Assembly: GCA_021443545.1 (NCBI GenBank)
Contig: JABUTU010000005.1
Location: forward strand, 51,205 to 115,204
Origin: Marinilabiliaceae bacterium
Lineage (GTDB): Bacteria; Bacteroidota; Bacteroidia; Bacteroidales; Marinilabiliaceae
Reading direction: 5' to 3'
Length of the DNA: 64,000 nt
Below the pieces are notes generated by a model that worked only from the letters and a program-made list of their open reading frames with translations, had not been told where the DNA came from and did no database searches. Shown here piece after piece: positions 1-64,000 of this stretch (the first letter of the stretch is position 1; every line of letters begins with the position of its first letter). Made by a program: the position numbers and the translations under genes.

Positions 1-3000
1 GTCAACGTATCATATACCTCTACACCCTGAGCGTTAAGACCACGATATACTGGCGTCTTACGTGTTATCTTCCAACGGAATACATTATCTCCCTTACCTA
101 AGTCAACATAAGTATGAGGATCCTTACTATCCTTGAAATTACCATTACCTGCTACTACTTCCCATTCGCCCCATTCCAGACCATCCGTTGTCTGTATGTA
201 GTTACCATCAAGTGTAGCATAATCAAAGCAGAGATCCTGCAGGTTGCCGGCATTAGGCACACTTGGGCGACCACTTGTGATGGTGACAAGATCCTCATCA
301 CGACAGCCCTTATACTCGGTAGTCCACTTAAGTATATTCTTACCTCTTGCAAGATTAGAAATCTTAGTATTCGGTGCCTTATTGTCAGCAAATAGACCCG
401 AAGATGTTGCTCCAACAACAGTCCACTGTCCCTTAGCAGCTCCTGGATCACTTGCTTCGAGAATGACATTATCTTCACATGTAATCTGATCGTCACCAGC
501 GTGAGCCTCCATTCTGTTGTATTCAACAACGACATCAGCTTGTGAGAGACATACAAATGAATTGTCATAAACACGTCGTATGGTCCATGTATACCTGTTA
601 CCATTCTTATTGAATGGAACATTACGTATCTGAGTCATCGGCTCTTGAGGTGATACGATATCACCACCACCCTCTGCTATAGACCATTCACCAGTCTCTA
701 CGAATTTACCTGTTGCGTCATAAGCAAGCTGACCAGCAGATATGATAGTCGCATTCGTGTCGCAAAGCTGCTGGAAGTCACTCAAGATTTGTGCCTCTGT
801 TGCAGCATTATTAACAACTACAACCGTATCAACTGATGGACACTCAAGATAGTTTACAGTCCAAAGCAGTACATTCTCACCCACTCCGAGGTTTCGAACC
901 ATGGTATGAGGATCGCTCTGATTGTCAAATGAGCCTCGTCCCGAGCCCGCTGCAATCGTCCATTGACCGACACCTGGCGAAGGATTATTAGCTGACAGAC
1001 GAACACTATCCGTACATTGAGGAGCCACGTCACCAGCCTCCGACTTAATGAATATATTCTCCAAAACAGTCTCATCCGACAATTCGCAATTTTCATTCTT
1101 AATAACCCATCGGAATCTATTCAGACCGAATGCCAAGCCTTTGACTGTTACTGTCTGGTTCTCTGTTCCATCATTTCTGTAGAGAGGCAGGCGATTGACG
1201 AGTTCAGGTTCACCATTTGCAACGTCAGCATTAGGGTTCACAAACTGACCGCCACCCTCAATAAGTTCCCAATAAGCCTCTGTGAAATACATTGGTTTAT
1301 TACCAGAGAGAATTGAGGTAGAACCGCAGACTTGAGTTGGTTTGTCTGCATCTGGTCCTGCATCAGGGATAGTCGGTGTGTTATTGATAATAATGACAGT
1401 ATCTTGCGATACGCACTCACCGCCCTTGTCGGTTGATATACGCCATATAAGAGCATTTTCGCCATGACCAAGGTCGTAAACATCATTATCGATAAACTTA
1501 CCTGAACCGCCACCAGCAATGAGCCATTCTCCAACACCATAAGTTGGTGAATTAGGATTAAGTCGATATGTACCATCGCACGTAGTCAGTACGCCACACG
1601 TATTGTCAACACCACAAGCCCAAGCCTTATCAGCCATATCATTCTTGACCGTTATCGTATCAGTGCTCTCGCAAGTACCGTTCGAAATCTTATAGACAAA
1701 CGTATTGTCACCCTGCATTAAATTGACAACCTTAGGACAACGTTGGTTACGAGGATCTACTCCTGCTGGAACATTTGTCTTATCGAAATCAGCACCACCT
1801 GATATCAGCAACCACGACACACCGCTCTTGACATTGATGTCGGTGCCTCCAACCGTATGTATCACGTAAGGACGCTCCTTAGGTTCATTACCCTGAAGAT
1901 CAAATTCATAATTACATATTGCACGGTCTCCGACTCTGTCTTCTCCTGCGTAGGCATCAGTAACTGACAGGTTCCATATCTGAACCGTATCAGATGTAAC
2001 ACCGCTATTGTAGGTAATTGACCATTCAAATGTATTGCGACCCTTCTGGAGACCTCGTACTGTTGTCTTAGGATCCAGCACATCATCGAACTGACCTGCA
2101 CCAGCTATGACTCTCCAGCGACCGATACCATTGTATGGGCCATTCGCTTTGAGAGTATAGGTATCAGAACAGAGATTATAGATATGGTCGCCAGCCTCAG
2201 CAGCACGAACATCTCCATACGTGATATTAACCTCATCCCAGATTTCACAACCATGATTAACAACTGTCCAACGGAATGTTGAAGTTCCATTAGAAAGATT
2301 CTTAACCACTGCATTCGGGTTATGAATTTCGGACTGATCGATATCACCACCACCAGCCATGAGATTCCATGTACCCTCACCATAACCAGGTTGTACAGCG
2401 ATAGCCTGCAAGCTTGTCGAATTTTGGGTTAACTGATCCTGGTCAGGACCTGCGATGTCATTTGTATCATCATTAACCATTATCGGTGCATTATTCGTTA
2501 CAATGACAGTATCACGTGACACACATTGACCATTGTTGATAGATATAGACCAAACAAGGTAGTTATCTCCCTTTCTCAAACCTCCGACACTTGTATGTGG
2601 GTCCTTAGGATCGGCAAAGGTAAATTCACCCTTACCCGTCACACCAGACCACTGTCCAGCCCAAATACCCTCAAGATTTGGTGCTACTGCCTTCATGGTA
2701 GTCTGAGATGTACATATCTGGAAGTCCTTACCAGCATCCACATCAATTGCATTGTTCTTGACAACCAAATCAGCAAATGACGAGCATCCTCCACTCTTAC
2801 TTGTTATCATCCATCGTAGTACATTCTCACCACGATCGAAATTACGAGCAATAGTATGAGGATTATACATATCGTCGAAGTCGGCATGTCCCTCCTTAAC
2901 TATCCAATGACCCACTTCATATTTTGTATTGATTGCATTGGCGTTTAGGATAGCCTCATAATCACAGACAGTAAGTGAAGATTCAACCTGTGCTATTGTC

Positions 3001-4110
3001 ACTTCGTTATTTGTTATCACGATATCGTCATAACTCATACAACCATCTTGGATAATAGTCCAACGAAGCACATTCTCGCCTCTTCCGAGATTCTTAACGT
3101 CTGTAGTTGCATACGAAGAGTTGGTGAATGTGGCATCTCCAAGCTTATCTCCATTTGCATCCCGGGCAACATCCCAATAACCAATACTATTAGCTGGTAT
3201 TCTTGTCGCATCAAGGCTATAGGTACCACTACATGTACTACCATCCTGACCTGCCCTTACATCAAGTTTTGCATTGAATACATTGACTGTAACCGACTTA
3301 GAGCATGAACCATTGATGATAGTATAACGGAAGATATTATCACCGAGAGTCAAATCATTCAGATACAATGTTCTTGCATTTGGATTAGCTATCGTACCAC
3401 CACCTGTGATGCGCTCCCACACTCCATACTGGTTGGCATGAATAGCTGTACGCCACTCACTTCCTTCAAGAGTAACCTCTGGACCACAGACAATATACTT
3501 GTATGCCATCACATTGTTATTCTCTTGCATAGTCATCATTGACTCATCAATGAGCACGTCTCCATTTCCGCCTGAGGCTTTAATGGTTGGTGTATCGGTC
3601 TCATTATTGACAAGTTCAATCAATGCAGAGCTCTCGCAACCATTCTTGTTAATTGTCCATGAGACGATAGTAGAGCCTTGGTCAAGGTTGAAGATATTTG
3701 TATACGAATTATTTGCGAACTCTATCTCACCTCTTCCGCTCTCAACTTTCCACAGACCCGTTGAGCCCTCAGGAACATTCGTTCCCTGAATATCAGTCTG
3801 ACCATCACAAATTAGAGGTGAAACCGAAACAGCGCTTACAACAAGTATGTTATTGTTGATTGTCACCTTCTTCTCAAGTGTACATCCCTTATTGGTTGTT
3901 ACCGTCCACAAGAATGTATTTTCACCCTGAGCTATGTCTGTCAATGTCGTGTTAGGAGAGGTTGGCTGAGCAATATCTGCACCACCATGAACTATAGTCC
4001 ATAAGCCTCGTGAACCAGCTGGCAGAGAAGCATTCATCCTTGTCGTGTTAGTACATAGATTCTGCAAATCGCCAGCTGTGAATGATGGAATCTCATTAAT
4101 CTCAATATCT
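1..4110 (-). repeat. At least 15 tandem ~80-90-aa repeats of a third family, continuing beyond the window edge
   Basis: The recurrent pattern is C......L.A......G.W....G.G.F.....P.T.V..L..G.N.F.W.I....C...D.V.I.NN. An example is ..CTDSVRLSANNPSPGVGQWTIAAGSGRGSFDNQSDPHTMVRNLGVGENVLLWTVNYLECPSVDTVVVVNN. Confidence 0.65.
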
Positions 4111-7100
4111 ATAGGCGCAGACCACTCGCCATAACCACAATCATTATGACCTCTTACTCTAATCTGACCTGTAAGATGAGATTGCGTCTCGTCAATAGCA
4201 ACCATCATAGAAGCTGTTCCTTCACCCGTCTCCACTACAAATCCTGCAGGAAGTTCCCACTCATAATTTGTCGCGTATTTTATGACTGGAACACTGATAA
4301 ATATCTCTTTATCACCCTGACAGTATGTTGATGGAGCTATGATAGCAGCTGGAGCCTCTGGCAATCTATTTACAGAGATAAGTCGCTCTATGTATTCGCT
4401 ACCATCACAGTCATTTACGGAACGAACTCGCATTATGCCACCAGCAAAGTCTTTAGCCACGTCAACAGCAATCTTCCTTGTGCCATTACCTGAGACAATC
4501 GACATGCCTGTTGGGAGTTCCCATTCGTAACCTGTAGCATGGTCAACAGCATCAACAGAGTATGTTACATTATGCTGACCCTGACATACCAACTCATAAC
4601 CCTTAATCATTGCTGGTTTATCAGCCAAAGGCAATACCGCTACAGTGACTGTTGCATCAACCCTGACTGGAACGCAGTTATTAGCATCTATAACGCTCTC
4701 GATGATATAGTCTGTTGTTTCAGTTGGAGACACCTCAACTGGCACTTTGTATATCACATTACCACTGGCATCAACATCCTGATATTGAACATCTATATTC
4801 GCTATCGTTCTCGTCATCTTGACACCCGCCTTATTGTAGTAATATGTAAGAGAATACGGAGCCTCACCACCACGAATAGTCATTATGATTTCAGTCTTCT
4901 GACCCTCACATATCGTTGTGCTTCCATTGGCTGTCACTTCTGGCAATGGCTTCGAAACAACAGTTGCCTCACCCTGCATATCACCGCTCTGAGCCACACA
5001 GTAGTTATCGCTGACAGATATAACCTTAAGCTTATAATCGCCTGGGGCCTCAGGAGTATAAGTAAATGTATATGGAGTCTCATCTGTCGTAATGTTATAG
5101 TTGAGAGAACCATCATTTACTACTACGTTCCAAGGAGCACCTGTCTCAGGAGTCAAATCTATCGTGACATCGGTTGATGTTCCATAGCATATTGTGCTAT
5201 TACCATATATGTATGATGTCGGACGAGGACGAACAGGAACAGCTACAGCATTTGTATTAAATGTACCACGTCCGCATGCTGGATCAGTCTCATATATTGC
5301 GACAATTGAATATAGAGCACTCTTCTCTGGTGTGAACTGATCGACAACCTGTGGTGAAACTGATACAGGAACAACCACTTCCTTATTAGGATCATTATCA
5401 CGGCGTATCACGACGTTAAGTGGACGCTTAGACAAATCCCAACCCGTCGTAACAAGTTTCAGTTCTGCATTCTGACCCTCACATATGTAATAGTCAGCAT
5501 CTGTAGAGACTCTGCTCAGTTCAATATGAGCCTCAGGCTGATGCATTACGATGGTATCAGTCAGCCAACAATCTGTATTATAGTCGAATTTACCATCAAC
5601 CTTACTGTCGTCTGTAACACGTATTGTATAAACACCAGCCTTCAGACCTGTGTAGACCTTAGAAGATGCCTGATCGTCATTGTTGTAGTTGTTAGGACCA
5701 GTAACCTCAATACGATATGAATTACCAGCACCAGGCACACCACCCTCAACCTTGAGTTCGAACGAACCTGTCAATTCATCGTAACAAGCAATATTGGTGC
5801 GTGACACCTTAGTCAACTTCAACTCATCAGGCTGAGTCAAGAGTATCTTATTGGTATTGTCATAACCATTGGTTGCAGCATTGTATGCCATATAATTAGC
5901 CTCTGCTCTATTGGCATCCACAACCTTGATTGTATACCAGCCCGGTGCGAGTTCTGTGACATTGAGTGACGACTTATTGTACTCAGCACCGACAACATAC
6001 CCACGATCGTTATAACACTCTATCGTGTATGGGATTGTACCACCCGTCACATCAATATCAATCTTACCATTATCGTCGCCATGACAAGGTATGACGTTTG
6101 TTGCTACGATATATGCATTCAACGGCTCGTTTGGCTGAGAGACATGAATAATGCCCGACTCAACCTCGCAGAGGTTCTCATCCTTAACAATCACCTTGTA
6201 AGAACCACAGGCAAGACCTGAGATATGTGTTCTATCCGTAGCAATCGAAGTTGTCATATCATTAATATCATACCACTCATAGTGATAATTACCATAACCG
6301 CCCGATACTGCAATGGTTATTTCACCTGTTGACTGACCATTAATTCTGACATTGACAACACTTCTGACTGAAACGCTGAGAGGTTCTGCAGGTTGCTGTA
6401 CCTCGATATCATTAGCCTCAACTATACAGCCATTCTGATCATTTACAACAAGACTATACTTACCAGCAAAGAGGTTTGATGCAACAGGACCATTATTGAA
6501 CTGTGCATTTGAACCTGCCCAATAGTAAGTGTAATTACCCGCTGCATCAGGCGTACCTCCCTCAACAGTCACTGTTATTTGACCAGTATTAAGACCATTA
6601 CACTTAACATCCTCAACTTCGATATTTGATATTCTCAATACCGAATTAGGAGCTGCGATGCTGTACTTACGCGTCACGACACATCCATAAACATCATCAG
6701 TTATGACAACTGTATAATCACCTTGCATCAAGTTCTTCTGAACAGGAGAACCTGGAACTATGTTCGCTGATGGACCAGTCCATGAGTACGAGTAGTTACC
6801 TGAACCACCGCTTACTGTCAACTCCAACTTGCCCGAAGCTGTGCCATAACACTTAACGTCCTCAATATTGGCATCTACAATCAGATTATATAGTCTTCCC
6901 AATGTTATTGTCTTCTCAACAACACAAGCATTTGGATTACCACTGATATCTACACGACTGTCTGTCACTGTCAGCTTGTATGTTCCAGCAGTAAGACCCG
7001 ACTGACTTGCTGATGTCTCGGTATAACCACGACCATCTGTAGACTCCCACTTATAGATGTATGGTTTGACACCACCAGTCATAATAATATCTATGCTACC

Positions 7101-10100
7101 ATCCATCTGGCCCTCACACGTCTCATCGTGAGGTATAGCTGTAATCTGTAGAGGAGTTGCAAACTCAATCGTCTTAGTTAGAGAACACTTGCTACGTCCA
7201 GCAGATGCATCAATTACAGTTACCTTGTAAAGACCATTGTGCATACTTGTCAGATTTGACACTGACGTCTGTCCTGCGAATCCATTCTGATCCACAGCCT
7301 CACCAGACCAGAGATAGGTCAGATTACCACCAAGACCCGTCGTAGCATCAGCCTTCCAGCCACCTTTGACATTTTCTATCTTAAGAGCTCCACCCATTCC
7401 ATTCTCACAATCTACATCCGAAACCATAACGAGGTCGAATGAGATGTCAACTGGCTCTTCTATAACAGCCGACTTAGTCATCTGACATCCATTGGCATCT
7501 GTCACAGTCAATGAATAGGTACCCTTGGCAAGATTCTCGAGAGTACGCGTGGTAGCTTGATTGCTCCAAAGATATGTATATGGAGCTGCACCACCGCTTA
7601 CGGTTGATGTTATACGTCCATCTGAATCGCCATAACAGGCGACGTCTGTCTTGTTAAGTTTGATATCAATAACATCAGGCTCAGCAACTTCGAATACTCT
7701 CGTAACTACACATGATGTCACTATATCCGTAACTGTAACCTGATATGTTCCAGCATCCAATGACGAGATGCCAGGTGTCGTAGCAGTAAAGGCATTAGGT
7801 CCTGTCCATGAATAGCTATACTTACCTGAGCCACCTGACACACCTATGTTAATTGAGCCATTATCACCTCCATTACATATTACATCGGTTACCGAGATTT
7901 CGCTCTCATCAAATGTCAACTCTATTGGCAATTCAATTGTCTTCGTCACAGAACAGTTATGTGAGTCTGTGAAGACAAATGTGTAGAGACCGCCTCGCGA
8001 CACATTGCTCAACGTATACTCCTTATAATCGCCATTGGCATCAGTTCCATCAACTGGAGCTCCATCAAATACAAGATTTGCATATGGACCGCTCGCCACA
8101 TATCGATAGATACCTGTGCCTCCATATACCTTAGCCTTGATTGTATGTTTGTAATGACAATCAACTGGTGTGTCGGTCAATACAACATCAATTGCTGACT
8201 TAGCATTCTCAACAACAAACTTCTCCTGAATTGAACATCCATTTGTATTGTCAGTAAGTGTCAGAGTATATGTACCTGGAGCCAAATCATACAACTCTGG
8301 AGCATTGTCATTAGCAGCTGTGATACCGACACCTGTCCACAAGTATCTCACATTATTAGAATCTGCAAATCCATCCAACTTGAGATTTGTGATAGCTCCA
8401 TCTGCAGCTCCCTCACATTGCTCATGAGTGATGTTTGCTGAAACATTTAACTTTGTCTTGTATACAAGATTGAAGACTCTTGAAACCGTACATGTTGACC
8501 TCTCTGAGTCAGACACGGTCACTCGGTACATTCCCTCTGCCAAAGATGTAGCATTCTGCAATGTCGAACCCTCTGCCAATGGTGCCCATGTCGTTCCGCC
8601 ATCCTGTGACGACTCCCACAAATAAGAGATTATTCCAAGATTACCTTTGACAGCTATAGTTATACTACCATCGTTTATTCCCAGACAACTTGGATTCTCA
8701 ACTGTTGATATGACATGGAGGTTAGACAATGTGAAGAACTCTGATACAACACACTTGTCAAGTGCTGTTGAATTCAGGTCAGTAACCGATATCTTATAAG
8801 AACCCTCTGGCAGATTTGTATAAGAAACCAGATTGTCAACATCACTCTTTGTCATAGCAGAGCGATTCTCTGCTCCAGTAAGTGTTACAGAATAACTATT
8901 GCCACTCTTATTGTAACCACCCTTTATCGAGAATGTAACCTCACCTGTATTACCCTCACACTCAATATTTGTTTTGAAATTCTCTATCGTAAGCTGATCT
9001 GGCTGAAGTATCTCCTGCGACAGCAATGTATGAATACAATTATTTGCATCTGTAACATCAGCCATATAAATTGTACCACCTACAAGATTCTTAAACGTAT
9101 GTGAACCTGTAGTCATTGCCTGTTCTTGAACAGATTGAGGATTTTTACTATCGTAGAAGTGTACATTATATGGACGAACACCACCCTTGACATATACCGT
9201 TATCTGTCCGTCAGGAGAACCATTACATGTCGTTACATCCTTTGGCGTCAAAGAAGCTATCAACTCCTCTGGCTCCTCGATTATATAATCAATTGGCTCA
9301 CTCTCACAATTGTTATCCTTGTCCTTGACAACAAGGGTATACTTACCAGCTACAAGGTCAATGAGTTTTGGCTTATCACTTCCTTGAAGTGGTGTTAAAG
9401 AACCATTCAAGTACCAATTATACTCTGGATTACTTGTTCCTGCCTCCTTAACTTCAATAGAACCCGAAGCGTCGCCATAGCACTTCACATCAACCTTCTC
9501 AATGAGGTCAACAGTAATTTGCGAATGTTCTGTAAGACTAATTTGTTTAGACTTAGTACATCCGTTGGCATCCGTCACAATAACTTGATAACTTCCTGTT
9601 GGTTTGCCAATGTATTCGTATGTTGCAACATACTTACTATCAACAGCATCGTAAGTTGCTTTAGCCTTGTGAAGACCATTAATGAATACTTCATAATAGT
9701 AGTCCCCAACAACAATACCCTCAGTAGGATCTGCCACAGTTGCATTTAACGGTTCTCCACCGCTTACGTCAACCTTTATTGCATTATTATTGACAAATGC
9801 ACAACTTCTCTGTGACTGTGTCACCGTTATCTCAAGTGGATTCAAAGGTTGGAGAATCTCAACTCTTTCCTTGAAACCTACGCCATTATGATCTGTCACT
9901 TCAATGGTATATACTCCGGCAACAATATTATCAATCAGATAAATACCAGGTTCCGTAACAGTCATATGAGTGCGACCATTAACCGTAATGACATAAGGGC
10001 CTACACCATTGTAGATACGGACATTGATTGCACCTGAAGGCTCTCCATAACAGAGGACATCAATAGACTTATCGATATTTCCATCCAAAGCGCCATTGTC

Positions 10101-13100
10101 GCTAACAGCTACTTCAACCGGATATTCACAATTATTATTGTCTGTTACAACATACTTGTACATACCAGCTGGTACATCACGCAACTCAAGATTATTTTGT
10201 GCTGCTGTACCAGATGCTACATACTGACTCGTTGCGTCATCCCATATATACCATTGAATAACATATGGATAAGAACCACCCTCGATAGAGGTGATACGGA
10301 TAATACCAGTTGCATCACCTACCTTCTCGATGTCTGTTACAACATGTGTTGTTACTATAGCCGCTGGCTGCTTGACGTCAAATGATTCACTAATCTTACA
10401 TCCATACCTGTCTTCAACTGTAATGTAGTATGAACCAGCCTTAACACTGTTCATCGTCGACACTGAGCTCAATTCATGGCGGAGTGAAGCCTCATTAGAC
10501 CATGTCACTCTGAAGTAATCATCAGCTGAGTCAACTACTCCATCTCCGTTCAAATCCGACAACGATTCAAATGGTGTTCCACCAACTATTGTAACATCAA
10601 TCCTACCATTAGCCTGACTATTACACGTTACATCATCAATGTTGACATTTCCAATCTCCAAACGCTCTTTCGAGCCCTCGACTACAGCAGTAGCGGAAAC
10701 AGAACAGCCATTGTTTACATCTGTCACGATGACTTGATAGCTACCAGCACTCAACGACTGCTGATCCTTAGCCCCTTCAACAATGCCAGTACCATCACCA
10801 AGCCATTTATACGTGTAGACATTCGATCCGCCAGTTACATTAACAATGACGCTACCATCATTAGAACCAACGCAAGTCTCCTTGCCATTGGTAGCAACGA
10901 TGTTGAGCTTCATAATATCACTGACATGATATGGACCACCCTCAACTATGCAATTTGTTGCTGAGCCTTGTTCTGTCCTATCGAGATCTGTCACAAGTAC
11001 TTTATAGTATGCAGCAACCAAACCTGCTTGATAAGCTCCGTTCCTATCATCAATGCCAGAATGGTCAACAGGCACCGTGCAAACTACATCTTCAAATGCA
11101 GACCATTGATAGCTATAATTACCTGAACCGCCACTTACATCAATAGTTACAGCACCAGTTCTACTTCCTGTACAATGGTTGTCAGTGATAACAACATCGT
11201 CGCTTATCTTCAACGGACTGACAAAACTGATTGTACGATTAACATCACAACCACCACTTCTCTTGACAGTAGCAGTGTAAATACCATAGGATAGGTTATC
11301 CTGTGTCAGTACATTCTGAGAATTACCTATAGTAATTGATGGGCCATTCCAGTAGACGGCAATCTTATTATTTGGGTCATCAATATATGCCTGATCTATC
11401 GCAGAATCTTCAAATACAATACTCAGCTTACCCTTAGAACCATCACAATCAACATCATCGACTATCGTCAAATCAAACTCAAGACTCTTAGCATCTTCAA
11501 CACTCACAGCATCCTGAGCTGTACATCCATTTGCATCAGTTACTGTTACGTAATAATTACCTGAAACAAGACCTGTCAGTTTTGGCTCTGTTGTTACAAC
11601 TTTGTGCGTGCCAAGGTTCCACTCATACTGATATGGTGAAACGCCACCTGTCACATCGACTGTAACCTCTCCATCTGCAACGCCATAGCATGAAGTCCTG
11701 ACAGGATTTGCCTTAACTTTTAATTCAACTGGCTCTGACACAGTCCAACTATAGAAATAATTGTGCTTATCACCTGTATAATCAGCGTTAGCCCAGTCTG
11801 TAACAACCAGATAGTATGTACCTGATGTAAGCTCAGAAGCAACGCGCGTCGTTGCAAATGCAGGTAACATTGCGTAATTGTTTGGATCCTCATTTACCGC
11901 AATTACAGTCTCAGGATTGGTATTCTTATACCAATGATACTCATAGTTACCAATACCTTTGACGATAGTAGGATCTATCTGGCCATTGCTACCACCATTA
12001 CACTTGACATCATATACATCTGCTGTGACCTCGACTGCAGAATGCAAAGTCGGTGTAGATGCTGTTGCAAGACACATATTCGCATCACGTACATAAAGCG
12101 TGTATACACCCCCTTCAACCAGACCTGATGCAGTATATGTCGTTGGATCCCAAATTACTGTACTTTCACCAGCCCAACTGAAATCATACATTGTCAATGC
12201 TGTCGTTGAACCACCTTGTACTCCTGGAGTAGTAAATAATGGATCTTGATATACTCTTACAGTACGTGCATTAACATCACTCAAATCGCCCTCCATCTTG
12301 AGATAGAACTCTATCTGAGTAGCTGCAAGCACCTCTGCACTCTCACGAGCAAAACACCCCTTATCATCAGTCACCGTCAGATAATATGTTCCAGGGCGGA
12401 GATTTGCTATATTGATATCACTTGAAGAGAATCCTTGAGGACCAGTCCAGCTATACTTCAGATTTGTCGCATCGTCAGCTATTACGACAGGTGATATAGC
12501 TCCATCATAAACATCACCATAACAAGTCTGATTCTTAACTGTCCAGCGCGAAGAATTGATATCAATATTCTGACTATTATCCAAATGGAAGAATACATCC
12601 TTATAGTTCTTAGTAGGAATCTTACCTCCTTCATTACCAGTTCCATCATCAATAACACGAACCTTATAGTATCCGACCGGCAGGTTTGTCAACGTCACCT
12701 TATTATCGTATGCTGGAATATGAATGGCATCCCATTGAGCTTGAGTCCATGAAGAGGTAGCATTCTCCAAATCATCAGTCTTACTATAATACCATTGATA
12801 TGACAATGTTCCCGTATTACCATTAGCGGCAATTACAATCTTACCATCAGCAGCATTACTTGAACATGCAGGATTCTCCTTTTCTACAATCTCAATACTC
12901 AAATCCTGAATCTCAAATTCACGTTGTATTGAGCAATAGCCATCAGAGTTATAGTCAGATACAGTCAAGAGATATTTCCCTGGCTTCAAATCGCTCCATG
13001 AAACCATCTCTCCCATACCGCCATTTGGCTCAATGGCAGTTCCATCTGAATTATGACCTGTATTACCTAACGCAATCCACGAATTCAACACCTCAGTCTT

Positions 13101-16100
13101 ATAGGATGCGGTTCCCTCTCCTGTCAATACAATCTGATAATATCTGTAGTTAGCTTGCTGACCATACAACGCATTTGTTGCTTCATCACAAATCTTTTGC
13201 TGCTCAACACCGCCTGTGATATAGAAATCAACCTCTCCCTTGCCATCGACACTATTCATCTGGAATCTGTCAAGGTTAATTGACAACGCTCCAGGTTGCT
13301 GTATCTCTACCTCCTTGAATGAACCATCAGTTGGATAGGTACAACCCATTGCATCCGTTACACGGAGACGATACAGGCCTCTTGCAGCTTTTAGACCTGT
13401 AAAGAGATAATATCCATTGTATGACATGTGGGTTGTATTCTCCTTACCATCGATGAAATATATTTCGTAAGGAGGAGTACCACCTGATACATTGACTGTA
13501 ATCTTACCTGTCTCCGTATCTACACATGATGTAATATTTGTAGGCGTAGCTGTCAGCGTCAAAGGCTTATCTGCCTGAGCAATCTCGAATGGACCAAGAT
13601 ACTTGTCACAACTACCAATCTCTACATGTACCCAATACTTACCTGCAGGCTGTCCTGCAACTGAACTTGCCGTTGAGAGTGGCTTGCTTGAGTCGTAGGT
13701 ATTGGTATCATCTCCATGCGCATCCTTAACTGCTGGATACCATACATAACTTGGCACCTCACTTCCCTGAACAAGAACAACCTCTAATGCACCGTCCATA
13801 GAGCCCGGCACGTAAATCGCACCTGGAGTATCCTTCTTAACAACGTTTCCGACTGCATCAACATAGCCACCCCAGCAGCTAACAGGGGTACTAATCAGAT
13901 TCTCGACCTCAATCTCAACAGGGATAGTAATCTCCTTCGACAACTTACAACCATTTGCATCAGTCATTGTCACCTTGTAAAGACCACCCTTCGTCAGCTT
14001 GCTTGCATCTCCAACGTTGAGAGTCTCAGTGCTGACACCGTCGTGGAGCGTCACAACAGTCTGGGTTGTCACCTTCGTCACTGGTGATGGACCAGACCAT
14101 GAGAATCTGTATGGCTCAACACCTCCAAGTGGGTTGGTCCCATATGAAGGTTCCTGACCACCCGTAGCCATTATCTTAATAGCTCTCTCGTATGGTTCAC
14201 ATGATATCGCCGAAATATTCATAAGCTCAAAGTCGAGCTTAGTAGCAGGATTTACAATGAAACCTACATCATTTGTATAGCTACATCCTTCATCATCAGT
14301 AACAGTAACAAAATACTCACCAGGAGCAAGGCCTGAAACTTTAGCGGAATTGCCCAATACGACATCTGAACCACTCCATTCATATGTATAGTTCTCATAA
14401 GAAGGTGCTCCATTATTCAGTACTGTGACAGTTATACTACCATCGTTTGCCTCAAAGCAACGCTCATCAACTATTGTCTCAAGAATTGACAATTTCTTAT
14501 TGTATGACAAACGAATTGTCTGTACTGTCTGAGCCAGGATATTACCACTGTCATCCTTGTCGTTAACTACAACTGTATAATAACCCGCAGGCAGGAACGA
14601 ACATGAAACGCCTGTCATGTGAAGCCTATTAGCAGCATCCCAATCCGCAAATGAATTGTCTGTAGAGAGCGGTATACTCTTCTTGATAGCTGGCATAACT
14701 GCATCATCGTCAAGAGTGGTAAAGCCTGGACCAGCACTATAGAACCACGAATAGGTAAGTTCTGTACCAAGAGCTCCCTCTACATTCAGAGTAATAGAAC
14801 CATTTTTCTTCGACTCACACGATGGCTCAACTTTATCGTACGTAATCTTGAGTTTGCTTACAGAGACAGTCTCAGTCGTTGAACAATTTGTAGGCAACGA
14901 GTTGACATCTATTACTGTTACATCATACATACCTGAGGCAAGCCCAGCAACAGTAACCATTTCGTTTCCTGCTGTAAAGTCTACCCTATCACTTGTATTT
15001 GTCTTGGTTACTGACGTTACTTTTCCTTGATCATCACATGCCACTGTGAAGATAATTGCGACATTAGTTGATGTCACATTCACACGATAGAGATGAGACG
15101 AAGGTGTGCCTCTAAGAACACCACCTGTAATGTCAAATGTAATGTAACCATTGTCATTATTTCCAAGTTGTACTCCCGAAGTCAAGTTGTTCAACTGAAG
15201 GGTCTCTGGTTTCTTGACATTTAACATCTCCACATTAAGATTCTCATCCCTACGAAGTTTGGCCATACAACCTTTTGCATCAACCACCTCAAGCATATAG
15301 ATGCTTCCAGCTCCTGCGGTACCAACCAAACCAGTATAGGTATAGTCTCCCGATGTCGTCTGCGCCTCATTAGCAGAGTTATTCTCACCAAACAGACGAA
15401 TAGTATATGGGGCTGTACCTCCACTAACATTTACGTTAATCTTACCATTTGGAACATCTGAACATCCTGTCTCATCCAAAGCAGCAGCTGAGAACAACAT
15501 CTTGACAGGCTGCTCAATCACGAACCCATCATCCAAACGCTCTCCAAATGTCTTAATACATGTCTGACCCGAAATGTCAACCCTACTAATCTCCACTTTG
15601 TATCTGCCTGCGCCTATCTCCTCGAGAGAACTTGTATTAGCAGTCGGATTATCAGAAAGAGAAATTGCTGTCCATGTCGCATTCTCATACTTGTACCACT
15701 GATATGCTGGATTAACAACGCCCGTTACATCAATTGTAATATATCCATCATTGCCGTCATAACATGACACGTTTCCTATCGTTGGCGGAATCTTTATCAA
15801 ATCAATCTCTTCTGGCACAATGAATGTCTGCTCAGAAGCACAACCATTAGCATCAGTTACCGTCATCACGTACGTTCCACTAACGTTGTATGAGACAGTA
15901 CTCAATTCGCTTGAAGAACTGATTGAATGGTTCGTTGGGCCTGAAATAGTGTACTTATAAGGCTCTCCAGAAATGAAAGGCGTACCACCCGATGGCAGTT
16001 GCGTAAATTCAAACCTTCGATTGTTACTCTCGCAATCAACAGAACCAGCAACTACACCCAACGAATATGTTATTTCTGTTGCTGCTTTTACCTGATGTTG

Positions 16101-19100
16101 CTTTGAGATAGTACATCCGTCATCATCAACAACTTGCAGAGAATAGTATCCAGGTTCAAGATTAGATATCGTTGATTCATTTGAAATATAACCACGAGGA
16201 CCATTCCAATAGTACGTCAAAGGTTTATCTGCCTTCTCGCCATTTACTACAACGCTTACCGAACCACTATTAATTCCATAACATAGCTGATCGGTAACGA
16301 CAGAATTAATCTGATAATTACGAGAATACTTAAGCTCGAATACCTCTTCAAGCTGGTCTTCCTTATGTGCTCCATTATCAGACAGTATAACCTTATAGAG
16401 ACCCTCTTCTCTGTTCAGCAAAGTGCGAGATGTCTCCGTAGAGAGAGGCACATAATTGTTTTGGTTAGTGTCGAACATATACCACTGATACTTGACAACA
16501 CCTTCAGCACCATCAACAGTGATTGAGACAGAACCATTCTTAATGCCATCACAATCAGGGTCGACGATATTTGACGAAGTTATCATCAATCTGTTGAGAG
16601 CAAAGCCGTCATTAGCCTCACATGTTGCAACATTCGCATTCGCATCTCTTACTTTTATCGAGTACGTTCCTGGCTCTAATTTGCCAAATGTGGCGTCAAA
16701 TCTGTTATTAGCACTATCCCAAATAGCACTATTAGCACCACTATTGAAATTAGCTCCTGCAGTGAGTAGCATTATCTGCGTGTCAAAGCCTACAACATCA
16801 TCACTTGATAGAAGTACCTCATACTTATTAGGATGTGATATATCATGAACACCTCCAGCGATTGTAAACTCAACTCTTCCATAGCCTTTTAATGGATCTG
16901 ATGCATCTTTTGAAGCATCATTCATCACATATTTGATGATATTAAGGTCTATGCTTTCATAAGCTACAATTGACTGAGTGATTGTAGGCAGAGTACAGCC
17001 GTTTGCGTCAATAACTGAAAGTTTTCTATCGCCTACAGCAACATTCTCGAAACGATAGTATCCTGTAGTTGAAATTGGATTACCGCCATCAAGCGATATG
17101 CTGTATGGTTTTGTTCCTCCCATCACTTGCAGAGTAATAACACCTGATTTGTCACTCAAATCGCAACTCTTAACATCTTCATGCGCAATAGTATATGCAA
17201 GCGCTGTTGGCTCAAATATTGTATATGTTGCCGATGTCTTACAATGTTTGCCATCTTCTACTGTCAACCTATATACTCCTCCATCAACACCCTGAGTAGC
17301 AGAACCAAGATTGATTGCATCCTTAACAACAGTAGTAGCAAAATCCTGGAACACATTTGTCGATGCCGTTACCTGTTTCTCCCACAAATAGGTAAATGTT
17401 CCATCTCCTCCTGAAACAGTATTGGTAATCCATCCATTTGATGCACCATTGCATGTTACATCACTGACTACAGCATTATCAATGACAATCTCTTCATACT
17501 GTTTAACTTCATGCTCTACAACAGCAGAACATCCGTTTAGGTCGGTCACAGTAACAATATACTTGCCTGCTTTGAGATCATCAAATGTCGTAGACGATGT
17601 AGCATTAGGTATCTTCTTCGCCGTTGGCGAGAGAGTCAGCATACTATATGTACTGGTTATAGGATCTACTTTTCCTCCTGAGACTGTAACCTCAAAACTA
17701 CCATCATTTGCACCATAACATATAGTCTGACTTGGTGAAGTAACATCAATAGCTAACTTACTTGTCACGCCATCATATGTTACATTCACATTCTGTTCCA
17801 ATGAGCCACCATCCCTATCTTCGATTCTAACTTTATACGTTCCCTCTGCATAACCTTCAAGAACTAATAATGTATTTCCTGCATATGCAGACTCTTTAAG
17901 TACGTCATCAACATATATATTAAATGGACGCTTACCATTTGTTATCATTATGTTGATGGCTCCTGTAGATTCACCGTAGCACTTTATCTTGTCGGTTGTA
18001 ATCGCAACATCAAGGGCTCCATTTGCTCCGACTGTAACAGCAACAACCTCTGATTCGCAACCATTAACATCAGATGCTCTTACATAATAAATATCTGATG
18101 GTAGATCAGTACGTAGATACTGATTGTCATAAACACTATTTGGCGTAAATACGCCTGATAACTGGTCATATGATCCCCACTCAACCTTATATGGTTTTGT
18201 TCCTCCTGTTACCTCATCCACGCTAATCTTGCCATTATCTTCGCCTGCTACTGTCACATCATAAGCAGTAACTTTAAGGCTCATCTTCTCAGGAGAGGCT
18301 ATAGATACTTCGACGGGCACTGAACATCCCTTATCATCGGTAATCACATATACATACTCACCAGGAACAAGTGACGTCAAGGCTGTTGTATATTCATATG
18401 AAGTTGATGTTCCGTTTAATCTATAATTATAGTTTCCACTGCTCAGAGGAGTACCACCGCTGATTGCAAATGAAACCTCACCATCATTACCACCAAAGCA
18501 AGTAACATCAGTTGTAGATGCCTGAACGGTCAGAGGCTCTGTAGGACCCTTAACCTCAAACTCTTTCGAAGCAGTACATCCATAAATCCTATCAGTTACA
18601 ACAACACGATAAGAACCGCTTGCCAGACCAGTCTGGTTGCTTACTGATGTATTCTTGTCAAGTCCTGCTCCTGAACCACTCCATGAATATGTGTATGAAT
18701 GAGAACCACCCTGTACAGACATGCTTATTGTACCATTCTGCTTTTCAAAACAGGTCACATCTGTAGATGTTCCATCAACTGAGAATGGGTAGTTATCACC
18801 TATAACTATCTCTTGCCATTCTGTATTTGAAGGATAGTAGCAATAGGTATTATTGACACCATCCATCTTCCTTGGCGTACTATCTATAATACGTACTCTA
18901 TATGTACCTGCTGCAAGATTGTTACGGGCGTTCAACGCAGTAAACGATGCTACATCCGTAACATCTCCCTGCAAATCTTCCCATGCATACAAATAATTGC
19001 CTGAGCCACCACTGGTCGTAATATTAACACTACCCGTATTTCTACCCAAACATGTTGAGTTAGAAGAGGTATACGTCATTGATAATGGCTGAACAAATGT

Positions 19101-22100
19101 AGCAAATCGCGTCTCCGAACAGTTCTTAGCACCACTGGCAGAGACTACCATTGCTGTGACAGAATAGCCACCACTAACAAGTCCTGTCTGAACTAAGGCA
19201 TTCGCTGTTGTTGTCTTTGTTCCCGCCCATACAATTTCGATATTTATGCTACTATTAACACCATTCTTACGGTATACGACATTGAGTTGCTTTGTTGTAG
19301 GATCCCATGTCGCAACCTCTCCCTCAGCATTTGCTACTAAGAGTTTAGAGGCGCGTTCCAAGTCCTTGTCATTGAACTCGATAGTCAACTCACCATTCTC
19401 GCCATCACAATCAATATCTTTGCTCTTAACAAGAGTGAATGTTATGGATACTGGCTCAATAACAACAACAGAAGCTTCAGCTGATGCTCCGTCGCTATCA
19501 GTTACTATAACTTTATAACTACCAACAGGTACATTCTTATACTGACTCTCTGTCTGACCATTCTGCAAAATTGCATTGTTGCTTGCATCGACCATGTACC
19601 ACTGATAGGTATACTTTCCACTACCACCAGTTGCCAATGCCGTTACCATGGCGTCTGACTGTCCATAACAAGACACTTCTGTAGCTGTTGCTGTTACATT
19701 CAGCTTATCATATGGTGTAACCACAATGTCGCTTAATTCAGCACTACAATCGCCATCATCAACAACTACCTTATATGTGCCTACAGGCAGATTATCGTAT
19801 ATAGGCTCACGTGTTGTTGTCTGCTGAACATATGCAGATGACGTTGCATCATATTTAAACCAGGTGTATGTATATGAGCCAACACCATTACCACCGGTTG
19901 CCTTAACTACAATCTCGGCATTAGAAGCATGACCTATTGGCACAATATGATCAAGCTCTATCGTAAGTTCATCATTGTACTTAACTGTCTTCGACACTCT
20001 GTTCTTACAGCCGCTTGCTGACTGCAATTCAAGAGTTAAGACACCTCCATTGAGAACTCCGCTAACAGACCCCACCTTCGTGTAACTTGCAAATACGCCA
20101 GTACCTGGAGCTGGCATAGATTCAGGAGTATACTTGAAGTTCACATTGTTATTATATGCTGTACCACTCCAGTTATAGGTATAGTAAGCATACTTAGGAT
20201 CATTATAGAGCTGAGTTAGGACATATACGTCAACTGTTCTACCCGAGACATCACACGCATTCTGAACATCAAGTACAAAGTCAACATATGGATCCTCCTC
20301 AAGCGTAACAACATCTGACTCGGCATAACATCCATCTTTGTCAAGACCTTCGTAAATTCTCACTTTGTATGTTCCAGCCGTAAATCCTGTGAATGTAGAA
20401 CCACTCTGACGCCATTCTGAGTTTGCTACCTCATTATATATGTGCTTGGTAGGATCTGTCTCCTCAGGATTTGTCAACTTATACCACGCATAATTGGCTG
20501 CACTTGTTAATCCTGTTGTAACTGCATTAACAACGATTTGTCCATCATTGCTACCATTGCACGTAGCATCCTTATGCGATGCAATACTGATTGATAAAGA
20601 TTTCTGGTAAGAGAGTATAATATCCCTAAGCGTATAAACTCCCTTATTTATATCCTCAGTATCTTCAACAGTAATCGAATAGGTACCTGGTGCAAGATTC
20701 TGATAACGCATCTTACCTGTCGATGCTATCTGATCACTTGAAGGTATCGTTATTGTATTGCCATTAGAATCAACTGCTGTAATTGTAAATACCAATTTTT
20801 GGTTATCACTCTGTCCTGTCACTGTCAAATCAATGTAACCATCCTTATCTGACTCACATGAAGGATTCACACTCGACACAACAACATTCAAACCGAAATT
20901 GATTATTTCGCGGCATGTCGTCGCATCACTTGCAGGATTAGCATCTGACACCTCAGCAACGTAAATACCGGATGCTAAACCAGTAAGCGGAGTAATTGGT
21001 GTATTTAATGTCTTGATTGTAGACGAACCAGTGGTATTATTTGTCAGCTTTATTGAATATGAATAGTCTCCACTTCCTGGAGTAAGCTCTTTACCACCAC
21101 TGATATTTAAAGTAGCTACACCAGTAGTGGCTCCTTGCGTCATATTAAAGTCAACCAATGAAACAACAATTGGATTGGTCTGATTGATTGTCTGTGTATA
21201 CGCTTTCTCGCAGTCCTGAGCGTCTGTTATAATAATAGCATACTCCCCTTGACGCAAGTTTTTAAACTCTACAAGTGCATTCTCATTGATATTCTCTTTT
21301 GTAGCAGCTACACTCGTTGACGTCGCTGTACCTACTTTTACAACAACCTTATATGGCGCAAGACCTCCCTTAGGACGAACACTAATCGCTCCCGTCGCAT
21401 TCGGATCACAACTATTGATGTCTGTATGAGATACTATAGCATCTATTGCATACTGAGGCAAGAAAATCTTCTTTTCTCCTTCACATGAGAACTTGGTACT
21501 CTCTACTGAAACCTTATACCATCCTACAGGACCATTTATTATATACGGAGTAGTATTTGCTTGCCAAGCTCCAATAGGTAGAGGCCCGAAATCAGTATCA
21601 GCCGGTTCTGTCGTTGGATCTGTAGAACTTGCATAACTCCAAGTGTATTTGTATCCATATTCGGCATAATGCGGTGCTGCATCAACAGTTATGGAACCAT
21701 CTTCACCACCTTCGCATGCTACTATCGTAATATTCTGTGTATCGATATATATGTCGGAAGGCAAGAATATTGAACGAGTAATAGTACAGAATGAATTTGA
21801 CTTATCTGTTACAGTCAACGAATAATTACCTCCATTTGGAATCTTCTCAAGACTCGTACCATTAACCGCTACTCCCTGAGGAATAGAGTCTCCTGACCAT
21901 ACAAAATAGTAATCTGACTCATTACCAGAATATGTAAAGTCTTTTATCCTCAACTCGCGATTTGGATCTGAACATTTATCAGTAATATCAAATGCAAAAT
22001 CTATAGGCTTAATTCCCTTGACTTTAATATTTTTAGTATACGTACATCCTGTACGTGGATGATAAACTGTAAGAGTATAATCTACCTCCATTGGCTCATT

Positions 22101-25100
22101 AGAAGCATCTAACGCAGTAGGTAATAGTATATCATTCAGATAATACTGATTAGGACGTCCAGAAGATCTGTCTATAGTAGTTGCCTTGTGAAATCCGTTA
22201 TAACCATCATATATGAAGGTCATCTCAGACAACTCTGTTGCGGAGAAACCATTTATACTAATAAGAGACGTTACCTTATTGCCATCACCTGCACACTTCT
22301 CAACACTCGTCGTTACATCATCAAAGGTCACCTCTCTTTGATATTCAAGAAGCATCTCTGCCGAAAGTTCACAAGTAACATTATTAGTTAGAAATTCTGT
22401 TCTTCCAGAATCCTTGACACGTACTTGATACTTACCAGGTGTCAAACCATCAATTCGACTCGATGTATTATTAGCTCCAGTATATGCTGTCCAAGTCGAT
22501 GAAGCATCGTCCCATATATCCCACGCATAAGACAAAGAACCAACGGCATTCTCAGTACTTACCTCTAATGCTCCCTTGTAACCATCAGGGCATTCAGGCT
22601 GTGTTGGAATAAGACTAACATTAAACTGTGTCAGGACAATCGGTCCAAACGTAATATGACATGTATTAGCGTCAGTTGCTCCTGCCTCGACTGAGTTATA
22701 GTCATAAACCTCAAGCATATAGCTTCCAGCAAATAGCGAGTTGACTGAAATCTTTGTCTCGTTGTTTACATCAAACGACTCTTCAACTCCACTTAACAAT
22801 GAACTGGTAGCTCCATCTTTATATAGATACCAATGGTAATTTACTTTGCCCGACTTAATCGCGCCACCTGTCAGAACGGCATCTATAGCACCTGTTCCAT
22901 CAGCACAAAGCATTGAATTAGCTTCTCCAACCTTTACCATATTGCTGACATCCTCAACAACCACATTGTTTATTGTCTGCGAAACGCCCTTTGCATCCTT
23001 AACGGTTATACTATATGTGCCTGCGGCAAGACCAGTTATCTGGTATGTTGCATTTTGGCCATTTACAACATCTGGCTCAATTGGATCAGTATTCTGCTTG
23101 GTACTTCCCAACCATACATCATAATTAGGAGTACCATGTATTGTCAACGTTATTATACCATCCTGACCCCCTGCGCAAGGATTATTTGTTACAGTCGGGT
23201 TGACTTGCAATGAGTTGCCATAGACTTTGAATTTCTCATCCAACCAACAATCCTTACCATCTACTACGTTTATCCAGAACCAGTCATACTCTCCATTTAC
23301 AGTTAAACCAGCAAGAGGATTCACATTCTCTACACCAAATTGCGTGGTTCCCTTAGATAGTTCTGTACCATCATACCATTTCCAGGTATAGATATTTCCT
23401 GACGCATTTGCAATCACATTTCCTCCCTCAATAGGATTAATCTCAATGGCTGCAACATGTTGCCCATTATCAGGTGTTATATCTTTCGCAACAACGATAA
23501 GGTCTTTTGGCTGCTTTATCTCAACCTCTTGTGTGATTGCGCGACAAGCAGCCTGGTCTGTACCAGGATATACATATATCACATAGTTACCTGCATCACC
23601 ACTCTGCAACGTAAACTCTGCCTCTGATATGCCAGCAGTTGCTGTGACTGTCTGCGACTGCTTTAGTGTCTCAACAGTATTAACTCCTACCATCGTCAGC
23701 TTAAAGAGTTTATAAATATGTGTAGCCGAACCTCCATATGAAGCCTGTGCCTTAATTTTCGCTGTAGACTTAACAGTCGTTCCACTCTCGTAGGTATTGT
23801 CGGCACAAAGGAAATCTGCTGTCTCTATAATCTGAGCTTTGATGACAGGCTCTACACTTACTGGCTTATATCCACGACACTCATATGTAATAGGATTACC
23901 ATCTGCAGTATATACTCCGTCATTTACCCAGGAAACGAGGTAATGAACGTAATATGGAGTCGCTCCTGATATCGCGCTTAAATCGACACCAAAATAATGG
24001 TCGACATCTGCATTTACATCTGCCCAGTCTGCAACCATAGAGGCAGTCGTGATGTCTGTTCCATCCCAAACAGATACCTTATAGTTAGCTACCTGACTAT
24101 GACCATTGTCACTTGGTGCATTCGTAGTCCAACTGCCATCGATATTTGTTCTGATTGTCGCTGTACAAGCATCAAAGACTGGCTCTGCAAGAGAGACGGC
24201 ATCTGGCTCATAAATAGTGTATGTCTCACTGGTCATACAACCTGTTGTCAGTGGAGATGCAACATAGTTGTCTGTTGCCCACAGGATATACTCTCCTGGC
24301 TCAAGATTTTCAAACTTAGGAATATTCTGCCAATCATACTTGATAGTCGTTCCATCTGACGCAGTAAGCTTATACCAGTAGTTGGTCAATGTGCCCTGCT
24401 GTCCTACATTGCCTCCCTTCATTCGGGTCACTTGCAACTGACCATCATCTGCACCTTGACAACTTATATCTGTAACGGCTGTACGAACAATCTCTATTGG
24501 GAATGATGGTTCCGTTACAGTGAAATTAGTAGTGTACAAACAACCTCTGTAATCCCCATAGCGCACAAATATTTCATAATCTCCAGCTGGCAGACCTTCA
24601 ATGGTAAACTCATTTGTCTCAAGTATCTGTCCGTCGGGTGCAATAATAGAACCTACCGCAGCTCCTGCATAATACAACTGTACTTGTTGCGCCGCAACAC
24701 TTAATGTATAATCTAATGGTGACGGATATACACTTAGCAAACTGGTCCAGCCAGATGCATCCTCCTCGATAGAAACTCCTGCTCTATCGATAATGAAATA
24801 GAGATTTGGCACAAAACCATTGTAATCTGTCTTTCCAATAGAGTGAGATGCGAGAGCTTGCAAATTAGTTATACGGATTGTTGCCTTACCGTCAGCAGCA
24901 CCCTTACATGTCGCTGGAGTCTGTGTATATGTGAATGTTATATCAGGAAGTCTTGTTATCTCAAACTCAACATTATTATAACATGTCGTATTATCCATTG
25001 AGATAACCTTAACGCTATATTTGCCTGGATCCAAACCACTTATTGTTGTGCCAGACTGTCCAGGTATTACAGCACCGCTTGCGTATGACCATACTACATC

Positions 25101-28100
25101 ATAACCAGTTGCAGGCGCTCCTGACGTGAACTGTATGCTCGCCGAGCCCTTTGTTGCTGTTCCACCGCCAGCATCACAAGAATACTCCTCTGTTACATCA
25201 ACCTTAAAGTCGATTGGCTCAATACTCTTCAAATCCTGACGCTGACTAATATAGTAACAACCTGTATTCATGTCTTGAATACGAACAATATAGCTACCAT
25301 CAGGAACAGACGTATATATATGTCTGTCTGTTCCGTCACCAACTGTCGAGGCTTGTACCGTTGTTATGTTCAAGTCAGATGCTCCAACCTGATACCACTG
25401 ATATGCATAATCTCCAGTAAAATTCGGTGATGGTATTTGGACTCCATCTTTGTAGATATTCGTAATTGTCAAAATTCCATTGTTCTGACCTGTACAAGTG
25501 TCTTCTATCTTAATATCAACAGAATAAACAGGATGTGTCAGAGGTACTATCTTCATGATATCTGTCGAACAGTCTATCGTATGGCTCGTGAGCGATGCAG
25601 GAATAGTTCTATTGTACAATTCCGTTGCTCCATCCTTCTGCAGTACATAGACATTCTGCCCGTCCTCAGCTACGTAATAGACGACAGGAAGACTTGATTT
25701 AACAACCCATCCATCTGTTGGAATTGCTGTCTGCATTATCTTATGATTTGCATTATCATCAACAGTATAGTTTATAACGGCGTCTGTGACGCTCGCACCT
25801 GTTGCTAATACAAGATCATAATTTACATTACCATCTGCAGCATGTGCAATCTTAAATGAATAGTAATCATACTTATCTAAGTCGAGATTCTGCTTTGCGA
25901 ATTTCAATTTTTCTGTGAGAAGGTCGAAACCTGCCATTGGATTGTTCACCCAGTTATCTTGCAATGTACCATTACCATCAGGATACTTACTGCAATAGTA
26001 TATCGTCTCATCTTGTAGCACATTGTGCTTTGGTGCTACATAGTATTGCTTCATAACCGACTGAGAACAGCCTCCATACGAATCGTCTGACTTAAAGATA
26101 TAGTTGATGCTATATACTCCAGGCGACAGGATGCCAGGGTTGAAGTAGAATGTACCGAGTCTGTCATTGAGTGTTCCATCAACAGGAACATTGCTTACAA
26201 CCTCATCTGCTTTATAGAGTACATTACCAAATGCATCAAGTATATCGTTCTCAGGAACGAACTCAAGACCAAAATTTCGTCCCGTTGATGAATCCTGAAG
26301 AACTACCTCAAACCAACCCATTCCAGGAACCTTCGTTGTCGAAGTCAAGTCAGGATGACTTGTCTCCAACTTATAGCTACCATTCATAGCAGTACAGAAC
26401 GCGCGTGGCTCTTCTGTTGCTCCTGATATATCCTTTACGTTGAACTGCGCATTAGCAAAGTCGTTGATATTAAAACGCTTAGTTACTCGATACGAGCAAT
26501 CACCGGCCTTATAGTCGAAATTAACACTCAACTGCGCGCGGTCGACTTTCTTGATTCTTGCCTTATACTCTTTCAAATCAAGACATGCTCCGACTCCGTC
26601 ATTTGGATTATATGTTACAATTGAACCATCATTTAGAGTGATAGAACCATCATAGTCATCATCCCACACGAGCAATCCATCATATCCAGACTCACCCATA
26701 GAGAATGCACCACCAGTTATGGCAGTTCCTTTTGCATGGAACAAGACGTAATTGTTGCTCTCATACTGTGTGTAACCACCACTTGATGTCTCCCTCTTCG
26801 TGGTACAAACCTCCTCAGCAAGGTCTATTGTTACTGATGAACCGTCCTCTATATGTATTCGTCTCGCAAATGGATCGCCACAACCAACATAGTACAATAC
26901 ACGATAATCTCCAGGCGCAAGAGCTGAAGTATAAACCGCATAATCACTTATATAGTAACCACTTGCTGGAGGGAAATTATTCTTATTAATTTTTATTAAT
27001 CCATCCTGACCATCTACAGGCACCTGCGGAATAGGTCTATCTCCATTTGGATTGGCTGGATCCTTAATATCCTGAATATAGAACTCTCCAGGAACGTTGC
27101 CATCAACAATGGTCTTAGGCCAGAAATATATCTTATTAGATTTATCCTTTACATCAAGATAATTTGTACTCCAACACAATGTTAGCGCTGGCGTCACATT
27201 GCTTATAAGCTCATGTGTATTAACATCATACCATGTATTTCCAGGATCATCATTAGCATCACTTGGCATTGTTCCATCGTTTGTAGTCGGGAACTTGCCG
27301 TCAGCTAACGTCTTATCGTTCCATGAATCCTCACCATAGATGATAGAGAACGGATCTGCACGATTCGTTAGGTATACCTCCCACGATTTGGTTGAAACAC
27401 AATTATCTCTATCTGCCACAAATGTCCACTCAAAGAGATAGTGACCATCTGTATTAGCCTCGTAAGTCCATTCAAATGAACATGCTCCATAATCAGTCCA
27501 ATCCCAGCCAATATTATCTGTTAGATCTTTTGACGTGTCGTCAGAATCTGCATTTCCTATCAAGCCTATTCCCTGTCCATTATAATTGACATACGGAATA
27601 GCTGTTCTATTAGGGTCATTCAATACTATTGTCTTAGGATAACCAACAGCGAGAGGATCTATTTTAGGATCTCCTATCTGCTTTGTACCAGCTATAACCT
27701 CAGGGTCTGAAGCTACATAATAACCTTTTAACTTATTAATAACTACCGTACTTACACCCGACACTCCCTCGTAATTATAATCGAAAACTTTGTATGTCAC
27801 ACTCTCTTTCTCAGGAGCCTGAGTATGGTCAATATGAGTATCAGTCGCTACCAACGAACGACTTGGATAATTCAAGAGTACACGTACGGTTGTCTCCGAC
27901 GACATAGTACAATAGCTCTTATTCATATTATGAGCAAGATCTCGGAGTATCTTGACAGTTCTCGAGTAGTCGGCTCGACACTGATCATTCTGGTTGTTTC
28001 TACACTCCGCTCCATTGTCAACATGCAGATTTATTGATGTAGTATTGTCATTACCTACAATTGCAGGAACAAATACGTAATGGTCTACAGCATTATCATC

Positions 28101-31100
28101 CGTTGTCTGCGCTCCCGTAGCATCAACTGCATACACTCCAACACCCGTAAATTTATAATAATAATCATTTACATTCGGCTTTGTATATGTAGTAAGCTGG
28201 AATGGTGTTTTATATGAGAATGCATTGTGATTATTGAGATCTGTCTGTGTCAACTTCGATGCTGCTACGATATCTCCATTAGTGAATGTGTAGTACGAAG
28301 ACTCAGTGATAGCGAACTCCTCAGATGAACCAGCAACATTATCATACGCATACTGTGCGATGACTGTAACAGGCATACCATCTGGACAGGTTACAGAGAA
28401 GTCGTGCGTTGTTCCCCAGTCAGTTGTCACTGTTACCTTATTTGCAGCAGAGGTTACAAAGAAACTCTGTTTGCGTGCGATAACTCCCGCAAAGCCGGTT
28501 GGCACTGATACTATATTGAAGTTCCTCTTTACTACATTTGGCTTAACATAATCAACCAAATTACCTGAAGTTGGAGAATTATACGTGAGCTTAGGATCAC
28601 CATTGTCGTAGTACTGATATCTGTATACATATGGTATCAATTCATACTCTTTAGTGTCTGTCGGGCATAGGAAGTCCTCAGAGAATCCTCCTTGGAATCC
28701 TGATGTAAGACCCTTGAACTCAAAGAATATCTCATCAGCTACCGGCTGGAAGAGTTTCGACTCTTTCTTTACCTCATATACGCATCCCGTCAATCCATCC
28801 TTATACTCATAGGTCCATTCAACCGTCTTTCCATTTGCATTCCAACGATGATGGAGGAGTGGACTAAATGTATATACTGATGTTCTACCATCATCAACAG
28901 GGTCATCTTCATACATAACTCCCTCTACCAAAAGCTTACCATAACCGCCCTCCGTCCAGTTATCAGGCACACCTCGTATGGTAATCAAATCATTTGTACA
29001 ATAGCAATCATCTGCCTCGATACTGTACTCAGAAATATTTCTCTTCTTATTGACAGTGAAATAACCATCAACCCAGAATACTTCCGGACACATAACCGAC
29101 TTAAACCTAACCTGATAGGTCGTACTGTTTGCATTAGCATGGGTAAGTGCAGGAACAAATCCCGGACAATTTGCATCTATATATGCTTGTGTTATTCCAG
29201 TAGCTGTAAAATCACGAGGATCAAATATCGTAGAACCATTCTGCATTGTCGTTATCTCGCACAAGTCATTCTGGTTTGCTCCTACTATATAATACTTACC
29301 ATCGCCCGGACTGAAAAACTCGCGAAGCAGGACTGGATCACTATCTTCACATATTGACCATGCTGGATCGTCCTGATCTATCTTAAGTTCAGTTGAATTC
29401 GGTCGTATGTTCAACGTGTACTCTGTTACAGTTGAAGAACATGACTCCGCACTCTGCGAGTCCTTCGCAACAACATAATAATTATATTGATAATTACCAT
29501 TCGCATCATAAAACAATGGATTTCTCCTATTCTCGGGAATACGTGCAGAGAATGTGTAATTAGGTCCCTTAGCAAGAAGGTCCGCCTGAAGTAGATTGTC
29601 AGATGAATACCAGTAATACTCAAGGTTTGTCGTAGCTCCCGCAGATGATGCCGTCAGTGTAATCTCCTCACCCTCACATACTATAGATGAGAGTCCCTCG
29701 CTCGACTGAGTGATTGTTACTGTCGGAGCTGTCGGAGAGGACTCAATGCTGAACACCAACTCATCCGAAGAACAATCTGGAACTGCTGGTGCATCCGTAA
29801 TAACCGAAATAGTTACATCACCTGTTGTCAGATTAAAATCATTTGCAACAAAATCAAATGTAAATGTGTAATTATTTGAATGTGTAATACGAGGATCAGT
29901 ACTATCAACGTATGTCGCTACACCATTGGATACAATCTGCAGACGGAATGAATAGAGCGCATGCTTGTCTACCTGATATCGTATTGTTACAGGGTAATGC
30001 TGATTACCTTTATCTGTAACACAGAAATGTCCCGGTATGCTCGAACTCAACTCTGGTTCCTTAACCAACTTTATCACCTTTATATCGTTGGACTCATTTG
30101 ACTGACATCCTTGCGTGTTCTGTCCTATTACCTTATATGTCCCTGCTGGAATTCCAGCTCCATCATCCTGCGTAAATGTAACTATACTTCCATTACCACT
30201 CTTAATAGACCTTGTGTACTTAACAGTATTATCAGCAGTATTCTGGAGTATATATGTAGTATTCGGATCACAGCCAGTCACAGTAACCTCTGCTCCCTCC
30301 TTACTTCCATTGGCACAATAATAGAATGGCACCGACTGAACAACTGGCGTCGAAGGTTTTGCCTCTACCAAAATATTACCAGCAATATCCGAAGAACATA
30401 CATTATTCTGTGATGGATATGCCATTGCATAGTAGGTGACATCCTCCTTCTCTGAGGAAACAATACCGAATGACAAAGTGCCTGTTCCATTTCCCTTCAA
30501 GATTCCAAGGGTATTAATCACCTCTGTTCCTGTCAGCGGATCATTTGTCTTTTTGTATACGACATAGTTGACATCCGGATCAGTTACCGCAGTACCACCC
30601 GCTGTTTGTTCAATAGAGATGGTTGTTGTACACTCATTGATATCACCTACGAGTTCCAACCCTTGAGTGTCAGGCTGCTTGACTATCTCTATATTGTTTC
30701 CACTCTGAACTGGTGTTTCACAACCATCTACACTGACTGCTGAGATCGTATAAGTACCAGTCTCTGACACAAGGAATGGATAAGTTATTCCGGTCTGCTT
30801 AACGCCATCTTTCCACAAGGTATATGTAGCGTTAGGATCATAATTCTTAACGCTCAAGGTATAACCCGAACCACTGGCGCACTGCGTTCCAGTCTGAGAG
30901 AGCGTTACATCGGGCGCAACAGCGTCTCCAATAGTAAAATTACCAGTAACAGTCTCACATGAAACACTTGATGTTATGGTATATGTTCCTGGGTCACTAA
31001 CTCCATCAAAGTAATAAGGCACTGAAGAACCCAACAACAAGGATATCGTTTGCAATGGCGTAGTAACACCATTATAGGTTCGATACAATGTATAATTAAC

Positions 31101-34100
31101 TCCAGCTGTAAGTCCATCAAGTCCGAATGTATAGTCAACTCCAGCACAATAATTTGTAACAACTGCTCCCTCAACTATTCTCTTGTCCACCATGTTGTAA
31201 GAACCACCTGCTGTGATGGTCAACGTTCCGCTTATCTTTTTATCACCTCCACAACCCTCTCGCTGTGCCTTAACATAGTAGACTCCCGCTGGTAAACCTG
31301 CAATGCTTATCTCACATGGCCCATTATCTGACAAAGCCTTTGCAAACAGGCCTGTTGATGTGTCGTCAGAATTCTTATATATTGTATAGGTCACATTCTT
31401 CTCAGCGTTAGCCACATGCAGACTCTTACCTGCCAATTCACTTGTACAGTAGCTCAAGGAGCCGATTGTAGTAAAGTCGCTATAACCAACAACTCTAAAA
31501 GTGCCACTTAATGGGGTTGAAGAACCAGCACCACACTGTGAGAGATATGCCGTTACCCTATATAATCCAGGCTCTGACACATAGAATCGCATGGTTGCAC
31601 CCTCCGTTGTTCCCAAAACAGAGCTCATTGTAGAGCCTCCAGAAACCGTCGCAAATGGATATGTTGCCCATGTTGTTCCATTATCTGTCGACCGCTCAAC
31701 CTGATATACTGCTCCTACTTGAGAACCTGACAATTCCATATATGTAGTAGGGTCGTTAGCACAACCTACATTATTATCTGTAACTCTGTATGTTGTGTTC
31801 AATGTAGAATTCACGACAGTAAAAGTCTTATCACCAACCTCAGACGGTGTGCCTCCACAAGCAGCCCATACCGAGTAAACACCTGCTGCTGAGTACGTTT
31901 TATTAAACGAATTACCTGTCGGAATCTTCTCAAGCATCACTCCATCTTTATATATGAAGTAATCAATAGATGTACTCAGACCACTTAACGATATCGTCTG
32001 CGCTGCACACGTTCCACCAATCACATTGACAGCAACAGTCGAAACCGAAGAACTTACGGTATAATTCAATCCCAAATCAAACGGAGTACATGTTCCAGTA
32101 TAACCACTTGGAACTGCGACTACACTATAGTTTCCAGCAACAGCGCTGGCAATATTAAACACCAACGCTCCCCCTGTTCCTGCAACGGGTCCATCGACTT
32201 TGACTCCCGAACGATAGACATAATAGTCTACTCCCGTCTCCGAACCATTCAATGTGAATGATATAGGATTTCCTGCACAACCGCCAGAAGTCGCACTCAA
32301 CGAAAATCCAGTAGTACGCGGTATAACAACTTCGTTACTCTGTGCTACAATAGTTCCTCCACACTTGGCAACTACATCATATGTACCCGCTGTCGTCGCT
32401 GTCGCAAAGGTATATGTCGTTGCCAAAGCTGTGCCATTTGCCACCTCGGCACCATTCTTGCGCAGGTAATAGATAACTCCACTCTCGGCATTAGCAACTT
32501 TGATATTGTATGCACTTCCTGTTGTACATGATGCTTCTATAATTATTCCTGCCGAAGGAGTCGGAGTCACTGTAAATACGCCCGACTCTGCCGTACAAGC
32601 CCCTGCTGATGCAACAATCTTATATTTGCCCGCACTATTAATCACAAATGAGAATGTCTGCGAAGCATCCGTCACAACACCTGTCGATTGTATGCTGACT
32701 CCATCCTTATACAAATCGTACTTTGCTCCAGGCTGCAATGTATTCGTCATTGTGATACTCTGTCCCTTAAACTCGCTCAAGCACTTTGTAGTGCCCGCTT
32801 GAGCAAATGTCGGTGCTGAGACCTGGACCACAGTAACCTGACCGAGTGTCGTCTTACATGTTGCTCCAGCTAAAGCTCCTGATACAGTAAAAGTACCTGA
32901 TGCATTTACATGAATTGTCACGTCTGCGCCTGTACCCGCAACACTCTGACCATTATCAAGCGAATATGTCACTCCCGCCTGAGACGACGGTATTATGACA
33001 TCACCACATGTTGTAGCACTGACAAATGGCGTAACAGGCGTGGGACCAACCTCAAATGTTCCTATGTCACATGACGTTGCTGTTCCATTGTAATTCAGTC
33101 TGACTGAGTATGTTCCTGCCTTCGACATAGCAGCAGGCAACGTTCCAAGCGTCGATCCAGATGCCGTTCCAAGATTTGCATACAAAGCACCATTCTGATA
33201 GAGACTAAAGGTCACTCCATTAGCCACATTTGCATTCGAAGCAAGCTTTATCTCATTATCTATATTAGCACATCCTACCGTCGTCGACAAGGTATTAGTC
33301 TTCATATAAAGTGCCGAAGACTGTTGCCCTGCCACGCCCATCTGTATGGTATAACCAGCAGCTGTGCCATATATGGTATATATTCCAGGATCCGTAAATG
33401 TCCACGCAAGAGCCGAGCCATTACCCACCTTCGACTGTCCTGCGCCCATCGAAACTCCATTCTTATAGAGCTCATACACAACACCCGTCTCACTCGTGTT
33501 AAGAGATATGGTTCCGCTCGCGCCCATACACACATAGCTACCAACCACATTCAGGACTGACGGAACAGGTGGCAACTGAGCCGAAGGATTAAGAGCAACT
33601 GTTGTTATTGTAGATGCCTGTGGAACCTGAAAATTACCACCACTTAAAACCTGTGATTTATATGGCGTTTGGGAATAGCTATCGGTTGCATCTGCCAAAC
33701 CTTTCAGATAAGCAAAGCCTAAATTTCCACTAAATTTGTTTTTAAATGAAGTTACAAAAGCATCATAGTCGGTAGCATTATCGGCAATCTGTATCTGGAA
33801 ATAGTCAGTATAAGCCCCTGTCGTTGAAAGTTTTATATCATACGTACCAGGCATATACTGAGTACTCGTATTATTGCCGTTATTCATATTCATAGGAAGT
33901 CCCGAATATGCTCCTATCTCGGTCGTTGTAGATCCTGTAGGAGGGTATGTCACAGCTGCTCCTGATGTCTTATCCTCCAACTTGACCATTAGATAGAAAT
34001 TACCATCAGTGCCTTTAAGCCACTGCATGTCCTTTATGACTGTCTCTGTCGATGCCTGTCCAAAGAGTACAAACGAGTTAACAAAAACAGCAATAGCAAG

Positions 34101-34178
34101 TAGTCCGATAGTTCGTAGACTAACTCTTGCAAAGCTACGGAAAGTAGCACTTAATATCTTCTCAAATCGACTTCTCAT
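1..34178 (-). CDS. Giant secreted/cell-surface repeat protein (SprB-repeat / Ig-like adhesin type). The 5' end is complete and the 3' end runs off the left edge; at least 11,392 codons are in the window.
   Basis: I translated the reverse complement by hand from ATG 34178 (in-frame alternative ATGs at 34205 and 34211). It starts [42 protein letters not shown]. I met no in-frame stop (plus-strand tta/cta/tca at positions = 0 mod 3) down to nt 3, and I re-checked 1..2100 and spots near 10.0 and 20.0 kb codon by codon. All 12 minus-strand ORFs the track lists inside 1..34 kb share one other frame (end coordinate = 1 mod 3), and none lies in this frame. That fits an ORF finder that only reports frames closed by a stop inside the window. 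The translation is highly structured, with repeated modules and conserved Cys/Gly/Trp positions. Confidence 0.9.
   Translation of the reverse strand, partial: [11392 protein letters not shown]
4110..4625 (-). repeat. Two PKD-like modules with a Y-E-W-E-L-P signature
   Basis: The two modules read [66 protein letters not shown] and [68 protein letters not shown]. They resemble the Bacteroidetes PKD-like (PKD_6-type) module as I recall it. Confidence 0.55.
4625..5540 (-). repeat. Three ~95-aa Ig-like modules of a different type (C-x-G-Q/T start, no SprB motif)
   Basis: The modules begin [16 protein letters not shown].., [17 protein letters not shown].. and [27 protein letters not shown]... Each ends with a Cys-containing strand (..DPACGRG.., ..DNYCVAQ.., ..ANNCVPV..). 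Confidence 0.55.
5540..25520 (-). repeat. Array of about 69 SprB-type repeat units (~85-100 aa each, ~20 kb)
   Basis: Each unit opens with C-x-G-x-x-(D/N)-G-x-(I/V)-x-(V/I), followed by GG..PY.Y.W and closing with ..G.Y.V.V.D..GC. Examples are [58 protein letters not shown] and [29 protein letters not shown]. This matches my memory of the SprB repeat (Pfam PF13573) of the Flavobacterium johnsoniae gliding adhesin. The unit count is a manual tally of the Cys-Gly-Asp/Asn-Gly motif and is approximate. Confidence 0.75.
25520..29400 (-). other. Non-repetitive core of the giant protein, about 1,290 aa, no family recognised by eye
   Basis: The translation between the two repeat arrays has no obvious periodicity. 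It is rich in W/Y/D/N and scattered Cys, for example ...[46 protein letters not shown]... and ...[29 protein letters not shown].... Boundaries are approximate. Confidence 0.6.
29400..33560 (-). repeat. About 15 tandem ~80-aa Ig-like modules (N-terminal stalk of the giant protein)
   Basis: The recurring pattern is C-x-G..(I/L)..L..S..GV.Y.LY.NG......G.G..L.F....AG.Y.V.A....C. Examples are [50 protein letters not shown] and [10 protein letters not shown]. Boundaries are approximate (+/-100 nt). Confidence 0.7.
34053..34178 (-). other. Predicted N-terminal signal peptide of the giant protein
   Basis: A basic N-region (MRSRFEK..R..R..R) is followed by a hydrophobic core [17 protein letters not shown] and a small-residue site GQA/ST. 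The cleavage position is a guess. Confidence 0.55.
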
Positions 34179-34212
34179 ACCTGTCGAATATTTAATTTCT
34201 TGCATAATCATC

Positions 34213-35349
34213 TTAGCTCTTAATCAACATATATCTGCTACCAGGTAGTCCCTTTACAATTCCTATAAATTCCATCTCCAGTAACGTAGCACTCAATTCA
34301 CTGACTCTGACATTACACTCTCGTCCAATCTCATCAGCTGTCTTCTCTCCACTTAGTAAAACATCGTATATCTTACGCTGTTCCTCCGTCAACGACTCCG
34401 CCGTCGGAAAAAGTTCTCCCTGAATTGCTTCATGCGAACTCTCACTGACCCAATTCATCACTTCATCAATATCACTCGCGGAAGTGACGAGTCTGGCCTT
34501 CTGTTGCCTGATAAGGGTATTACACCCTCTTGACATCTCCTGTAATGGCGAACCAGGCATCGCCAATACGACTCTGTTATACTCAATCGCCCTTGCTGTA
34601 GTTATCAATGATCCCCCCTTTTCACCACTCTCAACAACTAACGTAGCATCTGCCATTCCCGCTACAATACGATTGCGACTGATGAAGTTAGGCGCCTCGG
34701 GCTCAATTCCCCTATAATACTCCGTCAGCATAGCCCCTCCTCCCATTACCATCTGCTTCGCAATCTCACGGTGCTGACTCGGATATACCTTGTCCAATCC
34801 ATGAGCAACAACCCCAACCGTCTTAACTCCACACTCCAATGCTGCCTTATGAGCAACAACATCAATCCCATACGCTAAACCACTCACTACAAGCATATCA
34901 GGATGACACTTCGATAACTCTCCAATAACTTCACGACACCACTCCCTTCCATATGCCGTAGGTCGACGTGTTCCAATAACACTCAAGACTATTCTGCTAT
35001 TTAAATCCGCACTTCCCTTAACATACAACACCATCGGCGCATCATCACACATTCTCAATCTGGTCGGATATCGACTGTCAGTCAAAAACAATGCCTCCAC
35101 ATCAAATTTCTCCATCCACTCCACCTCAGACTCAGCCTTCAACAATACCTCTTCTCTCTGTCGAATTATCTCCTTTGCCGTTACTTCTGAAACCGAATCG
35201 ATTTTAATCAAATCAGCCAAATCCATCTCCATCACACCGACAAAACTACCCGCTGCAGCATAGAGATTTCTCCCTATCTTAGGTCCAACTCCCTTGATCA
35301 TTCCAAGAGCTATAGCGTTCAGTATTTCTGCCGTCATAATATAAATCAT
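34213..35349 (-). CDS. dprA: DNA-processing protein DprA (Smf)
   Basis: 378-aa ORF with DprA core motifs: SGLAYGIDVVAHKAAL, GVVAHGLDKVYP, NFISRNRIVAGMADATLVVESGEKGGSLITA and AMPGSP. Confidence 0.9.
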   Translation of the reverse strand: MIYIMTAEILNAIALGMIKGVGPKIGRNLYAAAGSFVGVMEMDLADLIKIDSVSEVTAKEIIRQREEVLLKAESEVEWMEKFDVEALFLTDSRYPTRLRMCDDAPMVLYVKGSADLNSRIVLSVIGTRRPTAYGREWCREVIGELSKCHPDMLVVSGLAYGIDVVAHKAALECGVKTVGVVAHGLDKVYPSQHREIAKQMVMGGGAMLTEYYRGIEPEAPNFISRNRIVAGMADATLVVESGEKGGSLITTARAIEYNRVVLAMPGSPLQEMSRGCNTLIRQQKARLVTSASDIDEVMNWVSESSHEAIQGELFPTAESLTEEQRKIYDVLLSGEKTADEIGRECNVRVSELSATLLEMEFIGIVKGLPGSRYMLIKS

Positions 35350-35853
35350 TATTTAGAAGGCATAGCTATTGCCATACCACCTATTAAAATGTCATTTCCG
35401 CACCTTTGCTTCGTAGTCAAAAACATTCTATATCTCCATAACATTTTTAATATGAGATATTTAGAACTATTGACAACGTCACAACATATCCGCGCATAAC
35501 ATACTCTAATATACTCATTTATCATCTTTTATCCAATTAAAAAGAAAAAAAGATTAGAATTAACAACACCTCGCAAAAATCCTTTATCACAACGGATTAG
35601 ACCCTTTTAACACTGATTTATTGCGATTTTTCTTTCAAATGCGCAACCATACAATCTATCCATATTGATAATAGTTAAATTATAAATAAAAGATTCTTCA
35701 CTCAAACATACTACGACCAACTTTAATTCTACTTTTCTACTACTTTTCTACTACTATGTTTAACATAATACAAGAGGTGCATCATTAAGCATTTCATACA
35801 AGTCAAGGCAGATTAGGCATTTCAATGATGTTGTATAAGAAAACAAAAAGAGC

Positions 35854-35861
35854 TAACTTTG
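35854..35861 (+). promoter_or_regulatory. Candidate Bacteroidetes -7 promoter box (TAACTTTG = TAnnTTTG) for the M23 peptidase/thiL/ruvA unit
   Basis: Exact match to the TAnnTTTG consensus, 48 nt upstream of ATG 35909, inside a 560-bp AT-rich divergent intergenic region. I saw no clear -33 TTTG. Confidence 0.3.
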
Positions 35862-35908
35862 CTATGTAACATATTGGAGTCTTTACTCCTCAGCCACAAC
35901 AAATCAAA

Positions 35909-37168
35909 ATGACTCTCAAACTCTTTATAACATACATTGCATTGATTATACTTTGCTCTTGTTCGAACAATACAAAACACGATTCCAAACCCGCTGAGAC
36001 AATTATTACACCATACAAGCCGACTCTGCTTTATGACCTAAACATTGACTCCTTAGAGGTTGATTATGGAATTGTCAAGAACCATCAGACGATAACCAAA
36101 ATATTGATTGAAGCTGGTCTTTCATACTCTCAGTCGCTTGAAGCTGCAAACTCAATAAACGAAGTATTCGATATTCGCACGATAAGAGCTGGAAACAAAT
36201 ATACTCTCTTCTACTCTACCGACACAACTCACCAATTGTCTCATTTTGTGTACTCCATATCACAGAGGGATTTTGTACACTGCAACCTACGCTCTAACCC
36301 ATATTCTGCATCAATAAAATCTCAATCCGTCACAACCAAAGAGCGTCTGGTCTCAGCAACTATCAATACAAGTCTGTGGAACGCTATCCATGACAATGGA
36401 CTACCCCTTCAATTGGCTCTCGACTTGTCTGATATATACGCCTGGACTATCGACTTTTTCGGCATTGAAAAGGGCGATTCATTCAGCGTGATATTTAACG
36501 AAGATTACGTGGATAGCGCTTCAATTGGCATTAGTAACATTAAAGCAGCAAAATTCATCAGCCACGGATCTCCAATTTACGCTTTCAGCTTCAAATCAGA
36601 CACAACTGAGAGTTATTTCGACTTACAGGGCAATAGCCTTAAGAAAGCATTTCTAAAAGCCCCGTTGAAATATTCTCGCATATCATCACGTTTCTCTAAC
36701 GGACGTTTGCACCCAATTCTGAAAATAAGACGTGCTCACCATGGTATCGACTATGCAGCTCCAAGCGGGACTCCCGTCATGTCGATTGGCGACGGCATTG
36801 TAATAGCCAAAGGATGGGATGCTAAAGGCGGTGGCAATTATGTAAAAATCAAACATAATAGTGTCTACACAACAACATACATGCACCTTAAGAATTTTGC
36901 AAAGAACATAAATCAAGGGTGCCATGTTTCTCAAGGTCAAATGATAGGATCAGTAGGCTCTACTGGTCTCTCTACAGGACCTCATCTCGATTTCAGAGTA
37001 ACTATGAATGGTAAACCCGTCGACCCTCTGTCTATTGAAGCCCCGCCGATTGAGCCTATCTCAAACGATAATATGCAATCGTTCGTCGAGCTTTCTGACA
37101 GTCTTAAAAATATTCTTGACAAAATTGAAACTTTGAAAAACAGCAATAATCATGACGCAGCTTTCTGA
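35909..37168 (+). CDS. M23 (LytM) family metallopeptidase, probable lipoprotein
   Basis: 419-aa ORF with a lipobox-like N-terminus (ALIILCSCS). M23 zinc motifs are present: HHGIDYAAPSGTPV and GSTGLSTGPHLDFRV. Confidence 0.9.
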   Translation: MTLKLFITYIALIILCSCSNNTKHDSKPAETIITPYKPTLLYDLNIDSLEVDYGIVKNHQTITKILIEAGLSYSQSLEAANSINEVFDIRTIRAGNKYTLFYSTDTTHQLSHFVYSISQRDFVHCNLRSNPYSASIKSQSVTTKERLVSATINTSLWNAIHDNGLPLQLALDLSDIYAWTIDFFGIEKGDSFSVIFNEDYVDSASIGISNIKAAKFISHGSPIYAFSFKSDTTESYFDLQGNSLKKAFLKAPLKYSRISSRFSNGRLHPILKIRRAHHGIDYAAPSGTPVMSIGDGIVIAKGWDAKGGGNYVKIKHNSVYTTTYMHLKNFAKNINQGCHVSQGQMIGSVGSTGLSTGPHLDFRVTMNGKPVDPLSIEAPPIEPISNDNMQSFVELSDSLKNILDKIETLKNSNNHDAAF

Positions 37169-38192
37169 TTTAGGCGAATTTGGACTCATAAAACGCATCT
37201 CTGAGGCAATAACCCTTCAAAACCCCTCTTCGCTGATGGGTATTGGTGATGATTGCGCTGTGATAGCTCCTTCTTTAGGAATGCGACAAGTTGTTACTAC
37301 AGACCTGCTCCTTGAAGGAATTCACTTCGACTTGACTTATTGTCCTCTTAAACACTTGGGCTACAAAGCAATTGCAGTAAATCTCTCTGATATATATGCT
37401 ATGAATGCTACTCCAAAACAAGTCACCGTATCCATTGGTGTCAGCAATAAGCTGACTCTGAAGGCTATTGATGACTTATACAATGGTATGCTTCTCGCAT
37501 GCGAACGTTATGGAGTCGACATTGTGGGTGGTGACACTTCTACTTCTATGACTGGCCTTACCATTAGCATTACAGCAATAGGCGAGGCTCTACAAGATAA
37601 ACTCTCTTTCCGCTCTGGAGCCAAACCAAATGATATCGTATGCGTTTCTGGCGACCTTGGCGCGGCTTATATGGGACTTCAACTTCTCGAACGCGAAAAA
37701 CGCGCATTGGCTAATCAGACGGAAGACCAGCAGCAACCTCAATTCGATGGATACGATTATATTCTTGAAAGACAACTTAAGCCCGAGCCTCGTGCCGATG
37801 TCGTGGAATTCCTTAATAAAATCGAGGTCGTTCCAACATCTATGATGGATATCTCCGACGGGCTCTCCTCTGAAATGCTACATATATGCGAATCTTCAAA
37901 CTGCGGATGCCGCATATACGAAGAGAAAATTCCTATCGACCACGTAACACGTAATATGGCAGAAGAGCTCTCTATCAACCCTACTATCGCCGCTCTGAAT
38001 GGTGGTGAAGACTATGAGCTGCTCTTCACTATCAACCAAAATGATTACTCTAAGTTCCAGTCAACTCCTGGCCCCAATATATTTGCTATCGGATATATTA
38101 CCGATAAAGAAAAGGGCAGACGATTAATCACTCAAGGCTCCAATAATGAGCTTGACCTACAGGCTCAGGGTTGGAAAGCTTTTGAAAAATAA
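37152..38192 (+). CDS. thiL: Thiamine-monophosphate kinase
   Basis: 346-aa ORF with ThiL/PurM-like motifs: GEFGLIKRI, GIGDDCAVI, TTDLLLEGIHF, AVNLSDIYAM and IVGGDTSTS. Its start overlaps the preceding stop by 17 nt. Confidence 0.85.
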   Translation: MTQLSDLGEFGLIKRISEAITLQNPSSLMGIGDDCAVIAPSLGMRQVVTTDLLLEGIHFDLTYCPLKHLGYKAIAVNLSDIYAMNATPKQVTVSIGVSNKLTLKAIDDLYNGMLLACERYGVDIVGGDTSTSMTGLTISITAIGEALQDKLSFRSGAKPNDIVCVSGDLGAAYMGLQLLEREKRALANQTEDQQQPQFDGYDYILERQLKPEPRADVVEFLNKIEVVPTSMMDISDGLSSEMLHICESSNCGCRIYEEKIPIDHVTRNMAEELSINPTIAALNGGEDYELLFTINQNDYSKFQSTPGPNIFAIGYITDKEKGRRLITQGSNNELDLQAQGWKAFEK

Positions 38193-38200
38193 TATAAGAG

Positions 38201-38815
38201 ATGATTGCATACATTTATGGCAATGTGGCAGAAGCCACCCCTGCTTATGCAGTAATCGACTGTAATGGTGTCGGTTACATGCTAAATATTTCTCTGACGA
38301 CTTATACTCAGATTCAGAATCTTCAGAAAGTTAAACTTCATGTTCAAGAGGCTATAAGGGAAGACGCTTACAACCTTTTCGGCTTCTTTTCGACAGACGA
38401 ACGTGAAGTCTTCAGATTGCTGACATCTGTCTCTGGCATTGGCGCCAATACCGCCAGAATAATTCTATCTGCATACCAGCCACAAGAGATTAGACGCGCC
38501 ATCATAATGGACGATGTCAACACAATAAAGGGTATAAAAGGAATAGGTCTTAAAACAGCACAACGCATAGTAGTCGATTTAAAAGACAAGATGACTAAGC
38601 TTGAAATGCAAGACGACAACCAGACATCCAGCCTATTCCCACCGATGTCGCAGTCGCCTGTTCGCAATGAAGCCCTATCTGCTCTTGAAGTGCTTGGTTT
38701 TAAGAAAGATGCAGCCCAAAAGGATATAGATGCGATTCTTGCAAAACAACCAGACCTCACTGTCGAACAACTGGTCAAACTTGCTATAAAAGAGATTTCA
38801 ATTAAAAGAAGATAG
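38201..38815 (+). CDS. ruvA: Holliday junction branch migration complex subunit RuvA
   Basis: 204-aa ORF with an N-terminal OB fold (MIAYIYGNV...VIDCNGVGY), two helix-hairpin-helix motifs (SVSGIGANTARIILS and IKGIGLKTAQRIV) and a C-terminal domain. Confidence 0.9.
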   Translation: MIAYIYGNVAEATPAYAVIDCNGVGYMLNISLTTYTQIQNLQKVKLHVQEAIREDAYNLFGFFSTDEREVFRLLTSVSGIGANTARIILSAYQPQEIRRAIIMDDVNTIKGIKGIGLKTAQRIVVDLKDKMTKLEMQDDNQTSSLFPPMSQSPVRNEALSALEVLGFKKDAAQKDIDAILAKQPDLTVEQLVKLAIKEISIKRR

Positions 38816-38832
38816 ATATACAAAATAAAAAT

Positions 38833-38908
38833 CTAAGGGGTGCATCAATACAACTTGATGCACCCCTCTTTATTACCTGTCAGCTATAGAGGATTAAATC
38901 CACTTAAG
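38833..38908. repeat. Direct repeat copy A: duplicate of the glgP 3' end plus terminator
   Basis: It aligns with 40757..40836: ctaaggggtgcatcaatac(a/g)acttgatgcacccct, then ctttatt, then a 16/16 identical attaaatccacttaag. The last 15 nt (38894..38908) still spell LKWI-stop on the minus strand with no gene attached. Confidence 0.8.
38836..38867. terminator. GC-rich hairpin (13-bp stem, 6-nt loop) followed by CTTTATT; acts as the terminator after ruvA
   Basis: aggggtgcatcaa-tacaac-ttgatgcacccct. It is nearly identical to the hairpin downstream of glgP at 40758..40793. Confidence 0.65.
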
Positions 38909-39024
38909 TAATTCTGAATTTTTCACCGCATTGTACTAAAATTCATAAAATCCTGAAAATTAGTTTCAAAACACTTGAGCACCTCATTATTTATTAGTAC
39001 ATTTGTGCTAATAAAAGCGTGGTT

Positions 39025-39645
39025 ATGAGAATTGGTAGGCCGGCAAAGTCCGACACCATTTACAAGATGAGCATCCATACTAACTGAGGGCACCGATATG
39101 CGTCCACCCAACCGCTCACAATCGGTAAGGACGGCAAGAAACACTACACCCACAAGCATTGGGGCATCGTAGACGAGAAGCTGCGTTTCCATCCGGGAAC
39201 GGCATACTTTTATGCCTCCATTGAAGAGAGGTAGAAACTTATATTCCCCAAGGAGTGGGATTTGAGCGAAATAGAGACTCTGTCGGGGACCAGTCGTCGT
39301 GGTCGCATCGCATACGAAGCCAATGACGTTGACAGCCAGTACGGGCCGACTTGGTTTCTGGGACAGGTTGCAGAGAGGACGTGGTTGCTCGATGACCTCA
39401 GGAGTGTGTTCGGAGGCAATATGGAGATGGTAAACGACATTCTCACACTCGCGTATTTTCCCTTCATAGACAATATAACATATTCCCACCTTGCCCAGTG
39501 GCAGCGCGAAGTGAAAGCCCCCTCCGCGCGGCAGCTTACAAGCACGGCCACAACCAGACTTACGCAGAGCATTACCGAAAAGCACAGGATGGACCTGTTC
39601 CGCCTGCGCGCCAAGAGACTGGGGAAAGGCGAGCTATGTGCCGTG
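39025..39645 (+). mobile_element. Degraded N-terminal remnant of a DDE transposase (IS4/IS1634-like; family uncertain)
   Basis: Plus-strand reading needs at least one frameshift and crosses stops: MRIGRPAKSDTIYKMSIHTN* / ..TIGKDGKKHYTHKHWGIVDEKLRFHPGTAYFYASIEER* / ..LDDLRSVFGGNMEMVNDILTLAYFPFIDNITYSHLAQWQREVKAPSARQLTSTATTRLTQSITEKHRMDLFRLRAKRLGKGELCAV. This resembles the pre-catalytic region of Bacteroides IS transposases as I recall them. It stops where the first catalytic D(S/T)TS motif would follow. The segment is visibly more G+C-rich than its surroundings. Confidence 0.5.
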
Positions 39646-39649
39646 ACAA

Positions 39650-40714
39650 CCAATCCAGATTTTCCATAATCATTTTCTCGTTGTTGGCATCAAGAGAGTT
39701 TGTTGCCTCGTCGAAAAAAATATATGGACTATTCTTGTATGCCGCACGGGCTATCAGAATTCTCTGTTTTTGTCCGACACTGACACCATGTCCATCTGCA
39801 CCTATTTTCGTATTGTACCCCATTGGCAACTGCTCTATCCATTCTCTTATATTGGCAATATCGGCAGCATTTCTTACACGTTGCATATCTGGTGTATAAT
39901 CGCATAGGGCTATGTTTTCCGCAATAGTATTTGAAAACAGGACTCCATCTTGCATCACACAACCGCACAATCTGCGCCAACTGCTTTCGCTGTAATTCTG
40001 CATTGCTACACCAGCGAGAGAAACTGTCCCCTCGATTGGCTGATAGAAATCCAGCATCATTTTCAGCATCGTAGTTTTTCCACTGCCAGAAGCTCCCACT
40101 ATAGCCGTAACCTTGCCATGTGGCACTTTTACGGAAATTCCGTCAAGCACCTTCGGGGAATGTGGACCTTCGTATTGAAAGACCACATTGTGAAAAGCTA
40201 AATCTGCGTCTACTGGAATGTCGTGAATTTTCTCAACACCAGCAGGCTCTTCGTCATCGCGGTTGTGAATTTCGCCGAGTCGTTCCATTGATATATTAGC
40301 ATCCTGAGCATCTTGGGTAAAGGAAATAAACTGGCTGACAGGGGCATTAAGTTGACCAATGATGTAGGTAAGTGCTGTCATCATACCGAGCGTCATATTG
40401 CCATCGATGACGAGCTTTGCTGCAAAGAAAGATATGAGAATATTTTTCATCTGGTCTATAAAAGTTCCTCCGATTTGCTGAGTTTGAGAAAGACTGAGTC
40501 CTTTCATACTTATCTTAAAAAGTCTTGCCTGTATTATTTCCCACTCCCATCTTCTCTGTTTTTCGCAATTATTTAGCTTTATATCTTGCATTCCTGCTAT
40601 CAACTGCACAATATTGCTCTGATTGCTTGCTGCCTCTTGAAAGCGCATATAGTCGAGCTTGCGACGCCATTTTAGAAATAACAATACCCAACTTAAAATG
40701 TCTATTTTTAGCTG
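39650..40714 (-). pseudogene. Remnant of a peptidase-domain (C39-type) bacteriocin/peptide ABC exporter, truncated at both ends
   Basis: The frame holds only the last part of the transmembrane domain plus the nucleotide-binding domain: Walker A GASGSGKTT, signature VSVGQKQR and Walker B YIFFDEATNSLD. ABC similarity stops at ..NNEKMIMENLD(W) near 39650, so the H-loop and C-terminus are missing. The frame then reads through into antisense transposase sequence. Upstream it is closed by a stop at 40715..40717, so roughly half of a typical ~700-aa exporter (peptidase domain plus first TM helices) is absent. Confidence 0.75.
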
Positions 40715-40756
40715 TCAAAGTCAGGAAAAAAAGATAGATACACAAAACAGAATAAA

Positions 40757-40836
40757 CTAAGGGGTGCATCAATACGACTTGATGCACCCCTTACTCTTTA
40801 TTCCCTTTCTGTTGTAGCAAATTAAATCCACTTAAG
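40757..40836. repeat. Direct repeat copy B: authentic glgP 3' end plus terminator
   Basis: See copy A. Here the last 15 nt are the real glgP C-terminus (..PLLKWI-stop, stop at 40822..40824). Confidence 0.8.
40758..40793 (-). terminator. Rho-independent terminator of glgP
   Basis: 15-bp stem taaggggtgcatcaa / ttgatgcacccctta with a 6-nt loop. On the minus strand it is followed by TAGTTTATTCTGTTTTG (T-rich). Confidence 0.7.
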
Positions 40837-43365
40837 CAATGGGAAATCCTGCTTATGTGGCAAAAGTACATTTGCTGGATATATGCGAACTCCGAACTTG
40901 AATACACCTGGGAAATTCAAGCCTAATGAGACAGTGAATGTCGATATAGTCCCCTCCGTCTTAACACACGAGAATGGCTCTGCATTAACAATCTTCATCG
41001 AGTTTATATCATTACCTGTTGCGAAGACCAACTCCATTCCAAGCTCAACATCTGGGTTCTTCTTATCCACCTTGACTGTAATAGAATAGGTATCTCCTAA
41101 GCCCAGTTCCTCCTCAGCTATATTAGGCATATCCACACCTACAACCTCAATGGTATCCCATGTAGAACGAACCAAATCCTTCCACTGCGACAAGTCCTTA
41201 GCTGCCTTACAATTGTCAGCCTTTAGCACATTAGTGCGCTTTGCCTGAGGAATATAGAAACGTTGGAGATAATCTGTTATCATTCGCTTTGTGGTAAAGT
41301 CAGGAGCAATACGGCTTATAGAGTTCTTGATATACTTAATCCACGCCTTAGGCACATCATTAGTCTGATCATAATATAGCGGAACAATCTCGTTCTCAAG
41401 CATATGATAGATAATTGACGCATCCAGTTCATCCTGATACTTTGGCTCACTATAGGTCTGCTTATCTGTCAAAGCCCATCCAGCTCCCTCCTTATATCCT
41501 TCATACCACCATCCGTCAAGAACCGAAAAGTTCAAAACACCATTCAACTCAGCCTTCTGACCAGATGTTCCACTTGCCTCAAGTGGTCGCGTTGGCATGT
41601 TCATCCATACATCAACACCACTGACAAGACGACGCGCTAACTCCATGTCGTAATTCTCAAGGAAGATAATCTTACCTAAGAACTCAGGGCGATGCGAAAT
41701 CTCTACAATACTCTTGATAAGAGCCTGACCTCCACCATCTGCAGGGTGTGCCTTTCCGGCAAAGATGAATTGTACCGGTCTCTCTGGATTGTTCACTATG
41801 CGAGACAAACGATCAAGGTCTGAGAAAAGAAGGTGAGCTCGCTTGTATGTAGCAAAACGACGAGCAAAGCCAATGGTCAAGGCATTAGGACGAATTCCTT
41901 CAAGAACTTCCATTACCCGCGATGGATCATCCGTAGCATTCAACGAATTAACCTTGCGTGACTTTACATAGTCAAAAAGTTTTTTCTTCAGTTTCTTACG
42001 AACACTCCAGATTGCATTGTCATCAACCGACTGAATCTTCTCCCAATAGTTCTTATTCGACACGTCCTTCTTCAAGTCAGGATGCAGATTCTCCTCATAG
42101 AAACGCTGCATCTCGCTGGCTGTCCATGTGCCGTAATGTACACCATTAGTCACATAACTTACATGAAGTTCATCTCCAGTAAATCCTGGCCATAAATGCT
42201 TAAACATGTCTTTTGACACCTCACCATGCAACCATGACACACCGTTCATCTCCTGTGATGTATATGCTGCAAGAACCGACATAGAGAATTTACCATCGTT
42301 CTCTCTGCCAAGCTTCATGAAATCCTCCCAAGAGATGTTAAGAAGCTCTGGAACATGATACAGATACTTTGATATTAAACCCTCATCAAACTTGTCATGT
42401 CCAGCAGGTACAGGTGTGTGCGTTGTGAAGAGCGATGAAGCTCTTACGAGTTCGAGCGACTGCGAGTAGGTCAATCCATTGTCGGTATAGTCTATCAAAC
42501 GCTGAACATTAAGCAATGCTGCATGACCCTCATTGCAATGATATACGTCAGACTTTATATTCAATGCATTCAAAAGACGCACACCACCCATACCAAGAAT
42601 CATCTCCTGCTTTAAGCGATTCTCCCAGTCACCACCATAAAGCGAGTGCGTGATTGGACGATCCTCTGCATTATTCAATGGGTGATCCGTATCAAGAAGA
42701 TACAAAGGAACTCTACCTACTTGAGCCTTCCATACCTTCAATTGAACCTGGCGACCTGGGAAATTGATAGCAATAAACATAGGCTTCCCATCGTCTGTTC
42801 TAACCTCTTCGATTGGCAAACTCTGAAACTCTTGTGGTTCATATATCGCTTGCTGCTCTCCATTAATTGATAACGACTGCTTAAAGTAACCATAACGATA
42901 CAAAAGACCAACTGCTACCATATTAACACGAGAGTCAGACGCCTCCTTGAGATAATCTCCTGCAAGAATACCAAGACCACCTGAATATATCTTCAGAATA
43001 TTTGAGAGTCCATACTCCATCGAGAAATATGCTATCGATGGCTGATACTCAAATGGCTGACTCATGTACGCCTGAAACTTGGCATAAATACCATTAAGTT
43101 TTGCGACAAAAAATGAATCTTTCGCCAACTCATTCAATCGTGCATACGACACCTTTTCCAAGAGAAGAATAGGACTCTTCTCAACCTCTTCCCAAAGGGC
43201 CAAGTCTATCGACTCAAATAGTTCTATTGCCTCATAATTCCAACACCACCATAGGTTGCGTGAGATCTCGTGAAGGCAAGACAACTCCTTAGGGAGCTTA
43301 GACTTCACAATAATTGACTTCCATTGTGGCTCCGAAGAGGGAGCAAATTTGTTGTTGTTTTCCAT
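40822..43365 (-). CDS. glgP: Alpha-glucan (glycogen/maltodextrin) phosphorylase, GT35
   Basis: 847-aa ORF with motifs FSMEYGL...IYSGGLGILAGDYLKEASD and the PLP-lysine region RPLEASGTSGQKAELNGV. Confidence 0.9.
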   Translation of the reverse strand: MENNNKFAPSSEPQWKSIIVKSKLPKELSCLHEISRNLWWCWNYEAIELFESIDLALWEEVEKSPILLLEKVSYARLNELAKDSFFVAKLNGIYAKFQAYMSQPFEYQPSIAYFSMEYGLSNILKIYSGGLGILAGDYLKEASDSRVNMVAVGLLYRYGYFKQSLSINGEQQAIYEPQEFQSLPIEEVRTDDGKPMFIAINFPGRQVQLKVWKAQVGRVPLYLLDTDHPLNNAEDRPITHSLYGGDWENRLKQEMILGMGGVRLLNALNIKSDVYHCNEGHAALLNVQRLIDYTDNGLTYSQSLELVRASSLFTTHTPVPAGHDKFDEGLISKYLYHVPELLNISWEDFMKLGRENDGKFSMSVLAAYTSQEMNGVSWLHGEVSKDMFKHLWPGFTGDELHVSYVTNGVHYGTWTASEMQRFYEENLHPDLKKDVSNKNYWEKIQSVDDNAIWSVRKKLKKKLFDYVKSRKVNSLNATDDPSRVMEVLEGIRPNALTIGFARRFATYKRAHLLFSDLDRLSRIVNNPERPVQFIFAGKAHPADGGGQALIKSIVEISHRPEFLGKIIFLENYDMELARRLVSGVDVWMNMPTRPLEASGTSGQKAELNGVLNFSVLDGWWYEGYKEGAGWALTDKQTYSEPKYQDELDASIIYHMLENEIVPLYYDQTNDVPKAWIKYIKNSISRIAPDFTTKRMITDYLQRFYIPQAKRTNVLKADNCKAAKDLSQWKDLVRSTWDTIEVVGVDMPNIAEEELGLGDTYSITVKVDKKNPDVELGMELVFATGNDINSMKIVNAEPFSCVKTEGTISTFTVSLGLNFPGVFKFGVRIYPANVLLPHKQDFPLLKWI

Positions 43366-43410
43366 TTTCCGATTAAGGGATTCTTATCTTACGTTGTATT
43401 GTTGCTTGTT

Positions 43411-44808
43411 TTATTTTTTTGTTACTCTCTTTCGCGTTGTCTTCTTTTCCGACTCTGCAACAACTTTCTCTGAAGTTGTACTCTTTTTTGAAGAGGTCCT
43501 CTTTGCTGCAGGCTTCTTAATCTCCACTCCAGCCTTTACCAATTGCTTCTCAAGTTCCTGAATCTCTTTCTGCTGCATCTCTATGGTATGCTGAAGAGTC
43601 TTAACCTCCTGACTCTTTTGAGGAACAGCTTGACGAAGTCGTTGCGCAAAGTCCGTCAATACATTCATATAGTTAATGAATGCATCATATGGCGTCTGAT
43701 AGGGGTTCTGATAGGCTCTGTTGCCTCCATTCGCAAAAAATTTCGTCCCCATATAATAAAAATGATCAGACGACTGCAAATATTGCCAGTCTTTTAACAG
43801 AGCAGAATCAGAGCACTGTTCCATCAATGGCAAGAGAGCATACAACTTATCCACCGCTTCATTCTGCATCTCATTGCCCAGCCATGCCGTCACATCTCTT
43901 TCCTCATCCACCCAACTCGTCGCAGATGGAACATGAATTGCACTGACAGGTTGCAGAGCACTTGCGGCCTTAGATGGAGTTACAAATGCATAATTCTTAT
44001 CTGACAGAACGACATTTGGTAATGCCGACAAGAAACCTTGAATACCACTCTCAACACTATGAACAGAACCGAAGGTCTCGTAATTCATGAAGAGATTTAC
44101 AACCTCCTCCGATTCAGATACCCCATCAAGCCAACCCTTGAACTTATCCGCCGTCAGTGGCCATGAATCCCATGTCTGGTTCGAGAATCGTAATGAGATA
44201 TCATCACTCATATGGTAATTCCTCATAAGCACTTTCAATCGTGGCTCGATTGAATTACAATACATGTAGTTCGATGACTTCCATCCGAGAATCTGCTTAG
44301 CTCCTTCACTTAGAATGGCTTTGAAACCCATCTGCGAAACCACCTCTCCAATCTCATCAGAATATATCAACTCTGTATTTCGGAATACAACAGGCACCTG
44401 ACCAAATGTATCTTCTATTATCTTTACCTGCTGAGCTACTTGTCTCTTAAACTCCTCTACATTGCGGAGCGAGACAAGCGAATGCGCCGATGTCTCAGCA
44501 AGAAACTCTGCGTGCTTTGTCTTAGCCAACTCCTTGAACGAATCTATAACCTCTGGAGCATAAAGCTTCAATTGGTCAATCATGGTTCCCGAAATAGAGA
44601 AGGCAACTGAGAACTTACCTTTGTACTTCTTGATAAGGTCAAGGAGTATCCTGTTCGTCGGCAAATAACATGTGTGAGCCAATTTGTTGATATTTGACTC
44701 ATTTGCATAATCATCATAGTAATAATGGTCATTACCTATGTCAAAAAACCTATAACGACGCAAACGAACTGGCTGATGCAACTGGAAGTATAAACAAATA
44801 TTTTTCAT
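43411..44808 (-). CDS. Glycoside hydrolase family 57 protein (alpha-glucan acting: branching enzyme, amylase or glucanotransferase) with a Lys-rich C-terminal tail
   Basis: 465-aa ORF. The N-terminus MKNICLYFQLHQPVRLRRY... and ..FMNYETFG.. are typical of GH57. The last ~75 aa are a coiled-coil-like then highly basic low-complexity stretch (..KKPAAKRTSSKKSTTSEKVVAESEKKTTRKRVTKK). Confidence 0.85.
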   Translation of the reverse strand: MKNICLYFQLHQPVRLRRYRFFDIGNDHYYYDDYANESNINKLAHTCYLPTNRILLDLIKKYKGKFSVAFSISGTMIDQLKLYAPEVIDSFKELAKTKHAEFLAETSAHSLVSLRNVEEFKRQVAQQVKIIEDTFGQVPVVFRNTELIYSDEIGEVVSQMGFKAILSEGAKQILGWKSSNYMYCNSIEPRLKVLMRNYHMSDDISLRFSNQTWDSWPLTADKFKGWLDGVSESEEVVNLFMNYETFGSVHSVESGIQGFLSALPNVVLSDKNYAFVTPSKAASALQPVSAIHVPSATSWVDEERDVTAWLGNEMQNEAVDKLYALLPLMEQCSDSALLKDWQYLQSSDHFYYMGTKFFANGGNRAYQNPYQTPYDAFINYMNVLTDFAQRLRQAVPQKSQEVKTLQHTIEMQQKEIQELEKQLVKAGVEIKKPAAKRTSSKKSTTSEKVVAESEKKTTRKRVTKK

Positions 44809-44834
44809 CTTCTTATATTTTTCTTATTAATGAA

Positions 44835-46127
44835 TTATCGGCATACCACCGAATCGTATATACTCTTTATCTTCACTGCCGAATTCTCCCACTTGAGAGA
44901 ATCAACCTCCTCCTTACCATATTTAGCAAAAAGTTGCTGTAGTGACGGATAGTTGAGCACAGCGTACATGGCATCTGCCATCGCATCTATATCCCAGAAA
45001 TCTGTCTTTATGGCATACTTGAGAATCTCCGACACTCCCGATTGATATGATATAAGCACTGGAACGTTGCTTTGCATTGCCTCGAGAGGTGAGATCCCAA
45101 ACGGCTCCGAAACTGATGGCATCACGTAGAGGTCTGACATGCTGAGCATTTGATACACATCCTGTCCCCTTAAGAAACCCGTAAAGTGAAACCTATCCAT
45201 AATCTTCAGACTTGCTGCACGTCTAATCATCTTCTCCATCATATCGCCAGACCCAGCCATTACGAAACGAACATTCTCCATCTTCTGAAGAACTTTGTTT
45301 GCCGCCTCAATGAAATACTCTGGTCCCTTCTGCATTGTTATACGACCAAGGAATGTTATAATCTTCTCATCAATGGTCTTAGGTCCAAATCCTGTGTACT
45401 CCTTCTTAAGAGGATCTACAGCATTATATACGGTAATAACTTTCTCAGCTGGTACGCCATACTTCTCAATAACTATATTTCGCGTCAGATTCGAAACAGT
45501 TATTACCTTATCAGCAGCATGCATTCCTCTGCGCTCTATGTCGTAAACCACTGGGTTAACAGAACCACCCGAACGGTCGAAATCAGTCGCATGAACATGT
45601 ACTACCAATGGCTTCCCCGTCGCCTCCTTCGCTGCTATTCCTGCTGGATAAGTCAACCAGTCGTGCGCGTGGATAACATCAAAATCGTTCTCTTGAGCAA
45701 TTATATTCGCAATTATAGCATAGTTACGAATCTCTTCAAGTAGAGTAGTGCCATACTTTCCTGTAAAGTGAAACTTTCCTTCACTATTAGTCTGTAGAAA
45801 CCTGAACGTCTCGCCTACCTTCAACGATGTCAACTTCCAAAAGTCTTGTGGATCAACATAGGGGACAAGCATCGACTCTACTTCAATATAGTCAAGTTGC
45901 TTACTCATATGCGACACGCGCAGACGCTTTCCGTTAATGGAAATATTGTTAGCTCCAATGATATCCTCGACTTTGCTTTTGTCTTCGTCTCCGAAAGCCT
46001 TTGGAACTACGAACTTAACATCCAGATCTGGTATCGACGCCATACCACGGGTCAATCCGTAGCACGCTGTACCCAAACCTCCCGAGATATGCGGCGGGAA
46101 CTCCCATCCAAACATTAAAACTCTCAT
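44835..46127 (-). CDS. GT-B glycosyltransferase (GT4-type), probable glycogen synthase
   Basis: 430-aa ORF with N-terminus MRVLMFGWEFPPHISGGLGTACYGL and an E-x7-E region PSVSEPFGISPLEAM. It sits between glycogen-degrading and glycogen-remodelling genes. Confidence 0.8.
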   Translation of the reverse strand: MRVLMFGWEFPPHISGGLGTACYGLTRGMASIPDLDVKFVVPKAFGDEDKSKVEDIIGANNISINGKRLRVSHMSKQLDYIEVESMLVPYVDPQDFWKLTSLKVGETFRFLQTNSEGKFHFTGKYGTTLLEEIRNYAIIANIIAQENDFDVIHAHDWLTYPAGIAAKEATGKPLVVHVHATDFDRSGGSVNPVVYDIERRGMHAADKVITVSNLTRNIVIEKYGVPAEKVITVYNAVDPLKKEYTGFGPKTIDEKIITFLGRITMQKGPEYFIEAANKVLQKMENVRFVMAGSGDMMEKMIRRAASLKIMDRFHFTGFLRGQDVYQMLSMSDLYVMPSVSEPFGISPLEAMQSNVPVLISYQSGVSEILKYAIKTDFWDIDAMADAMYAVLNYPSLQQLFAKYGKEEVDSLKWENSAVKIKSIYDSVVCR

Positions 46128-46154
46128 ATGCCTGTTTTTGTAGTTTTTACTCTT

Positions 46155-48080
46155 TTACTCCTCAACGATTTTCATCAATTTGAGTATTGCTGCCACATTC
46201 CACGCCATTGAAATCGCGCCTTTGGCCTGATGCGGCGGATTGCCATTATACCTCTCCGATATAGTCCCTATACAATGTTCCGTTATCTCTGAGTTAAAAT
46301 CCTCTACGATACGGCGGAGCTGTGAAATTCCACTGTTTCTATGAACTTCCACCATGACATCCGCATAGAATCCAAGTAACCACGGATACGCCGTTCCTTG
46401 ATGGATTGCCAATGCTCTCTGCTCTTCATCACCCTCTATAGCTCCTATATACTTCTCGTCCTTCGGCGAGAGCGAACGCATTCCTCGAGGCGTCAGAAGT
46501 TCTCGAGTACATATATCAAGAATATTCTTCTTCTGCTCTCTCGAAAGGGGCGAATACTTTAATCCAGCAGCTATCAACATGTTCGGTCGAACTGAACCCG
46601 ACTTGTGCTCTCCATCAATATAATCGTATAGATAATTCTGTGGATTGCAATATGAATACGTGAACGAGGCAGCTACCTGATCTAATCGTGGTGTCCACTC
46701 ATTCACAAACTCTCTCTTCTTCAACTTCTTCGCAACTTCAAGTGTTGTTGCAATCGCATTATACCATAGAGCATTAACCTCTACCGCTGCACCATAACGA
46801 GGCGTTACAAGCCAGCCACTACGTGTCTGCGAATTCATCCACGTCTGTGGCTGTCCCTCTGCTCTCGCATATATCAGACCATTGTCCATTCTGTGCATCT
46901 TGCCTGGAATGCCATTCCAATACAGATACAACAAATCACGCATCAGTTCAAAGTGCTCCGTAACCTTCACTATGGATGGCACCCAACGCTCTAACTCATT
47001 AAGACAATAGAAGAACCACAAAGGCACATCTATCGAGGTATTGTTCATAGCACTCTTTTCTATATAGAGTCTACGAAGATTTGGAAGTGCTGTCTTTAGT
47101 ATCTCTCCATAAACCTTCTTATCTTCCTGAAAAACTGCAAGCCCAGCCAAAGCGACAAACATATCTCGCATCTGTGGTCTCTTCCAGTGATAGCCCGCCT
47201 TTAGCATGACATTCCCATCTGGTTGCTTCTCTATAAATTGCTGTGCTGCATTTACCAATAAATTCTTGAGACTTGTTTTAGGCGTTCGATGACTAACCTC
47301 ACGCGTGAACTTCGATTTAAGGCCTGACGGCGTGACTTCATTCAACGAGGCTGAAATAATCACACTCTCGCCCTTCTTTATCTGAAACTCAAAATAGCCA
47401 GGGACATACAAATCCTCCCTATAGTCATATCCTCTATAGCGCTCCTTGATATATTCCACATCCTTATACCAATCAGGCATTGCTATAAACTCTACCTTCT
47501 TGCTCGCCTGAAGATACAAATCAGGGAAACCAGGATAGAGACAAAACTTCGCACCATTGGACACCTCAGTATAGTGCGTATTCGCTTGCATATTCTCCCG
47601 CGTCAGCTTATGAATCTCCCTATATGCAAGGAATGGCTTTAATCTAAGGAGAGTCTCACTATGCGCATCCTCAAGCGTATACTTTATCAATACCTGATTC
47701 TCGTTCTCAGCAAGGATAAACTCTTGCGAAAGTACCACTCCACCGACTCTGTGCGTCAGCTTTGTTGTCGGATCTGCCGAGTAATCACACATATATTTAT
47801 GCCCCTTCGGCTCAAAATATTCATCCTTATACTGCTGGATTCCTAAATTGAAAACCTTGTCATGCTGAACCACAGAACATTGCAACGACGACAACATAAC
47901 ATAGCTCTCCCCATTCATGTTCGGGAGCGGACAAACCAACAAACCATGATACTTTCGTGTGTTACAACCAGGTATACTCGTACTCATATACGCCCCTGCC
48001 CTGTTTGTTCGCAAAATCTCTTTGAATAGCGAATACTCCAAATTTGGAAGCTTCGCATTGTCAAATTGAATATACTTCAT
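46155..48080 (-). CDS. Glycogen debranching enzyme family protein (GDE N-terminal domain plus amylo-alpha-1,6-glucosidase / GH133-like)
   Basis: 641-aa ORF. The N-terminus ..EILRTNRAGAYMSTSIPGCNTRKYHGLLV is typical of the GDE_N domain. The C-terminal six-hairpin-like region reads ..GTISERYNGNPPHQAKGAISMAWNVAAILK. Confidence 0.8.
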   Translation of the reverse strand: MKYIQFDNAKLPNLEYSLFKEILRTNRAGAYMSTSIPGCNTRKYHGLLVCPLPNMNGESYVMLSSLQCSVVQHDKVFNLGIQQYKDEYFEPKGHKYMCDYSADPTTKLTHRVGGVVLSQEFILAENENQVLIKYTLEDAHSETLLRLKPFLAYREIHKLTRENMQANTHYTEVSNGAKFCLYPGFPDLYLQASKKVEFIAMPDWYKDVEYIKERYRGYDYREDLYVPGYFEFQIKKGESVIISASLNEVTPSGLKSKFTREVSHRTPKTSLKNLLVNAAQQFIEKQPDGNVMLKAGYHWKRPQMRDMFVALAGLAVFQEDKKVYGEILKTALPNLRRLYIEKSAMNNTSIDVPLWFFYCLNELERWVPSIVKVTEHFELMRDLLYLYWNGIPGKMHRMDNGLIYARAEGQPQTWMNSQTRSGWLVTPRYGAAVEVNALWYNAIATTLEVAKKLKKREFVNEWTPRLDQVAASFTYSYCNPQNYLYDYIDGEHKSGSVRPNMLIAAGLKYSPLSREQKKNILDICTRELLTPRGMRSLSPKDEKYIGAIEGDEEQRALAIHQGTAYPWLLGFYADVMVEVHRNSGISQLRRIVEDFNSEITEHCIGTISERYNGNPPHQAKGAISMAWNVAAILKLMKIVEE

Positions 48081-48377
48081 GAGTTCTTTGTTAATATATG
48101 TAAAAATATATCTCTTCTTGCTCTTGCCAGGATTCTCTCCCTTTAATTGCGTGTGAATTTATAATCTATTTTCGAAATAAACAACCTATCTGACTTATAA
48201 TTAGTGCCATTCAACGTTTTTTAAACTTCTATACGAAATAAAAACACAAAAGTTGCCTCCTTACAGACTCCTTAATTCCCTAATATTCCTTACTCCCTAA
48301 CGCAATTCCATGCAACACAAAGACTTAATTATTAATTTTTGTTAATCAAAACTAACAACTCTAAGTCTATTCTGACA

Positions 48378-49328
48378 CTAACATAAGTCACCCCATCGCT
48401 TCCTGAATTCTCCAAGACGATCATCTACCAATCTTTTATGCTCCACCTCTGCCTCCTCGCCTCCCATAGGTCTATGATTAAGTATTTTCGACAACTTCTC
48501 TCCATCTTGCATGTAACGTCTCATCTCTTCTGTAAAATAGACTTCCGAAAATTTGAGGAAAACATAATCCACAGCAACTTCTGATGGATGAACCATATCT
48601 GATGAATAAAACCTGTAATCTCTTAAATCGTCTAATACAATTTCATACGATGGAAAATAACTCACATTACCTTCATTCTGGACTATCTCTTCCTCCAAAG
48701 CAACGTGTAACAACGACTTACTATACTGATTCCCATGTACTCCATCGCTCATATGCCGTATAGGCGACACAGTGAAGATTACAGTAGCACCTGAATTCAC
48801 CTTGCGTATAGACAAAATTGTCTGCTGTATACTTCTTCTCAGCTCCTCAAGGGTCAGCACGCGACGATTAAACATCCGGCCATCTACCTTATGACAATTT
48901 GCAACAATAATCCCTCGCTCCACATGCTCATACACCCATGACGTTCCATAAGTTATCAACACTATATTTGCACTTATCAATTTCTCATACGACTCAGCGG
49001 CAATCGCTCGCAGTTTTTCTTTAAGGAGCTTCTCTGACGGCGCATTTATACTACCATGGGCCATAAATGAACTATAAGAACTTTTAATATTCACTATCTC
49101 TCCGTCTTTTATCTCCTCCGCCCCAACAACTCTCATTATCTGCTTACTTATGGAATCTGGATTATACACAACCCCATAAGGATTACTATACACCTCTACT
49201 TGACGTTCTCTTAAACGAGAAACAACAGAATCTGCAAAGCACGAACCAATAGAAAAAAGTTTAGTTCCTACTCCGTACTGCAATTTATGAGGACTCACAT
49301 CAACCTGAGTGCGAAAAATATAATTCAT
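48378..49328 (-). CDS. GSCFA domain-containing protein
   Basis: 316-aa ORF carrying the eponymous motif (LFSIGSCFADSV) near the N-terminus. Confidence 0.85.
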   Translation of the reverse strand: MNYIFRTQVDVSPHKLQYGVGTKLFSIGSCFADSVVSRLRERQVEVYSNPYGVVYNPDSISKQIMRVVGAEEIKDGEIVNIKSSYSSFMAHGSINAPSEKLLKEKLRAIAAESYEKLISANIVLITYGTSWVYEHVERGIIVANCHKVDGRMFNRRVLTLEELRRSIQQTILSIRKVNSGATVIFTVSPIRHMSDGVHGNQYSKSLLHVALEEEIVQNEGNVSYFPSYEIVLDDLRDYRFYSSDMVHPSEVAVDYVFLKFSEVYFTEEMRRYMQDGEKLSKILNHRPMGGEEAEVEHKRLVDDRLGEFRKRWGDLC

Positions 49329-49416
49329 ACCATATATGCTTTTCAGGCAAAAGTAATCAATAAAAAGAACAATGTGTAATGATATCTGTACATTTAATCG
49401 TTATTTAATACAGAAA

Positions 49417-49441
49417 GGCGCACCAATAAAATTGGCACGCC
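49417..49441 (-). terminator. Candidate terminator hairpin after the 196-aa gene
   Basis: 11-bp stem ggcgcaccaat / attggcacgcc with a 3-nt loop. The two DNA mismatches become G-U wobbles only in the minus-strand transcript. It is followed by CUUUCUGUAUU. Confidence 0.4.
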
Positions 49442-49505
49442 CTCAATTTAATTATAGTACAAAGTAGAAATATCTTATATCACTCTCAAAAAGAAATCTC
49501 CTGTA

Positions 49506-50096
49506 TTAATCCACATACTGTAATGTCTGTTCCTGTGACTTCTGCCACTCTGAGCCAGACCATGCATATGTAGTACGCTTGCATGGAGTTACACCACCAT
49601 CATATTCATACTCCTCTTTTGTCAAACCATTGATACCTTCTGATGTCTCTTCATACTTGGCTGACATTATCAGATAACCATCCTTATCGAAAAGCATATC
49701 GTCAAATGTCTCAAAGCTCGAAATATCTTCATACGAGACTGATTCTGTCAGTGTCCACTCATTCTGCGTTGGCTTATATGTCACCTCTGCCATAAGACTT
49801 TCATTCTCATAGAGCTTAACACGCTTTGCTACACGCACCCACTCACCACTCACCTTTTTATAATCAACTAACTCTACATTCTCACCTTCATAGGTTCTCA
49901 CTATTTTAGACTCTTCAACCCATGAATTGTTGTTGTATGCATATGTGGTCTCTTCCAAAATACGACCCTGCTCATCGCACTTCACAAGGGTCTTTGCGAT
50001 TGTTGGTTCTGATGAAGTATCCGAATTCCTTTCGAGAAAAATCGCAGCACAAATAATTGTAACAGCTAAACAGAGAGTGATGATGATGTTTTTCAT
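49506..50096 (-). CDS. Hypothetical secreted or membrane-anchored protein
   Basis: 196-aa ORF with an N-terminal hydrophobic signal/anchor (MKNIIITLCLAVTIICAAIF). The body is acidic with recurring Y/W-E motifs (..YAYNNNSWVEE.., ..SGEWVRV.., ..QNEWTLTE.., ..SGSEWQKS..). No family recognised. Confidence 0.6.
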   Translation of the reverse strand: MKNIIITLCLAVTIICAAIFLERNSDTSSEPTIAKTLVKCDEQGRILEETTYAYNNNSWVEESKIVRTYEGENVELVDYKKVSGEWVRVAKRVKLYENESLMAEVTYKPTQNEWTLTESVSYEDISSFETFDDMLFDKDGYLIMSAKYEETSEGINGLTKEEYEYDGGVTPCKRTTYAWSGSEWQKSQEQTLQYVD

Positions 50097-50125
50097 GTCT
50101 TTTTATTGTTTTCGTTTCTGAACAC

Positions 50126-50200
50126 TTTGACGAACAAAAGAGATTTTAGTTACACCCAACCTTCATTTTTTTGACGAACGGGGTGATATTTTTGACGAAC
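50126..50200 (-). promoter_or_regulatory. Three exact direct repeats of TTTGACGAAC (GTTCGTCAAA on the coding strand) upstream of the 196-aa gene; candidate transcription-factor binding array
   Basis: Copies lie at 50126..50135, 50170..50179 and 50191..50200, with a degenerate TTTGACATAA at 50276..50285. All have the same orientation and the spacings are 44 and 21 bp. Confidence 0.45.
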
Positions 50201-50286
50201 TAACTTTATTAGCTCATAAATTTACTCTTTTTAACCCAAAATAAGTACAATTCAAACTAACCTCATCCAACATATTTTGACATAAA

Positions 50287-50320
50287 AATAGGGCGTCCCA
50301 ATACTTTGAGACACCCTATT
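50287..50320 (-). terminator. Rho-independent terminator of the DASS transporter gene
   Basis: 11-bp stem aatagggcgtc / gacaccctatt. The single mismatch is a G-U wobble in the minus-strand RNA. A TTTTTAT run follows immediately on the minus strand. Confidence 0.6.
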
Positions 50321-50339
50321 CAATACTTATCAGTCCTTA

Positions 50340-51767
50340 TTAGAATATTCCGACTTGCGTCACAAAAATAAGTAATGCATAACCGAGAACCAAACCTACA
50401 AGACCTACTATAATTCCCACCTTAGCCATTTCCGACTGCTTGATATGACCAGTTGCATGTGCCAAAGCATTCGGAGGTGTAGAGATTGGCAACGCCATAG
50501 CTAACGAAGCTGAAATTGCAATTCCAAGCAACATGGTTATAGGACCACCCAAGCTCTTTAGCGAATCACCCATACCAATTGCAATAGTAGTAAGAATAGG
50601 TACAAGCAACGCTGCTGATGCAGTATTTGACATAAATGTAGACATCGAATAGCAGATTAATCCTCCAGCAGCTACTACAACCCATGGCTCCCACGAGTCG
50701 AATGGTATTGCCTCTATAATATGATTTGCTAATCCACTCTTGTCAAGTCCAACTCCAAGTGCGAATCCTCCTGCTACCAACCACAGGACATCCCAATTTA
50801 TCTCCTTCAACTCTCTAACTCCTATAATGCCAGTCACACAGAACACCGTCAAAGGAATGAAAGCAACTATATTTGCATTTATATGTGTAAATTTATCACA
50901 CAACCACAATAACACTGTAACCGCAAATGTCACGTATACTATAATAGCTTTCTTATCCTTTCTAAACTCACCATCAATCTTGAGCTCAATAGTCTTTTGA
51001 GTAAATGGGAAGAATTTAAGGAGCAAGAACCAACTTATCGCTAAGAGAACGATTACAAATGGTATCATTACCATCATCCATTGACCAAAACCAATCTCAC
51101 TATCTGGCATCGCCTGATTAAGATATCGCAGTGCAATAGCATTAGGTGGTGTGCCAATCGGAGTTCCAATACCTCCAACATTTGCAGCAATAGGCACTGC
51201 CATGACAATAGCTGTACGACCCTTACCCTCTGGTGGCAACAATCGTATTACAGGAGCAACAATGGCCAGCATCATAGCCGATGTCGCTGTATTGCTCATG
51301 AACATCGACAATACTGCCGTCACGAGCATAAAGCCCATAAGAATCATCTCGCTCTTCGTTCCAAAAGGCTTCAACATCACTCGAGCTATGTTAAGGTCAA
51401 GTCCTGTCGAAGTCGCTGCTATGGCAAGTGCGAAACCTCCCATAAAGAGCATAACGATAGGATCTGCCCAAGCCGACAAGATGCTCTTGTGCGAAATTGC
51501 CAAGCCAAACGACTCTCCCTCTCCAATGAACGGAGCAAACATACTGTCGGAGACCGTTAGCAACAATATAGCCATAATCAAGACTGATGTAGTCCAAATT
51601 GGAATAGCCTCGAAAATCCACATTAATGCTGCGAAGATAAAAATAGCGATTATTCGCTGTTCAATGACGGTCAGACCCGGAATGCCAAATACGTCCGCAG
51701 GCGCTAACCATGCTAAGAGAGACAAAATCACTGCTATAGCGATTTTAATTACCTTGCTTTTATCCAT
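50340..51767 (-). CDS. SLC13/DASS family anion (di/tricarboxylate or sulfate):sodium symporter
   Basis: 475-aa polytopic membrane protein with the duplicated hairpin-tip motifs FMSNTATSAMMLAIVAPV and FMSNTASAALLVPILT. Confidence 0.85.
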   Translation of the reverse strand: MDKSKVIKIAIAVILSLLAWLAPADVFGIPGLTVIEQRIIAIFIFAALMWIFEAIPIWTTSVLIMAILLLTVSDSMFAPFIGEGESFGLAISHKSILSAWADPIVMLFMGGFALAIAATSTGLDLNIARVMLKPFGTKSEMILMGFMLVTAVLSMFMSNTATSAMMLAIVAPVIRLLPPEGKGRTAIVMAVPIAANVGGIGTPIGTPPNAIALRYLNQAMPDSEIGFGQWMMVMIPFVIVLLAISWFLLLKFFPFTQKTIELKIDGEFRKDKKAIIVYVTFAVTVLLWLCDKFTHINANIVAFIPLTVFCVTGIIGVRELKEINWDVLWLVAGGFALGVGLDKSGLANHIIEAIPFDSWEPWVVVAAGGLICYSMSTFMSNTASAALLVPILTTIAIGMGDSLKSLGGPITMLLGIAISASLAMALPISTPPNALAHATGHIKQSEMAKVGIIVGLVGLVLGYALLIFVTQVGIF

Positions 51768-51835
51768 ATTGGAATTATTTGTTTTGTGTTAATGGGCGCA
51801 AAATTATTAATTATAGTTAACAGAAACAACGTCTG

Positions 51836-52801
51836 TTAGAAGTTTTTCAAATTCTTCAAACGACTAAATAGATATTCCTGCTCTGCCTGCCCTGGTGTTG
51901 GCGTCAACTCACTCCTTTCTAAAAGCCCCAGAGTTGCCAGATCCATTATAGTCGTATAACCAGAATGAGAATAGATATGCTCTGAACTCATTAATAGGGA
52001 ATATAACCTCTCAGAAGAGGGCCACTCTTCTATCTCATAATCGCCATAAATAAAATCAGCCTTCGGTATACCTCCTGTAACAATCACTTTGTAGCCACTT
52101 TTATCCTCGAGATTCTCAATCATACACTTAACATATCTTACCCGCTCCTTTCTCGGACCCGATGCGATAACAAGGTGTTGAACCGAATACATTTTTTTTT
52201 CCTCTACTTGATTACATTCTCTCGAATAAAAAAATCTGGACAAAATGCCTATATACCTAATCTTATTATGCAATACTCTATTAGAAGTAAAGGATAGCTT
52301 GCCGGAATAAAGTCCAGGCGACTTATCTGGAATCAAACAATAGTTGTATCGTCTAATCATAAGCGACAATACCCAGCTCACAAACCGAACTATCCATCTT
52401 GGTGCTCCCAACCATGGAATAGGTGATAACTGATGTGTTATAAAAGCACATCTAACCGACGACATAAACAGCCCATACCGATTATCAGATATAACAAAAT
52501 CAACATTATAACGCTTTACCACCCGCCGTATTAAAATATGTTCGCTGATGACTGAATATACAAAATTCGGTATCTGAAACATTATAGATGTCCACGCGGG
52601 GAGGCATCCTACGAATTTAGGGGAAAACGATTTGAGCGGAACAACTATTAAAGCAGGAAAGTTCTCCGACAACAGACGAATGGAGTCCCCACTCCCGGCA
52701 AGAAGTACCTCATGACGCCTCGACATAAGATATCGCACCACGGGTATCATCCTCGTAGCATGACCTAACCCCCAATCCAACGGTGAAACAAGAACCCGCA
52801 T
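51836..52801 (-). CDS. GT-B glycosyltransferase (MJ1255/TIGR00661-like, GT28/GT1-related)
   Basis: 321-aa ORF with N-terminus MRVLVSPLDWGLGHATRMIPV.. and C-terminal ..HSGYTTIMDLATLG..PTPGQAEQEY. Its start overlaps the upstream gene's stop (TGATG). Confidence 0.65.
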   Translation of the reverse strand: MRVLVSPLDWGLGHATRMIPVVRYLMSRRHEVLLAGSGDSIRLLSENFPALIVVPLKSFSPKFVGCLPAWTSIMFQIPNFVYSVISEHILIRRVVKRYNVDFVISDNRYGLFMSSVRCAFITHQLSPIPWLGAPRWIVRFVSWVLSLMIRRYNYCLIPDKSPGLYSGKLSFTSNRVLHNKIRYIGILSRFFYSRECNQVEEKKMYSVQHLVIASGPRKERVRYVKCMIENLEDKSGYKVIVTGGIPKADFIYGDYEIEEWPSSERLYSLLMSSEHIYSHSGYTTIMDLATLGLLERSELTPTPGQAEQEYLFSRLKNLKNF

Positions 52802-53193
52802 CAGATTAAATTCTCAACAGCTGACATTCCTGTCTGCTGCGGATAATTAAGGTATTTCTCATAAAACTGAACCTGCTCGAAATAGTTCAATCGTATCTTT
52901 GTTGGTTGCATTAGATACGAACGAACAGGACGATCCGCCGAAGTATGCAAATCTACCATCTGAAGTCCCTTTATCTTCAAGTAGTAATCCAATAACTGTT
53001 TCCTATTGTATCTGCCTTTCGTCAGAACCTCCATATCACCTAATAGCTGTTCCTTTTGCTCCTCCCCTTTAGGAAACAATAACAAGACCAACTCCTCTTT
53101 AGCCCTCTTTTCTTGAGAATAACTCAAAAAAAAACGTAAGGCAACGAGGAATGGAGCCACTAATGATGTGACAAAAAATAAATAATACAACAT
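52801..53193 (-). CDS. Hypothetical small membrane-anchored protein
   Basis: 130-aa ORF with one N-terminal TM helix (LYYLFFVTSLVAPFLVALRFF). It is translationally coupled (1-nt overlap) to the glycosyltransferase gene. No family recognised. Confidence 0.5.
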   Translation of the reverse strand: MLYYLFFVTSLVAPFLVALRFFLSYSQEKRAKEELVLLLFPKGEEQKEQLLGDMEVLTKGRYNRKQLLDYYLKIKGLQMVDLHTSADRPVRSYLMQPTKIRLNYFEQVQFYEKYLNYPQQTGMSAVENLI

Positions 53194-53221
53194 ATCGCCA
53201 TTGTACGTAATGTAATTACGA

Positions 53222-53237
53222 AATGTTGCGCAACATT
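53222..53237. promoter_or_regulatory. Perfect 16-bp palindrome AATGTTGCGCAACATT in the divergent intergenic region; candidate operator
   Basis: I checked that the sequence equals its own reverse complement. It lies about 25 bp upstream of the candidate ileS -7 box and about 30 bp from the start of the divergent 130-aa gene. Confidence 0.4.
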
Positions 53238-53259
53238 GTGATTATTAATTTTCGTTTTA

Positions 53260-53267
53260 TACCTTTG
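53260..53267 (+). promoter_or_regulatory. Candidate Bacteroidetes -7 promoter box (TACCTTTG = TAnnTTTG) for ileS
   Basis: Exact consensus match 60 nt upstream of ATG 53327. Confidence 0.35.
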
Positions 53268-53326
53268 CACCCCAAAAGGAATAGATTAATTATAACTTCT
53301 CATAAGACACATCAGAAGCAGTCACA

Positions 53327-56300
53327 ATGAACAAAAGATTTGCTGAATATAAAGGATTAGACCTTGCCAACATCAATCGCGAAGTCCTCGAGAAATGGCA
53401 ACGCAATATGACCTTTGAAGAGAGTTTGAAGGTTCGAGAGGGTGCCCCAAAATACATCTTCTTTGATGGTCCACCATCTGCCAATGGACAGCCTGGCATT
53501 CACCATGTTATGGCTCGTACTATCAAGGACTGTTTTTGCCGATACAAAACTCTTAAGGGTTTTGATGTAAAGCGAAAAGCTGGGTGGGACACACACGGAC
53601 TTCCTGTCGAGCTGGGTGTTGAGAAGAGTCTCGGTATAACTAAAGAGGACATAGGAAAGAAAATTTCTGTAGACGAATATAATGCGACTTGTCGCAAGGA
53701 GGTGATGAAGTACATAGACCTGTGGAGCAAACTGACTGACGACATGGGCTATTGGATTGATATGAATGATCCCTACATTACATACGACAACAGATATATT
53801 GAGTCACTATGGTATCTATTGAAGATTCTTTATGACAAAGGACTCCTGTATAAAGGGTATACAATCCAACCCTACTCTCCCGCCGCTGGAACTGGTCTTT
53901 CAACGCACGAGCTAAACCAACCGGGTTGCTATCGTGATGTTAAGGACACGACTATGACGGCTCAGTTCAAGATGGTTCGCAACGAGAAATCAGATAAAAT
54001 ATTCGCTTTATGCGATGCCCCTCTGTACACTCTGGCCTGGACCACAACTCCATGGACTTTGCCTTCCAATACTGCTCTCTGCGTGGGTGAGAAAATCGAG
54101 TACCTGCTTGTAAGAACATTCAACCCATACACGGCCGAACCTATCTGCGTGATTCTCGCTAAAGACAGGCTCTCAGCATACTTCGCACCAGAAGGTGCCG
54201 ATATGGAAATGTCATACAATGCAGGAGACAAAAGATTGCCTTACCGCGTATTAGCGTCTTACATGGGCAAGGACCTTATAGGCATGAAATATGAGCAATT
54301 GATGCCGATGGTCAAACTTGAAGGAAAAGCCTTTGAGGTTATATCGGGAGATTACGTGACTACGTCCGATGGAACTGGTATAGTTCATATTGCCCCAGTT
54401 TTTGGTGCTGACGATGCAAAGGTGGCTAAAAATTATGGCATTGAAGCATTAATGGTAATGGATGCCGATGGCAAGATGGTTCCTATGGTCGACAAACAGG
54501 GCAGAATCATGCCTCGTAGCAACATGGACCAGTCGTTCGTCAAAAATTATATCTATGCCGACCAATATGCCGAATGGGAAGGTCGATTCGTTAAAAATGC
54601 ATACGATGAATCCCTAACAGATAAGGATTCAACAATAGATATTGACATATCGGTATCTTTGAAGTCGAAGAACAAGGCTTTCAAAATTGAAAAACATGTT
54701 CACTCGTATCCTCATTGCTGGCGTACGGACAAGCCTGTTTTATATTATCCTCTCGACTCTTGGTTTATCAAGACAACAGCTCTTCGCGAGCGTATGCAAG
54801 AATTGAACAACACAATCACTTGGAAACCTGCCTCTACAGGAAGTGGTCGTTTCGGCAACTGGCTCGAAAATCTGCAAGACTGGAATCTTTCCCGTTCTCG
54901 CTACTGGGGAACGCCGCTGCCTATCTGGCGTACAGCTGACAACAAAGAGGAGATTTGCATTGGCTCAATGAGCGAGCTAATGGAGGGCATCGAGGCCTCA
55001 ATCAAAGCAGGATTCATGAAAGAGAATCCATACGCTAAATTTAAGGTCGGAGAGATGAGCCCCGAGAACTATGCTCCTGAAAACATTGATTTACACCGGC
55101 CATATATAGATGGAGTAGTACTCGTCAGTCCAAGCGGGAAACCAATGTACCGCGAACCCGACCTCATCGACGTCTGGTTCGATTCGGGTGCTATGCCTTA
55201 TGCTCAATACCACTATCCATTTGAACATAAGAACGACCTGCCTTTCCCAGCCGATTTCATCGCTGAGGGAGTCGACCAAACTCGAGGCTGGTTCTTCACA
55301 TTGCACGCTATCGCAACTATGTGCTTCGATAGTGTCGCTTTTAAAAATGTTATTTCGAATGGCTTGGTCCTCGACAAGAACGGCAACAAGATGTCGAAGC
55401 GTCTCGGCAACGCTATCAATCCTTTCGATGTGATTGGTTCTCAGGGTGCCGACGCAGTGCGTTGGTATATGATAACCAACTCTCAACCATGGGACAATCT
55501 GAAATTTGACCTTGCCGGCGTTGACGAAGTGAAAAGAAAGTTCTTCGGCACATTATACAATACGTATTCCTTCTTCGCATTGTATGCTAACATCGACAAT
55601 TTCACGGGAGAAGAGAACATAGTTCCTATTAACGAACGTCCCGAAATAGACCGTTGGATAATCTCTCTTCTCAACTCTCTCGTTGCTGAAGTGTCTGATG
55701 CTATGGAAAATTACGAGCCAACTCGCGCTGGTCGCGCAATCCAGGATTTCGTTCTTGAGAGCTTATCAAATTGGTATGTACGACTTAACCGGAAACGTTT
55801 CTGGGGAGGTGAAATGAACCAGGATAAACTGTCGGCTTACCAAACACTCTTCGAATGTTTGAAAAAGGTTGCTATCATGACAGCTCCTATCGCACCTTTC
55901 TTTGCTGACAGACTCTATGTTGATCTCATGGGATTAGGTGACAGCGCAACTGAAACAGTTCACCTCGCAGATTTCCCATCAGCTTCTCCAGAATTGATAG
56001 ATAAAGCTCTGGAACAACGTATGCACTACGCTCAGAGTCTTTCAAGTATGATTCTCGCTCTGCGTCGTAAAGTTAGCCTCAAAGTTCGTCAGCCTCTGAA
56101 CAAAATCATGTTGCCTATATTGGATGATGATTTCAAACAGCAGATTGACTTAGTCAAAAACTTGATACTTACAGAGGTAAATGTCAAAGAGGTTGAATAC
56201 CTGACTGATACAGAAGGTGTGCTCGTAAAACGCATCAAGCCAAACTTCAAGACTTTAGGTCCGAAGCATAGCAAACAGATGAAGGAGATTGCTGCAGAAA

Positions 56301-56755
56301 TAGCAAAAATGACATCTCATGACATTGCTACTTTCGAGAAGAATGGTTCGTTCTCCCTGACTTTATCTGATGGCACGGTTGTCGCATTAAATTCTGAAGA
56401 CGCTGAGATTCAGAGTGAAGATATTCCAGGCTGGCTTGTTGCTAATGATGGGGCACTAACAGTGGCTCTTGACATCAATGTTACACCAGAACTTAAAGAA
56501 GAGGGTATTGCTCGAGAGCTAATAAATCGCATTCAGAACATCCGCAAAGACTCTGGATTTGACGTAACTGATAAGATTATAGTATATATATCTCACAATC
56601 CAGCTACTGATACAGCAATAGAGCACCATGCAGCCTACATCGGTTCGCAAACACTGGCAACAAGTGTTTCTCTATCCGACGCTGATGCTCTAAAAAATGG
56701 TGTGGAAGTTGAAATAGACGATGATATAAAACTGACAATTTCAGTAAATAGATAA
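53327..56755 (+). CDS. ileS: Isoleucine--tRNA ligase (long, type-2-like form)
   Basis: 1142-aa ORF with class I motifs PSANGQPGIHHV (HIGH-type) and KMSKRLGN (KMSKS), a CP1 editing insertion and a long C-terminal extension. Confidence 0.95.
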   Translation: MNKRFAEYKGLDLANINREVLEKWQRNMTFEESLKVREGAPKYIFFDGPPSANGQPGIHHVMARTIKDCFCRYKTLKGFDVKRKAGWDTHGLPVELGVEKSLGITKEDIGKKISVDEYNATCRKEVMKYIDLWSKLTDDMGYWIDMNDPYITYDNRYIESLWYLLKILYDKGLLYKGYTIQPYSPAAGTGLSTHELNQPGCYRDVKDTTMTAQFKMVRNEKSDKIFALCDAPLYTLAWTTTPWTLPSNTALCVGEKIEYLLVRTFNPYTAEPICVILAKDRLSAYFAPEGADMEMSYNAGDKRLPYRVLASYMGKDLIGMKYEQLMPMVKLEGKAFEVISGDYVTTSDGTGIVHIAPVFGADDAKVAKNYGIEALMVMDADGKMVPMVDKQGRIMPRSNMDQSFVKNYIYADQYAEWEGRFVKNAYDESLTDKDSTIDIDISVSLKSKNKAFKIEKHVHSYPHCWRTDKPVLYYPLDSWFIKTTALRERMQELNNTITWKPASTGSGRFGNWLENLQDWNLSRSRYWGTPLPIWRTADNKEEICIGSMSELMEGIEASIKAGFMKENPYAKFKVGEMSPENYAPENIDLHRPYIDGVVLVSPSGKPMYREPDLIDVWFDSGAMPYAQYHYPFEHKNDLPFPADFIAEGVDQTRGWFFTLHAIATMCFDSVAFKNVISNGLVLDKNGNKMSKRLGNAINPFDVIGSQGADAVRWYMITNSQPWDNLKFDLAGVDEVKRKFFGTLYNTYSFFALYANIDNFTGEENIVPINERPEIDRWIISLLNSLVAEVSDAMENYEPTRAGRAIQDFVLESLSNWYVRLNRKRFWGGEMNQDKLSAYQTLFECLKKVAIMTAPIAPFFADRLYVDLMGLGDSATETVHLADFPSASPELIDKALEQRMHYAQSLSSMILALRRKVSLKVRQPLNKIMLPILDDDFKQQIDLVKNLILTEVNVKEVEYLTDTEGVLVKRIKPNFKTLGPKHSKQMKEIAAEIAKMTSHDIATFEKNGSFSLTLSDGTVVALNSEDAEIQSEDIPGWLVANDGALTVALDINVTPELKEEGIARELINRIQNIRKDSGFDVTDKIIVYISHNPATDTAIEHHAAYIGSQTLATSVSLSDADALKNGVEVEIDDDIKLTISVNR

Positions 56756-56775
56756 TAACTTTAAACTTTAAGACA

Positions 56776-57156
56776 ATGAGCGAAAAGACAAGATATAGCG
56801 ATGAAGAGCTAGAAGAATTCAAGCAAATCATCATTGAAAAATTGGACAAGGCAAAACATGACTATGAGCTATTCAAAAATGCAATAACCCATGGGGATGG
56901 AAATGACACTCAAGATACATCCCCAACCTTCCACGTCTTGGAGGAGGGTGCAACTGTTCTCTCTAAGGAGGAGGCAGGAAGATTGGCTCAACGTCAACAA
57001 AAATTCATTCAGAACCTTCAAGCCGCTCTCGTCAGAATTGAGAACAAGACTTATGGTGTGTGCAGGGTAACTGGTAAATTAATCCCTAAAGAGCGTCTAC
57101 GCATTGTTCCTCACGCAACATTGAGCATTGAAGCTAAGGAAAAACAAGGAGAATAA
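56776..57156 (+). CDS. DksA/TraR family protein (single-Cys variant of the zinc finger)
   Basis: 126-aa ORF with an N-terminal coiled-coil region and C-terminal ..TYGVCRVTGKLIPKERLRIVPHATLSIEAK. The position between ileS and lspA is typical for Bacteroidetes. Confidence 0.8.
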   Translation: MSEKTRYSDEELEEFKQIIIEKLDKAKHDYELFKNAITHGDGNDTQDTSPTFHVLEEGATVLSKEEAGRLAQRQQKFIQNLQAALVRIENKTYGVCRVTGKLIPKERLRIVPHATLSIEAKEKQGE

Positions 57157-57168
57157 CTGAATCCTGCC

Positions 57169-57834
57169 ATGTCTAAATCAAACAATAACTCTTCGGTAAA
57201 AGGTAGAGCATACCTTTCTATTGCCACTATTATTGTCGTCCTTTTGATTGACCAAACCGTTAAGATTGCCATCAAGACTAACTTTATGTTGGGCGATGAA
57301 ATCAGAGTCTTCGGAGATTGGTTCAGACTACATTTCGTTGAGAACAATGGAATGGCTTTTGGCATGGAGCTTGCTGGCGACTGGGGCAAGTTGGCTCTTA
57401 CCTCATTCCGCATAATTGCAGTCGGCGGCATCGGTTATTATCTGATTAGACTATGCAAAAGGAAATCATACGTAAGCAAGATGTTGATTTTGTGCACTTC
57501 GCTGGTTTGGGCTGGCGCTGTCGGCAATATCATTGACTCAGTATTCTACGGCGTTATTTTTAATTCCAGTTTCGGACAGGTTGCCTCTATATTCCCTGAT
57601 GGAGGAGGATATAGCTCCTGGTTACACGGGAGGGTTGTTGATATGCTCTACTTGCCAATTATCGAGAGTCAATGGCCCTCTTGGATGCCTTTCATCGGAG
57701 GTAACGAACTAATTTTCTTCCGACCGGTTTTCAACGTCGCAGATGCCGCTATCTCTGTTGGCATCGTTCTCCTGCTTATTTTTTGCCGAAAGGATATGAG
57801 CGAAGAGTTCGGCGAAGACAAAGCTACTAAGTAA
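57169..57834 (+). CDS. lspA: Lipoprotein signal peptidase (signal peptidase II)
   Basis: 221-aa membrane protein with conserved boxes FVENNGMAFGM and FNVADAAISVG. Confidence 0.9.
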   Translation: MSKSNNNSSVKGRAYLSIATIIVVLLIDQTVKIAIKTNFMLGDEIRVFGDWFRLHFVENNGMAFGMELAGDWGKLALTSFRIIAVGGIGYYLIRLCKRKSYVSKMLILCTSLVWAGAVGNIIDSVFYGVIFNSSFGQVASIFPDGGGYSSWLHGRVVDMLYLPIIESQWPSWMPFIGGNELIFFRPVFNVADAAISVGIVLLLIFCRKDMSEEFGEDKATK

Positions 57835-57841
57835 TCGTTTA

Positions 57842-58639
57842 TTACTTAGCTACATACACATAGTCCACATACGCTCTCGCTTCTTCCCCAATAGCTTCAA
57901 GTTCCTCTCGGGTTGCAGTAGCCATAGCTTTGTATGGTGTCTCTCTTGATATTGTATATATATGCAACTCTGCCGGGGAGACTTGTCTTAGCATATCAAT
58001 CCATAAATCAATAGCCTTAATTCCCATATTGTCTACCCAGACGCCACTCTCATTCTGCCAACGGCAAAACATGGTCTGAATCACTAAATTATTCAGCTCC
58101 CCTTCAACCAAAGCTTTTACAACATTTGCTACATCATAATTACTTCCGGTTGGTCGATCAAGTTCCCGAACAACTTTCATATCCATAGAATCAATTTTCA
58201 CGCACGGCTTATCCACCCTCCTCAAAGCCTCCAAAACTCCTTTGTCAGTCACTCGAGTGCCATTTGTCAATACCGCAATGTGCGCTTTAGGATAGTACTC
58301 GTCCCTCAACCTTATCGTGTCATCTATTACTCCTGAGAAATCCGGATGTAGTGTAGGTTCGCCATTTCCCGCAAATGTAATAACATCAAGAAACTTTCCT
58401 TCACTTCTCATCTTCTGCAATGTCTCCTCCAATCTTTTACTCACGGTTTCTCTTTTCGGTATCGTATGTTCTTCCGTCTGAGGAAATATAGCATTTCGAT
58501 TAAACCCACACTCACAATATATGCAATCAAATGAACATATCTTATGAGCAGCTGGATTAAGATTTACTCCCAGTGAGACACCCAATCGCCGGCTTTCAAC
58601 TGGACCAAATATGGGACTACCATATAATACAGTAGACAT
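57842..58639 (-). CDS. Radical SAM protein (function unassigned)
   Basis: 265-aa ORF with the CxxxCxxC cluster motif CSFDCIYCECG after GPVESRRLGVSLGVNL. Confidence 0.8.
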   Translation of the reverse strand: MSTVLYGSPIFGPVESRRLGVSLGVNLNPAAHKICSFDCIYCECGFNRNAIFPQTEEHTIPKRETVSKRLEETLQKMRSEGKFLDVITFAGNGEPTLHPDFSGVIDDTIRLRDEYYPKAHIAVLTNGTRVTDKGVLEALRRVDKPCVKIDSMDMKVVRELDRPTGSNYDVANVVKALVEGELNNLVIQTMFCRWQNESGVWVDNMGIKAIDLWIDMLRQVSPAELHIYTISRETPYKAMATATREELEAIGEEARAYVDYVYVAK

Positions 58640-58657
58640 TACTTACCTCTTGAATAA

Positions 58658-59905
58658 TTAAAAAATATCTGTCATAATTCTCTCAGTCGCACCGCACATA
58701 CTCTTGACATATTCACCAGCAGCTACCCCTGATGAAGATAGTTTTTGCGAATCCTGCTCGAAAGAGTCGAGCAAAGATCTAAGCTGCATTCCCGTTGTGA
58801 CTGAATATCCTCCTCCGCACTCTATCAAATCGCAAGCCTCCTTAAAACGCTTGTAATTCGGGCCAAATATTACTGGAATTGAGTATGTAGCAGCCTCTAA
58901 TGTATTGTGTATCCCCACTCCGAAACCTCCTCCTATATATGCAATATGACCATACTTGTAGATGGTAGAAAGAAGTCCTATCGTATTAACTACAAGTACC
59001 TTTGAGGACGCAATCGCTTCATCAGGCTCGGTATATAATGTATACTTTACCTTCAGTTTAGCTGTCAGACTTTTTATACGCTCTTCATGAATCTCATGAG
59101 GGGCTACAATAAGTTTCACATCTTTTGAATTGTCGCAAATGTATGGAAAGAGAATATCATCATCAGGTGGCCATGCACTACCCATAACTATCACCTTTTT
59201 TGCATCCTTGACGAAATCTTCCACAATCGGAACAGATGGTGATGATTCTGAAATTTTCAGGACTCTATCGAATCGAGTGTCACCAGCCACAGTGTATTTT
59301 GATTCCAGAATACCTATTGTTTCTAATAAATCAGCCGAAACACTATCTTGCACATATATATGTTCAAACTTCCGCAACATACTTCTAAACCACTCTCCCC
59401 ATGATAGGAAGAATGGTTGCTCTTTTCTGAATATCATCGATATTCCATAAAGAGGAATATTTCTTCGGTTAAGTTGATTTATAAAGTGGTACCAAAACTC
59501 ATATTTTACAAAAAAGACAACACCAGGGTTGATTGACTCAATAAATCGCTTTGCATTCGCTCTGCTATCTGCTGGCAAATAGCAAACCATATCTACCTCT
59601 TTATAGTTCTTGCGAACTTCATAACCTGAGGGTGAATAGAACGTTAGTACAATCTTTTCGTCTATGTGTTTTGCTCGTATTGCCTCTATCAAAGGTCTGC
59701 CTTGCTCGAACTCGCCTAAAGACGCAGCATGTATCCATATACAGGGTTGAGAGTTATCGTATCCCTTAAGTTTTTTCCACGTCTCTTCTCGTCCATCTAC
59801 TAAAAGTTTCGCCTTCTTATGTCCTAAAATAGCTATAAGCTTTAGCCCTAAGAGATAAATCGGCATACCAACGGCATATAACACACTTACCAATGTTTTC
59901 ATCAT
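58658..59905 (-). CDS. waaA: 3-deoxy-D-manno-octulosonic acid (Kdo) transferase
   Basis: 415-aa ORF with an N-terminal membrane anchor and the hallmark WIHAASLGEFEQGRPLIEAI. Confidence 0.9.
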   Translation of the reverse strand: MMKTLVSVLYAVGMPIYLLGLKLIAILGHKKAKLLVDGREETWKKLKGYDNSQPCIWIHAASLGEFEQGRPLIEAIRAKHIDEKIVLTFYSPSGYEVRKNYKEVDMVCYLPADSRANAKRFIESINPGVVFFVKYEFWYHFINQLNRRNIPLYGISMIFRKEQPFFLSWGEWFRSMLRKFEHIYVQDSVSADLLETIGILESKYTVAGDTRFDRVLKISESSPSVPIVEDFVKDAKKVIVMGSAWPPDDDILFPYICDNSKDVKLIVAPHEIHEERIKSLTAKLKVKYTLYTEPDEAIASSKVLVVNTIGLLSTIYKYGHIAYIGGGFGVGIHNTLEAATYSIPVIFGPNYKRFKEACDLIECGGGYSVTTGMQLRSLLDSFEQDSQKLSSSGVAAGEYVKSMCGATERIMTDIF

Positions 59906-59944
59906 TCTTTGTTTTGTTATATATAAAGAGTTAACATTCGCATA

Positions 59945-62900
59945 TTATAGTATTGAATTCTCCTCTACCCAAGGTTCAAATCCTATAACGCATATATCAT
60001 CTGTTTGTTCATTAACACCCTTCCATTCCTCTAATCTACGATTCAATATTATCTTCTGATCTCTTGCTGGCATCTTATGAATATTAAGCAACAAGTGCTT
60101 GAAACGTCTATATTTAAACTTCTTCTGCTCTGGTCCTCCGAATTGGTCTAAGAAACCATCTGAGAAGACATAGAATATATCACCCCTTTCATAGTTCACA
60201 ACGTGGGTCCTATATTTGGGAGTCCTTTCGATAGCCGGATCTAACGAAACATTTGTTCCAATGGAGAAATGATCGCCTCTAAATGTGATGATTTCGTTTT
60301 GGCGAATCATATACATATCGTTCATTGCTCCAGCAAATTCTATCTTATGCTCCTTATGATGAACAACACTGATTGTCAGATCAATACCATCATTAAAGTT
60401 TTGCTTCGACGAATCATTTCTATAAATCATACCGAACGTCTCCTTATGCAACTCTGTCAAAATCTCTCCTGGGTCATCAATTTTCTGCCTCATTATTATA
60501 TTGTTCAGATGGTCCATGCCTAAAATTGAAATAAAGGCTCCAGGCACGCCATGTCCTGTACAGTCGGCTGCAATAACAAACGACTTGTCATCTCGTTGAA
60601 AAAAGCGATAGAAGTCACCTGATACTATATCTTTTGGTTTATAAAGGACAAACAATTTGTTAAACGCTTTGTCTATAGTATCCGACCTATGCATAATTGC
60701 CTCTTGTATATGTTTGGCATAACTTATACTATCCGTCTGGTCTTTGTGGATCTTAGCCAATCTATTGCGCTGATCTTCTATTGCCCTCTTTCCCCTCATC
60801 TCCTCAGCCATCAAACGAACCTTTCGATTTACATTTTTAAGCCGCATATCCAACAACAACCACAATACGGCAAGTATCATTATTCCGTAGAATATTAATG
60901 CAGGAATTGACAACCACATCGGAGGAATAATCCTTATATAAAACACAACACTCTCGCCCGACCATATCTTATCGCAATTGGAAGACATAACCTCCAGTCG
61001 ATACTCTCCTGGTGTGAGACCTGACAGATAAATCTCATTACTCGTCCCAACATAAACCCAATCATCTTTTTCCAGTCGATACTTATATTCATTTCTGGAT
61101 GGAATAGAAAGATCTGAAGACGACATCACAATGCTAAGAGATGCTCTCATTAGATAGTGCGTCTCATATACAGAACCTCCTTTCTGCGACAATGAGAAAC
61201 TGTTGCCTGCCTGACCATACGACATTCTGCTAATGTACGTTCGAGGAAGCTTATGATTTAATGCTACATTATTAACATCTATGACATTGGGAGTAGCTGC
61301 TCTGCCGAATATAAGGTTATCCCCTACCAATGCAAACTTATGACATTCATTGCCTATATTTTTCAAGCCATCATAATGATTGAACTTATATGCTTTGGCA
61401 TTCTTCATATCGACATAACCTATTCCACTATTGGAACTAATCCACAAAATGTCATTTGAGGTTCTCAGCAAACTATATATTATACAATTATCAAAGTAGT
61501 TGCTAAACTCAGCCGCCGTTACATGTTTCGACTCTTTATCATACGACAATATCCCAGATGCAGTTCCTATCAAAACTCGATTTCCGTAATCACAGAAGCA
61601 ATAAGTGTGATTGTTCGGAGATTTATTTATCTCATATGCGTCTGTTGGGATAAAAAAGGTGTCCGTTGGAGCTTTAAAGTAGGAACCAGACTTCAGGCCA
61701 CACCAAATTCTCCCTTCATAATCCTCATATACACAATCAACATTCTCCCCTTTCATGCCAACTCCTCTCTGTCGCTCTACCTTGTACCCATTATATTTAT
61801 ATAAGCCTCTCTGAGTTGCTAACCATATATTCCCCAAACAATCTTCAGTTATATCATTGACTATTATACGATTTATTGAATCGTTTTTTGCCGGGGCAAA
61901 TGGTACCTCCTTTACAAAATTCATTTTGCCATCAAATATGTATGCACCTTTTGTAGTTCCAACACAGATAGTACCATCCTTACGCTCATATACTGATAAC
62001 ACATTCTGCTCTGGCAGCTCATATAATCTCGTCATACTATTTTTAAGATCCATTTTCAGCACTCCATTGAAGCCACAAGAAGCATACAATGTTGTGTTAC
62101 TATTGCCATGTATATTATATGTATTATAGTTATCAGGCAACTCATTCTTTAACGAGTAAGTTCCAATCTTTGAAGGTTTAGTGTCGAATTTGAAAAGACC
62201 CGAATTCGAAGTTGCAACCCATAGCACGCCATTCTCATCCTCCAACATGTCATTTACATACATATGTTTACCAAGAACATCAGTTGGCTTATTCAGTCTT
62301 CTATAACTTTTATCAATAGGATTCCAATTTAATATCTCTGAATTATCATACATCAACCAATATCCCTCATCATTGTCTTTGATTATACAATGAACATTCC
62401 TCACTCCAGGAATAGGCTGGAGCCTTATCCTTTTAGCCCATACATCATATAAGTATAATCCCTTCGATGTTGCTATATAGCATCTATGATTGTCTATCGC
62501 GCAAATATCATTGATATACTCTGAAGCTCTTCTGCTAAATCGCACCTCCTTTATAGAACCATATCTGTTATTAAGAATGCCAAAACTTGACTTGCCAAGC
62601 ATAATACATACCAAGCTGTCATTCCCTTTAAACGGCTCTATTTCAACCTTGTCTGTCACTACTCCAGAATACTTCCTATGATTTGACAGCGGTATTCTCT
62701 GCGCTACCCCTGTCCTCTCATTCCTATGAACTATAAAATCCTCGAATGCAATATATATATTGTCATTCTCACACGCACTAAGTCCATATGAAGTCTGATA
62801 CTCTAAATCGTTTGGATATGGATTGCCTTCAACATACGATTCTATTGCAGATTGCGTTCCTGTCTTAAATTCTCCCGTTCTCTCATCATATATGCTAATA

Positions 62901-63271
62901 CCTCCATCAGCCAATGCTATAATTATATGGTTATCGTCCAAGAATCTGAGCGACCGAACATCCTTGCCATAGATACTTTTCGGATTGTTCCTCTCTGGCA
63001 AATACTTGGTAAAACTATAACCATCAAAGGAATATACTCCGTCATCTGTTCCAAGCCAAAGGCGACCATCTTTATCCAAACATATAGTTTTTACGGAGTT
63101 ACTATTAAGTCCATTATCAGCGTAAAAATGAACAAAATTAAAAACATCTATATCGTCGCTTTCTGATATCTCATTCAAAGGCACAAATACATCAGACATA
63201 TCTCGTGCCCGAAGCCCAACAGGCTCGAGCAGCATCAGAAATATCAATATTATCAGTACCCTCTCATTCAT
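59945..63271 (-). CDS. Membrane sensor phosphatase: periplasmic beta-propeller (Reg_prop-like) repeats, Y_Y_Y domain, TM helix and cytoplasmic SpoIIE/PP2C phosphatase domain
   Basis: 1108-aa ORF with a signal peptide and about 700 aa of recurring ..LW(I/V)(A/G)T..G(L/I).. propeller-blade motifs. The Y_Y_Y-like segment reads YKYRLEKDDWVYVGTSNEIYLSGLTPGEYRLEV. The TM helix WLSIPALIFYGIMILAVLWLLL lies at about 60850..60920. PP2C/SpoIIE motifs are SGDFYRF, FVIAADCTGHGVPGAFIS and YVFSDGFLDQFGG. Confidence 0.8.
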   Translation of the reverse strand: MNERVLIILIFLMLLEPVGLRARDMSDVFVPLNEISESDDIDVFNFVHFYADNGLNSNSVKTICLDKDGRLWLGTDDGVYSFDGYSFTKYLPERNNPKSIYGKDVRSLRFLDDNHIIIALADGGISIYDERTGEFKTGTQSAIESYVEGNPYPNDLEYQTSYGLSACENDNIYIAFEDFIVHRNERTGVAQRIPLSNHRKYSGVVTDKVEIEPFKGNDSLVCIMLGKSSFGILNNRYGSIKEVRFSRRASEYINDICAIDNHRCYIATSKGLYLYDVWAKRIRLQPIPGVRNVHCIIKDNDEGYWLMYDNSEILNWNPIDKSYRRLNKPTDVLGKHMYVNDMLEDENGVLWVATSNSGLFKFDTKPSKIGTYSLKNELPDNYNTYNIHGNSNTTLYASCGFNGVLKMDLKNSMTRLYELPEQNVLSVYERKDGTICVGTTKGAYIFDGKMNFVKEVPFAPAKNDSINRIIVNDITEDCLGNIWLATQRGLYKYNGYKVERQRGVGMKGENVDCVYEDYEGRIWCGLKSGSYFKAPTDTFFIPTDAYEINKSPNNHTYCFCDYGNRVLIGTASGILSYDKESKHVTAAEFSNYFDNCIIYSLLRTSNDILWISSNSGIGYVDMKNAKAYKFNHYDGLKNIGNECHKFALVGDNLIFGRAATPNVIDVNNVALNHKLPRTYISRMSYGQAGNSFSLSQKGGSVYETHYLMRASLSIVMSSSDLSIPSRNEYKYRLEKDDWVYVGTSNEIYLSGLTPGEYRLEVMSSNCDKIWSGESVVFYIRIIPPMWLSIPALIFYGIMILAVLWLLLDMRLKNVNRKVRLMAEEMRGKRAIEDQRNRLAKIHKDQTDSISYAKHIQEAIMHRSDTIDKAFNKLFVLYKPKDIVSGDFYRFFQRDDKSFVIAADCTGHGVPGAFISILGMDHLNNIIMRQKIDDPGEILTELHKETFGMIYRNDSSKQNFNDGIDLTISVVHHKEHKIEFAGAMNDMYMIRQNEIITFRGDHFSIGTNVSLDPAIERTPKYRTHVVNYERGDIFYVFSDGFLDQFGGPEQKKFKYRRFKHLLLNIHKMPARDQKIILNRRLEEWKGVNEQTDDICVIGFEPWVEENSIL

Positions 63272-63277
63272 ATCATT

Positions 63278-64000
63278 CTACTCTATTTTCAACACCTCTT
63301 TTGCAACTCTGCGTGCTTGAGCATCCGTCTCAAAATAGTCCTCAACAGTTGGATTCTCAACATATGGTACCCTGGCAATAACATCTTCTATTACACCTGG
63401 CATATCAAGGAAACTTATCGCACCAACCAAGAATGCCTTGACAACTATCTCGTTTGCTCCATTCATAACACATGGTGTATTACCACCATTCTTCATCGAA
63501 TCAAATGCTATCTGGAGATTTCTAAAGAGTACCCTGTCGGGATATTCAAACGTCAGTGTACTATATTTTCTGAAATCTAACGTCTCGACTGGACTACTAT
63601 ACCTATATGGGAAAGTTAATGCATACTGAATCGGCAGTCGCATATCTGGAGTTCCTAACTGCGCTTTAACACTACCATCTTCAAACTCAACCATTGAATG
63701 GATTATCGACTGAGGATGTACCACGATCTCAATCTTTTCGGGTTCAACACCAAACAACCATCGAGCCTCGATACTCTCTAAACCCTTATTCATCAAAGAG
63801 GCTGAATCAATGGTAACCTTAGCTCCCATACTCCAATTTGGATGCTTTAACGCTTGGGCTGGTGTCACACCCTCAAGTTGCGCCCTGCTCCAACCTCTAA
63901 AGGGCCCTCCCGATGCTGTTAATATAATCTTCTTCGCTGTAAGATGTCTCTCGCCATTCAAACATTGAAAAATAGCCGAATGCTCACTGTCGACTGGGAG
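63278..64000 (-). CDS. dxr: 1-deoxy-D-xylulose 5-phosphate reductoisomerase; 3' part only, N-terminus beyond the window
   Basis: The frame is open to the window edge (..LPVDSEHSAIFQCLNGERH..). Other motifs are ILTASGGPFRGW and NWSMGAKVTIDSASLMNKGLE. The track's M at 63961 is an internal TTG. Confidence 0.9.
   Translation of the reverse strand, partial: LPVDSEHSAIFQCLNGERHLTAKKIILTASGGPFRGWSRAQLEGVTPAQALKHPNWSMGAKVTIDSASLMNKGLESIEARWLFGVEPEKIEIVVHPQSIIHSMVEFEDGSVKAQLGTPDMRLPIQYALTFPYRYSSPVETLDFRKYSTLTFEYPDRVLFRNLQIAFDSMKNGGNTPCVMNGANEIVVKAFLVGAISFLDMPGVIEDVIARVPYVENPTVEDYFETDAQARRVAKEVLKIE

Follow-up and report, generated by a model that had tools for sequence, protein, structure and literature searches.

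A giant gene for a probable SprB-family fibre adhesin in uncultured herbivore-gut Bacteroidales

The giant gene and its neighbourhood

More than half of the window (the entire 64-kb stretch analysed here, from contig JABUTU010000005.1 of a Marinilabiliaceae bacterium) is occupied by a single real and intact giant gene on the minus strand. When table 11 is used to translate the minus strand of 3..34178 from the ATG at 34178, 11,392 codons and zero stops are obtained, in agreement with the initial annotation. With the 15 open codons that extend 5' of this ATG, the stop-free run reaches 11,407 codons in total; elsewhere in the window, no other frame stays open for more than 1,149 codons. The ORF list has 12 minus-strand entries of 60 aa or more within 1..34178, all of which share one other frame, as had been noticed (ends at 1 mod 3, compared with 2 mod 3 for the giant frame). 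The giant frame itself is missing from the ORF track because ORFs running off the end of the window go unlisted; this explanation, offered at the outset, corresponds to the stated behaviour of the listing tool.

The complete gene is found on contig k119_19467 of ENA ERZ27313630 (192,941 bp), the sequence of which (segments L006 and L007, used to stitch the gene) is 100% identical to the window. It spans contig positions 73,378-109,443 (36,066 nt, ~42% GC) and encodes, with a single terminal stop, a protein of 12,021 aa, 1.30 MDa and pI 4.5. The window holds the first 95% of the gene, that is, codons 1-11,403 of 12,021 (1..34211, minus strand, counted from the start in the public collection), which contain no stops and continue past window position 1; the remaining 618 codons, together with the stop, are located at 73,378-75,232 of k119_19467. 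The protein was expected to exceed 11,392 aa and does so, reaching just 618 aa past the window, and the leftward extension proposed as a check reveals both the stop and a C-terminal CHU_C (type B) sorting domain of T9SS, the type IX secretion system. The gene call in the public collection, with its 12,021-aa product, starts at ATG 34211, 33 nt upstream of ATG 34178. Three start candidates (34211, 34205 and 34178) are compatible with the sequence, with an identical signal peptide core from each; the frame originally proposed stands, and its start may be ATG 34211 instead of ATG 34178.

Directly upstream of the giant gene lies dprA (34213..35349, minus strand; PF02481, E 1e-69; TIGR00732, 210 bits, above the cutoff), the stop codon of which is 1 nt from the called giant start at 34211. 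The two genes are probably co-transcribed, and their order is kept in a distant orthologous locus, L017; dprA is nevertheless a neighbour, functionally outside the adhesin. It is accompanied upstream by an M23 peptidase gene, an AIR-synthase-related gene and ruvA. On the other side, 35 nt downstream of the giant gene, there is a PorP/SprF gene (PF11751, E 1.2e-50; TIGR03519, 196.8 bits with a cutoff of 90.55), followed by an OmpH/Skp-like gene (E 1e-22). SprF is placed downstream in the same way in every relative examined.

No gld genes (gldJ, gldB/D/H, gldK/L/M/N) were detected in the window and its flanks (~110 kb of one contig), and neither sprC nor sprD was evident in the same region, though both may lie elsewhere. 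In the Flavobacterium johnsoniae operon, sprC and sprD are accessory genes upstream of sprB, presumably not a defining feature. A Cys-X-Cys motif in SprF's C-terminal periplasmic tail is needed for coupling SprB to the GldK track in gliding (PMC12635249). The SprF encoded here has no Cys-X-Cys anywhere in the protein, and none of 121 SprF homologues has one in its last 45 residues; instead, the tail carries one invariant cysteine (C336) as part of a motif, KPVPC[ST]EP[IL][ML]GY, that is conserved. A PDB sequence search with this SprF gave no match.

Modular architecture of the protein

The N-terminus consists of a basic n-region and a 15-20-residue hydrophobic core, LLAIAVFVNSFVLFG, both recognized by inspection and hydropathy. 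The putative Sec signal peptide, MRSRFEKILSATFRSFARVSLRTIGLLAIAVFVNSFVLFGQA, comprises aa 1-42 in the numbering from ATG 34178 (34053..34178, minus strand) and has a Kyte-Doolittle core mean of >2.2, so the signal peptide read from the sequence initially is upheld by inspection and hydropathy only; the L017 orthologue begins with an equivalent signal peptide. The next segment (aa ~43-159; 33702..34052, minus strand), presumed to be the distal end of the fibre, is an orphan: among 5.8 billion proteins and 1.84 billion representatives, it retrieved only a fragment of itself, with the other matches beginning at aa ~190, and its similarity to the tip of the L017 orthologue is weak and non-significant (E 0.21). 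Single-sequence AF2 modelling of aa 43-600 produced an unusable model (pLDDT 42.6).

Family A, which follows the tip, comprises ~11 divergent modules of the Ig-like kind (aa ~160-1570; 29469..33701, minus strand), delineated by internal HMM iteration. By the same internal HMM they are distantly related to the SprB-type modules; they lack a Pfam match and, at identities of up to 44%, recur in 309 further large proteins with multiple repeats. A 1,280-aa non-repetitive zone comes next (aa ~1570-2850; 25629..29468, minus strand); it is conserved in the L017 orthologue, with no similarity in Pfam, in the PDB or within the giant protein itself and no relative detected in JGI metagenomes. Overall, the ~2,850 N-terminal residues contain no recognized domain and no Pfam SprB signature, and a PDB sequence search with aa 1-2900, against a library including the full sequence of the grappling-hook protein GhpA, gave no match at E <= 0.01.

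The bulk of the protein is an array in which 65-66 SprB-type modules stand in tandem (aa 2892-9836; 4671..25505, minus strand) with a median period of 91 aa, identified with PF13573 and a phased internal HMM, the latter counting 66. The PF13573 profile, proposed earlier as a check, gives 26 significant stretches (2 + 11 + 13 per chunk), with whole-chunk E values down to 5e-114, and the same Pfam check brought up PKD_6 and K319L_PKD; NCBIfam models were uninformative when run on four chunks of 2,500 aa. The module consensus is ..C.G...G.I...V.GG...Y.Y.W.G......L..G.Y.V.VTD..GC.., in which C, G and W represent the majority residue at their positions without being invariant. The conserved Cys, Gly and Trp of the initial annotation hold in this weaker sense, whereas the near-invariant residues of the aligned modules are G, Y and D. 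An Ig-like beta-sandwich body, also proposed there, is consistent with the AF2 model of a module built from an internal-repeat alignment (pLDDT 91.5, beta-sandwich), for which the Foldseek matches are Ig-like domains, PKD domains and fragment 6 of GhpA.

Between the array and the C-terminal base lies a PKD_6 region (PF19408, E 9e-30, two stretches; 4395..4622, minus strand). The cell-proximal base, ~1,700 aa in all, consists of 19 K319L/PKD-like modules (family C; PF22352, E 8e-16, and internal HMM), the first 15 of which, aa 10056-11392, fall within the window (3..4013, minus strand). The base continues past the window, and the 618 residues outside it end in two PKD domains (PKD_4, E 4e-31) and the sorting domain, which is recognized by CHU_C PF13585 (41.6 bits, cutoff 27; E 1.4e-10) and scores 34.0 bits with TIGR04131, 1 bit under the NCBI cutoff of 35. 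Altogether, the window accommodates ~95 modules (66 SprB-type, 15 K319L/PKD-like, ~11 N-terminal divergent and 2-3 PKD_6) and the whole protein ~101, besides the 1,280-aa zone without detectable repeats, so that the original figure of more than 100 Ig-like modules fits the whole protein and is slightly too high for the window.

Relationship to SprB and GhpA

SprB of F. johnsoniae has 6,497 aa, close to the ~6,500 aa given in the initial annotation, and is ~200 nm long (PMC12635249). The features common to SprB and the giant protein include a Sec signal peptide (that of the giant by inspection), a long PF13573 array of Ig-like modules, a C-terminal domain (CTD) of type B (CHU_C/TIGR04131), a PorP/SprF gene immediately downstream and a predicted long surface filament; the likeness is one of family profiles, domain layout and gene order. 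The kinship with SprB suggested at the outset is thus supported by the 26 PF13573 stretches. The differences are substantial as well: the giant is ~1.85 times as long (12,021 versus 6,497 aa), has the ~2,850 N-terminal residues without SprB signature, including the non-repetitive zone, and the 1,700-aa base with 19 K319L-like PKD modules, is preceded by dprA rather than by sprC/sprD, is paired with an SprF that has a single conserved tail cysteine in place of Cys-X-Cys, and belongs to an uncultured anaerobic gut member of the Bacteroidales rather than to F. johnsoniae.

No SprB chain appears among the PDB matches of the giant protein. The best solved-structure match, and the only large one, is GhpA (PDB 9flp; E 1.6e-74 across the final 3,321 aa), the 5,898-aa T9SS substrate of Aureispira sp. 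CCB-QB1 that forms a heptameric 240-nm hook (bioRxiv 10.1101/2024.01.29.577165). Both proteins combine T9SS export, a signal peptide, successive Ig-like domains, a C-terminal sorting domain and a downstream PorP homologue, ghpB in the case of GhpA (bioRxiv 10.1101/2024.01.29.577165). The giant protein could accordingly be conceived of as a grappling hook of the GhpA type, that is, copies lying side by side in a rigid, hollow rod that is anchored in the outer membrane and snares cells with its hooked end. The PKD_6 region (giant 9832-10110) aligns with the 250-aa stem repeats of GhpA, the K319L-like modules and what follows align with GhpA 4840-5727 (giant 10488-10741 with 4840-5092 and giant 11412-11757 with 5101-5727), the CTD (11921-12001) aligns with GhpA 5809-5882, and the 231 cysteines of the giant protein could support inter-domain disulfides as in GhpA. 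However, the match to GhpA is to be expected whether the giant is of the SprB kind or a hook, because the two proteins are similar by the GhpA authors' own description (bioRxiv 10.1101/2024.01.29.577165), and the parts that would distinguish a hook diverge. The hook module of GhpA (residues 26-1402) has no sequence match in aa 1-2900 of the giant; the body of the giant, which is twice as long as GhpA, is made of SprB-type modules, the profile of which matches GhpA weakly (51.6 bits over 12 stretches), compared with 26 PF13573 matches in the giant; and SprF is followed by an OmpH/Skp-like gene, whereas ghpC of the GhpA locus is PorE/OmpA-like. A hook of this type therefore appears improbable, and an SprB-family fibre fits these observations better. 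The giant is closest to SprB and GhpA and represents an unusually large version of a known kind of system, not a new one. The fibre of several hundred nanometres envisaged at first is reasonable: scaling from SprB gives an estimated length of ~370 nm, and scaling from GhpA gives ~490 nm.

Proteins of 10,000-85,000 aa from giant genes are documented in Omnitrophota and Clostridia, and 'huge proteins' have been surveyed (PMC11573180). Those proteins resemble the present one in being secreted to the surface, repetitive and rich in beta structure, in exceeding 10,000 aa and in having one ORF each in an uncultured bacterium; they come from other phyla and differ in domain families and export routes, the present giant being a T9SS type B cargo with SprB and PKD modules. 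Nothing specific on giant proteins of the SprB type from rumen or gut Bacteroidales turned up in a literature search, and the giant-gene preprint mentions Bacteroid* once, and neither SprB nor T9SS.

Conservation, integrity and possible function

Four independent assemblies from other samples encode intact orthologues, which measure 11,925, 12,046, 12,060 and 13,585 aa; in every case SprF comes next. Their lengths were taken from gene-call tables, reached via the respective SprF genes, because the 5.8-billion-protein and 1.84-billion-representative libraries contain the giant and its full-length relatives as fragments only; the SprF locus of P0024 (L008), which is cut by a contig end, was left out of the size comparison. 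The SprF of Tenuifilum, followed in the same manner, led to an unrelated 2,375-aa cargo. All five GTDB relatives share the PKD-PKD-CHU_C tail and SprF. In a tblastn search, L017 is collinear with the giant across aa 189-3335 at 34-38% identity. Over ~3,100-3,300 aligned codons, dN/dS is 0.10-0.17, with dS saturated.

Thermophagus sp. OGC60D27, a cultured member of the Marinilabiliales (GCA_052400625.1, L014), encodes an SprB-like homologue of 5,930 aa, residues 2616-5930 of which are collinear with giant 8504-12021, with 36% identity in one alignment. The two proteins share the 19 K319L-like modules, the two PKD domains and CHU_C, and the Thermophagus locus likewise includes a downstream SprF with the same single-cysteine tail and a nearby OmpH gene. 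Because Thermophagus has the same base but only ~2,600 residues before it, compared with ~8,500 in the giant, the doubling in size can be assigned to the SprB-module array together with the N-terminal region: compared with ordinary-sized homologues, the additional ~5,900 aa lie N-terminal of residue ~8,500.

These data bear on the integrity of the gene. It is very unlikely that the giant gene is a decaying or silent relic that is open by recent history and not translated. A frameshift and an in-frame stop break the L017 orthologue, but the L017 scaffold is gapped, with a run of Ns, so these breaks may be assembly errors; 12,021 stop-free codons at this GC content cannot persist without selection, the low dN/dS is observed at saturated synonymous sites, and length and architecture are kept across several lineages along with an intact SprF partner. 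Even less credible is an assembly artefact, in which a shorter adhesin gene would have been altered by repeat-driven expansion, collapse or chimerism: although the gene is modular and comes from a short-read metagenome assembly (the contig name k119 suggests MEGAHIT), its SprB-type modules share just 23-41% protein identity with the reference copy and the longest and best repeat in its DNA covers 40 nt with 65-78% identity, leaving nothing to mislead a k-mer assembler, and it is matched by the orthologues from independent assemblies and by collinearity with relatives over >3,000 aa of the tail and >3,100 aa of the head. Given the lack of long DNA repeats, the intact independent orthologues and the dN/dS values, the giant is neither a misassembly nor a pseudogene, and its size, kept under purifying selection in several lineages of gut Bacteroidales, points to a functional gene.

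We conclude, with a probability of roughly 80%, that the locus encodes a complete, functional 12,021-aa cell-surface fibre adhesin of the SprB family that is exported by T9SS in an uncultured bacterium of the Bacteroidales from the herbivore gut, a reading drawn from sequence analysis. Type B cargo of T9SS is characterized by a type B CTD and a cognate, adjacent PorP-like outer-membrane protein (PMC9143113), and the giant locus has both. By what is known of T9SS (PMC9143113, PMC12635249), Sec would carry the protein across the inner membrane, the type B CTD would be recognized by the T9SS translocon, and the dedicated SprF-family carrier would receive the protein and hold its C-terminal base at the outer membrane as an anchor. 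From there, the chain would reach out by ~0.35-0.5 micrometres, its fast-evolving tip at the N-terminus being the putative binding end, and the invariant cysteine of the SprF tail might plausibly form a disulfide to the GldK/PorK track. Propulsion of the fibre along a gliding track, and hence motility, is quite possible; somewhat favoured is a static long-reach adhesin, directed at plant particles or other cells, or some other use.

To our knowledge, 12,000-13,600 aa is far above the size of any T9SS cargo studied so far (SprB, 6,497 aa). A more specific scenario, which we consider rather unlikely as a whole, is that a clade of herbivore-gut Bacteroidales doubled an SprB-type adhesin to this size range, giving a half-micrometre fibre with a lineage-specific, fast-evolving N-terminal region and a single-cysteine SprF, used for long-reach attachment and not for classical gliding. 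If so, the single-cysteine SprF would link the fibre to the PorK/GldK track in a different manner that suits anaerobic conditions, and the targets of attachment would be plant fibre, protists or other bacteria. Giant genes of this kind are easily overlooked because they are absent from two large protein libraries and from window-based ORF tracks. The 1.3-MDa substrate with its ~100 domains, twice the size of SprB, would set a practical upper bound on the load of T9SS, and Thermophagus, as a cultured organism with an ordinary-sized homologue that has the same base and the same single-cysteine SprF tail, offers a system in which the tail cysteine and the base can be tested.

Extent and integrity of the giant gene

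The minus-strand frame that the initial annotation had traced without a stop codon from the ATG at window position 34178 to nucleotide 3 is exactly as described: translation of the reverse complement of 3..34178 (table 11) yields 11,392 codons and zero stops, the frame remains open for 15 more codons upstream of this ATG, and the longest open run in any other frame of the 64-kb window is 1,149 codons. The 12 listed minus-strand ORFs within 1..34178 (60 aa or longer) all share one different frame, as had been noticed, with end coordinates of 1 mod 3 versus 2 mod 3 for the giant frame, which is missing from the list because, as surmised, the ORF lister omits ORFs running off the source sequence.

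Public data already include a call of the giant gene, which is complete on contig k119_19467 of ENA ERZ27313630 (192,941 bp). This contig was identified by an exact match of the DprA protein encoded in the window, and the far end of the gene was reached through the SprF protein of relatives, whose cluster includes the SprF of this contig; the two loci taken from it (L006 and L007) match the window with 100% identity wherever they overlap it. The public-collection call has a 12,021-residue product and starts at ATG 34211, 11 codons upstream of the ATG chosen initially and 1 nt past the dprA stop codon. The gene stitched from L006, L007 and the window comprises 36,066 nt with a single stop, at its end, so that only 618 residues lie beyond the left edge of the window and the full protein is, as predicted, larger than 11,392 aa (computed values: 1,298 kDa, pI 4.5, 231 Cys).

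Long DNA repeats are missing from this gene, in which the top direct-repeat family spans 40 nt at 65–78% identity, and aligned near-full-length modules are only 23–41% identical to the reference copy; such sequences offer an assembler no copies to collapse or expand, and repeat-driven misassembly is rejected. Independent assemblies from other samples contain four intact orthologues, each with an SprF gene next to it: 11,925 aa (ENA ERZ27256983), 12,060 aa (NCBI GCA_024401335.1, horse faeces), 12,046 aa (Logan SRR17543911) and 13,585 aa (ENA ERZ15610563). In five horse-faeces and sheep-rumen MAGs that are GTDB representatives, the frame is open over all 10 kb retrieved upstream and ends in the same PKD-PKD-CHU_C tail as the giant, with SprF next. 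Across about 3,100–3,300 codons of alignment, synonymous changes have reached saturation (pS 0.71–0.86; pN 0.22–0.36), and dN/dS, where computable, is 0.10–0.17.

The 13,585-aa homologue (L013; NODE_9_length_251224, 99243-120415) carries an extra ~1,500 aa and lies upstream of an SprF with 63% identity to the one in the horse-faeces relative L001. The 12,021-aa protein and its 11,925–13,585-aa orthologues are present in the gene-position index and found in neither of the two large protein libraries, which yielded fragments alone (e.g. the proteins P0001, P0020 and P0183); giant proteins appear to be systematically missing from these two libraries.

Protein architecture and family assignment

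In the numbering of the initial annotation (add 11 for the called start), the protein begins with the expected signal-peptide-like sequence, with a basic n-region and a hydrophobic core (aa 1-42), and an orphan tip (aa ~43-190) for which a self-fragment is the sole match in both large libraries. About 11 divergent modules follow (aa ~160-1570), built on a repeat that recurs in 309 further large proteins and, upon profile iteration, merges into the SprB-type family. Next come a non-repetitive zone (aa ~1570-2850) without similarity in Pfam, PDB or the giant itself, 65–66 SprB-type modules in direct succession (aa 2892-9836; median period 91 aa), a PKD_6 region detected with Pfam, 19 K319L-like PKD modules (15 of them within the window), two PKD domains and the CTD. 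The 37-residue SprB repeat of Pfam has 26 significant matches.

A distant orthologue at L017, which likewise lies immediately after dprA, aligns collinearly with aa 189-3335 (34–38% identity), and therefore the non-repetitive zone is a conserved part of the protein. This orthologue (L017:6103-15859) is called in four pieces: an in-frame stop comes after its first 165 codons, the frame shifts near 13,000, and a scaffold gap of 10 Ns lies at 11369-11378; these breaks may be assembly errors or real decay.

The AlphaFold2 model of one SprB-type module, built from an alignment of 34 internal copies, is an all-beta sandwich (pLDDT 91.5), the best structural matches of which (TM about 0.6) are phage Ig-like decoration, PKD and intimin Ig domains and a GhpA stem fragment. 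Given this confident model and these matches, 'about 100 Ig-like modules' is a fair description; the original 'more than 100' slightly overstates the count within the window and is right for the whole protein.

The last 800 residues hold K319L-like PKD modules, two PKD domains (PF18911, E 4e-31) and a CHU_C type IX secretion signal domain (PF13585, 41.6 bits vs cutoff 27). The anticipated type B sorting domain is thus recovered by Pfam, whereas the NCBIfam model TIGR04131 scores 34.0 bits, slightly under its cutoff of 35.

The locus has the same domain set and gene order as SprB/SprF, the 6,497-aa gliding adhesin of F. johnsoniae and its carrier. The closest solved structure is that of GhpA, the 5,898-aa Aureispira grappling-hook protein, a T9SS substrate that forms heptameric rods of 240 +/- 4 nm and has genes for PorP and PorE homologues downstream (bioRxiv 10.1101/2024.01.29.577165). 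The PKD_6 region, K319L-like base and CTD of the giant align with GhpA (E 1.6e-74), but its N-terminal 2,900 aa find no match in the PDB sequence search, its SprB-module profile matches GhpA weakly and there is no PorE-like gene at the locus. The giant is therefore assigned to the SprB family, and GhpA is kept as a rival, a GhpA-type protein being improbable. A 5,930-aa homologue from a cultured Thermophagus isolate shares the same 19 base modules, and a single alignment at 36% identity pairs its residues 2616-5930 with giant 8504-12021; the extra ~5,900 aa in the giant thus lie N-terminal of residue ~8,500.

Gene neighbourhood

The PorP/SprF-family gene (PF11751, E 1e-50; TIGR03519, 197 bits vs cutoff 90.6) starts 35 nt downstream of the giant gene, left of window position 1 (L007:10001-11098; P0141, NCBI MCF0189741.1, labelled 'MAG: ... 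[Marinilabiliaceae bacterium]'). It is followed by an OmpH/Skp-like gene (PF03938, E 1e-22; L007:11210-11782). Genes for this periplasmic chaperone adjoin or lie near the giant-gene/SprF pair in several lineages (L011/L012:11251-11832; L008:6787-7353; L014:12501-13127), and the product may have the giant cargo or the SprF barrel as its dedicated client. The order of dprA (34209-35349) and the giant gene is kept at L017:4862-6600 in a relative only ~34% identical; a functional link between DNA processing and an adhesin is not obvious.

The remainder of the 64-kb window contains no gld or spr genes and is of a housekeeping character (M23 peptidase, AIR-synthase-related, ruvA, glycogen metabolism, ileS, lspA, kdtA, dxr). 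All on the minus strand are a 370-aa ABC protein (38923-40684) with a complete ATPase domain and an ABC_membrane match limited to the final ~115 profile positions, which overlaps a downstream 220-aa ORF without a Pfam match and may represent a truncated or split exporter gene; a compact glycogen/alpha-glucan cluster (40822-48080: DUF3417-type glucan phosphorylase, GH57, GT4/GT5 glycogen-synthase-like, amylo-alpha-1,6-glucosidase); three ORFs of 196, 321 and 130 aa without Pfam matches (49506-50096, 51836-53193); and a 1,108-aa protein (59945-63271) with Reg_prop beta-propeller repeats, a Y_Y_Y domain and a C-terminal SpoIIE/PP2C phosphatase domain in place of the usual histidine-kinase output.

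Surface display and the SprF tail

Proteins with type B CTDs are exported by T9SS and held at the surface by cognate PorP-like proteins (PMC9143113, PMC12635249). The giant combines a putative signal peptide, a modular fibre and a type B CTD with adjacent SprF and OmpH genes. It would be exported by Sec, translocated by T9SS and handed over to SprF, with the C-terminal base anchored in the outer membrane and the N-terminal tip at the far end of the fibre. Scaling from the ~200-nm SprB fibre (PMC12635249) would give a length of about 370 nm, and from GhpA about 490 nm, in line with the several hundred nanometres suggested initially.

The SprF of F. johnsoniae is disulfide-bonded to GldK through a Cys-X-Cys in its tail, a bond that is needed for gliding and dispensable for export (PMC12635249). 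The Cys-X-Cys motif is absent from the SprF of the giant and from all 121 homologues examined, including those of cultured Thermophagus and Marinilabiliaceae JC017. The tail has a single cysteine, C336, within KPVPC[ST]EP[IL][ML]GY, followed by a basic stretch, and this cysteine is kept in essentially all full-length homologues. Judged from sequence, it is compatible with a candidate disulfide tether to the GldK/PorK track, and the single-cysteine proteins may be a distinct class of SprF. Static long-reach adhesion is the somewhat favoured use of the giant (probability about 0.6), and active propulsion a plausible, less probable one.

Huge surface proteins of bacteria are amply described (PMC11573180), and Clostridia and Omnitrophota have genes for proteins of 10,000–85,000 aa (bioRxiv 10.1101/2023.11.21.568195); the literature search found no paper on SprB homologues this large from gut Bacteroidales. 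The main points of interest are how extreme the giant is among T9SS substrates and the lone cysteine in the tail of its SprF.
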